Part shown: positions 1 to 64,000 of the stretch, piece by piece
Layout of the letters: every line of letters starts with the position of its first letter
How positions within the stretch are numbered: position 1 is the stretch's first letter
Sequence record: PP763253.1
Length of the DNA: 64,000 bases
From: Acinetobacter phage Ab1-TPeters
Strand: one strand, 5' to 3'
Program-made: the position numbers and the translations under genes
Notes under the pieces: generated by a model
What the model was told of the DNA's origin: nothing
Database searches by the model: none
Seen by the model: the letters and a program-made list of their open reading frames with translations, nothing else

Positions 1-10
1 TCCTAAGGCA

Positions 11-268
11 ATGGCTAATGTCTTCAACTACGAAGAACTTTACCCTCACTTCATGCTACCTAAAATCCCAGAGGGAGTTGTACCTTTAACTATTCTGTTC
101 TCTGAATCAGGTCATGGCTTGATGATTAGAATGGTACGTGGGTCAGTTACTCCTGAGCTAAGATCTGCTTTAATCTCTAAAAAGCTGTATAAAGATAGAT
201 CATACATGGAGAAAGCTGTGTATAAAGCTTTCAATGAGCTGTATAACTCGGGAGTGTCTAATGTCTAA
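11..268 (+). CDS. hypothetical early protein
   Basis: 85-aa ORF. Its stop overlaps the next start (ATGTCTAA), suggesting translational coupling. No recognisable motifs. Confidence 0.4.
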   Translation: MANVFNYEELYPHFMLPKIPEGVVPLTILFSESGHGLMIRMVRGSVTPELRSALISKKLYKDRSYMEKAVYKAFNELYNSGVSNV

Positions 269-671
269 ACCACTATTAGTTCAAGGAAGCTACGTAAAAC
301 TACGTGCTGGATCAGTAGCTGAAGTTATTTCGGTTCTGAAGTCTAAGGGTTATATTTACGCTCCTGTAAGTAATTGTCGTTACTTGGCAACGATTTTCTC
401 GATAACTCTTCGTGATTTGCTTAGTAATGGTGAGTTCAGGGAGGTTACTCTGAACTATGTCAAGAAAGAGCCTAATTTATATCTTCAATACGAAAACAGC
501 AGAGAGCTTAGCAAGTCTGGCAGTAATATAGTCGATGTAATTTCCAAAGAGGATTACATTAAAATTACTCTGGATAGTTTACAAAAGATATACGACACTA
601 ATCGGAATAAAATAGCTGACATGAAGGCTCAACAGAAATCAATTAAATCTTTAATGGAGACTTTAGCATGA
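261..671 (+). CDS. hypothetical protein (start trimmed to ATG at 261)
   Basis: The ORF track gives 234..671. The ATG at 261 overlaps the upstream stop codon (aATGtcTAA), a typical coupling arrangement. Confidence 0.4.
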   Translation: MSKPLLVQGSYVKLRAGSVAEVISVLKSKGYIYAPVSNCRYLATIFSITLRDLLSNGEFREVTLNYVKKEPNLYLQYENSRELSKSGSNIVDVISKEDYIKITLDSLQKIYDTNRNKIADMKAQQKSIKSLMETLA

Positions 672-919
672 AAGAATTACTGTCAGGTTACCCTGTAGGT
701 CAGATAGTTTGTATTAGCTCTGAGCGAGTTATTAATCCAGTTTCTATTCCACTAGAGGAAGCTGAAAAGCTAGTTGCTGATTACACTGCTGGTTTAGATA
801 TTCACTCAGAACGAGCTCGTCGTGAATTTGGTGATAACTTCACTCCAGAACAGCGACTAATTGCTAAACGTAAAAACTTCTTGAGCTTCTATAGCTCATC
901 ATTACCTAAAAACAAATAA
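668..919 (+). CDS. hypothetical protein
   Basis: 83-aa ORF. ATGA start/stop overlap with the upstream gene. Confidence 0.4.
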   Translation: MKELLSGYPVGQIVCISSERVINPVSIPLEEAEKLVADYTAGLDIHSERARREFGDNFTPEQRLIAKRKNFLSFYSSSLPKNK

Positions 920-931
920 GAGAGAACTTCT

Positions 932-1393
932 ATGAAACTTAATTTTAATAAAGGCAACAATGAGGCTTCAGTTGCTAAGTGGAATAACATCGTTGTATTA
1001 TTAACTTCTGGGGAAACTGGCGAACAAGAAGTTATGTTCACTGGTGTATCTAAATCTGGTAAGGCTTTGTTTGCTAAATTGGCAGATGGAGTTAAAGTCA
1101 ATGCTCCTGAGGGAGTTCGCTCAACTGGGTCAATGTGCTGTGAGTACGGTCATGGTTTAGATGAGAACAACATTGAATATGACTTTACTCCTGGTTTAAT
1201 GCACCGTTACTTATACATTTCCAGATACGAGCCTAGCTTCCCTCAGTTTACTACCCCAGCTATTGGTGGGATCTACTACTTGACTCAGTACAAAGGTGAC
1301 TGGAAAGTTGCTGGTGTAGATGACCCTAGCTTGTTGAATGACTTCCTTCACTTAAACACAACTTACCAATCTCTGGAGAAGTCAAATGGCTAA
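932..1393 (+). CDS. hypothetical protein
   Basis: 153-aa ORF with an RBS-like AGAGAGAA upstream. No recognisable motif. Confidence 0.45.
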   Translation: MKLNFNKGNNEASVAKWNNIVVLLTSGETGEQEVMFTGVSKSGKALFAKLADGVKVNAPEGVRSTGSMCCEYGHGLDENNIEYDFTPGLMHRYLYISRYEPSFPQFTTPAIGGIYYLTQYKGDWKVAGVDDPSLLNDFLHLNTTYQSLEKSNG

Positions 1394-1757
1394 TGTAAGA
1401 ATTCGTCACGTACGTCCAGGCAAAACAGTTTACGTAGCTTCTCCTTATTACGATGGCTTAGAGAAGTGGGTTCTTCAGTCTGGCCCAGTTGATACAATTG
1501 TAGGCTCAAAGGACTTCGTAAATGTAAAGGCAACTTGCCTTAAGTCTGGATATGAACTTAAATTTATGAGTCAGCGTTCCCTTAAAGATGCTGGGATTAT
1601 TCCTAATAACTATAACGGAGCACGTTCGTTTACTAAATTAAGCGAAGCTAAGCGCTGGTTAAAACAGGCACATAAGGATCCTAGTCTTATTGACATTCTT
1701 AATCCTAAAGAAGACTCTGATTTTATTGATATGGATTGGGGTGATTATTGGGAATGA
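1386..1757 (+). CDS. hypothetical protein
   Basis: 123-aa ORF. ATGgcTAA overlap with the upstream gene. Confidence 0.45.
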   Translation: MANVRIRHVRPGKTVYVASPYYDGLEKWVLQSGPVDTIVGSKDFVNVKATCLKSGYELKFMSQRSLKDAGIIPNNYNGARSFTKLSEAKRWLKQAHKDPSLIDILNPKEDSDFIDMDWGDYWE

Positions 1758-1780
1758 TCCTGTTTGTTAAACATTGTTCA

Positions 1781-1800
1781 AACCTGTTAAGGTAAGGGCG
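1781..1800 (+). promoter_or_regulatory. conserved intergenic promoter-like motif (CCTGTT variant)
   Basis: AACCTGTTAAGGTAAGGGCG, 35 nt upstream of the 1835 gene. Confidence 0.35.
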
Positions 1801-1834
1801 TCTGTCTTTACTTTAACAAACTGAGATTTACATT

Positions 1835-2029
1835 ATGCTAAAAATTCTTGTATTAATCGTTGGGTTCGCTATTCTCTTGACTTTAGGTTTCCTTATCAAC
1901 AAACGTCAAAAAGCCTACGAAGCTAAATTGAGAGAAGAAGCTAAACAACGTCGCTTGAAGTCTTTACGTGATCGTCAATTAAGCAAACGTGAACTAGCTG
2001 CTATTGAATATAATCTGGAGTGTGACTGA
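1835..2029 (+). CDS. small membrane protein (one N-terminal TM helix, basic C-terminus)
   Basis: 64 aa. MLKILVLIVGFAILLTLGFLI is hydrophobic and is followed by a K/R-rich tail. The motif AACCTGTTAA lies upstream. Confidence 0.4.
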   Translation: MLKILVLIVGFAILLTLGFLINKRQKAYEAKLREEAKQRRLKSLRDRQLSKRELAAIEYNLECD

Positions 2030-2199
2030 TGATCACTCTTAAGTTCTTTCTTGAATCAATTGTAATAGCTGCTATAGCTTGCTTGTTCATGATCGCAATG
2101 ATAAAGGCTAGTGATCGTGAATTCAGACTCAAACTGGAACATGAATGTAGTTCAGGTGACTTATATTCATGTTCTGAATTAAATAAAATTCCGGAGTAA
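2029..2199 (+). CDS. small hydrophobic protein (56 aa, below the ORF-track cutoff)
   Basis: The ATG at 2029 overlaps the upstream TGA (TGATG). Translation is MITLKFFLESIVIAAIACLFMIAMIKASDREF..., ending at TAA 2197-2199. Confidence 0.3.
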   Translation: MITLKFFLESIVIAAIACLFMIAMIKASDREFRLKLEHECSSGDLYSCSELNKIPE

Positions 2200-2298
2200 T
2201 ATTGTGAGTAAACAAGTTGACAAACGAATTGCAGTTATTGCTGAGCGCTTAATGGTTATTAAGCTTCGTCGTAATTTAGAAAGAAAGAAGGTGAAGAA

Positions 2299-2553
2299 GT
2301 GAGATCTATGTATCATGGATGGAGAACTGATTTGATTCTACTTAGATTCAAAGAGCTTCACCCTAAACGTAAAGCACTCAAGATGAAGATAAAGGCACGT
2401 GGCTTACCTGAGTCTATGGAACTGTGCCGATTGACTATGTGTATTATTGAAATGAGATCTGTCCTCAAATATCGTGGAGTCACTAATATTAAAGAAGCAC
2501 TTCGAGATCCAGCTAATTTAGTCTGGAGTTGCCCAGTTAAGGAAGTTAGGTAA
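2299..2553 (+). CDS. hypothetical protein
   Basis: 84-aa ORF. Its stop overlaps the next start. Confidence 0.35.
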   Translation: MRSMYHGWRTDLILLRFKELHPKRKALKMKIKARGLPESMELCRLTMCIIEMRSVLKYRGVTNIKEALRDPANLVWSCPVKEVR

Positions 2554-2786
2554 TGCCTATTTCAGTTCGAATTTACAATAACGGTGACACAATTATCAAC
2601 GTTGTTCACCCAGACCACATTGCTGACCACATTGAATACAATTGTGATTTCAGATGGGGATGTGCACTGGTAGTTGATGGTGAGATCAAGAATAAAGGAT
2701 ATCTGGATGAGTCTCGAATTATGGAGATTTATAATTCAGCAAAACTACCTGACCCAACTAAATTCACACCAATACCTTACCGCTAG
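2553..2786 (+). CDS. hypothetical protein
   Basis: 77-aa ORF, followed by a strong hairpin plus T-run terminator. Confidence 0.4.
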   Translation: MPISVRIYNNGDTIINVVHPDHIADHIEYNCDFRWGCALVVDGEIKNKGYLDESRIMEIYNSAKLPDPTKFTPIPYR

Positions 2787-2794
2787 AATCTCTA

Positions 2795-2838
2795 AACTCC
2801 CCTCAAGAGCTGTTTACTTTTGAGGGGAGTTTTTATTT
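2795..2838 (+). terminator. rho-independent terminator
   Basis: AACTCCCCTCAA (2795-2806) pairs with TTGAGGGGAGTT (2820-2831) around a 13-nt loop. TTTATTT follows. Confidence 0.6.
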
Positions 2839-2858
2839 ACCCAACAATCGAGGATATT

Positions 2859-3149
2859 ATGAAGAAATACATTATGTCAGTGGAGGTGCCGTCAGTTCTT
2901 GACTCACCTTTAATTCAATTTAATACAATGCTAAATGACAAGACTCATCGTGAGGCTTTTAAGCTAGTTATCAAACAAGAAGCTCTTTCACCTAACTATC
3001 TGGATAAGTTGAATAATTCTGAGGTTCGTGAACGAGTTGCTAAGGTAATTGCCAAGTCAATAGATAAATTTGTTGAGTCAGGTTCAGTTCTTACTTCAAA
3101 GACTAATCGAACACCTTCAGTTAGAATTTCAGTAAAACCTGTTCCTTAA
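2859..3149 (+). CDS. hypothetical protein (start moved to the ATG after the terminator)
   Basis: The track ORF 2820..3149 begins inside the terminator hairpin. The ATG at 2859 is preceded by GAGGA. Confidence 0.4.
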   Translation: MKKYIMSVEVPSVLDSPLIQFNTMLNDKTHREAFKLVIKQEALSPNYLDKLNNSEVRERVAKVIAKSIDKFVESGSVLTSKTNRTPSVRISVKPVP

Positions 3150-3157
3150 CATTGGAT

Positions 3158-3187
3158 AAAGCCTGTTTAAAATGATAGGGGAAAGCC
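3158..3187 (+). promoter_or_regulatory. promoter-like motif followed by leader hairpin
   Basis: AAAGCCTGTTTAAAATGATA followed by the hairpin GGGGAAAGCCCC, then the RBS AGGAG and ATG at 3205. Confidence 0.4.
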
Positions 3188-3204
3188 CCGCAGGAGTATA
3201 AATC

Positions 3205-3510
3205 ATGTATAAAACAGCTTTAATCGCGACTATTTGCCTCTTAGCGGCAGGGAAACCTTCCGCTTTAATTTGGGAATATAATACCTCAAATGAGCGTGAA
3301 ATGGTCATAAAACGTACAGTTCAGAAGGATTTACGCTTACCTTACGATGAACGTCATAAAGTTGCGAGATATGATGCTTCAGTATATTATAAGTGTGAGT
3401 CTGGAATTGCTATGAAATACAATGTTAAGACAGGTGAAGTCGTTGAGATCAAGTCAGGTTGTTATCTAGATGTACCTGAGGGTAAATCTAGATTGCCTCG
3501 ATTCCTATAA
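3205..3510 (+). CDS. secreted/exported small protein
   Basis: N-terminal signal-peptide-like MYKTALIATICLLAAGKPSA. A promoter motif, the hairpin GGGGAAAGCCCC and the RBS AGGAG lie upstream. Confidence 0.45.
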   Translation: MYKTALIATICLLAAGKPSALIWEYNTSNEREMVIKRTVQKDLRLPYDERHKVARYDASVYYKCESGIAMKYNVKTGEVVEIKSGCYLDVPEGKSRLPRFL

Positions 3511-3541
3511 ACCAACCAATCGAAAACTCGAAATTGACTCC

Positions 3542-3557
3542 AAACGCTGTTTAAGTG
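3542..3557 (+). promoter_or_regulatory. promoter-like motif upstream of ligase
   Basis: AAACGCTGTTTAAGTG. Confidence 0.35.
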
Positions 3558-3625
3558 CCGGCAGGGGGCAGGATTTCAGAGAGTTTAATGAGTGGAGTTA
3601 ATAAGTAATTTATTAATTTAATTAA

Positions 3626-5467
3626 GTGAGAAGTGAAGTGATTGAATTAGAAAATAAGGTAGTTGAAGCAAGTAAGGCTTACTATTCAGGTAATCCTATA
3701 ATGAGTGACTCAGCATTTGATGAAATGATTGATGAGTTACGTAAAGTACATCCTGAGTCAGAGTTGTTAAATACAGTTGGCTGGGGAGGTGAAGTAAATG
3801 AATCTCACTTAGAGAAATTCCCTCATTCTACTTTCATTGGTGGACTTCCTGAAATTAAGATTCACAATATTGAATCATTACCAGAATCTGAATTCTATGT
3901 TGAGTCAGATAAACTGGATGGAATTACAGGTGTAGCTTACTATGAAAACGGTGAACTAGTTCGAGTTCTTACTCGATTTGATGGTAAAGAAGGACTTGAT
4001 ATAACTAAGAACTTAGAGTATGCTAATATTCCTAAATCAGTTCCTGTAGGAATCAAATCAGTTCGAGGTGAAGTTCTTATTACCAGAAAGGATTTTGATG
4101 AAGTCTTATCTGAGCATTATTCGAATGAGCGTAACGCTGTAGCTGGAATGTGTAATCAGAAGAATCTAAGTGATGAACTTAAGAAATATATTAAGTTTGT
4201 TGCATATGATATTCCTGAATCAGAAGATTTACCTCACTTGAAATCTAAGTGGGATAAGCTACGTATGATTGAAGCATGTAAATTTAACCCAGTAAACTAT
4301 ACAGTTCACCTATCTAGAGACTCAGTAATTCAGAGTTTAAAAGAATTCAATCCCTACGAGAGATCAATTGAATTTCTTCTTGATGGCGCAGTTGTAGATA
4401 TCCAGTCTGAAAATAAAACTGTCAAGGTAAAGTACCCAGCTGTAATAAAAGAAGTTGAAGTAGTCTGTGTAATCTGGCAGCAATCAAAACACGGTAAACT
4501 TATTCCAGTAATTCAGACTAAACCAATTGAACTTGACGGAGCAATGGTTACTCGGTTTAGTGGATTCAATGCTAAGGCCATTAGCGATAACGGAATTGGA
4601 GCTGGAGCAATAATTAAAGTTTGTAGATCAAACATGGTTATTCCTCACTGGCATTCAACAGTAAAATCAACTCAACCAGATTTACCTGAAGAGGTATATG
4701 GTGAAAAGGTTTATTGGGATGGTGTTCATCTAGCTGTGTCAGTGGATGTAAAGAAACCTTTCCTACATAACTTACTAGCAGTGAATAAGGTTGACGGAAT
4801 AGGCTGGACTGCAATCACAGAAGCAGTTTCAGTTCTAGGAATTCAAGATGCATCTCAACTGGTTAACATTTCTAGATTGATCAAAGAGCATAAACCCACA
4901 GCTAACTTGATTGTCGGAACTAAGAATCTCTTAGATCACTTCGGGGACAGTGTTCGTTACCATAAGTTAATTCAAACTTTAGAGAACATCACTAGCCGGA
5001 CTTACACAATTGCGGATTTGATCGAAATGATGAATCTGAAAGGTGTAGGTGGAACTGCAGCTCATACTATTGGTCGTGAGGTAAGTCATGGTGAATTCCT
5101 ATGGATGCTAAGTGATGGAGCTCTTTCAGAAGATCTGGCTAAGAAGTTACCTAATTACGTAGCTTGTAATTCTATTATTGAGAATAGATCATATATTCTT
5201 GAAATTCTAGAATTAGATCTTGAGATTGTAGACTACGTAGTTGAAGAGCCTAAAGAAGGATTGAAGGTATGTGCAACTGGGTCACTTTCAATGACTAGAA
5301 GCAAGTTGTTTAATGAATGGGCTAAACACGGAGTAATTGAGACAGATGCTGGAAAAGCTGACGTTTTAGTTTGTTCAGGTGAGGGCTCATCTAAGTGGAA
5401 AACTGCTAAGAAACGTGGTATTCCTATTTTAACTGAAGAAGAGTTCGTCTCTCAATATCTCAAGTGA
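3626..5467 (+). CDS. ligA: NAD-dependent DNA ligase (LigA family)
   Basis: The N-terminal Ia-like region YYSGNPIMSDSAFDEMIDELRKV is present. The adenylation motif KLDG occurs in SDKLDGITGVAYY. An OB-domain stretch GAIIKVCRSNMVIPHW and C-terminal HhH/BRCT-sized region follow. The protein is 613 aa. Confidence 0.8.
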   Translation: MRSEVIELENKVVEASKAYYSGNPIMSDSAFDEMIDELRKVHPESELLNTVGWGGEVNESHLEKFPHSTFIGGLPEIKIHNIESLPESEFYVESDKLDGITGVAYYENGELVRVLTRFDGKEGLDITKNLEYANIPKSVPVGIKSVRGEVLITRKDFDEVLSEHYSNERNAVAGMCNQKNLSDELKKYIKFVAYDIPESEDLPHLKSKWDKLRMIEACKFNPVNYTVHLSRDSVIQSLKEFNPYERSIEFLLDGAVVDIQSENKTVKVKYPAVIKEVEVVCVIWQQSKHGKLIPVIQTKPIELDGAMVTRFSGFNAKAISDNGIGAGAIIKVCRSNMVIPHWHSTVKSTQPDLPEEVYGEKVYWDGVHLAVSVDVKKPFLHNLLAVNKVDGIGWTAITEAVSVLGIQDASQLVNISRLIKEHKPTANLIVGTKNLLDHFGDSVRYHKLIQTLENITSRTYTIADLIEMMNLKGVGGTAAHTIGREVSHGEFLWMLSDGALSEDLAKKLPNYVACNSIIENRSYILEILELDLEIVDYVVEEPKEGLKVCATGSLSMTRSKLFNEWAKHGVIETDAGKADVLVCSGEGSSKWKTAKKRGIPILTEEEFVSQYLK

Positions 5468-5474
5468 GGTAACT

Positions 5475-5852
5475 ATGAAATATATCCTTGGTTTACTCTT
5501 ACTAATTCCATTAAGCTCTTTGGCTAAACCAGCTAAACTAACTGCAGATCAGATTGATTGTTCAGCAGTTAGAGCTATGTCTTATGAAATAATGGTTAAG
5601 CGTCAGTATTCAACTGAAACTCCTGAATCTTTGTTTAATAAAGTTAATAAATCTGCATATCTGGATAACAAAGTTAAGTCGGCATTCGAAGTTATCATAT
5701 ACGATTCTTTTGACTATGACTTAGCTGAAACTAAACAAGGTAAAGATTACAGAGTCAAAGATTTCTCTGACTTCTGGTATAGAAAATGTAATTACGGCAG
5801 ATACTTTTACTCAGATCCAGTTAATAGAGTTATAAATTGGACAAAGTACTAA
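5475..5852 (+). CDS. secreted protein of unknown function
   Basis: Signal-peptide-like N-terminus MKYILGLLLLIPLSSLAKP. 125 aa. Confidence 0.45.
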   Translation: MKYILGLLLLIPLSSLAKPAKLTADQIDCSAVRAMSYEIMVKRQYSTETPESLFNKVNKSAYLDNKVKSAFEVIIYDSFDYDLAETKQGKDYRVKDFSDFWYRKCNYGRYFYSDPVNRVINWTKY

Positions 5853-5868
5853 AAACACTTTAAAAGTA

Positions 5869-5940
5869 GGAAAAACGCTGTTTTCCTGTTTCTTAAACAA
5901 TCTACAAGCCTGTTGAAATGTCGGGGCGGTTCGAACCGCC
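5869..5940 (+). promoter_or_regulatory. composite element: hairpin carrying the CTGTT motif, then promoter-like motif, then palindromic leader hairpin
   Basis: GGAAAAACGCTGTTTTCC (near-palindrome), then TGTTTCTTAAAC, then AAGCCTGTTGAAATGTCGGGG, then the perfect palindrome GGCGGTTCGAACCGCC. The order of parts matches the elements at 16376 and 19294. Confidence 0.45.
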
Positions 5941-5974
5941 TTATACTTTTATAATATACACTGGAGTTTATATC

Positions 5975-6595
5975 ATGGCTACTAAAATTTCGAAAATCGT
6001 TGTTGCTTTAGAAGGTGCTGCAATTGAGGTTAACGGTCTATCTTACAAAGTAAGTCAAGGTGCTTTGTATGATGCAGATGGTGAAAAATTAACTCCACGA
6101 AAGTTAGGCACAACTTGGTCTGAAATCTTCGAAATGTCTGGAATAAATTTGGATCCTAAGAAATCTGAACTTGCTTCTTCAGAAGACATTATTGAAGAAG
6201 TAAAGAATACTAAGGTAGATGTTCCTGAGAATAAGGATGACTCTTCAAACAATCAACAAGACAGTAAACAAGATAGTCAGAACGATCAACAGGATAACCG
6301 AGGTCGTCAACCTCGAAAAGAGATAGCTTCTGACGCTAACTTGGAATATTACACAACTCCAGGACAGAAAGCTGCTCTAGCTCCAATTTATGAGAAGTCT
6401 GATAATAAGACAGCTCAAATGATTATGAGCTACTGGAAAGATGAGATGGATCGTGCCACAGTTGTACGAGTTAATCGCGATCAAGTTCTTGAGCTTGATG
6501 AAGTGTTTAAGGCTGCGTTAGAAACAGGTGAACACAATATCCCATCACGTACATTGAATTCGTTGAAAGCGAAACACGTTGCATTATCTAAATAA
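5975..6595 (+). CDS. hypothetical protein with acidic S/D/Q/N-rich low-complexity linker
   Basis: The track ORF starts at 5918, but 5918-5974 is a conserved promoter/hairpin element. The ATG at 5975 is preceded by the RBS GGAG. The segment NKDDSSNNQQDSKQDSQNDQQDN is low-complexity. Confidence 0.45.
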   Translation: MATKISKIVVALEGAAIEVNGLSYKVSQGALYDADGEKLTPRKLGTTWSEIFEMSGINLDPKKSELASSEDIIEEVKNTKVDVPENKDDSSNNQQDSKQDSQNDQQDNRGRQPRKEIASDANLEYYTTPGQKAALAPIYEKSDNKTAQMIMSYWKDEMDRATVVRVNRDQVLELDEVFKAALETGEHNIPSRTLNSLKAKHVALSK

Positions 6596-6601
6596 GATTA
6601 C

Positions 6602-6627
6602 GGGGAGTTTAGGCTCCCCTAATTTTT
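6602..6627 (+). terminator. rho-independent terminator (GGGAGC/GCTCCC family)
   Basis: GGGGAG (6602-6607) pairs with CTCCCC (6614-6619); TAATTTTT follows. Confidence 0.6.
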
Positions 6628-6667
6628 GTACTTAGGATTTACGCTGGATAGGTCTCTGAAATAACCT

Positions 6668-6686
6668 GAAAAGCTGTTTTTAGTAG
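6668..6686 (+). promoter_or_regulatory. promoter-like motif upstream of kinase
   Basis: AAAAGCTGTTTTTAGTAGAGGTG. Confidence 0.35.
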
Positions 6687-6688
6687 AG

Positions 6689-7420
6689 GTGAATAAGATG
6701 TCGTTAAACAAATATTCAGTGGTTTTCTCAGGGACTCAAGGTTCAGGTAAAACCACTTTAACAAACGCTTGGTCAAAATTAGCTGGAATTCCATATAAAG
6801 CAGTTGAGACTAGAAAGTACGTGCCTGAGGGCATTTCTTCACATAAAGATATTATTAATCTTTCTGTAACTAACCCTGAAGTAGCTATTAAATTCCAATC
6901 TGATTTAATTCAGAACCGATTCAAACTCTTCAGTGAGTTAATGGAATCAGATCAAAAGTTCACTAGTGATCGTGCTGTCATTGACAGTTATGTTTATTAC
7001 TTGATGCATAACTCAATGTTTGCATGTGAAGAGAACAATCTAGCAAATAATGGATTTACTCAAGCAAGTGTTGGTCTATACGATCTAACTGTCTTAATAA
7101 ATCCTAAGCCTATACATGTTGAAGACGACAGCTTCAGAATTTCAAATTTATTCTACAACCGTGCCTATGCTGATTTACATAAGGCTACAACACTTAGAAT
7201 TTATGATGCGATTTTCGGTAATGCTAAGACATTGTCTAGCTACTCTCACGAAGGTGAGTTATACAATAATCTTCGCTCTTCAATAACTATGCATGTAGCT
7301 AAAACTCAATCTGGATATAAGCGTGGATTGATTATTCTTAATGAACCAGATGGTATGATTCCAACTGAAAAACGCTTAAACCTAATTTCTAACGCAGTAA
7401 ATGCATTTGACCAAATGTAA
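6689..7420 (+). CDS. P-loop deoxynucleoside monophosphate kinase
   Basis: Walker A VVFSGTQGSGKTTLTN. The size and N-terminal layout resemble phage dNMP kinases. It lies immediately upstream of the ThyA-family gene. Confidence 0.55.
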   Translation: MNKMSLNKYSVVFSGTQGSGKTTLTNAWSKLAGIPYKAVETRKYVPEGISSHKDIINLSVTNPEVAIKFQSDLIQNRFKLFSELMESDQKFTSDRAVIDSYVYYLMHNSMFACEENNLANNGFTQASVGLYDLTVLINPKPIHVEDDSFRISNLFYNRAYADLHKATTLRIYDAIFGNAKTLSSYSHEGELYNNLRSSITMHVAKTQSGYKRGLIILNEPDGMIPTEKRLNLISNAVNAFDQM

Positions 7421-7429
7421 GGAAATAAA

Positions 7430-8479
7430 ATGAAATCTTTTGCAGTGCAAAGTGCCAATCAAGCATTATATGAGTTGACTCAAGAATGTAAGAATGAAGG
7501 CTTTAGTTATTCAACAGAAACTTCTCATAATTCAACACCAGTTGTTTCACTAGGTCTAACTCACTTAGAGCTTACTAATCCACTAAATCGCTTTATTAAT
7601 ATTAAAGGTCGAAATACTAACATCTTTGGTATTATTGGTGAGTGCATCTGGGTTCTATCTGGTTCAGCTGAACTAGGTGATTGGATGAAAACTTTAGTTC
7701 CTCGATCACCAGATTATGCAGATAATGGTGATACATGGCGTGCAGGTTATGGCGAACGAATCTATTACAATGGTCAGATCAACTCTGTAATTGACAGATT
7801 AAAACGAGATAATAAAACTCGTCAAGCAGTTCTCTCAATTTATGACCCTAGCCGTGACACAGATGCTGGAATTAGTGCGGAAATCGGTTCTATTAATACC
7901 AAAGATCACGTTTGTAATATGTCAATGGCGTTTAAGATTCGTGATGGCAAGCTAAACATGACTCTGTTCAACCGCAGTAATGATATCTACTGGGGTTTGT
8001 TAAATGTTAACGTTCCAGAATTCACTCTTATTCAAGAGATCATTGCTGCTTACGTTGGTGTTGAAGTCGGTTCATATAATATTATCTCAGATGATTGTCA
8101 TATGTATCAAATGCCAGTCATCATGAAACAAGCAGAAGCTGTAATTGAAAATTATAACTGGATTGATTCGACAGGTCATGACGATCGTAAGTTGGAATTA
8201 AGCCCTAAGATTAATAATATTAATCTTTTGAGAAAGTTCTGTGAGCGAATTATCTTTGAATCTGAGATTACTAACGAGAATTCAATTGAGGATTATGATC
8301 GTCGAATTCTTTCTATTATTGAAGAGTTTAAAGTTACTGGCAAATTAGCAGATTACGTTAAAATGGCTTGTTACTATTATGCTTCAACTCTAGGTGTAAT
8401 TTACCCACGCCTTCGTGATTTAGAATCGTCTTATCTGGAAGAGTTAATCGATAACTCTTACTTCAATCCCACGAAGTAA
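7430..8479 (+). CDS. thymidylate synthase family enzyme (ThyA or dUMP hydroxymethylase-like) with a ~80-aa C-terminal extension
   Basis: Matches to ThyA motifs include ECIWVLSGS (ELLWFLxG), AGYGERIY (GPVYGxQWR) and HVCNMSMAFKI (PCHxxxQF, Cys retained). NRSNDIYWGLLNVNVPEF corresponds to QRSxDxxLGxPFNIAS, with the dUMP-specifying Asn conserved. Confidence 0.7.
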   Translation: MKSFAVQSANQALYELTQECKNEGFSYSTETSHNSTPVVSLGLTHLELTNPLNRFINIKGRNTNIFGIIGECIWVLSGSAELGDWMKTLVPRSPDYADNGDTWRAGYGERIYYNGQINSVIDRLKRDNKTRQAVLSIYDPSRDTDAGISAEIGSINTKDHVCNMSMAFKIRDGKLNMTLFNRSNDIYWGLLNVNVPEFTLIQEIIAAYVGVEVGSYNIISDDCHMYQMPVIMKQAEAVIENYNWIDSTGHDDRKLELSPKINNINLLRKFCERIIFESEITNENSIEDYDRRILSIIEEFKVTGKLADYVKMACYYYASTLGVIYPRLRDLESSYLEELIDNSYFNPTK

Positions 8480-8487
8480 GATCCGTC

Positions 8488-8520
8488 AGCTCTTGATTCC
8501 GGTCAAGAGCTTTTTATTTT
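8488..8520 (+). terminator. rho-independent terminator
   Basis: AGCTCTTGA (8488-8496) pairs with TCAAGAGCT (8503-8511) around the loop TTCCGG; TTTTATTTT follows. Confidence 0.55.
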
Positions 8521-8547
8521 GTAATAAACAACGTAAGAGAAATGTAA

Positions 8548-9230
8548 TGAACCCAACCAAATTAGTTTCAAAGATTCTCTCCGTATTCCGTTTCGCTGGA
8601 ATACCTATTATTGGCGATCGTTTAAACATTGCTGAGCATTCATATGAAGTTAGTTTATATGCAACTAAACTAGCTCGTCAACTTCTTAAAGATGGTCACA
8701 TTGATGGAGCGAAAGCCCATCTTATTGTTGAACATGCTGTCCTACATGACATACCTGAAACGATGACTGGAGATATTCCTTACCCAGTTAAATCTCAATA
8801 TCCACAGTTAAAAGAAATTTTAGATAAAATCGAGGAAGATATTACCTTTTCTGAGTTGTCAATCTTTCCTATTCATTATGACACTGACGTTTTATTCATT
8901 GTTAAACTATGTGATCTTTTAGCGGTATTCCGTGAAATGTCTGCTGAATTAGATTTAGGAAATTATGAATTGAATGAGGGTTATGTTAAATCTAACTGTC
9001 TAAAAATTTTAGAAACAGCTATTAATAAATATAAGCTAGACACTCCAGCTAAAGTAGCTGCAATGCAAGAGATCGCTTTTGACTTTATGTCACTTAAGAG
9101 TAAAAATGAGTTGAAAGGAATCTTAGTTTCAGCTATTCTCTGTCAGTTAGAATTTAATGGTGTAGATAAAGATGAATATCGAGAGCTTGATCAAAGATTT
9201 ACAGAAGAGTGTAAAGCCTCAGTCTCTTAA
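8548..9230 (+). CDS. HD-domain 5'-deoxynucleotidase (YfbR-like)
   Basis: HSYEVSLYATKLA followed by LHDIPETMTGDIPYPVK closely matches the YfbR metal/substrate motif YHDASEVLTGDLPTPVK. The start is placed after the terminator, at the ATG of MNPTKLVSK. Confidence 0.6.
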
Positions 9231-10176
9231 TGCACGTGTATTTAATGGCCGAGCTAAAGAGTTTGATCCAGCTGAACATGAAGTACTTGGAGAATCAACT
9301 GATCATTATCACTATAACTGTCCTTTCTGTTTAGAAGAAAGAGGTAAGGAAGATGATGATGGTAAGTTCTATTGGAACTTCCAAAAATTTGTAGGTTGGT
9401 GTTTTAAGTGCAAAACTATCGGATTCCTCAAGACAGATAAACCAATTGAGCAAGTTAAGATTGATATGATGCTACAGTCATTTATATCGAATGCTTCAAG
9501 AATTGAGTATGAGCTAATGAGAGAAATCTTTAACTCATCAATTAGCTTTAACTGTCTTGATTTTTCATCTAAGTTGTCTGAAAGAGCTTTAAACTATCTA
9601 GATGAACGTATTCCGTTTTACTCAGAAGTAGCAGAAGCTCTAGGATTTACTGAAGTAAGTGAAACTGGGGTTTTAATTCCAACTTACATTAGAGGTCAAT
9701 GTAAATCATATAACATTCGACTTTATAATCCTACAGGTAAAATGAAGTATTACCTAGCTAAGAATGTTGAGAAGTATCCGTATTCACCAACTCGTGTATT
9801 TGATAAGGCTGGATCAGTTGGCCAAATCACATTAGTAGAGGGAGCATTTGATGCTTTGGGAGCCTACTTCGATGGTTATTCAAACCCAATTGCATTGAAT
9901 GGCTTATCTATAACTCCTATGATTGCCTTTCTACTAAAAACAATTATCCCAGAGTCAGTGGTAATTTATCTGGATGATGAAGAAAAATCTCAGAAGATTA
10001 AGCGAGATATTCGTAGAATATTTCCAACTGTGTCTAGTATAAGGGTTCGGAAAACATGGGGTCAAGATCCTGAAGAAGTATTTAAGTACAAATTAGGAAG
10101 AGCTTCTCCAGAGTATCTACTAGGTGTTTTAGAAAGAATTAATAAACTAAAGGAACTTAATAATGAATCCACGTGA
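9172..10176 (+). CDS. DNA primase (zinc-ribbon + TOPRIM)
   Basis: Zinc-binding motif CPFCLEERGK...CFKCKT. TOPRIM-like motifs LVEGAFDALGAY and IYLDDEE. The 5' end overlaps the preceding gene by 59 nt, so the true start may be downstream or non-canonical. Confidence 0.55.
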   Translation: MNIESLIKDLQKSVKPQSLNARVFNGRAKEFDPAEHEVLGESTDHYHYNCPFCLEERGKEDDDGKFYWNFQKFVGWCFKCKTIGFLKTDKPIEQVKIDMMLQSFISNASRIEYELMREIFNSSISFNCLDFSSKLSERALNYLDERIPFYSEVAEALGFTEVSETGVLIPTYIRGQCKSYNIRLYNPTGKMKYYLAKNVEKYPYSPTRVFDKAGSVGQITLVEGAFDALGAYFDGYSNPIALNGLSITPMIAFLLKTIIPESVVIYLDDEEKSQKIKRDIRRIFPTVSSIRVRKTWGQDPEEVFKYKLGRASPEYLLGVLERINKLKELNNEST

Positions 10177-10894
10177 GGCCATGCTGACCTCGATCTTCAA
10201 CTTTCCTGAGGAGTTTCGAGTAACTTCGAACCCTCGACCTAGAAAGGGGTTGTTCATTGGTAGTATCAATAAATGTGCACGTTATCTTCTAATTGCAATG
10301 AAAGTACCTAAGCAGTTAAATGGTATTAATGTAGTTTACTTAGAAAACGTTCAGATGTCTTCTAACGCTGATTATATCGTTAGCATGGGCAATGAGATTG
10401 AGAATGTCATGAGACGACATTTGAAATATCGTAAAGTGCCAATCCATGCAGATCAAATGCAGATAACTGAACTGGACGGTAAGATCAGAGGATTCCTTGA
10501 CTTCGGTGTTGAAGTTGAAGGAATTGGTATGATTATTATTGATGCCAAGGGAATGAGTGAATCTGTATTTGCTCGATTCACTGCTGCAGCAACTTTGCTG
10601 GATTTCAAAGAAGATTACTTCTATCAGGTTCTTCATTACATCAATTCAGTTAAGCTAGAATATGGCTATATTGTTGGTGTTAATAGATCAACTGGGCAAG
10701 TTGCGGTTAAGGAAGTTTCTCGAGCTAAATACCAAGACTTATATAATAAGTCAATGGAACGTAGCAAGAAAATAATTGTTACTCCTATTGAAGAGTATCA
10801 TACTCTTGAAGCTGCACCAGATAATGAATGTACTCAATGTGAATTCGTATCTGCGTGCCGCCCAGAATTTTACGCCAGTTTAGGTGTAAATTGA
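10163..10894 (+). CDS. PD-(D/E)XK (RecB/Cas4-like) nuclease with C-terminal Cys cluster
   Basis: Core motifs LDFGVEVEG and IIDAKG (D...E.K). The C-terminal CTQCEFVSAC is typical of the Fe-S or Zn cluster in Cas4/AddB-type nucleases. Confidence 0.5.
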   Translation: MNPREAMLTSIFNFPEEFRVTSNPRPRKGLFIGSINKCARYLLIAMKVPKQLNGINVVYLENVQMSSNADYIVSMGNEIENVMRRHLKYRKVPIHADQMQITELDGKIRGFLDFGVEVEGIGMIIIDAKGMSESVFARFTAAATLLDFKEDYFYQVLHYINSVKLEYGYIVGVNRSTGQVAVKEVSRAKYQDLYNKSMERSKKIIVTPIEEYHTLEAAPDNECTQCEFVSACRPEFYASLGVN

Positions 10895-10895
10895 G

Positions 10896-10915
10896 ATCAA
10901 CAGCTGTTTAATTTG
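10896..10915 (+). promoter_or_regulatory. promoter-like motif (palindromic AACAGCTGTT core) upstream of helicase
   Basis: ATCAACAGCTGTTTAATTTG. Confidence 0.35.
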
Positions 10916-10939
10916 AAAGCGTAATATTAAGGTAAAATT

Positions 10940-12625
10940 ATGATTCCTGTGAGTGAATTGCTAGACGAAGTGGTTTCTACTTATTGTCCTGACTTTGTCT
11001 TCCGTCCAAATCAACGTGAATGTGTTATTGCAATTCTAGATAACTTCATTAATAAAGGTCAGAAATTTGTTTTACTTAATTCTGACACTGGTACTGGTAA
11101 ATCTTGGATTGCTTGGTTAGTTGGTATGTGTGTAAACACATTTGAACGAATTAACTCAGCAACTGAGGAGGAAGCTAAGGAAGTAAACAGTTTGTATCTT
11201 ACTAAGACAATCAGTCTTCAGCATCAGTATCACCATGACTTTAAGAATATGAAGTTGCTTAAGTCAGCTTCAAATTACTCGTGTCATACAACTGAATCTT
11301 TGCCGATTAATCCTAAACTCAAAGTTCATGAAAGTTGTATGTTTACAAGAGACTCTGGTCAATGTTTATATTCTCGAGCTAAAAGTGACTTTAATCGTTC
11401 AGATATGAGACTTCTCAATTATGCTTATTTCCTAGCTTTCCAGCGTAATTCAATTAGTCCTATGTCAAGTACACTGCTGGTAGTGGATGAAGCACACACT
11501 CTTCCGTCTTACTTAATCGATTTTAGTTCAATTGAACTAAACTTTGATATTCTGTCAAAACATGCTGCAATGACTAAAGATGTCAAAGATTATTTCCCTC
11601 TTGGACATTTTCACCGTAGCGATTTTCTTCAAACAGAAGACTTGAAGAAAATTCTGGATTACTGTTTTGATGCTTCATCTGATTTAGATGAGAGAATCAT
11701 GTCAGTTATGGATGAGATGGAAGGAGCTTCTGGTCATTCAGTAGCTGAGTTGATTGAAAGATCTCTTAAACCTTTAAATGCAGCTTCAAACTATTTCACT
11801 GATCTTGGTGGTAAACTTTACCTTATGCTAAACTCAACTAACCCTGATAACTGGGTTCAAGAGAAATGTACAGTAGAGCTCCAGACTAAGACTAATGAAA
11901 TCTTTGAATTTAAATCGCTTGAAGTTGATTCTACCATGCTTAACATTATTCATGAGAACTCAAAATATGTTCTTTTGATGTCAGGTACTTGTGGTCGTTT
12001 AATCAAAGACTTAAATATCGGTGAAGATAACGTAGCTGTCATGTCTAGTCCTTATGTATTCCCAATTGAGAATCGTCCATTCATCTCGATGTCTGACTTG
12101 CCTCCATTGAACTATAGCACTCGAGATACAGTTATTCCAAACTACTTGAAGCGTATTGATGAACTTCTGGACATGATGCCAGATGACTCAGGCTTAATTC
12201 ACTCAGTAAGCTACACGAATGCCAACTATATAAAAGAGAATAGCCGACATAAGAATCGAATTTACATTCCTAATAAGGAAGAACTTCGAGATATTAAGTC
12301 AGTTGTTCAGAAAGGACGAGTTCTTATCTCTCCAGCTATGATTGAAGGTATTGACCTTAAAGGCGATGCTGCTAACTTCCAAATCTTCATTAAAGTTCCA
12401 TATCCTTCACTTGGGTCTAAATGGATGAAGAAGAAAGTTAAAATGGATCAAGACTGGTACAATTTTGAAACTTTAGTCTCAATTCAACAAGGATCAGGTC
12501 GTGCTATTCGTTGTGCTGAAGACGTTGCAGTAACGTTTATGCTAGATCCAGCTTTCCGTTCACTTTACCAGAAAACCAAACAGTATATCCCTAGTTGGTT
12601 TGATAAAACTATTGTATGGAATTAA
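10940..12625 (+). CDS. SF2 DNA helicase (DEAH-box, Rad3/DinG-like)
   Basis: Walker A LNSDTGTGKSW. DEAH box VVDEAHTL. Motif VI QGSGRAIR. The protein is 561 aa. Confidence 0.6.
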   Translation: MIPVSELLDEVVSTYCPDFVFRPNQRECVIAILDNFINKGQKFVLLNSDTGTGKSWIAWLVGMCVNTFERINSATEEEAKEVNSLYLTKTISLQHQYHHDFKNMKLLKSASNYSCHTTESLPINPKLKVHESCMFTRDSGQCLYSRAKSDFNRSDMRLLNYAYFLAFQRNSISPMSSTLLVVDEAHTLPSYLIDFSSIELNFDILSKHAAMTKDVKDYFPLGHFHRSDFLQTEDLKKILDYCFDASSDLDERIMSVMDEMEGASGHSVAELIERSLKPLNAASNYFTDLGGKLYLMLNSTNPDNWVQEKCTVELQTKTNEIFEFKSLEVDSTMLNIIHENSKYVLLMSGTCGRLIKDLNIGEDNVAVMSSPYVFPIENRPFISMSDLPPLNYSTRDTVIPNYLKRIDELLDMMPDDSGLIHSVSYTNANYIKENSRHKNRIYIPNKEELRDIKSVVQKGRVLISPAMIEGIDLKGDAANFQIFIKVPYPSLGSKWMKKKVKMDQDWYNFETLVSIQQGSGRAIRCAEDVAVTFMLDPAFRSLYQKTKQYIPSWFDKTIVWN

Positions 12626-12626
12626 A

Positions 12627-12992
12627 ATGATTCATCATAACTTAACGATTCTTGAGGGAGCGATTATTAAAGTAGAGCAGTGTTTTAGTAACACTGTCTC
12701 TCTTTCTCAAGAAAACAAATCAAATCCTATCTTACGTAAGATTAACCTTAATAGAAATGGATTTATTCTAACTCCTAAAACTACAGTGCATATTCAAGTT
12801 GGATTTGATTATGACTACTGTGCTTACCATTTAAATGATGTGAAGCCATCTAAAGCAGTTCGTGAAAGTAATTTAATTTTAAATAATTTTTACGTAGATG
12901 AAGGAAAGACGTTTGTAACTGTAACTAATATGAATTCTTCTAATTCTGTGAGACTAGAACCTGGTGAGGTTTTAGGCTCTATAATGATGTAA
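12627..12992 (+). CDS. hypothetical protein
   Basis: The track ORF is 12600..12992. The ATG at 12627 follows the upstream TAA by 1 nt. Confidence 0.4.
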   Translation: MIHHNLTILEGAIIKVEQCFSNTVSLSQENKSNPILRKINLNRNGFILTPKTTVHIQVGFDYDYCAYHLNDVKPSKAVRESNLILNNFYVDEGKTFVTVTNMNSSNSVRLEPGEVLGSIMM

Positions 12993-13020
12993 AAAGCTGT
13001 TTAATAAAAGAAGTGTAAGG
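12991..13020 (+). promoter_or_regulatory. promoter-like motif upstream of DNA polymerase
   Basis: AAAAAGCTGTTTAATAAAAGAAGTGTAAGG. Confidence 0.4.
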
Positions 13021-13028
13021 AAAACGTA

Positions 13029-16000
13029 ATGACCAAATTTTTGACTGACTTGACTTTACAAGATCAGGCTGTTTTTATTCTGTTATCTCAAACCAACAAC
13101 TCAAGAGCATTTGAGAATGGTTATGCTGCTGACTTCTTAAATTTTGTTACTATTAACTCTCCTCATCGAATTGGTTATGTTGAAATTACCAATGAAAATG
13201 AAGAGCATGTTCTTAATCAAGAAGAAATTTCTAAGTTGAAAGATTTAGTTGGAAACCGTAAGGTTATTCTTTTAGGTAAGAACACAGTAAAAGCAATTGC
13301 TGGTGAGTTGATTAACAACCGAGTTCGTTATTTATCTTTGTTGGATATGTCATACTTGACTTGTGCTAACTTAGGTAAAGTAGCGATTTGTGGTCACCCA
13401 ATGTCTTACAAAGACGTCTTTAAAGGAAATGTTGATGCTCAACAGAAACTTATTCTACGTGTTGATGAGTTAATTCAGCCACGTGCTAAAGAATATGAAG
13501 TTGAAATTGTAGCTCCCTCACTGGACGATCTTGAAGACATCTTAAATCTATGTGCCAATCAACCAGCCATTGGTTACGACATTGAAGCAAACGATTTAGA
13601 TATTTGGGCAGCTCACTGGGAAAAGAACTTATTTAGTCTGTCAGTGTTCGAATCAGAATCTAAACTTATGTCATTCTGGTTTAACTGGCGTGAATTTACT
13701 TCGGATCATAAGAGATTATTTGAAAATTTCTTAGATAAGAATCAGTCTAAAATTTGGACTTACAACTGTACATATGAAATCCAAGCAGCTTGGAGAGTCT
13801 TCGGTAAACGTTACTTATTTCAAGATGCTTTGATCTTAACTACTATGGATGCTAACCGTGGTGATCTTAAGACTAACGCTCGTAAGTATTTGAAATGTGA
13901 TTTCTGGGAAGATGAGCTAGCGAGTATTCGTGATGTTTATGAAGCCTTTTTCAAATTATTCTTAGATAAAGGTAAAAAGAATTCAATACATGATGAGTTC
14001 AAAGCTTTTGTTAAATCAGATCAATTCCAGAATTTAGATAATCTTCGTGAGTTTCTGATTTCTAAGGGTAGAAAACCAGAATGGATGAATGATATTAATG
14101 ATTTAGCAGTTGCTTTAGGTGAAGATGAAGTAGTCAAAGGTATCTCTGAATTTCCATATCAGTGGTCAGCAGTTCCATTCGACATTTTAGGTAAATACTG
14201 TTGTTACGATTCAGCTTACACTCTGCCAATTGCAGCTAAACTGTACGGTAAGTATGAGAAAGGATATAAACATTACATCAAACACCCTTGGTTAGCTTGT
14301 ATCTTTGAAGCATGGGGATGTGGTTGGGATGAATCTAAAGCTAAGGAAGTTGAGAAAGATTATTTACGTTTGATGAATGAATCTCTAAGTGAATTGATCT
14401 TAAATCTTCAACCTAAGTTAGGTCTTCGAGCTCTAGATGTTAAACCGATTCTTCAGTGGAAATTACCACATGAGGCTACTTCATACACAGCTACAGGTAA
14501 AGAACGTAAACATAAGGTGTTGTCTGAGTACGATCGTCATGGTTGGATTAAAGGTATTTACAATCCTGGTTCAAACACGGCTGATGCTCGAGCTGTATTC
14601 TGGGATGTTTACTTAACAGAACGAGTTGAGTTAGCAACATTTGCATATACTCTTGTCAATGATCTTCGATTCAGAGGAATCTGGGAGAAGTTACTGATTA
14701 AGATGATTGAAATGACAGAGTTCAAGTCTAAAGATGAAAGTAAGACTGAGAACGAATTCTTAACTGAATATGGTGCAGCTCAAGTTCTTGAAATGTTGTC
14801 AGTATTCTTAGAAAATCCAAATTTAACTGATCGTGAGACAGTTAAGATCTTGGCTTCTAGTTTCACTGAGACGAATAAGACCTATAAAGACAATACTGGA
14901 CGTAACGCTAAAGAAGTAATGGCAGCTCAGTATGAGATTCAATGTCAATTCTTTGGTGTTGACATTGATGATGAATCTACTTGGACTCCTGAATTCAAGA
15001 TTCTATTCTTACTTCAGAAATATAAGAAAGTAGCGAAAGCTCTGTCTACTTATGTTAATGGTAAGTTAGGTCGAGGATGTGTATGGTTGTCTAAAGTATT
15101 TCCAGATCGTCCTCCAGTTCGATTGAAACCTTATCATGAGGTTGAGGAAGGATATAAACTTAAACTTGATGAGAAGTTAATTGCATTCTATGACTTTAAT
15201 AGTTTGTCTGCATCAACTCACCGTTGGGGATCTGGATTCCATACTATTAGCCCAGGTGTAGCTATCCGCAGTGCTTTAGTTCCGTACTACAGCAATCAGA
15301 TCTGGACTCATATTGACTTTAGTCAGGCTGAGTTGGTGATGTTGGCATTCTTCAGTCAAGACCCTAACATGATTAAAGTATTCATGGAAGGTGGAGATAT
15401 GCACAGATATGTAGCTAGTCTAGTGTATCAGAAGAAGCCTGAGGATGTTACTTCAGAAGAACGTCGTGTAGCTAAGACAGTATCATTTGGTATTGTTTAC
15501 GGTAAGGGTATTGAGAACTTAGCTCTAGAAATCACTGGAGGTGATGTTCCTCGTGCTCAAGCAATTTTCGATGCTTTCTTCGTGTCATTCCCTGGAATCA
15601 AGAAATGGATGGATGAGCGTAAGACTCAAGGTCGTGAAACAGGTAAGGTGACTAATCTGTTTGGTGCATTGATTGAGGTGGAAGATGGCTTCAGTAAAGG
15701 TAACGCTATTGATCGTCACTCAGTAAACTACCCAATCCAGTCTTCATCTTCAATGGTTGCTGGTGGTTCAATGTACGACTTGTGTTCTACAGTTGACCAA
15801 CAAGGAATCTTTGGAACTGGAGTTGGATTCGTGCACGATGCATTAGATCATACAGTTGATATCGACAATCTGGTTAACTTCTTAGTTTATTCTAAGAAAG
15901 TGATGCAGGATCAAGTTTATGAAGAACTTGGTACTCCGATGAAGATTGACCAAGAGATTGGTGCGACAGCTCTAGACTTATGTGAGCTGAAGAGCTTCAC

Positions 16001-16238
16001 TGAACTTGAAAATGGTTTAGAAATCATTCTCGGAGGTGACGAAGAGGCTGTAAATAAACTGGTTGACAAGTTTAGAGTAGAGAGTGCTAAGTACGTTATT
16101 GACAACACTGAAATCATTGACAGTTCAGACTCATATACATCTTGGGAAGGATTGTTTACTGAGAAAGGTGCATATAGTTCAGATCGTGGTCAAACGTTAA
16201 AGAAAGTTAAGACTAAAGTGACTCTTCGCTATAGTTAA
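13029..16238 (+). CDS. family A DNA polymerase with 3'-5' exonuclease domain
   Basis: Exo I IGYDIEANDL. Motif A DFSQAELVMLA. Motif B RRVAKTVSFGIVYG. Motif C VHDAL. The protein is 1069 aa. Confidence 0.85.
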   Translation: MTKFLTDLTLQDQAVFILLSQTNNSRAFENGYAADFLNFVTINSPHRIGYVEITNENEEHVLNQEEISKLKDLVGNRKVILLGKNTVKAIAGELINNRVRYLSLLDMSYLTCANLGKVAICGHPMSYKDVFKGNVDAQQKLILRVDELIQPRAKEYEVEIVAPSLDDLEDILNLCANQPAIGYDIEANDLDIWAAHWEKNLFSLSVFESESKLMSFWFNWREFTSDHKRLFENFLDKNQSKIWTYNCTYEIQAAWRVFGKRYLFQDALILTTMDANRGDLKTNARKYLKCDFWEDELASIRDVYEAFFKLFLDKGKKNSIHDEFKAFVKSDQFQNLDNLREFLISKGRKPEWMNDINDLAVALGEDEVVKGISEFPYQWSAVPFDILGKYCCYDSAYTLPIAAKLYGKYEKGYKHYIKHPWLACIFEAWGCGWDESKAKEVEKDYLRLMNESLSELILNLQPKLGLRALDVKPILQWKLPHEATSYTATGKERKHKVLSEYDRHGWIKGIYNPGSNTADARAVFWDVYLTERVELATFAYTLVNDLRFRGIWEKLLIKMIEMTEFKSKDESKTENEFLTEYGAAQVLEMLSVFLENPNLTDRETVKILASSFTETNKTYKDNTGRNAKEVMAAQYEIQCQFFGVDIDDESTWTPEFKILFLLQKYKKVAKALSTYVNGKLGRGCVWLSKVFPDRPPVRLKPYHEVEEGYKLKLDEKLIAFYDFNSLSASTHRWGSGFHTISPGVAIRSALVPYYSNQIWTHIDFSQAELVMLAFFSQDPNMIKVFMEGGDMHRYVASLVYQKKPEDVTSEERRVAKTVSFGIVYGKGIENLALEITGGDVPRAQAIFDAFFVSFPGIKKWMDERKTQGRETGKVTNLFGALIEVEDGFSKGNAIDRHSVNYPIQSSSSMVAGGSMYDLCSTVDQQGIFGTGVGFVHDALDHTVDIDNLVNFLVYSKKVMQDQVYEELGTPMKIDQEIGATALDLCELKSFTELENGLEIILGGDEEAVNKLVDKFRVESAKYVIDNTEIIDSSDSYTSWEGLFTEKGAYSSDRGQTLKKVKTKVTLRYS

Positions 16239-16243
16239 TTAAG

Positions 16244-16271
16244 ATTGGGATTCTTCGGAATCCCGATTTTT
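16244..16271 (+). terminator. rho-independent terminator
   Basis: ATTGGGATTC pairs with GAATCCCGAT around the TTCG tetraloop; TTTTT follows. Confidence 0.6.
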
Positions 16272-16299
16272 AGGGCAGTTTGAAACTCGCAAATGAGTC

Positions 16300-16434
16300 T
16301 AAAAGCTGTTTCTTAGAAAGTGTTGAAGCCTGTTCTTTTTACAGGGCTTTGGCACTTTAGGTGCAGGATAAAGTAGGGGAAACAGCTGTTTTCCTGTCTC
16401 TTAAAAGTTGCTAAAACCTGTTTCGTTGTAGGGG
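16300..16434 (+). promoter_or_regulatory. tandem promoter-like elements in the 250-nt gap before the gene upstream of beta-prime
   Basis: AAAAGCTGTTTCTTAGAAAGTGTTGAAGCCTGTTC at 16300-16340. Then GGAAACAGCTGTTTTCC, a perfect 7-bp stem with AGCT loop, followed by TGTCTCTTAAAAGTTGCTAAAACCTGTTTCGTTGTAGGGG at 16376-16434. Confidence 0.45.
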
Positions 16435-16492
16435 TTATATTTTCTTTTATGATCTTGCTATTGTGTTCTTAATTTTTGTTCGGGTATTTGTA

Positions 16493-17074
16493 ATGTCTTC
16501 AGAAAGGCAATCTACTTTAGCTCTATCCTTAAATGAGTTAGAGTTTATTAATCCAGATGCATACTTAAATGCGTCTAATTCCACCTCCTTACGGGATTTC
16601 GATTATTGGCATTCGCGTGCAACTAACAACGCGAGCTATACCGAGAACCTTATTCAGGAGGAGTATCGTCGTCAGTATCCGAATTACGATCGCGTAACTC
16701 AGATGCATTCCTCGTCAACTGAGGTAACACCTGGAATGAACGGGGGTTCAGTCCAGAGTTTAATTTCAAGTGCAATACCTGAAATTGATCCTCAGAAAGA
16801 GTCAGAGTTTTTGATTCTAGTTCAATCTATCTTGAATAGGTTTGATTTCTTCGAAAATGAGCAGAAATTGAATCTTATTAAGGTATTTGGTTTTACTATC
16901 AATGCCGCTGGCTTATCGACACATCATCCAGACCTAGTTGAGCATGTCTCTCACTTTAGAGAAATTAAGTTTCCTAATATAGCTGATTTACATCGGTATG
17001 TTGGATCACGAACTAAAGCAGATGAAGCACGTAAACTTTTCAAAAACATTGCAGCAGAATATTTCTTAGGGTAA
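16493..17074 (+). CDS. hypothetical protein immediately upstream of RNAP beta-prime fragment
   Basis: The track ORF starts at the GTG at 16463; the ATG at 16493 is more plausible. Only 6 nt separate it from the beta-prime gene. No recognisable motif. Confidence 0.4.
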   Translation: MSSERQSTLALSLNELEFINPDAYLNASNSTSLRDFDYWHSRATNNASYTENLIQEEYRRQYPNYDRVTQMHSSSTEVTPGMNGGSVQSLISSAIPEIDPQKESEFLILVQSILNRFDFFENEQKLNLIKVFGFTINAAGLSTHHPDLVEHVSHFREIKFPNIADLHRYVGSRTKADEARKLFKNIAAEYFLG

Positions 17075-17080
17075 TTAATA

Positions 17081-18394
17081 ATGAATAACCGTATCAACCT
17101 AGTATTAAGCGTAGCTCGTGATTCAGACATCCGCAAGACTACCAATGGGGAAGTAACTAACATCGGTTTATATAATTTTAGATTCAAAGAGCCTGTTCCA
17201 TTTGAGGGTGGATTATTCTGTCAAAAGATTTTTGGGCCAATCAAAGACTACACTTGTGCATGCGGTGCACGTAAAGGTGGTAAGACAGTTGATGGTAAAG
17301 CACCATCTTGCGAGATCTGTGGGGTAGATCTAGTGAAGTCTGAGGTTCGTTCAAAACGTGAAGGTTATATTGATGCGAAAGTACATTATGTAAATGCATA
17401 TGCAATGCCACTCTTGGGTGCAATTCTTCAAATTGGTGAGGGTAATATTGAAGGAATATGCAATGGTACTATGTATTTCCGTTTTAAAGAATCAATGAAC
17501 GGTCTTCGTTCAATGTCTGGTAAGTTTTATTCAATTGAGCTATCAAAAGAAGACAAGACTTGGGGTACTTCTGCTGAGGAGCTCCTGGATGCAATTCAAG
17601 ATCTTGATTTGGATTCTGCTTACATTATGAAGAACTGCAATAGCCGAGACGTGAATCGCTATCACGATAAGGGTTACACTATTTCAGACTTCTTCTGCTC
17701 TCACGTGCGAGTGTCCCCTCCACGTACTCGTGATATGTCCGTAGTAAATAAGGATATATCATTTCACCCAGTAAACAACATCTACGCTCGTATCGTTCGA
17801 ATTGGAGCACGAGTAGCAACTTTAACCAACCAGATTCTGGAATATGATGGTGAGTTAAACTTAGAGCAATTAAAACAAGTGATTCGTGGTGAATCAATTG
17901 TGCTCCAAGCGCTAATTGATGCCTTGTTGTTTAAAGGAGCTACAGATTACCGTGGAAATGAGATTCCATCAGTTATCTCTTCACTTGGAGGTAAGGAAGG
18001 TATCGTCCGTGGTAACTTACTGGGTAAACGAGTTGACTTCTCTGGTCGATCTGTGATCATTTCCGGACCTGAACTTCCGTTAGATACAATCGGTGTTCCT
18101 TGGAAAATGATGTATGAGTTGCTTAAGCCGTTTATTCTGAATAAGCTAATTGAGCATCTTGAGGATCTTGATGGTATTTTAACCAGCCAGACTTTGAAGA
18201 AAGCTCGAACTATGTATGCTAACAAGAGCACAGAAGCAATGATGTTTATGCGAGAGTTAGCAGACAGACACTGGGCATTCTTGAATCGTGCACCGTCACT
18301 TCACAGATACTCAGTAATGGCGTTCAAAATACAGCTTCACAGTGGTAAAGCAATTAAGCTGCCACCTATGCTTTGTTCACCATTCAACGCGGAT
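17081..18394 (+). CDS. multisubunit RNA polymerase beta-prime N-terminal segment, exon 1
   Basis: Colinear with bacterial RpoC residues ~1-460. The Zn ribbon is YTCACGARKGGK...CEICGV. Other matches are NLLGKRVDFSGRSVI, LNRAPSLHR and PMLCSPFNAD. The reading frame stops right after NAD, inside the NADFDGDQM motif. Confidence 0.8.
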
Positions 18395-25771: not shown

Positions 25772-26185
25772 ATGATATCTGAAAGTATTTTATGTTTAGC
25801 TGCAGTTATTTTTCATGAAGCTAGAGGTGAACCTGAATTAGGTAAACTAGCAGTAGCAAATGTAGTTATAAACAGAACTAAAACTAGAAACTTGAATGAA
25901 TGTCAAGTTGTTAAACAGAAGAGACAATTTTCATGGTACAGGGGTCAATCTCAAATAGACAAAATGAGAAATCCTAAATATGAAGAATATCTTAAATTAG
26001 CAAATAAAGCTAGGGCAAGAGACGTTACGAATGGAGCTACTTTCTTTCACGCAACGACAGTCTGTCCAAATTGGTCTTACTATCTAATTAGATCCAAGTC
26101 AATTGGAGGTCACAGGTTCTATAGAGAATTAGATACTAAGTCCAATTCAACCAAAAGGAGAATCAATAATGATTGCAGGTGGTGA
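25772..26185 (+). CDS. SleB/CwlJ-like cell-wall hydrolase (Hydrolase_2 family)
   Basis: The signature AAVIFHEARGEPELGKLAVANVVINR is characteristic of the SleB catalytic domain. 137 aa. Confidence 0.5.
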   Translation: MISESILCLAAVIFHEARGEPELGKLAVANVVINRTKTRNLNECQVVKQKRQFSWYRGQSQIDKMRNPKYEEYLKLANKARARDVTNGATFFHATTVCPNWSYYLIRSKSIGGHRFYRELDTKSNSTKRRINNDCRW

Positions 26186-26759
26186 ATTAATTGAACACTG
26201 CATAAAAGAGAAGTTATGGCATTTTGAGAGTGTTGATGGAGCTAAAGCTCACGTTGGCCCAAACTCATTAGATGTTCGGTTGAATTCACATTTTCTTGTA
26301 ATGACTTCTCCTACCTCATCAGAACCATTTGATATAACTTTAGATGAAGATAGTCGTAAGTTGTTTAATGAAGTCGAAGCTAATGAAATCATAGTGAATC
26401 CTGGAGATTTCATTTTAGCTTGCTCAATGGAAAGAATTGACTGCTCTCAGACTATCGGAGTTAAGACTCAAGACGATATCACTGTTCCAATGATATTTAC
26501 TCAACATTATGACGGACGAAGCACATTGGCTAGATTAGGTCTTCTGTCGCATGTATCAGCTGGTTTTGGTGATTTTAATTTCAAGGGTGCGTTTACTTTA
26601 GAAATTAAAAATCTAGGAAATTACCCTTTAGTTTTACGAAAAGGTATGCGAATAGGTCAAGTCTATTTTGAGCAAACCTTATTTCCTAAGAAGTATGAAG
26701 GTTACGATCAAACTGACTTCAAACCAGCTTACCCTAGAACAGGCTCTGGACGATTCTAA
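26169..26759 (+). CDS. dcd: dCTP deaminase (Dcd) family
   Basis: LDVRLNSHF and YDGRSTLARLGLLSHVSAGFGD match E. coli Dcd VDVRLGNKF and LDGRSSLARLGLMVHVTA. 196 aa. Confidence 0.7.
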   Translation: MIAGGELIEHCIKEKLWHFESVDGAKAHVGPNSLDVRLNSHFLVMTSPTSSEPFDITLDEDSRKLFNEVEANEIIVNPGDFILACSMERIDCSQTIGVKTQDDITVPMIFTQHYDGRSTLARLGLLSHVSAGFGDFNFKGAFTLEIKNLGNYPLVLRKGMRIGQVYFEQTLFPKKYEGYDQTDFKPAYPRTGSGRF

Positions 26760-27010
26760 TGATTTTAAGTATCGAACATATATCTGGTAGATTATCAGAA
26801 GTTAATCTTAGCGAATTATCTGATTGTAAATTCTGTAAATCAAAACCAGAATGGTTTAATCAGGATCAGATATTTGTATTAAGATGCTCATTCTGTAAAT
26901 CTGTATCTAAAGGTTTCTTATGTAGACCTTGCATGAAAGAAGAGTCTGACATTGACTCAGCTATCTTTAAATTAACTAGTGAATGGAACACTAAAAATGA
27001 CACCAAATGA
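26759..27010 (+). CDS. small Cys-rich (zinc-finger-like) protein
   Basis: CKFCKSKPEW...CSFCKSVSKGFLCRPC. 83 aa. Confidence 0.35.
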   Translation: MILSIEHISGRLSEVNLSELSDCKFCKSKPEWFNQDQIFVLRCSFCKSVSKGFLCRPCMKEESDIDSAIFKLTSEWNTKNDTK

Positions 27011-27320
27011 TCCTATTGTTTTAGTACTTGCTGGAGCTTACGAGCCATCTGAACGTGATTTGGATACCCATGCTCAACACTTGAATAAGAAACGTGAACA
27101 AGCTGTGGCTCAACTTATGAAAATTGATTCTGAGTTAGAACAAGTAGCTGAGTTGAAGAACAGCTTAGCTAGAGCTAACTCTGATGAAATTACTGCAGAG
27201 GTTGTGGCTAAAGTCTGTAGTTCAATGCTTCAAGGACGAGTTCTTAAAGACTCTGATGTACCGAAAGAAATGGTTAGTAAAGCTAAATTCTATTTAGCTA
27301 AATATGGATTCGCTGGATAA
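26979..27320 (+). CDS. hypothetical coiled-coil protein
   Basis: 113-aa ORF, the last gene of the plus-strand block. A 42-nt palindromic terminator follows. Confidence 0.35.
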   Translation: MNGTLKMTPNDPIVLVLAGAYEPSERDLDTHAQHLNKKREQAVAQLMKIDSELEQVAELKNSLARANSDEITAEVVAKVCSSMLQGRVLKDSDVPKEMVSKAKFYLAKYGFAG

Positions 27321-27362
27321 GTCCAATAAAATAGGGAGCCTAGGCTCCCTATTTTATTGGAC
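27321..27362. terminator. bidirectional terminator, 42-nt perfect palindrome between convergent genes
   Basis: GTCCAATAAAATAGGGAGCC-TA-GGCTCCCTATTTTATTGGAC. It has the same GGGAGC/GGCTCCC core as the terminators at 6602 and 62332. A/T runs flank it on both strands. Confidence 0.65.
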
Positions 27363-27950
27363 TTATGCTTCATTTTTAGATATTTTACCTGCAGCTAAAA
27401 TAGGTAAATCATATCGAAATGAGTGAGGAACTGTCCCTGCACTTACCCAACGATATGAAGTAACTCTTTTAGGGTCAAAATCCATAATATTTACTGCGTC
27501 TGATTGATTTCCGCCAAGTACCTTCAACATTCCAGATTTAGTTTTACCTACTACTAAACCTACGTGGCCACCTCCTTCTCTAGTAAAGGTAACTACACAT
27601 CCATAAGCTGGTTTATCTAGCTTAGTTCCAACTTTTTCCCAATCTTTAGCACGGAAGAAAGATTTAGGTATTTTACTAACCAAACCAGCCTTGCAAAAGA
27701 CCCCAGCTAAGAATGAGCCACACCAAGCTACTTCATCATTGAAAGCTGTTGAACCATCTTTATTCTTACCGAATAACCAAGACAAATCTTGTTTAGTTTG
27801 CTCAGCTGCGATCTGTATTAGGTTAACAATCTTAGCGTTGTGTTTAGGTCCTTTAATTTCAGCTTGGCCTATATAGGTTCTAGCTACTTTTACATGATTT
27901 AATTCAGTCATTTTATTACCTTCACTTAATTTAGTTGACACAAAATCCAC
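27363..27950 (-). CDS. CHAP-domain peptidoglycan hydrolase (endolysin)
   Basis: The Cys motif EVAWCGSFLAGVFC and His motif GGGHVGLVVG are typical of CHAP. It is the last gene of the late operon. Confidence 0.55.
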   Translation of the reverse strand: MDFVSTKLSEGNKMTELNHVKVARTYIGQAEIKGPKHNAKIVNLIQIAAEQTKQDLSWLFGKNKDGSTAFNDEVAWCGSFLAGVFCKAGLVSKIPKSFFRAKDWEKVGTKLDKPAYGCVVTFTREGGGHVGLVVGKTKSGMLKVLGGNQSDAVNIMDFDPKRVTSYRWVSAGTVPHSFRYDLPILAAGKISKNEA

Positions 27951-28024
27951 TGGATGTCTCTATATAAGTTTAATTGATGATAAATAATTATCGATAAATT
28001 TTACAACCTTTAGGTTTACGTAAA

Positions 28025-30067
28025 TCAAACCAACCAAGTTACTTGCTTATAGTTCGGATTGTTTGCAAATGTTTCAACTTTCACAATCCATTGATTTGCA
28101 GCCGTCACTTTTGTGGCTAAAGATAATGTTCGACCACTCCAGCTGTAAGAAATGCCAAAGCTGCCGTTAATTTTTTCTGTTGCGAATGTGACACTAGACG
28201 AATCATCGCTCGAAATTACAAGCTCAACCAAACCAATCGAACCACCAGCACTTGCATCAGCAGCAGCAATCGTAATGATTGATGTACTTCTGTTTTTCGC
28301 TGTCAAGATAGGGGTTTGAGTGGTTGTTAAATTAACCTGTCTAACCTCAGTAGTATCGTAAGCAGTCGATGCACCAGCTGGATTAACAATCTCTAATAGA
28401 GATCGTTCTCTATACTGAGCTGTGATAGACCTACGATCTATCGGAGCAACAGGCGTTGCTGTACCAGTGAATGTATTTAAACCAAATGATGCTTGAGAAG
28501 TAATAATGTTTGTATTAAATGACGTATCATTAAAGATATTACCCTCAATGATAAAGTCCCCTGTCGCTGGAGTATTAAAAGAAAAACCTTTAGCTGTTCG
28601 TCCGTACATGCGGTTGTTTGTAAACCTACCTGATAGGATAGTGTAGCCAAGTGTTGTACTGAAAGCATAAGTATCAAACTCACAGTTATCTACAATACAA
28701 TCCTTCCATCCGTTTGCACAGTTATTGCGAATTGTAGCTACACCTTTGAATCGACAGTTCAAGAACTTAACATTAGGCGAACCTGTAGGAGTGTTTTGCT
28801 CTTTAACCAAAACAGTAGGTTCTGCACCCGAACTAGAAACCGCATTGAACTCGCAGTTTTCCATCGTCACATTATAAACGGTGTCTGCTGTATTAGGGTT
28901 TGGCTCAATATCAAATAGATATACCCATGATAATTCAGGTTTTAACTGACGGAATTTACAGTTTTTGAAATGAACATCATGACAGAAAACTAATGCAGCA
29001 GTATTGCGACGTGCATCGTCAAAATTACAGTTTTCAAAGTAGTGATTTCCGCAGTCCGCACCAACAACTCCGCGAATATACAAGCCTTCAAATCTAAATC
29101 CTGATGTGTCAACGTATCTTGCTGTGAAGCTGTCACCAATGATCCTCATACCAAAACCGCAAGCGGATGTTGATTGATCTAGGCGAAGGCCAAGCATTTT
29201 AAGATTAGATATTTTACAGTTTGACACGTTTTCAGGCATATAGAACAAATCTGTTGAGCCTGTCGAGTGCCAAAATGTTCCATGCTCGTATCTCGCTTCC
29301 TGAACAATCGAGGTCGGTGCAGCCGAGATTTCTGCATACGTTTTAGTGGTTGTAAAGGATTCGAAAGTACCTTCAATGTGAACATTCGATTTTGCCAGTA
29401 CCTGAGCGTAAATGTGCCCCTTCGGTAGTTTTACTTTTCCACCTCCAATAAGAGCCATGTAGTCAATACACTTTTGCAATATAGCGGATTGGTTGATTAA
29501 ATCAGTCTGCAATAAATTTGCTCTGAGTCCTACCTGTGTCGCATGTAAAGTCTTATCTTTAAGTTTTAATTTCCATCGGCCTGTACTAACACCAGTAACT
29601 GCGATTACAGAAAAGCCGTCATCAGTAGCATTAGAGGAGCTATCCCATTGATAGAGTGAACCACCATAGCCACTGTCAGCGTTATATTCAAGAGTCTCAA
29701 CCTGCTGCTTGTTTTTATTACCTTTGTAGTTACGGAGACTCTCTATATTTTGAATCAGTTGAACTACTGAATTGTTAATCTCTTGTTGATTTTTACCACT
29801 TTCATCTTTTATGAATTGAGCTTCTTTCTCACGTTTATCTAAAACTTCTAGTTCAGGATAGTTCAAATCTTCTAAAGTAATATCAATATTGCCAGATGAG
29901 TCAGGCTCTTTGTTATTAACTTTCTTAACTGGCGCTAGTAAGCTAGGGATATTCTCAATCTCTTTACCTAATTTTCTTAAGTCCCGAGTTTGCTGATTAT
30001 GGTGCTTGTCTGTTAACAATTCACCATTTAATTCAGTAGTTAATTGAGATTCTAATTGAATCGCCAT
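28025..30067 (-). CDS. tailspike/tail fibre with parallel beta-helix (pectate-lyase-like) domain
   Basis: Repeated N-C-x-F rungs (NCKI, NCNF, NCKF, NCEF, NCRF, NCEF), as seen in right-handed beta-helix depolymerases. 680 aa. Confidence 0.55.
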   Translation of the reverse strand: MAIQLESQLTTELNGELLTDKHHNQQTRDLRKLGKEIENIPSLLAPVKKVNNKEPDSSGNIDITLEDLNYPELEVLDKREKEAQFIKDESGKNQQEINNSVVQLIQNIESLRNYKGNKNKQQVETLEYNADSGYGGSLYQWDSSSNATDDGFSVIAVTGVSTGRWKLKLKDKTLHATQVGLRANLLQTDLINQSAILQKCIDYMALIGGGKVKLPKGHIYAQVLAKSNVHIEGTFESFTTTKTYAEISAAPTSIVQEARYEHGTFWHSTGSTDLFYMPENVSNCKISNLKMLGLRLDQSTSACGFGMRIIGDSFTARYVDTSGFRFEGLYIRGVVGADCGNHYFENCNFDDARRNTAALVFCHDVHFKNCKFRQLKPELSWVYLFDIEPNPNTADTVYNVTMENCEFNAVSSSGAEPTVLVKEQNTPTGSPNVKFLNCRFKGVATIRNNCANGWKDCIVDNCEFDTYAFSTTLGYTILSGRFTNNRMYGRTAKGFSFNTPATGDFIIEGNIFNDTSFNTNIITSQASFGLNTFTGTATPVAPIDRRSITAQYRERSLLEIVNPAGASTAYDTTEVRQVNLTTTQTPILTAKNRSTSIITIAAADASAGGSIGLVELVISSDDSSSVTFATEKINGSFGISYSWSGRTLSLATKVTAANQWIVKVETFANNPNYKQVTWLV

Positions 30068-30070
30068 ATT

Positions 30071-30508
30071 TTATTCATCCTTTCTCAAATTACTTAGCTT
30101 ATCTAACCTATCTTTAGCCTTATCTCGTGTTTCAGGATCAGTCGCCCAATTTAGTAATATTACTAAGATAGGTGCACCTAGGCAACCTAACACGAAAGCT
30201 GGGCCAGTCAAAACTGCAGGTGTCCATTCCAGCCATGCATTTAAGCTAATGCAGGGAAATAACCCCGCACCAGTACCAATAATTATTTTAGCTACTCTAG
30301 GATCTTGAGTAAGTTCAGAGTCTACAGGTGTTTTAATAAAAATAGAACAAACACCTCCAAACACTGAAGCAAACAATACAGACCAGAAACCCCACTGGAT
30401 GGTGTCACTTACTCGTTCTTGAAGCCAAACCCCAGCATAAGCTGAGATTGGCAGTGAAAAAGTAAGTAACAGGATTAAATTCATTAAGAATTTCATGAAA
30501 CACCTCAA
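30071..30508 (-). CDS. four-TM membrane protein (holin-like or tail-associated)
   Basis: Four hydrophobic segments (LMNLILLLTFSLPISAYAG, FWSVLFASVFGGVCSIFI, IIIGTGAGLFPCISLNAWL, AFVLGCLGAPILVILL) and a charged C-terminus. Confidence 0.4.
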   Translation of the reverse strand: MRCFMKFLMNLILLLTFSLPISAYAGVWLQERVSDTIQWGFWSVLFASVFGGVCSIFIKTPVDSELTQDPRVAKIIIGTGAGLFPCISLNAWLEWTPAVLTGPAFVLGCLGAPILVILLNWATDPETRDKAKDRLDKLSNLRKDE

Positions 30509-33500
30509 ATTATAGTAGTTCTGATATTCTTAACCTCAGGATCTGCAGAATAAGAAGTAGAACTTAGTTCAATCTTGATTCTAGTAGCTGCAAGGCTAAG
30601 ATTATCTACTTTGTATTCTACAGTTTGTCTACCAAAACCAATGTCTGTTCCAGATTTATTAGTTATCTCTTGGAAATCACCATTGGCTAATTGATAGAAA
30701 ACTTTTACTTTAGAGTTTAAAGGCTCGTATTGATCCAGATAAATTCTAAGGCTAGCTGGTGTAACAAGTCCATTCTTGATTGTGAACTGACGTTGAACGT
30801 AAGTAGCAGGGCTATCTGAGGTTCCGTAAACCAATGAAATACCTGAAAGTACTTTAGGTGATTTCTTAGTATCGTTAGTTTTTAATTCAAGCCATAGTTC
30901 TATATTACCCGCAGATACCTCGATAGGCGGAACTTTAACCACTTCATTAACAGATAGATCGTAAGTAGCAGATCCAACTTTCATGAAGAAGCGTGCAGAT
31001 GTGCCAGTTGGTGTATCCACGTCAGCTACTACTTTAAAGTTAGTTGCTTGATCTACCAAATTATTTACAGTAAGTACTTTAACAGTTTTAGTTGGTTTAT
31101 AAGTTATACTATGTAGTTTGAAAGTTAAGTCTTCATCCTGAACTGATGTCCAAGTTCTCTCATTAGCTGATAAAAGTAGAACTCCGTCATGAGTTTGATT
31201 TCTGACCCATTTAGAAGTTGCAGTACTGTATTCACCTACTCTAGCTGTAGCTACTTTACCTTGGAAGTTAGCAGTTGCTACAATCAAAGCATATTCAACA
31301 CCAGCAATTACTTTAATAGGCATTTTTAAGTTGATTTTATTCCAACCTAATTTTAGAGACTTATGGCTAACTGAACCTAAACCTAATAGATCATTCCAGT
31401 TAGGGATACCAGCTACTGTAGAAACTATTTTTATTTGTAAAGTGTTAGTAGGTAATTCTGTTAGGTAAATTGAAACAGCACTCAATTCTTGGTCAACTGC
31501 AGGTAAGAAAGTCTGAGAAACTGGATCGTAACCCCATGGTACTTCTTTACCATTCCAGTTGAAGTCACCTTTGTCTCGAGTTTTACTCAATTTGAGTGAC
31601 AAAATAGCTCGACAGGTTGCCCTTGAAGTTCTGCCAGTTGCAATTACATCATAATCACCTAGAGTTGTGCCAACTGCTATTGGAATTCTAGCTTTAGCTT
31701 TACCTTGTGAATCAGCAGTAACTGTGGAAACTATGTTACCTCTGAATCTTACATCAATCAACTCACCTGAGTTAAATAGGCTAAGGTTAGCGTAGCTTTC
31801 AGTAGCTCTTGGCATAAAGTTACCGTGGAAGTAACGCCACCAAGCATTTGCATACAGAGTGCCTGGGCTTAATGATATAACTGCCTGAGGAGCGTTACCT
31901 TGAGAATATGGGTTAATCCTTTGATCTTTAGTTATTTCTAACTGCTGGTCAAAAACTATCTCAGAAGCTGAATCAAGAGAGAAACTAGAGTCAGAGTTTA
32001 AGGCATTTGCTAGATAATTTGTTCCAATTTTCAAAGCAGTGTCTTCAATTACTGCATTTTGATCTATACCTTGATCTCTCATATTCTCATTAAGAAGAGA
32101 GTCAACTATAATTCCACGTTTGTTAGTAACTGGATCTAAGGCACTAGCTTCGTCTTTAAGTGACAATTGAGCTACGTTATAGACTAAGTTGTCTACATCT
32201 GATCTTAATTTCTTAAGGTCAGAGAAGCTCATGATCATGACAGTACTTTCTTGGTCAATTACAGGATCTGCACCTAAAGCTACTGTTACTGTTCCAAGTG
32301 ATAAATATGGGCCAGATGGAACTGATGGAGGAAGTACATAATTTGGAGTATTTGGAGTTCCTCGTTGAACGTGAATTTCACCTTGGCTATTCAATAGAAT
32401 TCTGTCAATTCTGGATAAGTAGAAATCATAATCAACATACATAACTGAGTTATGAACTACTTCAGCAGCGTCTTCATCAAATAATCTTAGACTTCCGTTA
32501 AGAATATACGCACTAAAGTTAGCTACAAATTGAAATTCTACTTGATAACTAGAACCAGGAGATGGTTCAGCCCCATTTGGAGTCCAGCTTATTGTATCGC
32601 CAGATTGAACATAATCAACGTTAGGTTGATAAATAGTTCCACCTTGTTTCACTGAAAGAATTTGAAGAACTGGAGTTCTAGGTAAAATATCAACACCACC
32701 TCCAACACTACCTCTTGTAACATTAGCAGTTATCTTCTTAGTCGCCATCACTTCAGTAATTTGCTTAATAGGTTCATTTCTTAAGCTATAGCTTAGCACT
32801 CCAGTTGAGAAAGTAACTGGTTCAGAAACTGTGCTTCTAAAATCAGTGTTAGCATCAACTAAGAATTCAGTCTCAACTGGGAATTCACACTCCACACCTG
32901 ACACTCGAGCTGATCCAGAAGATAACAAGAATTTGTAATTGTCTTCAGTAACTTCACCAATTTGAATAGAAAGACCTGAGATTACATAAGACCCATGGAT
33001 ACTAAAATCATATCTAGCTATTGATTTGTTGATGGCATTAGTCATATCAGTTGTTGATTGACTAGTCAATATTTCACCATCTTTTACTGTGAATACAGGA
33101 AAGAAAGCCTCACCCTCTTCTACTTTATCGCTAGTTGTCCAGTTACCGATTACCTGAATTCTGAAAGCACCTTCTTCAAGATAACCTGGAGATAAAGGAT
33201 CTGGTTCTAGTAAAGCAGCGTCTTCATTGGCAGTTACAGTTCTTTCAGTTACTACAACTCCAACTAGAGTTAATCCCTCAGGAAGATTAATCTCTGTTTT
33301 CTGACAATGGGTAGGTAAGCCTTCAATTGAAAGAGTGCCTTCATTGATAACTAATTGTGAAGCAGATAAACTTTCTACTTCACAACCAGTTAAAATAGTT
33401 CCATTAGAAACTAAATGTCTGCTAACTTTCTTTAACAACTCAAGAATATTGTCCTGAAGCTCATTCATTTCAGCAGATTGCAATGTTCTACCTGCTAAGA

Positions 33501-33570
33501 ACGCTAGCTTTCTATAACCTTTAATAGGGTCATAGTTGTTAAAATAATCTTCTCTATCTTGAATAGACAT
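30505..33570 (-). CDS. large tail fibre / distal tail protein
   Basis: 1021 aa, located between the baseplate genes and the tailspike. Beta-rich composition; no enzymatic motif recognised. Confidence 0.45.
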   Translation of the reverse strand: MSIQDREDYFNNYDPIKGYRKLAFLAGRTLQSAEMNELQDNILELLKKVSRHLVSNGTILTGCEVESLSASQLVINEGTLSIEGLPTHCQKTEINLPEGLTLVGVVVTERTVTANEDAALLEPDPLSPGYLEEGAFRIQVIGNWTTSDKVEEGEAFFPVFTVKDGEILTSQSTTDMTNAINKSIARYDFSIHGSYVISGLSIQIGEVTEDNYKFLLSSGSARVSGVECEFPVETEFLVDANTDFRSTVSEPVTFSTGVLSYSLRNEPIKQITEVMATKKITANVTRGSVGGGVDILPRTPVLQILSVKQGGTIYQPNVDYVQSGDTISWTPNGAEPSPGSSYQVEFQFVANFSAYILNGSLRLFDEDAAEVVHNSVMYVDYDFYLSRIDRILLNSQGEIHVQRGTPNTPNYVLPPSVPSGPYLSLGTVTVALGADPVIDQESTVMIMSFSDLKKLRSDVDNLVYNVAQLSLKDEASALDPVTNKRGIIVDSLLNENMRDQGIDQNAVIEDTALKIGTNYLANALNSDSSFSLDSASEIVFDQQLEITKDQRINPYSQGNAPQAVISLSPGTLYANAWWRYFHGNFMPRATESYANLSLFNSGELIDVRFRGNIVSTVTADSQGKAKARIPIAVGTTLGDYDVIATGRTSRATCRAILSLKLSKTRDKGDFNWNGKEVPWGYDPVSQTFLPAVDQELSAVSIYLTELPTNTLQIKIVSTVAGIPNWNDLLGLGSVSHKSLKLGWNKINLKMPIKVIAGVEYALIVATANFQGKVATARVGEYSTATSKWVRNQTHDGVLLLSANERTWTSVQDEDLTFKLHSITYKPTKTVKVLTVNNLVDQATNFKVVADVDTPTGTSARFFMKVGSATYDLSVNEVVKVPPIEVSAGNIELWLELKTNDTKKSPKVLSGISLVYGTSDSPATYVQRQFTIKNGLVTPASLRIYLDQYEPLNSKVKVFYQLANGDFQEITNKSGTDIGFGRQTVEYKVDNLSLAATRIKIELSSTSYSADPEVKNIRTTII

Positions 33571-33584
33571 TGCAACCTCAACGT

Positions 33585-34451
33585 TTAGAATGTGATAATA
33601 ACTTCGCGGATTTCTCTTGAAGTAGAGTCTCGGTAAACTGGAGCTACGTTAGCTACTGCAATTAAATTACCGAAGTCACTAATTTCAGAAGGCAGAAGGT
33701 AGTTTTTGTTTTCATTTCCCAAAGCAGGAACTGTGTCAGTAAACACACCGAACTGATAAATTGTTTGATCTGAAGCATCAGATAAAGCAAAACCAACTTG
33801 GAAATATAAGTTATTTGTAGGTTCAGCTGACTCAGACCAGTTTACTAACTCAAGTTCATTTTGTGAGTTAAGAACAGCCGTAACTATCTCACCGTTAGGA
33901 TCACGCTTAACAAACTTTTTAATATTAGCTCGTCTACGTCCAACTTCATTGTAAAGTAAATTTAATGATTCAGGTGGAGCAACAGGGGAAGTTGTCCAAG
34001 GGTCAATTACTGTGGAATTTGAAGTAGGTAGTAACTTATCTGGATTAGTCAGCCCAGTTAAATCAGTATACGAAGCAGTTGAAGTTTCACCTAGAAGCTC
34101 ATATACACCTGAGGTTAAGCTTAATTTATAAACTCGATAACCTTTAGAACCTGACACTGAGCTCCAACCTAGATTTACTGCATTCTGGCCTGCAACTAAA
34201 TCAACTAGAGCTACAGCTGATCCTGAAGTTTCACCAAAATCAGTGAATGCAGTTACTCGATAACGGTGAGATCCAACTTCTAAATTTCCTCCAGTTGTTG
34301 GAGTTTTAGTTCCTACAGTCGGAGCAGCAATTGAACTAGGTAGCTTACCCCAACCTAAGTATATCTCACGGTCTTTTACGTATTTTGCTACAGTTATGTG
34401 AGCTCTGTCAGTAATAGTATACTGGTTATTTCTGCTAAGTATTTCAGCCAT
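33585..34451 (-). CDS. tail fibre-associated protein
   Basis: 288 aa, G/S/T-rich beta-sandwich-like sequence, located within the tail module. Confidence 0.35.
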   Translation of the reverse strand: MAEILSRNNQYTITDRAHITVAKYVKDREIYLGWGKLPSSIAAPTVGTKTPTTGGNLEVGSHRYRVTAFTDFGETSGSAVALVDLVAGQNAVNLGWSSVSGSKGYRVYKLSLTSGVYELLGETSTASYTDLTGLTNPDKLLPTSNSTVIDPWTTSPVAPPESLNLLYNEVGRRRANIKKFVKRDPNGEIVTAVLNSQNELELVNWSESAEPTNNLYFQVGFALSDASDQTIYQFGVFTDTVPALGNENKNYLLPSEISDFGNLIAVANVAPVYRDSTSREIREVIITF

Positions 34452-34589
34452 TTTTAGTATCCTCGATCAGAACCCATGAATCATTAATGAGTCTGTATTT
34501 TTCTTTAGTTGTTGCATTCACATAGATAGATCCTTCAGCAGCGTCTTTAGGAAAGACACCTATTGAATCACTGTACAGTTGAGGTTCAC

Positions 34590-35918
34590 TCATGTTTCGT
34601 ATTCCTCGGGCTCATAATCGAATAAAGTATAAACGCCAGTTTTAGGTAGTTCAGTTGGAACTTCTATTGATAAATAAGTACCAGTTTCTAAGTTTAAACA
34701 CTCAGAATTAATTCTGATAGCGGTCTGGAAGTGTTTGACTTTCAATTTAGAAGCGTAGTCATAGCTATCTAGTTTAATCGATGTCTGAATAGGATGAATC
34801 TCTAGATTACCCTTACCACCGTAGATAGGTTTCGACTCCCTTATTGCTACGTAGTTTGAATTGTAATTATAATTATAACCAGAACTATACGAATCATCAG
34901 AATAATTCTGATAATACCCTAAAGCATAGCCATCAGAGTAAGCCTTAAGTTGGTTAGATACAAGTTCGTATTCGTTAGTATAGTCACTGCTTAAATAACC
35001 ATTATCAACAAACATCTTCTGGTAGTTAGAATTATATTTGTTGTTGTATCCAGTTGCGTCTATTACTACTTCAGTTCCAACTACTACTGATTTGCCTACA
35101 TTATAGTCTGAACCATAAAACTTATCAGCATAGTTTTTGTAGAAAGTATTGTGACTGGATTTAATTCTAGTGGCAGTCTGACTAACCACTGGTTCAAGTG
35201 GTTTGTTAAATAAGAATTCCTGTTTTCTACAAAATAGAGCCAGTAGACCATTCTTATCAGTTACATACCCACCAGTTGGTCTTCCAAATACAGATCGATC
35301 AAGTCTCCAGTTCTGTGACAAAGCTCCAAGCCCTAGTTCAATTGACCAGTCACTATAATCACCAAGATCCCAGTTACTTTTTAAGTTCAAGCAGTTGGTT
35401 ATTGAAGAGAGTTTTACACAAACAGGAAGAACTTCCTCAGCTAATCTCATTAAAATTACTAATTTATCTCTGGATATGATTTCTTGAGTGTTTTCAACCA
35501 CTACAATAATCTTAGTACAGCCAGCTCTAGTTTTAAGTAATTTTAGATACCTATACTGAACACCTGCTAGTTTTAATGCAGTAAGGAAACCTTCCATAGT
35601 GCCTTTAAGTGCAATGAAATCGGGCATCATCTGAGCTAAGCCAGACATGTCAATTCCATCACGTTCAGACATAACTTCAATTATTGTCTTACCGCCTAAC
35701 ATTCTGATCAAATTATCTGGATCAAAACCTGAAAGATGTGGTTTAAATAAATGTTCTACGTACTCTACATCTGGATCGAAGAACTTATTAAGTCCTTCGT
35801 CCATAATTGTAGAAAAGAATTTATATAATTCTTTATCCTGAAGATTCTTAGGAAAGTACTTTAACGTTTCAGTATTTCTCGCCATTTTTAGAGTACCCCA
35901 AACTTGAATCTGTGCCAT
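34590..35918 (-). CDS. baseplate/tail fibre protein (gpI-like position) with Y/N/S-rich C-terminus
   Basis: Follows the J-like gene. The C-terminus has low-complexity YNYNYNSNY and YSDDSYSSGY repeats. Confidence 0.3.
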   Translation of the reverse strand: MAQIQVWGTLKMARNTETLKYFPKNLQDKELYKFFSTIMDEGLNKFFDPDVEYVEHLFKPHLSGFDPDNLIRMLGGKTIIEVMSERDGIDMSGLAQMMPDFIALKGTMEGFLTALKLAGVQYRYLKLLKTRAGCTKIIVVVENTQEIISRDKLVILMRLAEEVLPVCVKLSSITNCLNLKSNWDLGDYSDWSIELGLGALSQNWRLDRSVFGRPTGGYVTDKNGLLALFCRKQEFLFNKPLEPVVSQTATRIKSSHNTFYKNYADKFYGSDYNVGKSVVVGTEVVIDATGYNNKYNSNYQKMFVDNGYLSSDYTNEYELVSNQLKAYSDGYALGYYQNYSDDSYSSGYNYNYNSNYVAIRESKPIYGGKGNLEIHPIQTSIKLDSYDYASKLKVKHFQTAIRINSECLNLETGTYLSIEVPTELPKTGVYTLFDYEPEEYET

Positions 35919-37266
35919 TTGAATAAGCTTCGTCTATGTCTTTTTGAGTAAATTTAATTTCAAGATTACGCAGAGCAAAATATTCTTTATAGCTAGCTTG
36001 TTTGTCTTTAATCGGGTACTCAAGATAGATTCTATCAACGTGCTCTAGTTCACAGATGAAGTCCTTAGAGAGCAATTTATTTGGTTGAAATGAACTACCT
36101 AATTTTAAGCACATGCTATTAATTAAATCAGTTATTTTAGATTTGAGTTCAGCTGTGTTAGCACTTTTATCTATAATAACATTGATCTTATAGTCAACAT
36201 CAATCTTCTCAGGATCTTCAATAAAGAATGAGGTACCTAAGATAGCATGTTGCTCTAGGTAAAGATAGAAATTTTCTCTCATTTGAGGAGTAAAAATTTG
36301 TTCATCTTCTCTTAAATAAGCAACGTTTACTGCACAACAGCTATTTGATCTACTTACTGCGTTAGTGGAAACTAAACCTTCATAAGTCAAAGATATGTTA
36401 CGATAGTCACTTATTGATGTAAGTAGACCATTACTGTATCGAAATCCTGGAGCAGCAGCTTTAACTTTTTCTAATGAGTCTTCGTTTGACCCATAGTCTG
36501 TTATCTTCCAATAAGTTATTGAACCAATAGATAGCTGTAACTCTGAACCATCAATTCTTCCATCTAAAGCAATCAATGAAGGAGTCAAGTAACTTACTTT
36601 AAGTTTGTCACCAAACTCTGGCTTTCTACCTATTAAACCATTTCCGAAGATAAGGTAAATTCCAGAAGTCATTGATCTTATCAAGATAGTGTCTGAATTA
36701 GATTTAGATAATAGTCTTACTGGTGACAGAGTTTCCTCATTTAGCTTAAATTCCACTAAATTATTGTCTATGTCACCTTCAAAGAATAAACTTAAATAAT
36801 CGCTTACATCTTTAATTTCTTGTTCAGAAGAATTCCAATCACCTAGAGCTACTTCAACTGTATTCGAACCAGACTCAATTCTTTTATCTTCAGTTAAAAC
36901 TAAATTGTATTTACCGTAAGTGCCAATGGGAATTTCTTTTGACCAGAAAGACTCAATATCTGAGTTGAATGTAAGTCTTATTCTAGTTGCTGCTTTTCTA
37001 TTAAAATAATAACCCAGAGCTGAAGCAATGGCCACAGCTTCCGATTTTATGTAGTTTTCGTATAAAGTTGAGTTCTTTCTATTTGATTGAGCGGCAAAAC
37101 CTAAGAGAGCTGTTATAGCTGCACCTACATCAAGAACTGTCTCACCTGCACCAGCTATATAAAAATCTTTCCAGCGATTTTCATAATCTGGAAGGCTTTT
37201 GACATAATTTGATAAGTGAGACTTTACTTCATCAAAGGAGATCGAATTAAGATTATTAAGGTTCAT
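35869..37266 (-). CDS. baseplate J-like protein
   Basis: 465 aa, immediately downstream of the gp25/W-like gene, as in Mu/P2 baseplate modules. Confidence 0.4.
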   Translation of the reverse strand: MNLNNLNSISFDEVKSHLSNYVKSLPDYENRWKDFYIAGAGETVLDVGAAITALLGFAAQSNRKNSTLYENYIKSEAVAIASALGYYFNRKAATRIRLTFNSDIESFWSKEIPIGTYGKYNLVLTEDKRIESGSNTVEVALGDWNSSEQEIKDVSDYLSLFFEGDIDNNLVEFKLNEETLSPVRLLSKSNSDTILIRSMTSGIYLIFGNGLIGRKPEFGDKLKVSYLTPSLIALDGRIDGSELQLSIGSITYWKITDYGSNEDSLEKVKAAAPGFRYSNGLLTSISDYRNISLTYEGLVSTNAVSRSNSCCAVNVAYLREDEQIFTPQMRENFYLYLEQHAILGTSFFIEDPEKIDVDYKINVIIDKSANTAELKSKITDLINSMCLKLGSSFQPNKLLSKDFICELEHVDRIYLEYPIKDKQASYKEYFALRNLEIKFTQKDIDEAYSNGTDSSLGYSKNGEKY

Positions 37267-37628
37267 TTCTTCAATCCTATTTCATAAGTGTAAGTCTCTG
37301 GCAGATTTACTATTTTAAATACTAAAGTAAGCCAGTAAACATGATTATCGAAATCAGCTACAACGTTGGTCTTAGCTTTATCTAAAATTGCTCTAGGTTC
37401 AAACTTAGTTACTACATCAACAACTTCTGAGTAGACTGCTAATTCAGTTGCATAGCTCATTGGTTCAAATAGAATATCTTGAAGTGAACAGCCTACTGAA
37501 GATCTAAAAAGTCTTTGTTTCTTCTTAGTTCTGAGAAGGTTAACAATTGATTGAAGTACAGCTTCACCATTAGTTAAGTAGTTTTTAGATAAGCTTTGGT
37601 CAACATCTTTATAAATTACCTCAATCAT
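37263..37628 (-). CDS. baseplate wedge protein (gp25 / GPW-like)
   Basis: 121 aa. The size and the pattern VLQSIVNLLRTKKKQRLFRSSVGCSLQDILFEP resemble the GPW/gp25 family. Confidence 0.5.
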   Translation of the reverse strand: MIEVIYKDVDQSLSKNYLTNGEAVLQSIVNLLRTKKKQRLFRSSVGCSLQDILFEPMSYATELAVYSEVVDVVTKFEPRAILDKAKTNVVADFDNHVYWLTLVFKIVNLPETYTYEIGLKK

Positions 37629-38293
37629 TATTGACTCCCGATAGGGTTACTAGTTTGTTGTCCCATTGACTCAGAGTGAACGTGACTATTGTAGATAGCT
37701 CGATCTTCAGACATGTTTCTAGTAGAATCAGACAATTCACCATCAAATTTAGATTCAGGTATGTCAAATTTACCTAGCTTAGCTAGAACATTTAGAGCTT
37801 CAGCTATGTCAATTTTTGCTTTACTAGGTGTAGTAAGAGTGAACCCACCATCAGAATCAATTTCAAACTTGAATCCAGAGCAGTGATCAAACAAAAGTGT
37901 TTTCTTCTGTTTATTTACAGCGAAGACTGTTCCAGAACTATCCTTAAATCCGTATACGTTCGGGTAATCTTCTCTGAACTCTTCAGGGACAGCATTTAAG
38001 TGCCAGTTGGATTTATAGAAACCAGAGTGTATGTCACCGTGAGGAAATTCTACAATAACTTCTGATCCTATATCAGGTATTTCAACTCTTTGAGCATCAG
38101 CTGAATCACCAAAACCTACAGGAAGCTCTGGGGTAAACCAAATAGGTGCTTCTGATTCAAAGACTCCAGGTATTTTTACCTTTAGTCTTCTCTTGAACTC
38201 AGGGTCTTTATTATCAGTTACAATAGCTTTGTGAGGTGTACTTAATAAACCCGAATTTGAGGAGTTCTGATTTAAATCAGTTAATTTAATCAT
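37628..38293 (-). CDS. baseplate spike (gpV-like)
   Basis: 221 aa, between the hub-like and W-like genes. OB-fold-like N-terminus RRLKVKIPGVFESEAPIWFTP. Confidence 0.4.
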   Translation of the reverse strand: MIKLTDLNQNSSNSGLLSTPHKAIVTDNKDPEFKRRLKVKIPGVFESEAPIWFTPELPVGFGDSADAQRVEIPDIGSEVIVEFPHGDIHSGFYKSNWHLNAVPEEFREDYPNVYGFKDSSGTVFAVNKQKKTLLFDHCSGFKFEIDSDGGFTLTTPSKAKIDIAEALNVLAKLGKFDIPESKFDGELSDSTRNMSEDRAIYNSHVHSESMGQQTSNPIGSQ

Positions 38294-39420
38294 TTTATCT
38301 CCTCTTGACCATTAGAGCCATCTCTACATAAAGTAATAATAGTCTTTAATTCTTTGTTAGCAATAATTCTTGCCTTTTTATCTACAAACCATACACCTGA
38401 ATCAACTTCACTTGCAGATCTACTATTTTGATTGTCAACTGTTTTTAGAAGAACTGTGTCTAATAGATTAACTGGAATTGTTTGATTGTTGAAGGTAACT
38501 TTAGCTTTCGTGCTTTGAAGCATTAGGAGGTTACGCACATTATAATCATATGATAACTGATAATTAGAATGCATATTCTGGTTTGAGATTCTTGATTTTC
38601 CTACTCTCTTACCTAAACCTGAAACACCCTGATCTCCATTAACCATAGTGTTTATTTTCTCAGGAGTAGCATACATGCTAACATTCTGTGAACTGTCATG
38701 AAGTAAAGTGCTTTTAGGCTGACCGCCAATAGCTGAAGAGAATCCACGATCATCTTGAAATGACGGCACGCTCTCGTAAACGAATGTCTTATCTGAATCA
38801 ATTGAAGTTGAAGTAAAAGTGAATTCAGCTGGATTAGATAAGGCTTTAATCATAGATCGCATTCTGAATTCACCAGAAGCATTAATACCTACTAGCAGTG
38901 TGTCAGTTTTATCTTTGAGTGTAGAATGAAGCCATAACTCATTAATAAATTTTCTATTATTAGTGTTAGGTTGGATCCAATTCATCTCATCATCAGAGCC
39001 ATCAGTTTCATCTATAACTTTGAAATACTTTCCAGCTATCTCTTTTATAACATCTACTGACTTACCACCGTAAGTCTTAACAAAGCATTCTGAGTTGTAA
39101 GTAAGTGAGACACCTACTCCAACTGTTCTATACATTCTTGAATTATTGGAAACTGAACTTTTAGTAGTGTCAAAAATGTAGAGTCTTATTGATTCTAAGT
39201 TATTTAAGTCTTTACCAAAAGTTACGTCTAGATAATTCCCATTATTCAAGAATTTTTCTAATTCGAAATTATTGCTAAGTGAAAAGACTAACTCAAAGAG
39301 TGGCAAGACATTACCAGTTTCTTCAATAAGCTTGAACATTATTAATTGATCTTCGCGAATAAAGTTATCTATGTTCGCTAATTTAAACTTACATAAATAC
39401 TTACCAGTAATGCCTATCAT
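38290..39420 (-). CDS. baseplate hub-like protein
   Basis: 376 aa, occupying the position of Mu gp44 / P2 gpD-like hub proteins after the tape measure gene. Confidence 0.35.
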   Translation of the reverse strand: MIGITGKYLCKFKLANIDNFIREDQLIMFKLIEETGNVLPLFELVFSLSNNFELEKFLNNGNYLDVTFGKDLNNLESIRLYIFDTTKSSVSNNSRMYRTVGVGVSLTYNSECFVKTYGGKSVDVIKEIAGKYFKVIDETDGSDDEMNWIQPNTNNRKFINELWLHSTLKDKTDTLLVGINASGEFRMRSMIKALSNPAEFTFTSTSIDSDKTFVYESVPSFQDDRGFSSAIGGQPKSTLLHDSSQNVSMYATPEKINTMVNGDQGVSGLGKRVGKSRISNQNMHSNYQLSYDYNVRNLLMLQSTKAKVTFNNQTIPVNLLDTVLLKTVDNQNSRSASEVDSGVWFVDKKARIIANKELKTIITLCRDGSNGQEEIK

Positions 39421-39430
39421 TGCGCAACCT

Positions 39431-39847
39431 CTATAAAATTTCGAGAGTAGAAATTTCAGAGCTATTAGTCTTAGTCGAGCTATTTGTACTTAGCTCAAAG
39501 TAAACGTTTTCAATCTGATCTAAACTCGGATATTTAATAATTAAACCATTCTTTAAATCATCTGGGAAACAAAGCCCATTTAATGACATGATAATCCACC
39601 AATATTGATAATTACCTTGACCATAAAGAGCTTCTGACAGTAGGTCAGGTCGACCTACTTCAGATAGGATAGTGTAACTTCTTAAATCTTTCAATCTATG
39701 AAGTTCATGCAGAAATTTAGAATTATTTAAATTAAACATAGCTACGTCACATTTTTCAGTTAACTTAGCTATATCGAATCTGTCTAAACCTTTATTGTCT
39801 GAAGTTCTAAACATAAATACCTCACAAGAACCAGCTCTGAATCTCAT
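39431..39847 (-). CDS. tail protein of unknown function
   Basis: 138-aa ORF within the tail module. Confidence 0.3.
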   Translation of the reverse strand: MRFRAGSCEVFMFRTSDNKGLDRFDIAKLTEKCDVAMFNLNNSKFLHELHRLKDLRSYTILSEVGRPDLLSEALYGQGNYQYWWIIMSLNGLCFPDDLKNGLIIKYPSLDQIENVYFELSTNSSTKTNSSEISTLEIL

Positions 39848-40454
39848 CAGCTGTAGGAAGAATAGCTGGTTGAAAAGTAAGGTTTACTTTGATGTAAAGA
39901 GGCTTACCTGTTGACTTAACTACAGCCATACTGGAGTTATGACCTACAGATAGCAAAGTTAAACCAGTGGCTCTGAAGTACCTACCAATTGAGATACTCC
40001 AAACACCGTCAAGACTTTGAGTGCCAAAATTCTTGGTTAACTTCTCAACTCCGTAACCACCAGGAGATGAAAGAACACCAAATTCACCTCCAGTTGTTCT
40101 AGGTCCAACTAGACCTAGCAGATTCTTTAAGATACCTGTTGTGTCAATTTCTGGTTTGTAAGCGAAAATAGTCATAGGTATCTGAAAGATAGGCTTGTTG
40201 TTTCCAGTCCATTGAGATACAGTCTCACGTAAGTTCTTAATTACGTACTGATCTCCCATTGAAGTAGCATTAGCTGCTAAGTTAGCGATGTCTTGTAGAC
40301 TGCCACCACTGTTACCATCTTTTGAATCGTAAATAGCACTTGAGTCAAAACCGAAGTCTTGTTCAATTAGTGAGGAAAGTTTGAAGCCCTCAGAATGCAC
40401 TATGTTTATTAGAGCATTAGGATTAGAGAGCATTTGTTCATAGAATAATGCCAT
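39822..40454 (-). CDS. tail protein (distal tail/gpU-like position)
   Basis: 210 aa, directly downstream of the tape measure gene. Confidence 0.3.
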   Translation of the reverse strand: MALFYEQMLSNPNALINIVHSEGFKLSSLIEQDFGFDSSAIYDSKDGNSGGSLQDIANLAANATSMGDQYVIKNLRETVSQWTGNNKPIFQIPMTIFAYKPEIDTTGILKNLLGLVGPRTTGGEFGVLSSPGGYGVEKLTKNFGTQSLDGVWSISIGRYFRATGLTLLSVGHNSSMAVVKSTGKPLYIKVNLTFQPAILPTADEIQSWFL

Positions 40455-42550
40455 TAAGCTAAAACTCCTTTAACAAACATATGTAAACCTAAGTCATCTA
40501 TCTTATCGTCAGTGTTCAGTGGAAGAACACTTTGATTTTGAGTTGCTGGTTTAGCGATAGGTGCAGCGTTGGCTGACATATTTGCAGCATCTTTATAGAC
40601 TAAAGGTACTTTAGGTTGAGGTTTAGATATCTGAGGAACTGATTCCTTTACTGGCTTAGCTATAGTTGGAGGAATAGCTGGACTCTGTTTGATATCTTTC
40701 TTTTTCTGATCAAGAAGTTTAGGTGTCTCAACTTTAGATTTTGCATCTTTACCATTGACTTGATCGTTTCCAACTTTCTTAGTAGCTGGCTTAATGATTT
40801 GCTCTTTACCAGATCTAAGATTACCCTCAACCCTTTGCATTGCATTTAAAATTTTCTCTCTTTCAGCTGGAGTGTAATCAGACATTTTCTTATTCACACC
40901 AACTGCGGATAAAACTGCTTTCTGGTAAGCGGCAGTATTATTCTCATGTGGTGGAGCATATCTAGCAATAGCTGCTGTTAGAGTAAGGTTCTTATACCTA
41001 GCTCCATTGAACAACATATCCCCTTTAGCCTTTCTGCCAGTTTCCATATTAGGGAAAATAGCAAATCTACCATCTGACCCGATAGCACCTAAGCTGGCTG
41101 TGTACTTATTGTACTCCATGTTGCCTGGGTTATTGTTCCGCCAGTTCCTGTCACCTGTTCTCTTAACAATAGAGCCATCTTCAAGCTGGTAAGTAACGCC
41201 TTTCTTACCGTCATTTGCATTAATAATTTTTGCAACTGACTTACCTGCAGGAGTTGTGGTGTGTATTGCTTGACCTGCAGTGTAACTTCCAGCTCCACCT
41301 GAACTGCCTATGCCATTGAATACATTAGTCATACCAGCTACTGCGTTATTTTTAAAATTATTAAAATTTTGCAGGCTGTTATTGAGAAGATTAGTTCCTA
41401 CTGTCTTAGCTAAACCTAAACCCTTAAAAAATTTACCTATTACAGGTAATTCAGCTAACCAGTCAAATAAACCTCCGAAACCGTCACCGATAAAAGTGAA
41501 AACTCCTTTGATTTTATCGTGAACTCCTTGACCTATCTTTTTAATTGCAACAATAGGTTTAGTTAGCTCTTTTAATGTGCTAGCAACTTTTTCAGGTGAT
41601 AATATTCCGAATGACAAACTAGAGATACCGTGAGATACAGCTGAGCCAGTTTTAGTCAGTAAATTAGATTTACCAAATAATTTCTCTGCTTTTTCATCAC
41701 TGAAACCTTGGTAAGCATTATATAAACCAACACCACCAGCAGCTAAAGCACCAATTCCTGGAAGAAACCTAGCAAACTTACCGAATTTATTTAGTTTATT
41801 AAACTTACCAAATCTCTTACCAAAACCTCCAAATAGCGAGTCAGCTATTCCTTGTGATTCAGGCTTAGCTACTTCAGCAGGAGCTCTACTGCTCATTTGA
41901 CTCAGAATTCTTTCTAGAATGTCTGTTTGTTTTCTTTCTTCAAGTAGAGACTTGTCTTCAACTAGTTTAATGGAGTCACTGTTAGTATCTTCTTTTATTG
42001 AAGCATTAGTTATTGAAGCTTCAATTTTACCTAAGTCTTCCTCAATCTCATTAAAAATATCTAACTGAATTGATTCAAATGGTTTATTTGTATTTTTAAG
42101 TTCTGGAATTTCAGGTGGCTTAATGGACTCCTGAAGATCATCGAATTTAACAGAGATTTTCTCAAGCAACTCATTAGTTTTCTCAGGATCAATTCCCTCA
42201 ATTTTACTTAAAGCTTGCTCAAGAGCACCTTGTCCGTTCTCTTCATTTTCTTTTCTTTGCTTTCTCTCAGCTCTGAGTTGTTTTAATTCAGACCTGTAAG
42301 AAGAAAACATGTCACCTATGTTAATTTTATCAGCCAGGCCATCTAGACCTACAGCACGCAACCCAGCTTTACCTAACTGATTTCCAGCAAATCTAGCTTT
42401 AGAAAATCTAGATATGTCATCTATTCCAAATCGGCTTGCTAACTCTTGTCTAAATCCAAATAATTGATTTTGACTAGAGTTAGCTAATTTACTGCCAGTA
42501 ATTCTGATAACGTCAGAAACTAAACTATTGTTCATTTTGTTCACCATCAA
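40454..42550 (-). CDS. tail tape measure protein
   Basis: 698 aa. Contains coiled-coil segments and a glycine-rich helix GIGALAAGGVGLYNAYQGF. It sits between the chaperone pair and the baseplate genes. Confidence 0.55.
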   Translation of the reverse strand: MMVNKMNNSLVSDVIRITGSKLANSSQNQLFGFRQELASRFGIDDISRFSKARFAGNQLGKAGLRAVGLDGLADKINIGDMFSSYRSELKQLRAERKQRKENEENGQGALEQALSKIEGIDPEKTNELLEKISVKFDDLQESIKPPEIPELKNTNKPFESIQLDIFNEIEEDLGKIEASITNASIKEDTNSDSIKLVEDKSLLEERKQTDILERILSQMSSRAPAEVAKPESQGIADSLFGGFGKRFGKFNKLNKFGKFARFLPGIGALAAGGVGLYNAYQGFSDEKAEKLFGKSNLLTKTGSAVSHGISSLSFGILSPEKVASTLKELTKPIVAIKKIGQGVHDKIKGVFTFIGDGFGGLFDWLAELPVIGKFFKGLGLAKTVGTNLLNNSLQNFNNFKNNAVAGMTNVFNGIGSSGGAGSYTAGQAIHTTTPAGKSVAKIINANDGKKGVTYQLEDGSIVKRTGDRNWRNNNPGNMEYNKYTASLGAIGSDGRFAIFPNMETGRKAKGDMLFNGARYKNLTLTAAIARYAPPHENNTAAYQKAVLSAVGVNKKMSDYTPAEREKILNAMQRVEGNLRSGKEQIIKPATKKVGNDQVNGKDAKSKVETPKLLDQKKKDIKQSPAIPPTIAKPVKESVPQISKPQPKVPLVYKDAANMSANAAPIAKPATQNQSVLPLNTDDKIDDLGLHMFVKGVLA

Positions 42551-42621
42551 TCATTTTTATGTAAACTGTGGCTTCTTCGTAATCAAGATGTTTAGCTTCC
42601 AGAACGCTACTCACTACACCC

Positions 42622-43407
42622 TTACGAGCTAGCGTAAATTTCAGATAAAATAGATTTTCTATCTCTACGAAAGGGAATAGCCAATTGGCTAAGTACCTCT
42701 ACGTTACTAGAAGATTCTCTTTCACAGTGAGGACATTTAATTGCTACTTTCTGTTCACCAAAATCTAACAACTCACGAACAGTAAACAGAACCTCTAGGT
42801 CATCACCTGAAACAGTCTTAATTAATTCAAGAGCTTCTGGAATACTCATGTCTTGAACTGTCATAGCTAAGTAGCTAGAGTCTGTCTGAGGTAAATCTAA
42901 CTTAGCGAATTCAATAAACTTCTCAGCAGTAACTGTATTTAGAATTAACTGTTTACCTGCATTCACTCCTTCCTTAAGGGTATACTTAATAGGAAGACTT
43001 ACAAGTTCTTCTGGTAGGTCATTAAATTCAAGACTATCTAACTTGAGATCTTGTTTAACGTGCTTGCCGCAGTCTGATTTTGGACAATCATACTCAAAAG
43101 TAAAGAGAGTGTTGTGAAATGTAGTAAGCTTTCTTAAGATCATAATATAAATTAAATCTTGGTAATCTAACTGTTCTGGTTTGATTCCAACGCATTCAAT
43201 TCCTTTGTAAGCTGATCTTAATTTGTCAATATCTTCAGATTCGAAGATTTCAGTGCACTCTTCTAACTCACCAATGCTGTAAGTGTAGAAATAAATTTCT
43301 GTGCCTTGTGGGTAAGGCTTAAATTTTGATGGTAATTCTTTAACTTGAATACGTCTAGTTTCTCGCTTTACGCTAGGCGTTACGCTATCTCGAGTAATTA
43401 CGTCCAT
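42622..43407 (-). CDS. tail assembly chaperone-like protein
   Basis: 261 aa. One of two genes between the tube and tape measure genes. Its start overlaps the upstream stop (TAATG). Confidence 0.3.
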   Translation of the reverse strand: MDVITRDSVTPSVKRETRRIQVKELPSKFKPYPQGTEIYFYTYSIGELEECTEIFESEDIDKLRSAYKGIECVGIKPEQLDYQDLIYIMILRKLTTFHNTLFTFEYDCPKSDCGKHVKQDLKLDSLEFNDLPEELVSLPIKYTLKEGVNAGKQLILNTVTAEKFIEFAKLDLPQTDSSYLAMTVQDMSIPEALELIKTVSGDDLEVLFTVRELLDFGEQKVAIKCPHCERESSSNVEVLSQLAIPFRRDRKSILSEIYASS

Positions 43408-43886
43408 TAAAGTTTTCCTGCGATATTAAAATTTAAATTGTGTTGGTCAGCTTCAGATGAAGAAGTTCCTTTGAACGGATGACCACCATCTGGATATACT
43501 AGATAAGATTTACGATAAACAACCGATTTATCTCGTCTATATTTAATTACATGTAAAGTTTTAACTGCTTCAGCCAGAGTTAAAACTCCTTCATTTGAAA
43601 CCGTACTATTCAACCATTCTTCAAACCAATGATGTAAAGTACCTTCTTCATCATCCAAGTATGTAATTGACATATCTGGAGCAGATTTGTTCATCGGTGA
43701 TTTGAATTCAGTAGTTGACATAGTTCCTACAAATGAAGTAGTCGTTATGTTATTTATGTCTACGTCAGTTGCAGGGAACCAGTCAGAAAAGGGAGCTGGA
43801 GCACCTTCGAGTTTAATATCCCAAAGGTACGAAGCTCCCCATTCGATAGCCCTGACTTGACTTAAATTATTTAAGAAGCCAGCCAT
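43407..43886 (-). CDS. tail assembly chaperone-like protein
   Basis: 159 aa, between the tube gene and the second chaperone gene. Confidence 0.3.
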   Translation of the reverse strand: MAGFLNNLSQVRAIEWGASYLWDIKLEGAPAPFSDWFPATDVDINNITTTSFVGTMSTTEFKSPMNKSAPDMSITYLDDEEGTLHHWFEEWLNSTVSNEGVLTLAEAVKTLHVIKYRRDKSVVYRKSYLVYPDGGHPFKGTSSSEADQHNLNFNIAGKL

Positions 43887-43895
43887 AGTCTACCT

Positions 43896-44408
43896 TTAAA
43901 GTTTACGTTGAGTGAAATCATCGTAAGACAAGATCATGCTAGGTTTCATGTTCTCTGAACCTGAACCTTGTAATTGACCATTGTCATAGTCTTCTAGGAA
44001 AGCTCCAATAAGAACATATTCCCAGATTGGTCTGTCAGCTCGATCTAAGCGAACTAAGCGAACCTGAGCTTCAACTTCTGATTTCTTCTTACCCTTACCT
44101 GTGTTAGTTTCATAACACATTTCTTGCCACTTAGAGATAATTTCAGAGATTTTACCATCTATAGTTTCATTCAATTGAAGAGTAAGAGTTCCAACTGGAG
44201 TGTAAATTCCAGGTTGTTTTACTGGAGGTAAACCACGAATTTGAATCGGGATTGATTGTCCAGTTTTCTTAGGTACGTCACTTGACTCAGCACGTAAGTT
44301 AATGTCCTGGCCATTAATTCCAGCTGGAGCAGCATTGAATTGAATGTACCAGTTATACGTGGTAGCGAAGTCACCTAGACCACGAATTTGCGATAAAGTA
44401 GGTCTCAT
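43896..44408 (-). CDS. tail tube protein
   Basis: 170 aa, immediately downstream of the sheath-sized gene. Confidence 0.4.
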   Translation of the reverse strand: MRPTLSQIRGLGDFATTYNWYIQFNAAPAGINGQDINLRAESSDVPKKTGQSIPIQIRGLPPVKQPGIYTPVGTLTLQLNETIDGKISEIISKWQEMCYETNTGKGKKKSEVEAQVRLVRLDRADRPIWEYVLIGAFLEDYDNGQLQGSGSENMKPSMILSYDDFTQRKL

Positions 44409-44419
44409 TGTTATTCACC

Positions 44420-46195
44420 TTAAGCTGCTTGAGCTTGTAGACTTACAGAACCTTCGCTAGTAAGAGCAACTGTGAAGTTGATTTTCTCTACTGATTGAGA
44501 AGGGCAGATAATAAGATCGACATTCAGAATATGATTATCGATATCTGACTGACTGTTGTTAGTCTCATCGCACACAGTAACGTACGATGTAACACCTTTA
44601 CGAGCTAACACTGAGTCCATATATTGGTCTATCTTAGCTTTTACATCTGCACGAGTGTCTGAATCGTTAAACTCAAACAGAGTGCCTTCTAAGAACTTAG
44701 TGATAGCTGGACCTAAAGTAACTAGCAGAAGTCGTACGTTCAGACGATCTAGCATTGAAGCTTGAGCTTGGAGTGTCTTCTGACCCCAAATCTTAATACC
44801 TTCACCTTCTTCAAATATGATAGGGTTAATTCCGTTATCATATAAGAAATTCTGGTCTTCTTCATTGAAGTGAACTTTAGTGTCTTTAGCTGATACGATA
44901 CCGCGAGTGTTACCTGCAGGTGGGTACCAAATCTCGAAGTTAGAAGCTGTTTGAAGAATAGCTGCAATAGCGAAACCATCTGGAGCTACAAAGATATCTC
45001 TGTCATTGAACTCGTCATATACTTCCACGTGAGGAGCATAAAGAGTTGCGTAGCTAGAATTGATATTCTGGTCTACTTTACGGAATTGGACACACTCACT
45101 AGCTGAAGTTTCTTCATTAGCTTGAGCAGACAAAGGTGCAGAAGTAATTGCAACTAAGTCCTGACGTCCTTCAGCTAAGTCTTTAACTGCTTGTTGGTAA
45201 GCAGGAATAGACCAACCTGAATCACCTACTACTTTAATTCCACTCCAACGTTTCTTGTTCTTAAGTGAATTAAGAGCTCGAATCATATCACCTGTAGTGA
45301 TCGGATCACCGTCAGTACCGCCAGTTAAAGCAGTTGGAGTAAGTACGTCTGGGATAGTTGTAACAAATTCATTATCAACGATCTTAACATTGATGTTGTT
45401 TTTAGTTACATCTTCAACGTAGTAGCTTAAGCCTTCAATTACGTCACGACTCTTAGAAATAATTACTGAGTCGATTGGGTCATTGAAATTACCTTTGCGG
45501 TAAATGCTCAACTTAGCAGTGTTAGGAATGGTTGTGTAGTTAAATGCAGGAGAAATATATGTTTCTCCTTCTGAAGCTTCGAAACTAACTGCAGTTGTTA
45601 AAGCAGCGTTAGCGTAAAGAGCTAATCCTGATTCAGTGTATTTAACAAAGTAGACCTGACCTGATTTAAGACCCACTGGAAGTTTACCTAGAACACGAAT
45701 AGGGAATCCGTCAGTCCATTGAGATAAATCTTCAGCAGTAAAGACACCTGCGCCAACAGTAACTTTAGTATCAGTTTTATAATTATGAATAGTAAAGTAA
45801 AGTTGATCACCCCACTTACCTTGGTCAGCAGCGTGAAGATAGATACTGTTATCACCTAGCTCTACTCCAGCTGGAGTGAGAGAGCCTTGACCAGTAACGG
45901 TAGCACCAACCAAAGCACCCGCAAATTGAGCAGACTCAGGCGCAGCACGAACAACAATAATATTGTCACCACCCTTGTAAGCAGCTAAAGCTGAGAAGTA
46001 AGATGTAGAACCACCCACTGGAACTTTACCTGAAGCAGTAAATCGCTTCAAGAAGTTATTTCTGTTTCCAGGCAACACTGGAGTGTTAACTGGGCCACGC
46101 TCAGCAGCAACTACCAAAGCAGCGTAAATTGAATCGCCGACTTTAACGTAAGAACTTAAATCACGTTCTTTATATTCAACAAATGCTCTTGTCAT
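44420..46195 (-). CDS. tail sheath protein
   Basis: 591 aa, following the head-tail joining genes and preceding the tube gene. Confidence 0.5.
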   Translation of the reverse strand: MTRAFVEYKERDLSSYVKVGDSIYAALVVAAERGPVNTPVLPGNRNNFLKRFTASGKVPVGGSTSYFSALAAYKGGDNIIVVRAAPESAQFAGALVGATVTGQGSLTPAGVELGDNSIYLHAADQGKWGDQLYFTIHNYKTDTKVTVGAGVFTAEDLSQWTDGFPIRVLGKLPVGLKSGQVYFVKYTESGLALYANAALTTAVSFEASEGETYISPAFNYTTIPNTAKLSIYRKGNFNDPIDSVIISKSRDVIEGLSYYVEDVTKNNINVKIVDNEFVTTIPDVLTPTALTGGTDGDPITTGDMIRALNSLKNKKRWSGIKVVGDSGWSIPAYQQAVKDLAEGRQDLVAITSAPLSAQANEETSASECVQFRKVDQNINSSYATLYAPHVEVYDEFNDRDIFVAPDGFAIAAILQTASNFEIWYPPAGNTRGIVSAKDTKVHFNEEDQNFLYDNGINPIIFEEGEGIKIWGQKTLQAQASMLDRLNVRLLLVTLGPAITKFLEGTLFEFNDSDTRADVKAKIDQYMDSVLARKGVTSYVTVCDETNNSQSDIDNHILNVDLIICPSQSVEKINFTVALTSEGSVSLQAQAA

Positions 46196-46196
46196 T

Positions 46197-46376
46197 TTAC
46201 ACCTCAGTCAACTGGTACTTAAGGCCAGCTGGTAATTTGTCGAGTTGAACGTCATTTGCATTCACAGTTATTCGACCCTTAGGTGGGATAATTGTAAAAT
46301 CATTTTTATAGCTTAATTGTACATCTTCGTTCAACGTATTCAAGATGATACAACCAGTAGGCTTTTTAGCTGCCAT
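46197..46376 (-). CDS. small protein (59 aa, below the ORF-track cutoff)
   Basis: MAAKKPTGCIILNTLNEDVQLSYKNDF... fills the 190-nt gap upstream of the sheath gene. Its stop lies 1 nt from the sheath start. Confidence 0.25.
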   Translation of the reverse strand: MAAKKPTGCIILNTLNEDVQLSYKNDFTIIPPKGRITVNANDVQLDKLPAGLKYQLTEV

Positions 46377-46386
46377 ATTGATCTCT

Positions 46387-47082
46387 CTATTGATTATTCC
46401 AAAGTATTAGATTGTCTGAATCAAGTGAACCTTTCTTAACCTCAAGGTCTCTACCTGAACAGTCTTTAACAGTGAAGGTAACTTCCTCAATTCTAGGGTA
46501 ATCCTCAGCTGGTAGCTCTAGCTCACCAGTAACGACAACTCCAGTAATTGTAGCACTTCCTCCGAGAGATTTGTAGTAATTGGTGTCTTTATTGAAGAAT
46601 AACTCCTCTAAATCACGTTCCCAATTAATAGCAAAATCTATCTCAGCATCAATCCCTGGAATTTTGACAGAAACGGTTGATACTGAATTGATAGCTTGGT
46701 TAGTAAGCCAAAGTGCCTCAAATACTTCAAGATCATTTATAGATTGAGAATAATATTGAAATCTATATTTAAATTGAACTGGAGTAAATTTGAGGTCGTT
46801 AACCGAGCCACCTACAGGGGAGGTGACGATCTGACCAACTCTCCCTGTAGAAGCTCTTTGGATAGAATCACGAGACCAAGCTAAAGCAGGCAAACTAGTA
46901 TTAGCAGCCACTGGCTTACTGTCATCGTTCAATCCATCCTGAACACGTAAGCTATTTAAAGTTGTTTCATAGCTTAACTGAGGATCGAACACAATTGATC
47001 TAATAAGATCTTTTAGTTTGGTCATTGCCACAGTGTGAAGTGAGCTAATAACCATAGCTGAAGTAATAGCAAATCTGCTCAT
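46387..47082 (-). CDS. head-tail joining / tail completion protein
   Basis: 231 aa, between the capsid module and the sheath gene. Confidence 0.35.
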   Translation of the reverse strand: MSRFAITSAMVISSLHTVAMTKLKDLIRSIVFDPQLSYETTLNSLRVQDGLNDDSKPVAANTSLPALAWSRDSIQRASTGRVGQIVTSPVGGSVNDLKFTPVQFKYRFQYYSQSINDLEVFEALWLTNQAINSVSTVSVKIPGIDAEIDFAINWERDLEELFFNKDTNYYKSLGGSATITGVVVTGELELPAEDYPRIEEVTFTVKDCSGRDLEVKKGSLDSDNLILWNNQ

Positions 47083-47643
47083 TTAATCCCCCAAGCTAGA
47101 TAGCTTAAATCTGTGAAAGATAGTTGTTTGATTTCCAACCACTTCTAAGCCAACAACTATGAATCTTATTTGTTTTGAATCGCTTCTATTTATTGAAAGA
47201 ATGTCACCTTCATTTAAATCTGAATCAGTAATTGTGTAAGCATATCCTGCTTCCTCAATATAACCTAAATCAAATTTGTTAATTAAGCGCCATTGATAGT
47301 TATTAAATAAAACTTTTAATGGAACTCCTTCACCTTTGTATCTAACATTAGTGTCAATTGGAGTTGGATTAAAAATGCCATTAGTGAGATCAATTGTTTG
47401 AAACTCAGTTTCTGGTGGATTGTTGTAAACTTCATCGTAGATAGATGATTGCTCATAGGTAGTTTTAGGACTTGAATTAAAAGTGCTATTACCTGCAAAA
47501 ACACCATAGACTTCGTCAGCTTGGTCAGATAGTTGTCTCTTAAACATCAGACACTCCTGACCGCTAACTAATAAACCAGCTTTAACGTGAGCAAAAGTAA
47601 ATTTATTAGTAGCCTCTTCGAGTTTATTCAAAAAGTTACTCAT
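47083..47643 (-). CDS. head-tail joining protein
   Basis: 186-aa ORF, contiguous with its neighbours. Confidence 0.35.
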   Translation of the reverse strand: MSNFLNKLEEATNKFTFAHVKAGLLVSGQECLMFKRQLSDQADEVYGVFAGNSTFNSSPKTTYEQSSIYDEVYNNPPETEFQTIDLTNGIFNPTPIDTNVRYKGEGVPLKVLFNNYQWRLINKFDLGYIEEAGYAYTITDSDLNEGDILSINRSDSKQIRFIVVGLEVVGNQTTIFHRFKLSSLGD

Positions 47644-47650
47644 AAATCAC

Positions 47651-48286
47651 CTACATAGCTGCTAGCATCCAATCACTGGTAGTTTGGATATCTTCAATTG
47701 CCTTCTCGTAGATTCCTTGACCCTCAGCTACCAACTGTTCACCATCTTGAGTGAATGGTAAGTCATTAAGAGCAAATGATCTTCTAGACCTTCCGATAGA
47801 TATCATCAGTCGACCTACAAATAAATCAATGAAGAAAGAATCAGTTAACTCTAGAGATTCAATTGATTTCTTCTCTTTGTCATATACATGTGGAACTGCA
47901 TACCTTACTTCATAACTATTCTTAGGTAAGAATGTCTTAAATACACCAGTTGATGAATCATATCTCCAGTATTGACTAGAAATAGTTCCGAATCTGTTGT
48001 AACTGAAGTATTGAGTTAAACCAGCTCTAGTCTTAATGTCTGCGATTAAGATTGGCTTACGTTGAGGGAAACTAGCAGGGTTATCGTCAAAAACCTTACC
48101 ATCATAGAGCTCAAGAAATTCGGTTTTAACTTCTGGACGATATCTACTATAAACAGCTAGCTCACGAATAATGAGCATTTCAACTAAGTCATGTCTGAAC
48201 ATAGTTGCTTCTTCAATATTTTCAAGAATGAATTGACCTGACTGGATAGAAAAGGCATCCATAAGCTCTTTATAAGATATCGCCAT
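47651..48286 (-). CDS. head-tail connector/adaptor protein
   Basis: 211-aa ORF. Confidence 0.35.
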   Translation of the reverse strand: MAISYKELMDAFSIQSGQFILENIEEATMFRHDLVEMLIIRELAVYSRYRPEVKTEFLELYDGKVFDDNPASFPQRKPILIADIKTRAGLTQYFSYNRFGTISSQYWRYDSSTGVFKTFLPKNSYEVRYAVPHVYDKEKKSIESLELTDSFFIDLFVGRLMISIGRSRRSFALNDLPFTQDGEQLVAEGQGIYEKAIEDIQTTSDWMLAAM

Positions 48287-48290
48287 GTCT

Positions 48291-48605
48291 TCACCCCATC
48301 AGCTGTTCGCGTCTTCTCATTGAGATTTCACGGTTACGTTTAGTGGAAGCCTTACGGTTAGCTTTCTTAGCAGCTTTACTACGGCGACGCTTCTCTAGCG
48401 CTGTCATTCTAACTAGGTTACCAGTTTTTGAATCACGTTTGAAGCCTTCACGATTTTGTACTCCAGCATATTTTCTACGCTTTAGAATAACTGATTTACC
48501 ATCGCGGATAGCTCGAATCCGTTTAATAGTGAAAACAGATTCGTTTGTATCTTCTACTACTTGAACTGATTGAACAGTTTCCAATAATCTTTGTGCTCTA
48601 CTCAT
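48291..48605 (-). CDS. highly basic small protein (possible DNA-binding internal/head protein)
   Basis: 104 aa. The C-terminal half is R/K-rich: RRRSKAAKKANRKASTKRNREISMRRRE. Confidence 0.35.
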   Translation of the reverse strand: MSRAQRLLETVQSVQVVEDTNESVFTIKRIRAIRDGKSVILKRRKYAGVQNREGFKRDSKTGNLVRMTALEKRRRSKAAKKANRKASTKRNREISMRRREQLMG

Positions 48606-49144
48606 GGAGTTCTCCGAGGTCTATTAAGATACTCAAGGATTTGCTTATTATCAGCAATCAAGCCGTTTTGCATTAATACTTTTACTAATGCTAAACTATG
48701 TTTGCACATGCCTGGAGTTTTAGTTGGGTTTCTTTCAGGGTAAGTTGTGGTCTTTCTTACATAAGGTTTGAATTTACCAATTAAGGCTTTCTTTTGCTTA
48801 TTCGGATATTGCCACATGAAGTAATCATCCTTACAAGTACATCTAACTTGTAAGTTATTCTTCGTAGCTGAAATTTTAGGTATATAAACTACACCGCCTC
48901 CATCTAGATTAACTTTTAATAAATTAGTCTTATCTGGAGTATCAGAGTTAGTCACTTGTGAAAAAGTAAGCTGGACTAGGTATTGACTGAAAGAGTCTTT
49001 CTGTTGAGTTCGAGCTTGCGCTTTAACAAATAACTGCTTAGTTCTAGGCACATATTTGAAATCAAGAGCTCCCACTTTACCTACAGGATATTGATTCTTT
49101 CTTAAAATGTTAGTTCCGCGTAAGATAATATCTTGTAAATTCAT
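48602..49144 (-). CDS. head completion protein
   Basis: 180-aa ORF with ATGA overlap. Confidence 0.35.
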   Translation of the reverse strand: MNLQDIILRGTNILRKNQYPVGKVGALDFKYVPRTKQLFVKAQARTQQKDSFSQYLVQLTFSQVTNSDTPDKTNLLKVNLDGGGVVYIPKISATKNNLQVRCTCKDDYFMWQYPNKQKKALIGKFKPYVRKTTTYPERNPTKTPGMCKHSLALVKVLMQNGLIADNKQILEYLNRPRRTP

Positions 49145-49166
49145 AAGAGCTCTCTCATTAATTCAG

Positions 49167-49862
49167 TTATTCGATAACTGTAATTTTGACTTCTTTAGTA
49201 AGTTCAGGCTTAGCCTTAGACTCTACTAAAATAATTGCTTCACCAGCTTTCTTACCTACCAGCTTGCCTCTACTTAAAGCAACAATATCTGGTGTTTTTG
49301 AAGTTATATTAAAGTTTTTATCTGTAGTTTCTTCTGGTTTGATTGAAACAGGAAGTGAATACTTATCACCCACTTTAATTTCAATATCTTCTTTAACTTC
49401 AATTTCAGTTGGAAGAATAACTGGAATCAGTACTTCCACTCTTACTTCTTGAGAAACTGAATTATCAAAGTTTGAAGTAACTTTAAGTTTCGCGACACCT
49501 TCCGCTAAGCCAGATACTTCTTGGTTATCACTTAGCTCAACGAATTCTTTACCTTCAAGAATTTCCACTTTAACTGAAGAATCTTCAATGCTGTTCGGAA
49601 TTACTTGAACTTCAAGAGCTTTAAGTTGACCAACTAGAATTCTAAGTGGCTCTACCTTTAGCTCTTTAAGAGTAATCTTCTCTTCTTCAGCATTATAATC
49701 TACTTCTAGATTGTATCGTTTAACCCAATAGTCCAAAACATCCTTAACGTTAGCAACTGGATTATTTAGAAAAACTACAGATCCTGGGCGAAGTTCAGTT
49801 TTAGCTTTACCAATTTCTAAGGGTAAAGAAATTTTGAATTTACTGTTGTTTGTAATACGCAT
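49167..49862 (-). CDS. Ig-like (Big_2-type) head decoration protein
   Basis: Two Big_2-like segments (VSGLAEGVAKLKVTS and LSRGKLVGKKAGEAIILVESKA). It lies directly downstream of the capsid gene. Confidence 0.45.
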   Translation of the reverse strand: MRITNNSKFKISLPLEIGKAKTELRPGSVVFLNNPVANVKDVLDYWVKRYNLEVDYNAEEEKITLKELKVEPLRILVGQLKALEVQVIPNSIEDSSVKVEILEGKEFVELSDNQEVSGLAEGVAKLKVTSNFDNSVSQEVRVEVLIPVILPTEIEVKEDIEIKVGDKYSLPVSIKPEETTDKNFNITSKTPDIVALSRGKLVGKKAGEAIILVESKAKPELTKEVKITVIE

Positions 49863-49886
49863 TTCGTACTCCTGTGTTAGAAAGAG

Positions 49887-49920
49887 GGGAATTACCTTTC
49901 GATAATTCCCCTTTTCTCAG
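49887..49920 (-). terminator. terminator/attenuator hairpin downstream of the major capsid gene
   Basis: GGGGAATTA pairs with TAATTCCCC around an 8-nt loop. T-rich runs lie on both strands. Confidence 0.5.
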
Positions 49921-49923
49921 CTG

Positions 49924-51357
49924 TTAAGCAGTGATGTTCAGACCAACAACAAGATTGTTGTTAATCGGAGTCATACCAGCCCAAACACCAGCAGCTTTAG
50001 TACCGCGGAATGGGTTGTTAGAATCCTGAACAGTATCAGTTACGATTAACGGCATGAACGGAGAGTAAGCCAATGGGCAATTGAAGTAGCCATCTGGGTT
50101 ACCTAACAAGAACATTGAATCGTCTGCAACTAGGTTAGTTGCGCGGATTACAGGGATACCATCATAGTAGCCATATAAGCCGATTGAAGTAGTAGGTTGC
50201 ACTGCAGCAGCACGGAACTCAGGAAGACCACGAAGGGTTGCACAAGCAGTACGGCCAGCAATGATACGACCCGCAGTACCAACACCAGCTTGAGCGTGCA
50301 TTACGCTTTCAGCTTGAGCGAATTGGTCTACGAAGGTCAACTTATGTTCAGCATAAGAAGTACCTGTAAGTGGTGTTTTACTCCACTCTGTAACTGCACC
50401 AGTAACCATACCTGCGAGTGTTTTAACTGCACGTGTATTTAGTGTGTTAGTTAATTCATTCGCTAAGTCAGCTGCAACTTCATCATCAGCAGATTTGCCG
50501 AAGCGTTGAGCGAACGCATAGTTAGAGAAGGTACCGATGTCAGCAGCGATAGCCCAGATTTCAGCACGGATGTCTTTAGTAACAAGACCAGCTTCAATTT
50601 TTGGAAGAGCTTTAGCACGATCAACGTCGATATCAGCAATAACTTGAATCTTAGCATCAGCTGGAAGAGCGTCAACAGTGTTGATTTCAATTGCACCAGT
50701 TTTGTAATTAATAGTACCACTGAAGCCGAAGCCAAGGATCTTGCCGTAACCGTCATCTTTACCTTGACCAACGCCTTGAACGTCAACCATGATTGTATAT
50801 GGACGAACAGCGTCAGATGCGACTTGACCAGCGAATGCAGTAGTTGTGCCGTCACCTGTCGCAACAGTAACTTGGAGACGTTGAGCACCTAAAGTACCGT
50901 CACCAAGTTTGTCAAGTTTCAATGGATCGCGAATAACGTCACCAGCCTGGTAGCCACCAGCTGCTTGAGAAGCACGCATTTGTTTGTAGTAAACGATACC
51001 ATGTTCTTCTTGAATCGGTTGGATAGAAGATACCAAAGGTAGGATCGAGTTACCAACTGCAGCGGTAATAACGTCAAGAGCGATCTTAGGAATAGCACCC
51101 AAGCTTGACAAACCACTAAAGTTTTCGTTAACGAAGTTTTGGTAACCAGAGTATTGGTCTAACTGACGACCCATAGTGATTACGTTCATTGCGCTAAGGC
51201 TTTCGTTAGCGTGAGCTAAGATAGAGCTGCTTTCGAATGCTTGCATTTGCTCAGGGTACTTATCAAAGTACATATTCGCAAGAGTGTCATTCTTCTGGTC
51301 ATCTAATTCAAGAGCTTCATCAACAGAGTTGAAGTCTGTACGTAGTTGTTTAGTCAT
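49924..51357 (-). CDS. major capsid protein
   Basis: 477 aa, between the scaffold and decoration genes, followed by a hairpin. Confidence 0.55.
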   Translation of the reverse strand: MTKQLRTDFNSVDEALELDDQKNDTLANMYFDKYPEQMQAFESSSILAHANESLSAMNVITMGRQLDQYSGYQNFVNENFSGLSSLGAIPKIALDVITAAVGNSILPLVSSIQPIQEEHGIVYYKQMRASQAAGGYQAGDVIRDPLKLDKLGDGTLGAQRLQVTVATGDGTTTAFAGQVASDAVRPYTIMVDVQGVGQGKDDGYGKILGFGFSGTINYKTGAIEINTVDALPADAKIQVIADIDVDRAKALPKIEAGLVTKDIRAEIWAIAADIGTFSNYAFAQRFGKSADDEVAADLANELTNTLNTRAVKTLAGMVTGAVTEWSKTPLTGTSYAEHKLTFVDQFAQAESVMHAQAGVGTAGRIIAGRTACATLRGLPEFRAAAVQPTTSIGLYGYYDGIPVIRATNLVADDSMFLLGNPDGYFNCPLAYSPFMPLIVTDTVQDSNNPFRGTKAAGVWAGMTPINNNLVVGLNITA

Positions 51358-51413
51358 AGTTATTTCCTGAGGAATTTATTTAATAAAATTAATTACTTAA
51401 TAAGATTAAGTTC

Positions 51414-52811
51414 TTACTTAGCTGGAGTCATGAGTTTCTTAGAAAGACCAGATGATTGGAAACGAGATTGTGTTTGACGGTTCTCATTTACATCAGCAGC
51501 TTTCTCAACTACAACACCACGTAAGCCCTTAGTAGTAAAACCACTACGTTGACTTTCGTTTACAGCAGTGATGTTAGCTTGAACTTTGTCTTCAATACGT
51601 AACATTTCAGATACTTCTTGAAGATTATTGCCGCAGTTGTCGGCTAAAAGACGAACAGCAGACTCGTCTACACGGGCTGCTTCAGCCATTTCTTTGATTT
51701 TCTCATCGAATTTAGCTTGAACTTCTGCTTCATTAGCTTCTACTAATTGTTTGATCTCTTCAGGAGTACCTAGCTCAGATAGTTCTTCATGAATATCCAT
51801 TAAGTGGCTAATTTCTTCTGGAGTACCTAAAGATTCATACACTTTAAGTGCTTCAAGTTCAGCAGTGTGGTCTGGAGTAGCAGACAGGCTTTCGTTAACT
51901 GTATTAAGTTTCTCAGAAACTTCAGTTAATTCCGCTTGAACTTTAGTCAAACTTTCGTTTACTTGAGCGTTAGCTTGAGTTAATTCTTCAATTTTAGCTT
52001 CAGCTTCATCTAAAGCTTCTTCAACTTCTGATGGAGTACCTAGTTCTTGATACTCAGCAACAGTAGCTCTCAAGCTTTCGTTAGTAGCTGTTAATTCAGC
52101 ATTTTGTTCTTGAGCTTTTGCTAACTGTTTCTCAAGAAGTTCAATAGTCTTATCAGTCATTTTACTTGCCTCATTTGAACGGTCATCTGACCCATTTAGA
52201 TATGATTCGTTAATCAGAGCCGCTAATAGATCTTTCTCTTCGTCATTAAGTGATTCAGTTACTTCTGGGAGAGCACCTGAGAATCCTGGAGTTATTACGA
52301 AATCGATTCGTTCAAATAAATATTTGATTAACTCTTTAGCTCCATCAGGTCTCCTGCGAGGACTGAATAAACCCTTTGCCTTAGTAGAGACTTTAAGCTT
52401 ACTACCAGCTCTTAGTAGAGTATTTAGTATCTTACCAACTTTAGTGTTAAGAACCAAATATTCTGCCATGCCAATACCTGTTTCTTCATCTATCCACATC
52501 TTAGTCGTAACGTGAGATGCGACACCTTCCCTTAGGGTATTATCGTCAATCACAATATCGTGACCTATAGTTCCATACATAGTTCTTGAATCAAGCTTTG
52601 ATTGAACAATCGGGTCATCTAAGATGTCATCCCAAATCTTTCTAGGGTAAAATACCCCGTTGCCAGATTTAGAATCAGGAAAGAATGCAGGTCCAGTGAC
52701 TTTGGCAAGAATATGTATACCATCCACTTCTGAACCAGTTACAGGAGTATACGAGTGGTAATTTTCCCATACTTCGTTCAGAGCAGTAGGCAAATTAGCC
52801 TTTTCTGTCAT
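51414..52811 (-). CDS. scaffolding protein (N-terminal domain possibly prohead protease)
   Basis: The C-terminal ~250 aa is acidic coiled-coil with repeated E/L/T/A heptads and the duplicated segment ELGTPEEI. Confidence 0.45.
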   Translation of the reverse strand: MTEKANLPTALNEVWENYHSYTPVTGSEVDGIHILAKVTGPAFFPDSKSGNGVFYPRKIWDDILDDPIVQSKLDSRTMYGTIGHDIVIDDNTLREGVASHVTTKMWIDEETGIGMAEYLVLNTKVGKILNTLLRAGSKLKVSTKAKGLFSPRRRPDGAKELIKYLFERIDFVITPGFSGALPEVTESLNDEEKDLLAALINESYLNGSDDRSNEASKMTDKTIELLEKQLAKAQEQNAELTATNESLRATVAEYQELGTPSEVEEALDEAEAKIEELTQANAQVNESLTKVQAELTEVSEKLNTVNESLSATPDHTAELEALKVYESLGTPEEISHLMDIHEELSELGTPEEIKQLVEANEAEVQAKFDEKIKEMAEAARVDESAVRLLADNCGNNLQEVSEMLRIEDKVQANITAVNESQRSGFTTKGLRGVVVEKAADVNENRQTQSRFQSSGLSKKLMTPAK

Positions 52812-52815
52812 GTCC

Positions 52816-53100
52816 TCACTCTCCCATAGTTTCTACCTCGCAGTCATGCTTTTGTGCAAGATCAGAGACTAAGTTGTAGGAAGTTTTAACCATCATTTTA
52901 TTATCATCATTAGATAGTAATAAAACATTCTTATCATAAGCTGCTAAATCAAAATGCAGTTTACTTAATTTTTCTTTAACTTTTGATCGAATAACGTAAG
53001 CAGTAGCTCCTGATTCTTCGATCTTTTGAAGCAAAGCCAAACTTTTGTTAATTTTCATTTGGATTAGGTTCCTCAGGGGTTGGCTCAGTTCCAGGTACAA
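52816..53100 (-). CDS. hypothetical head protein
   Basis: 94-aa ORF; its start overlaps the portal 3' end. Confidence 0.3.
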   Translation of the reverse strand: MYLELSQPLRNLIQMKINKSLALLQKIEESGATAYVIRSKVKEKLSKLHFDLAAYDKNVLLLSNDDNKMMVKTSYNLVSDLAQKHDCEVETMGE

Positions 53101-54607
53101 ACACGTTCTGCCAAACAGATCCTATTGATCTCAACTCACTCTGGATATTTTCAACAAGAGCTTTGTTGTCAATCTTGTAACCAGATCCTGGGAGGACTGT
53201 TTCTCTCATTGAGTCAATCAAACCGAATACGTTGTTAATTGAAGTTACAATTAGATCTTGTGATTCTAGATTCTCTAAAGCATCAGTGTTGATTGTGCTT
53301 CTCATTGAGACTTCTAGGTCATCGTAATCTAAGTCTAAGTCTTCATACTTATATGCTAAATGAAGCATGAATAAGTATTTCAACCAATCACAAAGACAAG
53401 TTCCGATTCGTTTAATCTTCTTAGCGTAACGTATGTTGATCTTAAGGTTGTCTTTACCGTTAGTTCCACCAAAGAAAGCTTCTGGGGGTATGCCGATCGA
53501 TTGAAGAGTTGTTTCAACACTCTCTCTAATTCGATCAGATTCAATAAGGTTATCTGACTTACCTGTGTCAACTACCTGAGGGACTGACCTGTCACCTGAA
53601 ATTGGAATAACCTTTACAGTTGAAATATCTTGGAGATTAAAGTTCATTCTCTCAAGATCAACAGCTGAAACATTAGCAGTGTTAATCATGGTGTCATATT
53701 TTTGAACCAGATTAGCCATCTGTTTTACGTCGTTATTCGCAGGTAACGGAATCCCTAGAACTGTAGGTGATAATAAATTAGATAAACTCTTATACGTGTT
53801 GATTTTATCCATCATCAACGTATTCTTTAATTTATCTAAAACACCCCAAATTATTGATAAAGGAGTTCTAACTTTTATAGCTTTACCTAAGGTCTTAGCT
53901 AATTCTGAGTCATCACCATATTCTTGTATGAGGACTCGTTTTAGTTCTTTACTTACTTTATCTGGAATTTTAAGTTTAATGAAACTATCGTCAATTGATA
54001 ATTCAGATATCGCAGATGGACCTCCAAACTTAACCTTTCCTCGAGCTTGAGAATAGTTTAAGTTCTCTTTACCGATAGTGCTTTCAGTAATGAAGTACAA
54101 TAAAGGGAAGCCATTTGAATCTTGGATACTGATTACGTCTTTTGCATCTAGATCATCTACGAGACCTAGGAGACCTTCTCCGTCTTCTAAATTAGGTTTA
54201 AGAGGGTAAGATCCATAATGCAAAGCCTCTGGGAGGATTTGACGAAGTAACTTAGGAATACCAATAACTTTAATTAGATTTTGTAACTCAGCAGTTAATT
54301 CTTCATTATCTTCAATCTTAACAATGAATCCACCTAACTCATCTGAACCTAGAACGTCATTACAGATAATATCATAGATACCTGAAGTTATGTAGTTCCA
54401 ACGATACTGAGATAACTGGTTGTAATAGCGCTCACGAGTACCTAAGGTTTTTCTAAGCTCATCTGTCATAAAATCAGCCACTTCTGCAGCTAGATTTTTG
54501 TGAACGAATCCATTGAATCGATTTGCCGAATTATTTAGGACTTCAGCTAGGACGTCACCTTCAGAAGTCACTACCTGTTCAGTTTTATCTTCTTCATTTA
54601 AAGCCAT
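53048..54607 (-). CDS. portal protein
   Basis: 519 aa, immediately downstream of terL. Confidence 0.5.
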   Translation of the reverse strand: MALNEEDKTEQVVTSEGDVLAEVLNNSANRFNGFVHKNLAAEVADFMTDELRKTLGTRERYYNQLSQYRWNYITSGIYDIICNDVLGSDELGGFIVKIEDNEELTAELQNLIKVIGIPKLLRQILPEALHYGSYPLKPNLEDGEGLLGLVDDLDAKDVISIQDSNGFPLLYFITESTIGKENLNYSQARGKVKFGGPSAISELSIDDSFIKLKIPDKVSKELKRVLIQEYGDDSELAKTLGKAIKVRTPLSIIWGVLDKLKNTLMMDKINTYKSLSNLLSPTVLGIPLPANNDVKQMANLVQKYDTMINTANVSAVDLERMNFNLQDISTVKVIPISGDRSVPQVVDTGKSDNLIESDRIRESVETTLQSIGIPPEAFFGGTNGKDNLKINIRYAKKIKRIGTCLCDWLKYLFMLHLAYKYEDLDLDYDDLEVSMRSTINTDALENLESQDLIVTSINNVFGLIDSMRETVLPGSGYKIDNKALVENIQSELRSIGSVWQNVFVPGTEPTPEEPNPNEN

Positions 54608-54710
54608 AAGTAAAGTCCTGAATTTAGATTCCTCCAGTTAACATCTCAGCAAAAGGTGCGCCTAATCACCACTGAGAAGTCTGGAGTTTAACTGGAGGAA
54701 AACTGGGAAT

Positions 54711-56510
54711 CTACTTGACCATTGAGATCAAAGTAGACTTGAAATCGTTTTGATTATTAAAGGCATCTAACACATCAGATAAATCCTGTGGAGTTTGCAT
54801 TCCACCTGTTTCATTGATATCTTCGCTGACTGACCAAATTGATCCACATACAGCATCGGCAATATCCTTAGACCCATCAACTGGGTGATCGAATTTCTTG
54901 TCACCTTCCTCTAACTCGAACAGCTCAGTTAAGAGTTTCGGTAGGTTAGGTAAAGTGATTCGACCTTCAAGAATACCGTTACGCATATAGTTGTAAGGAT
55001 CTTTAGTTCTATCAACGGATTGAAGAGCAGTCTTAATTCCAGCTAGAAGCAAATCCTGTCTCAAGTTAGTAGACTGGTATCCGTCAGTAGTTACCATCTT
55101 AATCGGGTAGCCTAACTGAGTTGCTTCAATCAAGAAGTCTTTAATTTTATAAATTGGAACTTCTTGACCTGGTTTACATTTGATTTCCATTGCCCATTCA
55201 GTATCAATCACAGGAACTCTGATGATTGTCTTATCTCCAGTTACTGGATCGTAACGTTCAATTGTCGTGAATCCTTTCAAGTATGAACAAGCTATACCTG
55301 TCGAGTCATTTTTCAGACCTAAGTCGACATGAATGAAGCGGAATTTATTGTTAATAAATGCCATCTTCTTAACGTCAATGTAACTCATCAATTTATCTTC
55401 TTTATCAAAGAAGTCAAGCACAATTTCATGCTTAGTAATTGGGTTAATGTGACAAGCTGCTTTATTAAGGATTTCACGTGAAGATAAGAAAGACCAAGTA
55501 CCGAAAGTAGAAACACCCGCCATGTCACGGAGCGCTTCAATTACGTTAAGCCTAAATTCCTGTTCGTGCTCAACAGGGACATCAACGATTCGGGCTTGAT
55601 CTAAACTGGCTACTAATCGAGGATCTGTGTCCTCTTCAATAATAAATGGGTCTTTATTGGCATCGCCTGCAAAGACTTTGAAGAACTTGCCGGAATAGCC
55701 ACCGAAGTGCCATCTAGCTTCCCAACCTGCCAATCTGATTAATTTCCAATCAGTGTCACCGTTGTTGGTTTTCTCTTCAATTCGAGTATCAACGAAGGAT
55801 TTATTTCCTTTGTTAGATGAGTCCAGAATAATAAATCCTGGTAATGGTTTGCCTTTGTTAGCAAAACGAGATTTTAAACGTTGGTAGATTGTAGTGAACA
55901 TTTCCTGACCCTGACCCGCACGGGTAGCGTCGTTAATCTCTGAGAAGACAGCCATTGGTACACACATACCTAAGAAGTGTTTACCAGTTGAACCGAATCC
56001 GAGATCGATTTTATTCACAAACAGAGTATCTTTATTTGGGTTGAACTTAGATTTGAAGAACGGACTGTTCTCAAATAACTCAATCAATTCTTGATAAAGA
56101 ACTGTGAAGCTCAGACCCATTGTTGCGTTTAATAGCGCAAATTTAATAATAGTAGTTGGCAATAAGTCATAGTAAGAATGTGGACTCTTTAGACACAACA
56201 TCTTGCATATGCAGTAAGCTACAGCAATCTTAGAGAACGTAGACTTACCAATACCAATACCACCTGTGGCATAGATTTCAGCGTGAGTGATGTGATATGG
56301 ATTTGGAAAAATTTCTTTTAGTTCTTTTTCCCAACATGGCCATACAGCTAACTCACCGTTCTCTTTGACTAACGATTTGCCTAAGTAGAAAGGATCACGC
56401 ATGAAGTCATCGATGGTTGGCACTCGTTGCTCATAGCCACTTTGAAGAGCTAATTGATGTAAAGCTTCTTCATATCCGAAAGTTTCTATTAACTTTTCAA
56501 GTGCCGCCAT
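54711..56510 (-). CDS. terL: terminase large subunit
   Basis: Walker A YATGGIGIGKSTF in the N-terminal ATPase domain; nuclease-sized C-terminal domain. 599 aa. Confidence 0.75.
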   Translation of the reverse strand: MAALEKLIETFGYEEALHQLALQSGYEQRVPTIDDFMRDPFYLGKSLVKENGELAVWPCWEKELKEIFPNPYHITHAEIYATGGIGIGKSTFSKIAVAYCICKMLCLKSPHSYYDLLPTTIIKFALLNATMGLSFTVLYQELIELFENSPFFKSKFNPNKDTLFVNKIDLGFGSTGKHFLGMCVPMAVFSEINDATRAGQGQEMFTTIYQRLKSRFANKGKPLPGFIILDSSNKGNKSFVDTRIEEKTNNGDTDWKLIRLAGWEARWHFGGYSGKFFKVFAGDANKDPFIIEEDTDPRLVASLDQARIVDVPVEHEQEFRLNVIEALRDMAGVSTFGTWSFLSSREILNKAACHINPITKHEIVLDFFDKEDKLMSYIDVKKMAFINNKFRFIHVDLGLKNDSTGIACSYLKGFTTIERYDPVTGDKTIIRVPVIDTEWAMEIKCKPGQEVPIYKIKDFLIEATQLGYPIKMVTTDGYQSTNLRQDLLLAGIKTALQSVDRTKDPYNYMRNGILEGRITLPNLPKLLTELFELEEGDKKFDHPVDGSKDIADAVCGSIWSVSEDINETGGMQTPQDLSDVLDAFNNQNDFKSTLISMVK

Positions 56511-56512
56511 AA

Positions 56513-56989
56513 TTAACCACCAGATTTGTCACTTAATTGAGATAGCTCGTTAAGTAAACTAGATGCCATAGCAGTAAGTTGCTTCTGATCAGTTGTAGAA
56601 TCAGCTGCTTCATTTATTGCAGGAAGTGTCTTGCGAATAGCGTCAATTCGAATTTCAAGACCTGTCCAGTCAGTATTACCAGCATTAGATTTAACTTGAC
56701 CTGACAAAGCACCAACAGCTTGAAGCAGCAATTGATATCTTTCTATCTTACCACTTTCAGTAAGATTCTTAATAGCCACGTCACTGAAGAGCTCATCTTC
56801 AAGTAATTCGACTTGTTTGTTTAGTTTTAATAAACGACTAGTTGCATTTTCAGCTAAACTCTGAAGTGCAATTTTAATTCCGATTTCACGTAGCTGTAAA
56901 ATCTTAGTGTTCAGTGAAGTCGGATCAGCATTATTAAGTAACTGCGAGCCAACCTCTTCAGATGAAGCAGTTCTCATAAAAATCTCCAA
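56513..56989 (-). CDS. terminase small subunit candidate
   Basis: 158-aa alpha-helical protein directly upstream of terL, first gene of the late operon. Confidence 0.35.
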   Translation of the reverse strand: MEIFMRTASSEEVGSQLLNNADPTSLNTKILQLREIGIKIALQSLAENATSRLLKLNKQVELLEDELFSDVAIKNLTESGKIERYQLLLQAVGALSGQVKSNAGNTDWTGLEIRIDAIRKTLPAINEAADSTTDQKQLTAMASSLLNELSQLSDKSGG

Positions 56990-57134
56990 TGTCGACTAAT
57001 ACCCCTGTACACCTTTTACGGCTAGACCACCCCTGCAGGCGCGGGAATAAGAACAGGTCGAAAAACAACCGATCAGTGCTCGATTCGTTGGAAAATCTCT
57101 GGAATTAGGCGATTTTGAAACTCGGAAATGCGTT

Positions 57135-57153
57135 CAAACGCTGTTTTATGTGG
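57135..57153 (+). promoter_or_regulatory. promoter-like motif in divergent region
   Basis: CAAACGCTGTTTTATGTGG. Confidence 0.3.
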
Positions 57154-57236
57154 CGGTCAGCCCAGGGGAGTGCAAAAGTAATTAACTGAGTCACTAACTG
57201 ACGTAATTGAATAACTGAATAATTTAAATAAAATAA

Positions 57237-57268
57237 CTATTTACCTAGTCAGCTGACTAGGTAAATAG
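57237..57268. repeat. 32-bp perfect palindrome in divergent control region
   Basis: CTATTTACCTAGTCAG|CTGACTAGGTAAATAG, centred on CAGCTG. It lies in the 410-nt gap between the leftward late operon and the rightward genes. Confidence 0.8.
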
Positions 57269-57403
57269 TAAATAATTGAAACTCCAGAATGACGTCAAGA
57301 GCTGTATAAATTGTTATTTATACACGGAGTGAGGGGGTAAAAATAGAATTACCTTACTAGTGAATGAATAGTAATTTAATAGTAAGTTGGAGCTAATCAT
57401 TAA

Positions 57404-58081
57404 ATGAATTTTAATTTTCAGGAATCACAGATTTCACATAGCAATGGAATCATCTACTACGGTAAGCATAAAATCTGGAACGTGAGAGATGCGTCAGTAA
57501 AGAATTTTACTAAACCTAAAAATCTAACTAATTCTTGGGAATTGAATAAAAATAAGAATATATACCTGAGATTGGATGAGATATCCTACCTATTAATGAA
57601 AGCTAGAGGTAGTTCAAATTTGTATTCAAAAGTAAATAATTCAAGTAATTATTTCACTTTCTCCTTATTTCCGCTACATAAACTTCCACTTCCAATTGAA
57701 TCCTATCCTGAGTTCATTGCATCTTTAGAAAAATCTAATTTCTATGGACTAAAGAAATTAGTTATTAAACCTATTACAGAGAAACTTATTAAAGAATTTG
57801 ACTATGTAATAACTGACATAAAACATAATCTGGAATCAGTATTCACTATTGAAGATATCTATTCTCAAACTGAAGTAGATAATTTGATTGAATCAACAAC
57901 TATCCCAGAGAGTTCAAAAGTTTTAGTTTTAATGAAACTCAGCAATAGTGTCTCATATTATGTAGCTGAAAAGCTTAAATCAAAATATCCTAATCTCAAA
58001 GTACTTCCTTGCACTATATTTCAAGTAGATCAGGATCACTGTCTATTTGACTATAAGCTACTAGAATCCTGGGTCGTGTAG
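57404..58081 (+). CDS. hypothetical protein
   Basis: 225-aa ORF, N/K-rich. Confidence 0.4.
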   Translation: MNFNFQESQISHSNGIIYYGKHKIWNVRDASVKNFTKPKNLTNSWELNKNKNIYLRLDEISYLLMKARGSSNLYSKVNNSSNYFTFSLFPLHKLPLPIESYPEFIASLEKSNFYGLKKLVIKPITEKLIKEFDYVITDIKHNLESVFTIEDIYSQTEVDNLIESTTIPESSKVLVLMKLSNSVSYYVAEKLKSKYPNLKVLPCTIFQVDQDHCLFDYKLLESWVV

Positions 58082-58084
58082 ATA

Positions 58085-58116
58085 GCTCCAAAAGCTGTTT
58101 AAACGTGTAAGATAAT
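58085..58116 (+). promoter_or_regulatory. promoter-like motif
   Basis: GCTCCAAAAGCTGTTTAAACGTGTAAGATAAT, 14 nt before the ATG at 58130. Confidence 0.4.
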
Positions 58117-58129
58117 TGAGGATACTTCA

Positions 58130-58465
58130 ATGGAAAAATCTAAAGTATGTGCATTCCTTATGGAACTTAGCGGAAGCTATGCTAAACTAGGTAATAATAT
58201 CAAGTCAGGTTCATTTGCCAGAGCTGCAAGTACAATTAAGGATTCAGCTTTACTCGAAATTAATGAAAGTGCTGAACTAGGTAAACTTCGTGGTATAGGT
58301 CCATCTACCGTAAAGGAAATCAATGAATTTCTTGAAAAAGGTACGAGTGAACGACTTGAAAAACTCAAGGAAGAACTTCAACAAATTGACGAAGTAGGAA
58401 ATCCTGGAAGTGCTTTAGATAACATCAGAAATCTAATCAAAAAGGCTAAATCGTCCAATGATTGA
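58130..58465 (+). CDS. stand-alone Pol beta 8-kDa (HhH, dRP-lyase-like) domain protein
   Basis: SFARAASTIKDSALLEINESAELGKLRGIGPSTVKEINEFLEKG parallels the N-terminal domain of the Pol X at 19960 (SYRKAADVIRN...LRGVGAAIDSEIREFLECG). Confidence 0.45.
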   Translation: MEKSKVCAFLMELSGSYAKLGNNIKSGSFARAASTIKDSALLEINESAELGKLRGIGPSTVKEINEFLEKGTSERLEKLKEELQQIDEVGNPGSALDNIRNLIKKAKSSND

Positions 58466-58976
58466 CATCTTCACTATTCCAGTTCTAGATCCAGTGAGAT
58501 CTACTATTGATGCCAGTTACTCAGAGATCAAATCAGAATCTACTTCACTGCTGTTGAAGTGGCGTTCTAATATGAATAAGTACGTAACTGAACTAACCAG
58601 AATGGATAATTCTCGGTTAGTTCTAGCATTCAATGGTAAATCTCTATTTGGTGTCTGGGATCTGGTTGAAAATCAGGGATATGAATTCTTGATTCCAGTT
58701 GATGTAGTTACTAGTATTTTTAATAACTACACCAGAATCATGATTCCTATCTCTAAATTCCAGTCTGGAGCTAAATACTTCTTTGACGTTGAACACAATC
58801 CAGTATTAGCTGATCTAAAGAATTATTCTAGAACTATTCTGAAAGAAATGCTATTATCACCAGAGTTCCGCGGATCTTCGAATGAAGAATTAGCTATTCG
58901 TGCTATTCAGGCTGCACAAGCTCATAATCAAAATTTTAATGATTATGCTAATCTTTACCATCAGTCTCAACAGTAG
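58458..58976 (+). CDS. hypothetical protein
   Basis: 172-aa ORF; ATGA overlap. Confidence 0.4.
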   Translation: MIDIFTIPVLDPVRSTIDASYSEIKSESTSLLLKWRSNMNKYVTELTRMDNSRLVLAFNGKSLFGVWDLVENQGYEFLIPVDVVTSIFNNYTRIMIPISKFQSGAKYFFDVEHNPVLADLKNYSRTILKEMLLSPEFRGSSNEELAIRAIQAAQAHNQNFNDYANLYHQSQQ

Positions 58977-58988
58977 AGAATTAATAAT

Positions 58989-60209
58989 ATGTCCGTGTAT
59001 ATTGAACAAGATATTCCCGAAGGCGTTTCTAAAGAAAATATTTTATTAGATACAGATAAAGTAATTATTTTCGTTCGAGATGAACTTACCCCAGAAGGTA
59101 AGAATGTAATTGTTAAGAAAAATAAATTCTTAAACTCAGAAGAGACTGGTTTAGTTCAAACTCGCATTACTACTCCAAACTCAAGTTACGAAGAAAAATA
59201 TCCTAGCGTATTGAAGCTAGCAGATAAGCAAGCTGAAGAACAGTTGTGGTTCAAGAATGAAATGGTTGTTGAAAATGACAGTATGGAACTTGAATTTGTT
59301 CTTACTCCCCAGCAGCTTCATGCTGTAAAGACTGTACTTCATTTATTCCTTCAGTATGAATTACACGTGGGTGAGGAATTCTGGAACGGTATCTTTACTA
59401 AGCTATTCCCTCGTTGGGAATCAAAAGCAGGTGCTTCTACTATGGCGTTCATTGAACTTATGGTTCATGCACGTTCATATAATGAAATTAACGTAGTCTT
59501 AGGACTAAACAAAGACGAGTACTATACTGCTTATGTTAATGACCCTATCCTCAATGAGCGCATGGAATGGATTGACAATATCTTACGAGGTAAGAACAAA
59601 CTCCTTTCAGCTCTATTCTTCTCATTAACTGAGACTGCTCTATTATTTGCAAGCTTTGCTATTCTTAAGTCGTTCCAAGCTAATGGTTATAACTTATTGA
59701 AAGTTATCGTTCAAATCGCTAACCAATCAGCTCTGGACGAAGATTTACATGGTCAATATGCAACTGAACACTTCAATATTTACTTCACAGAAGCTAACAA
59801 AAAGCTCTGGGAACATGAGGAAATGTTCAAGCAGTTACTCGAAGGATGTAACTATGTGTATGAACATGAACTCCGTATTATTAACCTAGCTATTCCAGAT
59901 GGTCAATTAAACGGATATAGCAATGAAGACTACGCTAAGTTCGTAGCTTACCGTATTGGAGTGTTCTTAACTCGACTTCAAGTACCTATGGAACTAATTC
60001 CAGATACTTTCCGTGTTGAATACACAGAATCAACTGTGGCTACTCTATTCAATAAGAATACTTATGGTTATCAGATGCCTGACTTCTTTACTAAGGGTCA
60101 AAACCGTGAGTATGAATCATCATGGACAGCCTCATCTTTTGCTCAGGGTTATCTAGATGCGAAAAAGGCTGAGAAAGAAGAATTAGCACAATTTAGTTTG
60201 GAAGCATAA
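58989..60209 (+). CDS. nrdB: ribonucleotide reductase class I small (beta) subunit
   Basis: Di-iron ligand motifs AFIELMVHARSY (ExxH 1, compare AFSETIHSRSY) and SALDEDLHGQY (ExxH 2, compare ISRDEGLH). Confidence 0.7.
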   Translation: MSVYIEQDIPEGVSKENILLDTDKVIIFVRDELTPEGKNVIVKKNKFLNSEETGLVQTRITTPNSSYEEKYPSVLKLADKQAEEQLWFKNEMVVENDSMELEFVLTPQQLHAVKTVLHLFLQYELHVGEEFWNGIFTKLFPRWESKAGASTMAFIELMVHARSYNEINVVLGLNKDEYYTAYVNDPILNERMEWIDNILRGKNKLLSALFFSLTETALLFASFAILKSFQANGYNLLKVIVQIANQSALDEDLHGQYATEHFNIYFTEANKKLWEHEEMFKQLLEGCNYVYEHELRIINLAIPDGQLNGYSNEDYAKFVAYRIGVFLTRLQVPMELIPDTFRVEYTESTVATLFNKNTYGYQMPDFFTKGQNREYESSWTASSFAQGYLDAKKAEKEELAQFSLEA

Positions 60210-60210
60210 G

Positions 60211-62004
60211 ATGGCTGTTTTAGATTATCAAGAAGTAATGAATAAATACGGAACTAAGAATTATTCTGAACTACGTAAGAAAATGCAATTAGAAGGTGAA
60301 GCTCCATCTTGGTTTACTACTGGGGGAACTCAGTTATTCTTTGAGAAATATTCATGGAATGGTGAGACAGTTAAATCTCGACTTCAGTCAATTGCTATTG
60401 CCTTAGCTAATAAAGCACCACTATCTTACCCAGATTGGTGGAATGACTTTGAGAGTACCAGAGGTAAAACCTGGAGTGAAGTATTCTTTGACGTATTATG
60501 GCAAGGTTATATTTCATGTTCAACTCCACTATTAGCTAATGGTGGTTTACCTGAACGTGGAACTACAGTAAGCTGTGCAGGTTCATATGTAGGTGACGAT
60601 TTATACAGTCGCTATGATATCGTAACTGAAAGCGCTATTCTTACCAAACACTCTCACGGAACTTCATGTTCAATCGATGATTGGGCTGAACGAGGTCGTC
60701 CATTAGATCGAGGTGGTTTTGCTGGTGGAGTTATGCCAGTTATCCGTGATCTAATTAACTGTATGGATGAAGTGGTTCAAGGTTCTCGTCGAGGTTCATT
60801 ATCTTATGCTATTGATATTATGCATAAGGAATGGTATGACGTACTTCAATTCCTATATCAGAATCCTGAGAGTAATAACCCAGCCTGGATTGTCAGAGAC
60901 AGCTTTATTCAGGCACTTGAAGAGCATGAGCATTCTGAAGAACTTCTACGTTTAGCTAAAGCTCTTGAAGTTAAAATGATGCGAGGTAAAGGTTATTTCA
61001 CTAAATTAGATGAAATGAACCGTCACTTAGCTCAAGCGTTCAAAGATGCTGGTCTTAGTGCTAAAGCTTCAAACTTGTGTCAAGAAGTTAATCTAGGTGC
61101 AGATGAAGACCACACATTCTCTTGTGTAATTTTGAACTGGAACTTAGATTTATATGATGAATCACTTAAGAAATACCCTCACATAGGCTTTATTGCTCAT
61201 GTGATGCAAGACTGTAACGTAAGCTGCTACATTGAAACACTTAAACAACGTGTAGCTAACAAGCGTGACGGTAAAGCACTTAAGAAGATTCTCCGATTTA
61301 CTGAGAAATTCCGTGCAGTTGGTACTGGTGTTTTAGGATTCCATACTTTACTACAAAAGAAAATGATTCCAGTAGGAAGCATGGAAAGCTTCCAGCTTAA
61401 CTACAAAATCTTTAGCTATTTAGATAAAGACACTAAAGCAGCTAACGTGTGGTTAGGTGAGGTACTTGGTTGCCCTGAAGGCACTAAGCACTTAGGAATA
61501 AGAACAGCTACCTGCTTGATGATGCCTCCAACTAAATCTACAGCTGAGTTCATGGCTGGAGCTTCAGAAGGCATTGGTCTTGATGTAGCAATGGTTTACA
61601 CTAAGCAGACTGCTGGTGGTGAAATTCTTCGTGTAAATAAAGTCTTACTTCCTATTATGAAGGAACGTGGAGTATTTACTGAAGAGACATTGATGGATAT
61701 TTCCTTGCATAAAGGATCTGTTCAACATGTAACATGGTTAAGTGATCATGAGAAGGCAGTGTTCCGTACAGCTTTCGAAATTGACATGATTGACCATCTT
61801 AAGTTATGTGCTCAACGTCAACCTTTCATTGACCAAGGTCAGTCAATTAATCTTTACTTCACTAGTAATGATACATATGAGTACATTATGAAAGTACACA
61901 GATTTGCTCTACTAAATCCAGAGATTCTGTGTCTGTATTACATCTACTCTATGCGTGGTTCTGGTGATATTCAGCGAGTAACAGAATGCCAAGTTTGTCA
62001 ATAA
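60211..62004 (+). CDS. nrdA: ribonucleotide reductase class I large (alpha) subunit, no ATP-cone
   Basis: Active-site motif NLCQEVNLGADEDHTFSCVILNWNLD (NxCxEixL...CNLxSiNL). C-terminal Cys pair CQVC. 597 aa, directly after the beta subunit gene. Confidence 0.65.
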   Translation: MAVLDYQEVMNKYGTKNYSELRKKMQLEGEAPSWFTTGGTQLFFEKYSWNGETVKSRLQSIAIALANKAPLSYPDWWNDFESTRGKTWSEVFFDVLWQGYISCSTPLLANGGLPERGTTVSCAGSYVGDDLYSRYDIVTESAILTKHSHGTSCSIDDWAERGRPLDRGGFAGGVMPVIRDLINCMDEVVQGSRRGSLSYAIDIMHKEWYDVLQFLYQNPESNNPAWIVRDSFIQALEEHEHSEELLRLAKALEVKMMRGKGYFTKLDEMNRHLAQAFKDAGLSAKASNLCQEVNLGADEDHTFSCVILNWNLDLYDESLKKYPHIGFIAHVMQDCNVSCYIETLKQRVANKRDGKALKKILRFTEKFRAVGTGVLGFHTLLQKKMIPVGSMESFQLNYKIFSYLDKDTKAANVWLGEVLGCPEGTKHLGIRTATCLMMPPTKSTAEFMAGASEGIGLDVAMVYTKQTAGGEILRVNKVLLPIMKERGVFTEETLMDISLHKGSVQHVTWLSDHEKAVFRTAFEIDMIDHLKLCAQRQPFIDQGQSINLYFTSNDTYEYIMKVHRFALLNPEILCLYYIYSMRGSGDIQRVTECQVCQ

Positions 62005-62327
62005 TTGAAATCCTTTTATTGTTAATTATGTCACACTTCTTATGTGACTTTGCTTTACAAAATGACTTCGTAGCCAAGTTCAAGAGTCGCCTAGTAGATG
62101 GTAAGTATAACCCTATGTGGTTCTGGGTTCTTTTGGCTCATTGCTCAATTCACGCTATTCCAGTCCTGATTTTAACTGGAAGTGGGTTCTTAGCTTTAGC
62201 TATGCTTATTTCTCATTTTATTATTGATTTTAATAAATGCGAAGGTAAACTAACTTTTAACGGAGATCAAATAAGTCACTTATTAGTTATATTTGCTATT
62301 TGGTCACTGTTTGTAATTTACTTTTAG
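61986..62327 (+). CDS. small multi-TM membrane protein
   Basis: Three hydrophobic helices; overlaps the nrdA end by 19 nt. Confidence 0.35.
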   Translation: MPSLSIIEILLLLIMSHFLCDFALQNDFVAKFKSRLVDGKYNPMWFWVLLAHCSIHAIPVLILTGSGFLALAMLISHFIIDFNKCEGKLTFNGDQISHLLVIFAIWSLFVIYF

Positions 62328-62331
62328 ATTT

Positions 62332-62353
62332 AGGGAGCTAAGGCTCCCTTTTT
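62332..62353 (+). terminator. rho-independent terminator (GGGAGC/GCTCCC family)
   Basis: GGGAGC (62333-38) pairs with GCTCCC (62343-48) around a 4-nt loop; TTTTT follows. Confidence 0.6.
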
Positions 62354-62370
62354 CACGGACGCTGCTATCT

Positions 62371-62404
62371 GAGCTCAAAAGCTGTTTAAGTGTATAAGCT
62401 CAGG
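62371..62404 (+). promoter_or_regulatory. promoter-like motif
   Basis: GAGCTCAAAAGCTGTTTAAGTGTATAAGCTCAGG, 11 nt before the ATG at 62415. Confidence 0.4.
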
Positions 62405-62414
62405 ATATCCAAAA

Positions 62415-63998
62415 ATGGCAAAGTTAGAATTTAAAATGGAGTCTGGCTATTCTGTGAAGATTAGTTCAGATTCACCTAATATCATATCAGTAGTTAGAGA
62501 GCTTACTAAGTGCTCATTTACTGACCGAGTATTTGATTATCAAACGAAAAGTTCTCAATTCCGTAAGACAGAGAAATATTTCTGTAAGAAACGTGGAAAC
62601 TCAATTACTGTGAAACGAGGTATGGCTGAAATAGTCTTCTATTCGCTTCAATCAGATAAATTTAATGTAAATAATTTACCAGAACCTTTAACTGAAGTTA
62701 TTGTCTGTGAAAAACTGCAGTGGTTGTGGAGATTAGGAGATTCAGCTCCAGAAACGTTTATTCGTTTATCTGAGAAATGGAAAGATATTTACCTCAGTAA
62801 CCCGAAAGGTGCGGAACGTGGTGAGATGCAGTTATCAGATGTAACTCACATATGCACTGAATCGTCTGGATTAATTGACTTATTCACTGGGTATGGAAAG
62901 ACTGAGGTGATGTTAGGAGTTTCCGAATCCTTCTTAGATATGGATGAATATAAGCATGGAAACTTGCTTATTTTTACTTACGGGAATAAAGTAAGAGACG
63001 AAGTTTATTTACGTGCTAAGCATTACGGATTAAATGTCACTAAAGACTTTGATGTAAATAACCGAATAAATATTATTAACGTTTCAGCTTTTGTTAGAAC
63101 AAAAGCTTTTCAAACTAACCCAGATATTGCGAATTGGCTTGAAAACGTTATAATGATTCAAGCGGATGAAGCACATCACATGAGTGCTGAAACCTGGCAT
63201 TCAATGGTTGAACGATGTGATCCTTTGTTTGTTTACGGTTACTCAGCGTCAGCCGATGTAAACGAAGGTAAGTCAACTGAGCGTGGATTTATTACAGCTG
63301 ATTGTGGTGACCCTAAGCTTTTAGCAGTATTAGAGGTTACTGGCTTCTCAATAATTAGTCGTGAATTACCTACTCCAGTTAATATCTTTAGAATTTCTTC
63401 TGAAATAGGAAACGAAGCTACCATTAGTGGCTTAAGAGAAGGCACTTACGCTCAATCTGTGATAGATTACTGGATCCAAGATTATAATGCAGCTTTGCTG
63501 ATTAAGAATATTTACACTAAGATTCTTAAGAAAGATAAGATTTGCTTTATAACTACCAGAACAGTAGAGCCAGCAGCAATAATGATCACTAATCTAAATA
63601 AACTTGGTTTAAGGGCAGTATTATGGACTGGTCAGCTTAGTTTGCTTCCAGATGGAAAAGGTGGAGTTACTGAAGCTTCTTTATCACTTGAAGAGCTGAA
63701 ATTAATGTCGGAACGTAATGAGTTTGATATTTTGATGTCAACCTCGATTGCGGTCGAAGGTATTGATCTAAGAAATCTAGGTTCAGTTATTCCTCTTGTT
63801 GATAGATCGTTCAAAATGGTAGTGCAACCAACTGGACGAGCAGCACGTGAAGAGGAAGTTGATTTAGTATTCATCTTTGATAAAGTTAATGGTATGTTAA
63901 CTAGCCAAATGAAGAAGAAATATTCAATGGCCAAGAATAGATTTAACGTTACATCAAATAAATCTTTTACACAAACCCAACTAGCTAATATGAGTTAA
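62415..63998 (+). CDS. SF2 helicase/ATPase (DEAH-type)
   Basis: Walker A-like FTGYGKTEV. DEAH-like box IQADEAHHM. Motif VI-like QPTGRAAREEE. Confidence 0.5.
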   Translation: MAKLEFKMESGYSVKISSDSPNIISVVRELTKCSFTDRVFDYQTKSSQFRKTEKYFCKKRGNSITVKRGMAEIVFYSLQSDKFNVNNLPEPLTEVIVCEKLQWLWRLGDSAPETFIRLSEKWKDIYLSNPKGAERGEMQLSDVTHICTESSGLIDLFTGYGKTEVMLGVSESFLDMDEYKHGNLLIFTYGNKVRDEVYLRAKHYGLNVTKDFDVNNRINIINVSAFVRTKAFQTNPDIANWLENVIMIQADEAHHMSAETWHSMVERCDPLFVYGYSASADVNEGKSTERGFITADCGDPKLLAVLEVTGFSIISRELPTPVNIFRISSEIGNEATISGLREGTYAQSVIDYWIQDYNAALLIKNIYTKILKKDKICFITTRTVEPAAIMITNLNKLGLRAVLWTGQLSLLPDGKGGVTEASLSLEELKLMSERNEFDILMSTSIAVEGIDLRNLGSVIPLVDRSFKMVVQPTGRAAREEEVDLVFIFDKVNGMLTSQMKKKYSMAKNRFNVTSNKSFTQTQLANMS

Positions 63999-64000
63999 AA

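What the first reader, a model, noticed from the sequence alone, without database searches (positions are those of the whole stretch)
1781..62404. Recurrent ~20-26-nt intergenic motif (GAGCTC)AAAAGCTGTTTAAGTGTAAG / AAACCTGTTAAGATGTCGGGG upstream of plus-strand genes
At least 15 plus-strand intergenic sites share a CTGTT(T)AAG core. Their start positions are 1781, 3158, 3542, 5874, 5905, 6668, 10896, 12991, 16300, 16383, 16416, 19296, 19316, 20711, 25035, 57137, 58090 and 62378. The flanks are highly similar.

The best-conserved copies (20711, 58090, 62378, 12991) end 11-17 nt before a start codon. Several others are followed by a GC-rich hairpin at the predicted 5' end of the transcript (GGGGAAAGCCCC at 3176, GGCGGTTCGAACCGCC at 5925, GGGGGATTTTCCCC at 19337) and then an AGGAG-type RBS.

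Some copies sit in tandem, with a GCTGTT copy followed ~25 nt later by a CCTGTT copy (5869-5926, 16376-16434, 19294-19336). The motif does not resemble sigma-70 -35/-10 hexamers.

This looks like a phage-specific promoter family, possibly read by the phage's own multisubunit RNAP or a phage sigma/activator. A palindromic version (AACAGCTGTT at 10901, GGAAACAGCTGTTTTCC at 16376) could double as an operator.
Basis: seen in the sequence. Interest (0 to 1): 0.6.

Follow-up and report, generated by a model that had tools for sequence, protein, structure and literature searches.

The report
Conserved two-class phage promoter motif family
A recurring ~35-50-base signal in front of the early and DNA-replication genes of this unclassified phage is real, is shared with distant relatives infecting other bacteria, and is most likely the promoter set read by the phage's own bacterial-type RNA polymerase.

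Summary
The motif is real. AAVSCTGTT occurs 18 times on the + strand and 2 on the − strand, against 4.45±2.1 expected. Thirteen of the 18 lie in the 3.8% of the window that is intergenic. The literal core CTGTT(T)AAG is not enriched.

There are about 17-19 sites in two classes:
- **Class A:** AAACTCnAAATGAnnTCAAAAGCTGTTTAAGTGT, 24-40 nt before replication and nucleotide-metabolism genes.
- **Class B:** sCTGTyTCTTAAA, then CCTGTTnnnnTGTnGGGG exactly 24 nt downstream, usually followed by a 5' hairpin. It precedes small genes and the RNA polymerase β' operon.

None of the sites falls in the minus-strand structural block.

The phage is probably an Acinetobacter phage of the RP13/EP_H11/YerA41 group, which has hypermodified thymidine and its own β/β' RNA polymerase. 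Relatives carry the same core:
- E. coli phage EP_H11 has 24 AAGGCTGTT sites, all sense-oriented.
- Ralstonia phage RP13 has ACCTTGTAAGA, whose orientation flips with gene direction.
- Five metagenomic relatives carry it too.

The motif appears in divergent regions and is absent from convergent ones.

Best reading: a bipartite promoter family for the phage's own transcription machinery. No start-site data exist, and the protein that reads it is unknown. I found no published description. Interest is moderate.

The parts
62355..62398 (+). Class A site: acggacgctgctatctgagctcaaaagCTGTTtaagtgtataag. CTGTT is 33 nt before the ATG of helicase gene 62415. An intrinsic terminator at about 62333-62355 precedes it.
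20688..20731 (+). Class A site with a CTTTT core, 27 nt before ATG 20742. A GGAGG ribosome-binding site lies between the motif and the ATG.
58068..58111 (+). Class A site, 35 nt before ATG 58130 (helix-hairpin-helix protein).
12970..13021 (+). Class A site, 32 nt before the ATG of DNA polymerase A (13029). The GTGTAAG box is displaced by an 8-nt insertion.
25011..25054 (+). Class A site with a CTTTT core, 40 nt before ATG 25078 (NUDIX-like protein).
6647..6690 (+). Class A site, 24 nt before ATG 6698 (thymidylate-kinase-like protein). It follows the terminator at 6602-6627.
10877..10920 (+). Class A site containing the palindrome AACAGCTGTT, 36 nt before helicase ATG 10940.
3520..3570 (+). Class A site with the full upstream box GAAAACTCGAAATTGA and a G-rich downstream stretch, 79 nt before the NAD-ligase gene (3626). 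It is the best window hit of the EP_H11-trained matrix (23.9 bits).
57114..57165 (+). Class A site in the divergent region 56990-57403. No co-directional gene lies upstream.
57275..57318 (+). Weaker class A-like site with core CTGTA, also in the divergent region, 102 nt before ATG 57404.
16279..16350 (+). Class A site at 16306 whose CTGTT also serves as the -24 half-site of a class B-like core at 16330 (CCTGTTctttttacaGGG). It follows the terminator at 16247-16264. The arrangement is conserved in relative L013.
16358..16438 (+). Long class B site: AAAGTAGG, then the palindrome GGAAACAGCTGTTTTCC, then CCTGTCTCTTAAA (half-site at 16394), then AAAACCTGTTtcgtTGTAGGGG (core at 16418). It precedes the operon encoding a 193-aa protein and RNAP β'.
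5850..5945 (+). Long class B site: AAAGTAGG, then GGAAAAACGCTGTTTTCC, then CCTGTTTCTTAAA (5886), then AAGCCTGTTgaaaTGTCGGGG (5910), then the hairpin GGGGCGGTTCGAACCGCC(TT). The gene most likely starts at ATG 5975 (RBS GGAG), not at ATG 5918, which lies inside the motif.
19270..19358 (+). Long class B site: AAAAAGTAGC, then AAAAGCTGTCTCTTAAA (19299), then AAAACCTGTTaagaTGTCGGGG (19323), then the hairpin GGGGGGATTTTCCCCTC. The gene most likely starts at ATG 19373 (RBS AGGAG).
3133..3190 (+). Class B site: AAAACCTGTTCCTTAAC (3139), then AAAGCCTGTTtaaaaTGATAGGGG (3163), then the hairpin GGGGAAAGCCCC. It lies 42 nt before ATG 3205.
1754..1820 (+). Class B site: TCCTGTTTGTTAAAC (1760), then AAACCTGTTaaggTAAGGGCG (1784). 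The core is also the 5' arm of a 15-bp hairpin. It lies 51 nt before ATG 1835.
21550..21593 (+). Class A-like site inside ORF 21008-21871 (gagAAACTCaaaaatgacCTCAACAGCTTTTTAAttaga), followed by an in-frame ATG at 21590. It may be an internal promoter or a chance match.
2783..2832 (+). Doubtful class A-like match (CTCAAGAGCTGTTTAC) in the loop of a 16-bp terminator-like hairpin.
17081..18928 (+). Candidate reader of the motif: the N-terminal half of a bacterial-type RNA polymerase β' subunit. Exon 1 is 17081-18394, a group I intron covers about 18385-18750, and exon 2 is about 18755-18928. The gene is expressed from the class B site at 16418.
16493..17074 (+). 193-aa protein of unknown fold, encoded directly upstream of β'N in the window and the six relatives compared. 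It may be an RNAP-associated factor; this is inference only.

Best explanation
These sites are the early and middle promoters of the phage, read by phage-encoded transcription machinery. The most likely reader is the phage's own bacterial-type split β/β' RNA polymerase together with an unidentified specificity factor.

**Shared core.** Both classes share AAA-S-CTGTT-(T)AAG-n-TGT. I infer it lies at about -17 to -2. Transcription would then start at a purine about 13-15 nt downstream of the C of CTGTT: the G-run of class B, or the A/G after GTGTA in class A.

**Class-specific upstream boxes.** Each class adds its own box one promoter-spacer upstream.
- Class A has AAACTCnAAATGA, with CTC 20 nt before the C of CTGTT. 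It drives replication and nucleotide-metabolism genes.
- Class B has a second box, sCTGTyTCTTAAA, exactly 24 nt upstream. Its transcripts usually begin with a G-run and a stable hairpin. It drives small early genes and the RNAP β' operon.

**Late genes.** The structural genes on the minus strand use something else.

**Shown here.** The motif is real, sense-oriented and intergenic. It has a two-class bipartite anatomy with fixed spacing. It is conserved across relatives on different hosts, and its orientation tracks gene direction.

**Inferred.** That it is a promoter, where transcription starts, which polymerase reads it, how the classes map to early and middle times, and any role of hypermodified thymidines in the T-rich core.
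For: - **Enrichment, strand and location:**
- **Position relative to other signals:** terminator, then motif, then RBS and ATG at 6596-6698, 16239-16330 and 62328-62415.
- **Coverage of gaps:** 15 of 20 + strand gaps of 15 nt or more carry the motif, against 0 of 8 − strand gaps.
- **Divergent and convergent regions:** sites occur in the divergent region 56990-57403, where no upstream co-directional gene exists. None occurs in the convergent region 27321-27362. EP_H11 shows the same pattern.
- **Exact spacing:** 24 nt in six of six class B sites. In class A, the C and T of the upstream CTC box are kept in 90% or more of the 13 aligned sites.
- **EP_H11 (E. coli phage, G+C 45%):** 24 sites with consensus CCGCTCTTTT-N-TCGAAAGGCTGTTAAAGTGT, all on +, all inside + gene blocks, none in the − structural block. 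Six intergenic class B sites read AAAGCCCGTTCTTTTGGGTGGGGCGG plus a hairpin, one of them before the β'N operon; the pattern has a seventh match inside a gene that lacks these flanks.
- **RP13 (Ralstonia phage):** CGACGCTAT-N9-GAGACCTTGTAAGA. All 4 − strand copies lie in or beside the − gene block, and 9 of 11 + strand copies carry the motif flanks and lie in the + gene block.
- **Metagenomic relatives L002, L003, L005, L006, L007 and L013:** the same core. In L013 the boxes are kept while the spacers diverge.
- **Cross-phage matrix:** it recovers the window sites.
- **Phage RNAP:** the β' gene is in the window and sits under a class B site.
- **YerA41:** RNAP subunits are virion-associated and expressed early (PMC7354516).
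- **σ70 sites:** not enriched.
Against: - No transcription start mapping exists for this phage or any relative. The YerA41 literature only lists σ70 predictions made with BPROM (PMC9023294).
- No specificity factor was found. No sigma70-type Pfam domain appears in any of the 40 window proteins searched against Pfam.
- Only part of the RNAP is in the window. β'C and β are absent from it.
- Some cores are embedded in hairpins. In EP_H11 two class A motifs are followed by a hairpin plus T-run before the gene. A simple promoter model does not predict this.
- Some relatives' cores look like an extended -10 element. L007 has TGTTATAAT and EP_H11 has TGTTAAAGT, so a σ70-family reader, host or phage, cannot be excluded.
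- Strand specificity and closeness to start codons would also fit an RNA-level signal.
Confidence: 0.7

Rival explanations
1. The sites are promoters read by the host RNA polymerase. Either they act as unusual extended -10-type σ70 promoters, or a phage-encoded activator or appropriator protein binds the conserved box, as T4 MotA/AsiA does.
For: - The architecture is bipartite with σ-like spacing: an upstream box 20-24 nt before the core.
- Some cores resemble TGnTAnnnT. Examples are L007 CTGTTATAAT, EP_H11 CTGTTAAAGT and window 19323 CTGTTAAGAT.
- One σ70-like hit, TTAACA-16-TAAAAT at 3146-3173, overlaps the class B site at 3163.
Against: - σ70-like sites are not enriched: 54 against 65±7 expected. 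Only one overlaps a motif site within 1-20 kb.
- Reading the sequences, only about 5 of 15 window cores have A at position 2 and T at position 6 of a -10 hexamer in any register.
- The E. coli phage's class B core, CCCGTTCTTTTGGG, has no -10-like hexamer.
- The core is kept across hosts from Ralstonia to Acinetobacter to E. coli and across 28-46% G+C, and it travels with a phage RNAP gene.
- A MotA-type box at -30 is impossible for the best sites. CTGTT lies 24-40 nt from the ATG, with the RBS in between.
Confidence: 0.14
2. The motif acts in the RNA. It could be a processing or cleavage site, a translational operator near the RBS, or a determinant of mRNA ends. Promoters would then lie elsewhere.
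For: - The motif is strictly on the sense strand and close to start codons.
- Hairpins lie immediately downstream.
- In several cases the core can pair with nearby sequence.
Against: - The distance to the start codon varies from 24 to 263 nt. This is unlike a translational operator.
- The upstream box sits at a fixed 20-24 nt while the spacer sequence varies, which fits recognition on double-stranded DNA.
- The motif follows strong intrinsic terminators and is the only conserved element between terminator and gene.
- It occurs at the head of gene blocks in divergent regions.
- No Rfam family matches these sites.
Confidence: 0.07
3. The motif is a sequence-specific pause or termination signal at the 3' end of the upstream gene, comparable to the T7 RNA polymerase class II signal ATCTGTT.
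For: - The shared CTGTT resembles ATCTGTT (from my own knowledge of T7 class II terminators).
- The motif lies between genes.
- Some copies overlap or precede a hairpin plus T-run.
Against: - The positions corresponding to AT are A/G then G/C here.
- No single-subunit RNAP was found in the window, nor among the seven unannotated large EP_H11 ORFs I searched; the rest of that genome's large ORFs were not checked against Pfam.
- The motif is present in divergent regions with nothing upstream to terminate. It is absent from convergent regions at the ends of gene blocks.
- It lies downstream of ordinary intrinsic terminators, not in their place.
Confidence: 0.03
4. The CTGTT boxes are binding sites for a phage DNA-binding regulator, a repressor or activator. 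One box would give class A, two boxes 24 nt apart class B, and the palindromes would act as operators. The true core promoter would be a short unrecognised element.
For: - There are tandem direct repeats at exactly 24 nt.
- Palindromic versions exist at 10899-10908, 16378-16394 and 5869-5886.
Against: - The conserved block is asymmetric and continuous over about 35 nt, up to the inferred start.
- The palindrome is missing at the orthologous site in L013, although the boxes are kept.
- No other conserved element that could be the promoter is seen in these short gaps.
Confidence: 0.06

Closest known systems
Promoters of jumbo-phage multisubunit RNAPs. These include the AR9 non-virion RNAP late promoter (A-11ACA-N6-T A/G+1, read on the template strand and uracil-dependent) and the AT-rich -10-centred early motifs read by phiKZ/AR9 virion RNAPs (PMC7598289, PMC5449584).
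   Same: - A phage-encoded β/β'-type RNAP with a phage-specific, non-σ70 motif just upstream of the start.
- The motif can be found by bioinformatics upstream of early operons.
- The genomic DNA carries a non-canonical pyrimidine. This is inferred from gene content and from the relatives RP13, YerA41 and Carin-5 (PMC12686479).
   Different: - The sequence is unrelated: the sense strand carries CTGTT, not AACA.
- The motif is much longer and bipartite, with an upstream box at -20 or -24.
- There are two related classes sharing one core.
- The RNAP is far closer to bacterial β' (30-33% identity) than the phiKZ or AR9 enzymes are described to be.
- Only one β'N gene per genome was detected.
T7-group single-subunit RNAP promoters: a 23-bp conserved block from -17 to +6 that initiates at GGG (from my own knowledge).
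   Same: - A long, highly conserved, strictly oriented block ending in a G-run (class B: TGTCGGGG).
- It is often followed by a 5' stem-loop and is repeated before many genes.
   Different: - No single-subunit RNAP gene was found in the window, nor among the seven unannotated large EP_H11 ORFs searched.
- Conservation extends to about -40 with a variable spacer, which is unlike T7 promoters.
Bacterial σ70-family promoters, including extended -10 (TGnTATAAT) promoters, and T4 middle promoters, which combine a MotA box at -30 with a σ70 -10 element (PMC2988021).
   Same: - Two boxes about 20-24 nt apart.
- A shared downstream box with class-specific upstream boxes recalls exchange or appropriation of σ region 4.
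- Some relatives' cores contain TGnTAnnnT.
   Different: - The hexamers do not match TTGACA/TATAAT, and σ70-like sites are not enriched.
- Most window cores lack the key A-11 and T-7 bases.
- The box cannot sit at -30, given the RBS positions.
Undescribed motifs in the RP13/EP_H11/IME392-like phages: EP_H11 CCGCTCTTTT-N-TCGAAAGGCTGTTAAAGTGT and RP13 CGACGCTAT-N9-GAGACCTTGTAAGA.
   Same: - The same core, the same sense orientation, the same kinds of gene downstream (replication genes, RNAP operon) and the same two-class split.
- This is the family the window's motif belongs to.
   Different: - The upstream boxes differ in sequence between phages.
- The core shifts by one or two bases: GCTGTTTAAG, GGCTGTTAAAG and ACCTTGTAAGA.
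- I found no paper describing these motifs.

Membership tests
Promoter set of RP13/EP_H11-like phages (undescribed; defined here by comparison) | Core AAA-S-C(T/C)(G/T)(G/T)T-(T)AA(A)G in sense orientation in the gaps before early, replication and RNAP genes | tested here: met
   Window sites. EP_H11 has 24 sites on + and 0 on −. RP13 orientation follows gene direction. Relatives L002-L007 and L013.
Promoter set of RP13/EP_H11-like phages (undescribed; defined here by comparison) | Two classes: a single core with its own upstream box, and a CC(T/C)GTT core followed by a G-run and hairpin, with a second box 24 nt upstream | tested here: met
   In the window the spacing is 24 nt in six of six sites. 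EP_H11 class B has ACGATTTTTG 24 nt before CCCGTTCTTTTG, counted on the sequences. RP13 and L007 have class B-like AAGACTGTTAT..GG.
Promoter set of RP13/EP_H11-like phages (undescribed; defined here by comparison) | The genome encodes the group's bacterial-type split RNAP and its PolA | tested here: met
   β'N is 38-39% identical to EP_H11, IME392 and RP13. PolA is 31-33% identical to the same phages. Synteny with relatives.
Functional promoter (any kind) | Primary transcript 5' ends map a fixed short distance downstream | not testable with these tools
   No transcriptome or start-site data exist for this phage or its relatives. The YerA41 papers give temporal RNA-seq and BPROM predictions only (PMC7354516, PMC9023294).
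σ70-type host promoter | TTGACA, 16-18 nt, TATAAT (at least 9 of 12 positions matching), enriched at the sites | tested here: not met
   54 sites found against 65±7.2 expected in 1-20 kb. Only the hit at 3146-3173 overlaps a motif site.
σ70-type host promoter | A -10 hexamer with A at position 2 and T at position 6 (TAnnnT), optionally preceded by TGn | tested here: not met
   Reading the sequences, about 5 of 15 window cores fit in any register. Some relatives do fit (L007 TGTTATAAT), so the resemblance is partial only.
AR9-type non-virion RNAP promoter | A-11ACA-N6-T(A/G)+1 on the non-template strand, i.e. 3'-UUGU on the template strand (PMC7598289) | tested here: not met
   The consensus of both classes carries CTGTT on the sense strand and has no AACA at a fixed position.
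AR9-type non-virion RNAP promoter | Recognition depends on a non-canonical pyrimidine in the DNA | not testable with these tools
   Only gene content points to modified T: a ThyA-like gene at 7430-8479, a kinase-like gene at 6689-7420, dCTP deaminase at 26169-26759 and sugar-nucleotide enzymes at 22214-23432. Modification in relatives is documented in PMC12686479.
T7-type single-subunit RNAP promoter | A single-subunit RNAP gene in the genome | tested here: not met
   None was found among the 10 EP_H11 ORFs searched (seven of them over 400 aa), or among the window proteins searched against PHROGs or Pfam. The window is not a complete genome.
T4 MotA-dependent middle promoter | An activator box centred near -30, 11-13 bp upstream of a σ70 -10 element | tested here: not met
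   CTGTT lies 24-40 nt before the ATG, with the RBS in between. The box must therefore sit near -10 to -15, and no -10 hexamer follows it.
T7 class II pause/termination signal | ATCTGTT at the 3' end of a transcription unit | tested here: not met
   The AT positions are not conserved. The motif is present in divergent regions and absent from convergent ones.
N4-type hairpin promoter | A conserved 5-7-bp DNA hairpin with a 3-nt loop upstream of the start | tested here: not met
   AGCT-N4-AGCT (GCGT/ACGC at 57141) can pair in some class A sites but is missing in 3547, 16306, 12997, 6674 and 10904.

The most novel reading that the evidence does not exclude
The motifs would be the promoter code of a previously uncharacterised lineage of phage RNA polymerases. 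These enzymes are bacterial-like, split β/β', and probably injected with the DNA, and they work on thymidine-hypermodified DNA.

- A non-sigma specificity subunit would read the T-rich CTGTT core through its modified bases. This would be analogous to the uracil-specific recognition by AR9, and it would restrict transcription to phage DNA.
Probability: 0.25. Interest if true: 0.75.

Novelty: new variant of a known kind. Interest (0 to 1): 0.55.

Why it matters
Phage-specific promoters for phage-encoded polymerases are a known kind of element. For the RP13/YerA41/EP_H11 group I found no published promoter. These phages have hypermodified thymidine, are hard to sequence, and carry their own bacterial-type RNAP. 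The YerA41 papers list only σ70 predictions made with BPROM.

The motif set found here gives four things:
- **A testable promoter map.** It has two classes that divide small early genes plus the RNAP operon from replication genes.
- **Comparative data.** The cores and upstream boxes of eight or more phages on different hosts can guide biochemistry on how a bacterial-like viral RNAP finds promoters and whether modified T is part of the signal.
- **Better annotation.** Gene callers start ORFs at ATGs inside the class B core, at 5918 and 19331.
- **Orthogonal transcription parts.** These could be useful if the reading factor is identified.

If the sites turn out to be host-RNAP promoters with an activator box, the result would be ordinary.

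Tried and rejected
- **Literal core.** CTGTTWAAG and CTGTTTAAGTGT with up to 2 mismatches are not enriched, so I redefined the core.
- **My own Gibbs sampler.** Run on the -80..+3 regions of all genes, it drifted to weak A-rich sites and was not informative. I replaced it with word enrichment.
- **Close relatives of the phage.**
  - Megablast of 25 kb against phage records found nothing.
  - A single-protein scan of viral contigs found nothing.
  - An exact motif scan of viral contigs gave 0 hits.
  - A scan of metagenome contigs gave 9 single hits with no tblastx similarity to the window, so these are chance matches.
- **Searching for a sigma factor.**
  - Pfam on 40 window proteins found no sigma70 domains.
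  - The "sigma factor" named in the first YerA41 paper does not appear in the right-hand 50 kb of the final GenBank record, the reverse-strand structural block, which I read.
- **The conserved 193-aa protein upstream of β'N as a possible specificity factor.**
  - It has no Pfam or PHROG hit.
  - A profile search of PDB sequences found nothing credible.
  - The word-based homologue search found only 2 proteins.
  - The single-sequence AlphaFold model is unusable, with pLDDT 37.6.
- **An N4-like hairpin reading of GAGCT..AGCTC.** It is not conserved.
- **Known RNA families.** Rfam at gathering thresholds matched none of the motif sites.
- **A late-gene motif.** None is evident in the minus-strand block of the window or EP_H11.
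- **YerA41.** It shows only two class B-like copies, CCGTTGTTATTGTTGGGAGCGG plus a hairpin, and no class A motif in the 50 kb I read.
- **Literature.** One search with loose settings returned only generic papers.

Full report
**What the window is**

The 64-kb window is part of a phage genome with about 36% G+C.
- Plus-strand genes occupy 1-27320 and 57404-64000.
- A minus-strand block at 27363-56989 encodes a myovirus virion: sheath, baseplate, protease and tailspike.
- The plus-strand genes are replication and nucleotide-metabolism functions. They include NAD ligase, a ThyA-like enzyme, primase, two helicases, a 1069-aa PolA, PolX, the RNR subunits, a ParM-like actin and dCTP deaminase.
- They also include the N-terminal half of a bacterial-type RNA polymerase β' subunit at 17081-18397.

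There is no nucleotide-level relative among 50,697 phage records. PolA and β' are 31-39% identical to E. coli phages EP_H11 and IME392 and to Ralstonia phage RP13. More distant matches include Rhizobium RHph phages, Vibrio phages and YerA41. That group is described as having thymidine-hypermodified DNA (PMC12686479). In YerA41, RNAP subunits are virion-associated and expressed early (PMC7354516).

The tailspike is 61-63% identical to those of Acinetobacter baumannii podophages. The host is therefore probably Acinetobacter.

The stated core does not hold up. CTGTTWAAG occurs 4 times against 2.4 expected, and the 12-mer with 2 mismatches is at chance level.

The shared part is AA[ACG][GC]CTGTT:
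- 20 matches against 4.45±2.09 expected, with 0 of 100 shuffles reaching 20.
- 18 are on + and 2 on −. 13 of the 18 lie in the 3.8% of the window that is intergenic.
- A hypothesis-free comparison of word counts, intergenic against all sequence, puts pieces of AAAAGCTGTTTAA at the top for k=6, 7 and 8. AGCTGTTT has 8 of 9 copies intergenic, p=1e-10.
- A 12-nt matrix gives 31 + hits and 11 − hits at 10 bits or more, against about 10 expected per strand. 19 of the 31 + hits are intergenic. All five intergenic − hits coincide with + strand sites, probably because the core is partly palindromic.
- Nothing scoring 13 bits or more with the 28-nt matrix lies in the structural block on either strand.
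- 15 of 20 plus-strand gaps of 15 nt or more carry a site. None of the 8 minus-strand gaps does.

**Anatomy**

Alignment separates two related classes.

*Class A* has 10 good sites and 3 weaker ones. Its consensus is TGAAaCTCnAAAATGAnnTCAAAAGCTGTTTAAnT, often followed by GTGTAAG. G, C, T, T and T of the core and several upstream positions are invariant. The C and T of the CTC box 20 nt upstream are kept in at least 90% of sites. CTGTT lies 24-40 nt before the ATG of tmk-like, helicase, PolA, NUDIX, HhH and helicase genes, with the RBS in between. It lies further upstream for the ligase gene and in the divergent region.

*Class B* has 6 sites. It reads sCTGTyTCTTAAA, then, exactly 24 nt after the first C, CCTGTT-N4-TGT-n-GGGG. 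A stable hairpin follows at 3178, 5923 and 19335. The three long copies (5850-5945, 16358-16438, 19270-19358) share about 70 nt, including AAAGTAGG. Class B precedes small genes of unknown function and the operon of a 193-aa protein plus β'.

At 16306/16330 a class A core doubles as the -24 box of a class B-like core.

Automatic ORF calls begin at ATGs inside the class B core, GATGTC at 5918 and 19331. The real starts are most likely ATG 5975 and ATG 19373, each behind a GGAG-type RBS.

**Comparative evidence**

Contigs encoding β'N homologues with 38-48% identity were fetched, along with annotated genomes. Each has its own recurrent intergenic motif with the same core.

- **EP_H11** (G+C 45%). 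AAGGCTGTT occurs 24 times, all on the + strand, all inside plus-strand gene blocks and none in the minus-strand structural block. The consensus is atAAnaCCGCTCTTTTtAnGncTCgAAAGGCTGTTAAAgTGT. The CTC of the upstream box sits at the same -20 offset as in the window. Six intergenic class B sites read AAAGCCCGTTCTTTTGGGTGGGGCGG plus a hairpin and have an AT-rich upstream region, in which ACGATTTTTG lies 24 nt before CCCGTTCTTTTG; the pattern's seventh match lies inside a gene and lacks these flanks. One sits before the operon of the homologue of the 193-aa protein and β'N.
- **RP13.** The motif is CGACGCTAT-N9-GAGACCTTGTAAGA before PolA, the helicases and many other genes, and AAGACTGTTATTTTGGCGGCG plus a hairpin before the β' region. 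All four minus-orientation copies lie in or beside the minus-strand gene block. Nine of the eleven plus-orientation copies carry the motif flanks and lie in the plus-strand gene block; the other two lack them, one of these sitting in the minus block. The divergent region carries outward-facing copies on both sides.
- **Metagenomic relatives**:
  - L007: AACCTTGTAAGAG and AAAGACTGTTATAATGTCTGG.
  - L006 (46% G+C): CCGAACGTAA-N8-AAAGCCTTTTAAAAGnGGCGGGG plus a hairpin.
  - L003: AAAGCCTGTTAGGGG.
  - L002: AAATCTTGTTAGGG.
  - L005 (28% G+C): AAAAGCATGTTAAGTTAAGGG.
- **L013.** This closer relative (64% identity in the 193-aa protein) keeps the order terminator, then GCTGTTTCTTAGA-N-CCTGTT, then CTGTTTCTTAAAA-N-CCTGTTTnnnTGTrGG between PolA and the RNAP operon. 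The spacers diverge and the window's palindrome is absent.
- **YerA41.** It shows only two class B-like copies in the 50 kb I read.

**Interpretation**

Three tests separate a promoter from a terminator or another intergenic signal.
- **Divergent and convergent regions.** Sites occur in divergent regions, where nothing co-directional lies upstream: window 57141 and 57302, EP_H11 97488 and RP13 12035/12085/12141. They are missing from convergent regions, which hold only bidirectional hairpins.
- **Order of signals.** Where ordinary intrinsic terminators are present, the order is terminator, motif, RBS.
- **Orientation.** The motif's orientation tracks gene direction.

The motif persists across host genera and across G+C contents from 28 to 46%, always together with the phage β' gene. 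This points to phage-encoded recognition rather than host σ70. σ70-type sites are not enriched (54 against 65±7), and most window cores lack the -10 key bases.

The RBS positions force the start to lie within about 8-20 nt after CTGTT. The class B G-run followed by a hairpin suggests initiation about 13-15 nt after the C of CTGTT. That places the core at about -17 to -2 and the class-specific boxes at about -40 to -28.

RNAP genes are early in YerA41 (PMC7354516), and class B sits before the RNAP operon and small genes. Class B is therefore plausibly early and class A early-middle. The polymerase assignment, the start site and the timing are all inferences.

**What does not fit neatly**

- Several cores are part of hairpins: window 1785-1818, 19323-19363 and 2794-2832, and EP_H11 32907 and 11304.
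- In EP_H11 two class A motifs precede a hairpin plus T-run.
- No sigma-type domain was found in the window.
- The conserved 193-aa protein upstream of β'N is uncharacterised. It has no Pfam or PDB match, and the AlphaFold model has pLDDT 37.6.
- β'C and β are not in the window. In EP_H11, β'C is at 26582-28096.
- Some relatives' cores resemble an extended -10 element, so a σ70-family reader is not excluded.

**Comparison with known systems and novelty**

The motif works like the phage-specific promoters of jumbo-phage multisubunit RNAPs and of T7-type RNAPs, but it meets the sequence definition of none of them. It has no AR9 AACA-N6-TW, no phiKZ-type AT-rich -10 block, no σ70 hexamers and no MotA geometry. 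No single-subunit RNAP gene was found.

The full-text searches found no description of this motif. The YerA41 literature lists only σ70 predictions made with BPROM. I rate it a new variant of a known kind, of moderate interest.

Noticed in passing
window 18385-18750 (+): A group I intron (Rfam RF00028, 66 bits, E=1.6e-14) interrupts the RNAP β' gene inside the catalytic NADFDGD motif. Exon 1 ends ...SPFNAD, followed by a stop. Exon 2 (about 18755-18928) reads FDGDQMAIHL...SHEQIVGLLELTLGE and aligns to the C-terminal 55-58 residues (from about 428-433, or 465 in EP_H11) of four relatives' β'N (44-63% identity). The 438-aa ORF is therefore not the whole protein. L005's β'N also stops right after NAD, so it may carry an intron at the same place.
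   Followed up: partly
window 6689-9230, 21868-23432, 26169-26759: The gene set suggests hypermodified thymidine, as in RP13, YerA41 and Carin-5. It includes a ThyA-like enzyme (possibly a dUMP hydroxymethylase), a thymidylate-kinase-like protein, an HD-type dNTP triphosphohydrolase, a cytidylyltransferase-like protein, a PMM/HAD phosphatase and dCTP deaminase. The T-rich promoter core would then consist largely of modified bases.
   Followed up: partly
window 28025-30067 (-): Residues 105-680 of the tailspike are 61-63% identical to the depolymerase tailspikes of Acinetobacter baumannii podophages AS11, PE21 and Fri1. This suggests an Acinetobacter host and exchange of a receptor-binding module between unrelated phages.
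   Followed up: partly
window 5918 and 19331 (ATG inside GATGTCGGGG): Both the mechanical ORF list and the Logan gene calls start genes at an ATG that belongs to the class B core. ATG 5975 and ATG 19373 have proper GGAG-type RBSs and are in frame.
   Followed up: yes
window 27321-27362; EP_H11 59625-59677: A perfect bidirectional hairpin terminator (AATAAAATAGGGAGCCTAGGCTCCCTATTTTATT) sits where the plus-strand and minus-strand gene blocks converge. EP_H11 has the same arrangement.
   Followed up: partly
window 1785-1818, 2794-2832, 19323-19363; EP_H11 11304, 32907, 9565: In some places the promoter-like core forms an arm or the loop of a strong hairpin, or is followed by a hairpin plus T-run before the gene. 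These could be attenuators, 5' stabilisers or overlapping terminators. I cannot say which.
   Followed up: partly
L002 6226-6535, 8951-9404, 11444-11611: The relative L002 has a complex element of about 100 nt, repeated in three gaps around its RNAP genes: CTCTAAGTGTTTTCCCTTAGAG..CTCTAAGGGTTTTCAC..AGAG..TTCCGTTCTGA. It contains inverted repeats and is much larger than the window's motif.
   Followed up: no
window 16493-17074 (+): A protein of about 195 aa with no Pfam, PHROG or PDB match is encoded directly upstream of β'N in the window, L002, L003, L005, L006, L007 and EP_H11 (19-35% identity). It is a candidate RNAP-associated factor.
   Followed up: partly
window 23449-24390 (+): A ParM/Alp7A-like actin gene is present here. 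Equivalent genes occur in relatives L006 and L008, and YerA41 carries an annotated ParM-like gene.
   Followed up: no
window 21550-21593 (+): A good class A-like site lies inside ORF 21008-21871 and is followed by an in-frame ATG at 21590 with no obvious RBS. It may be an internal promoter for a shorter product, or a chance match.
   Followed up: no
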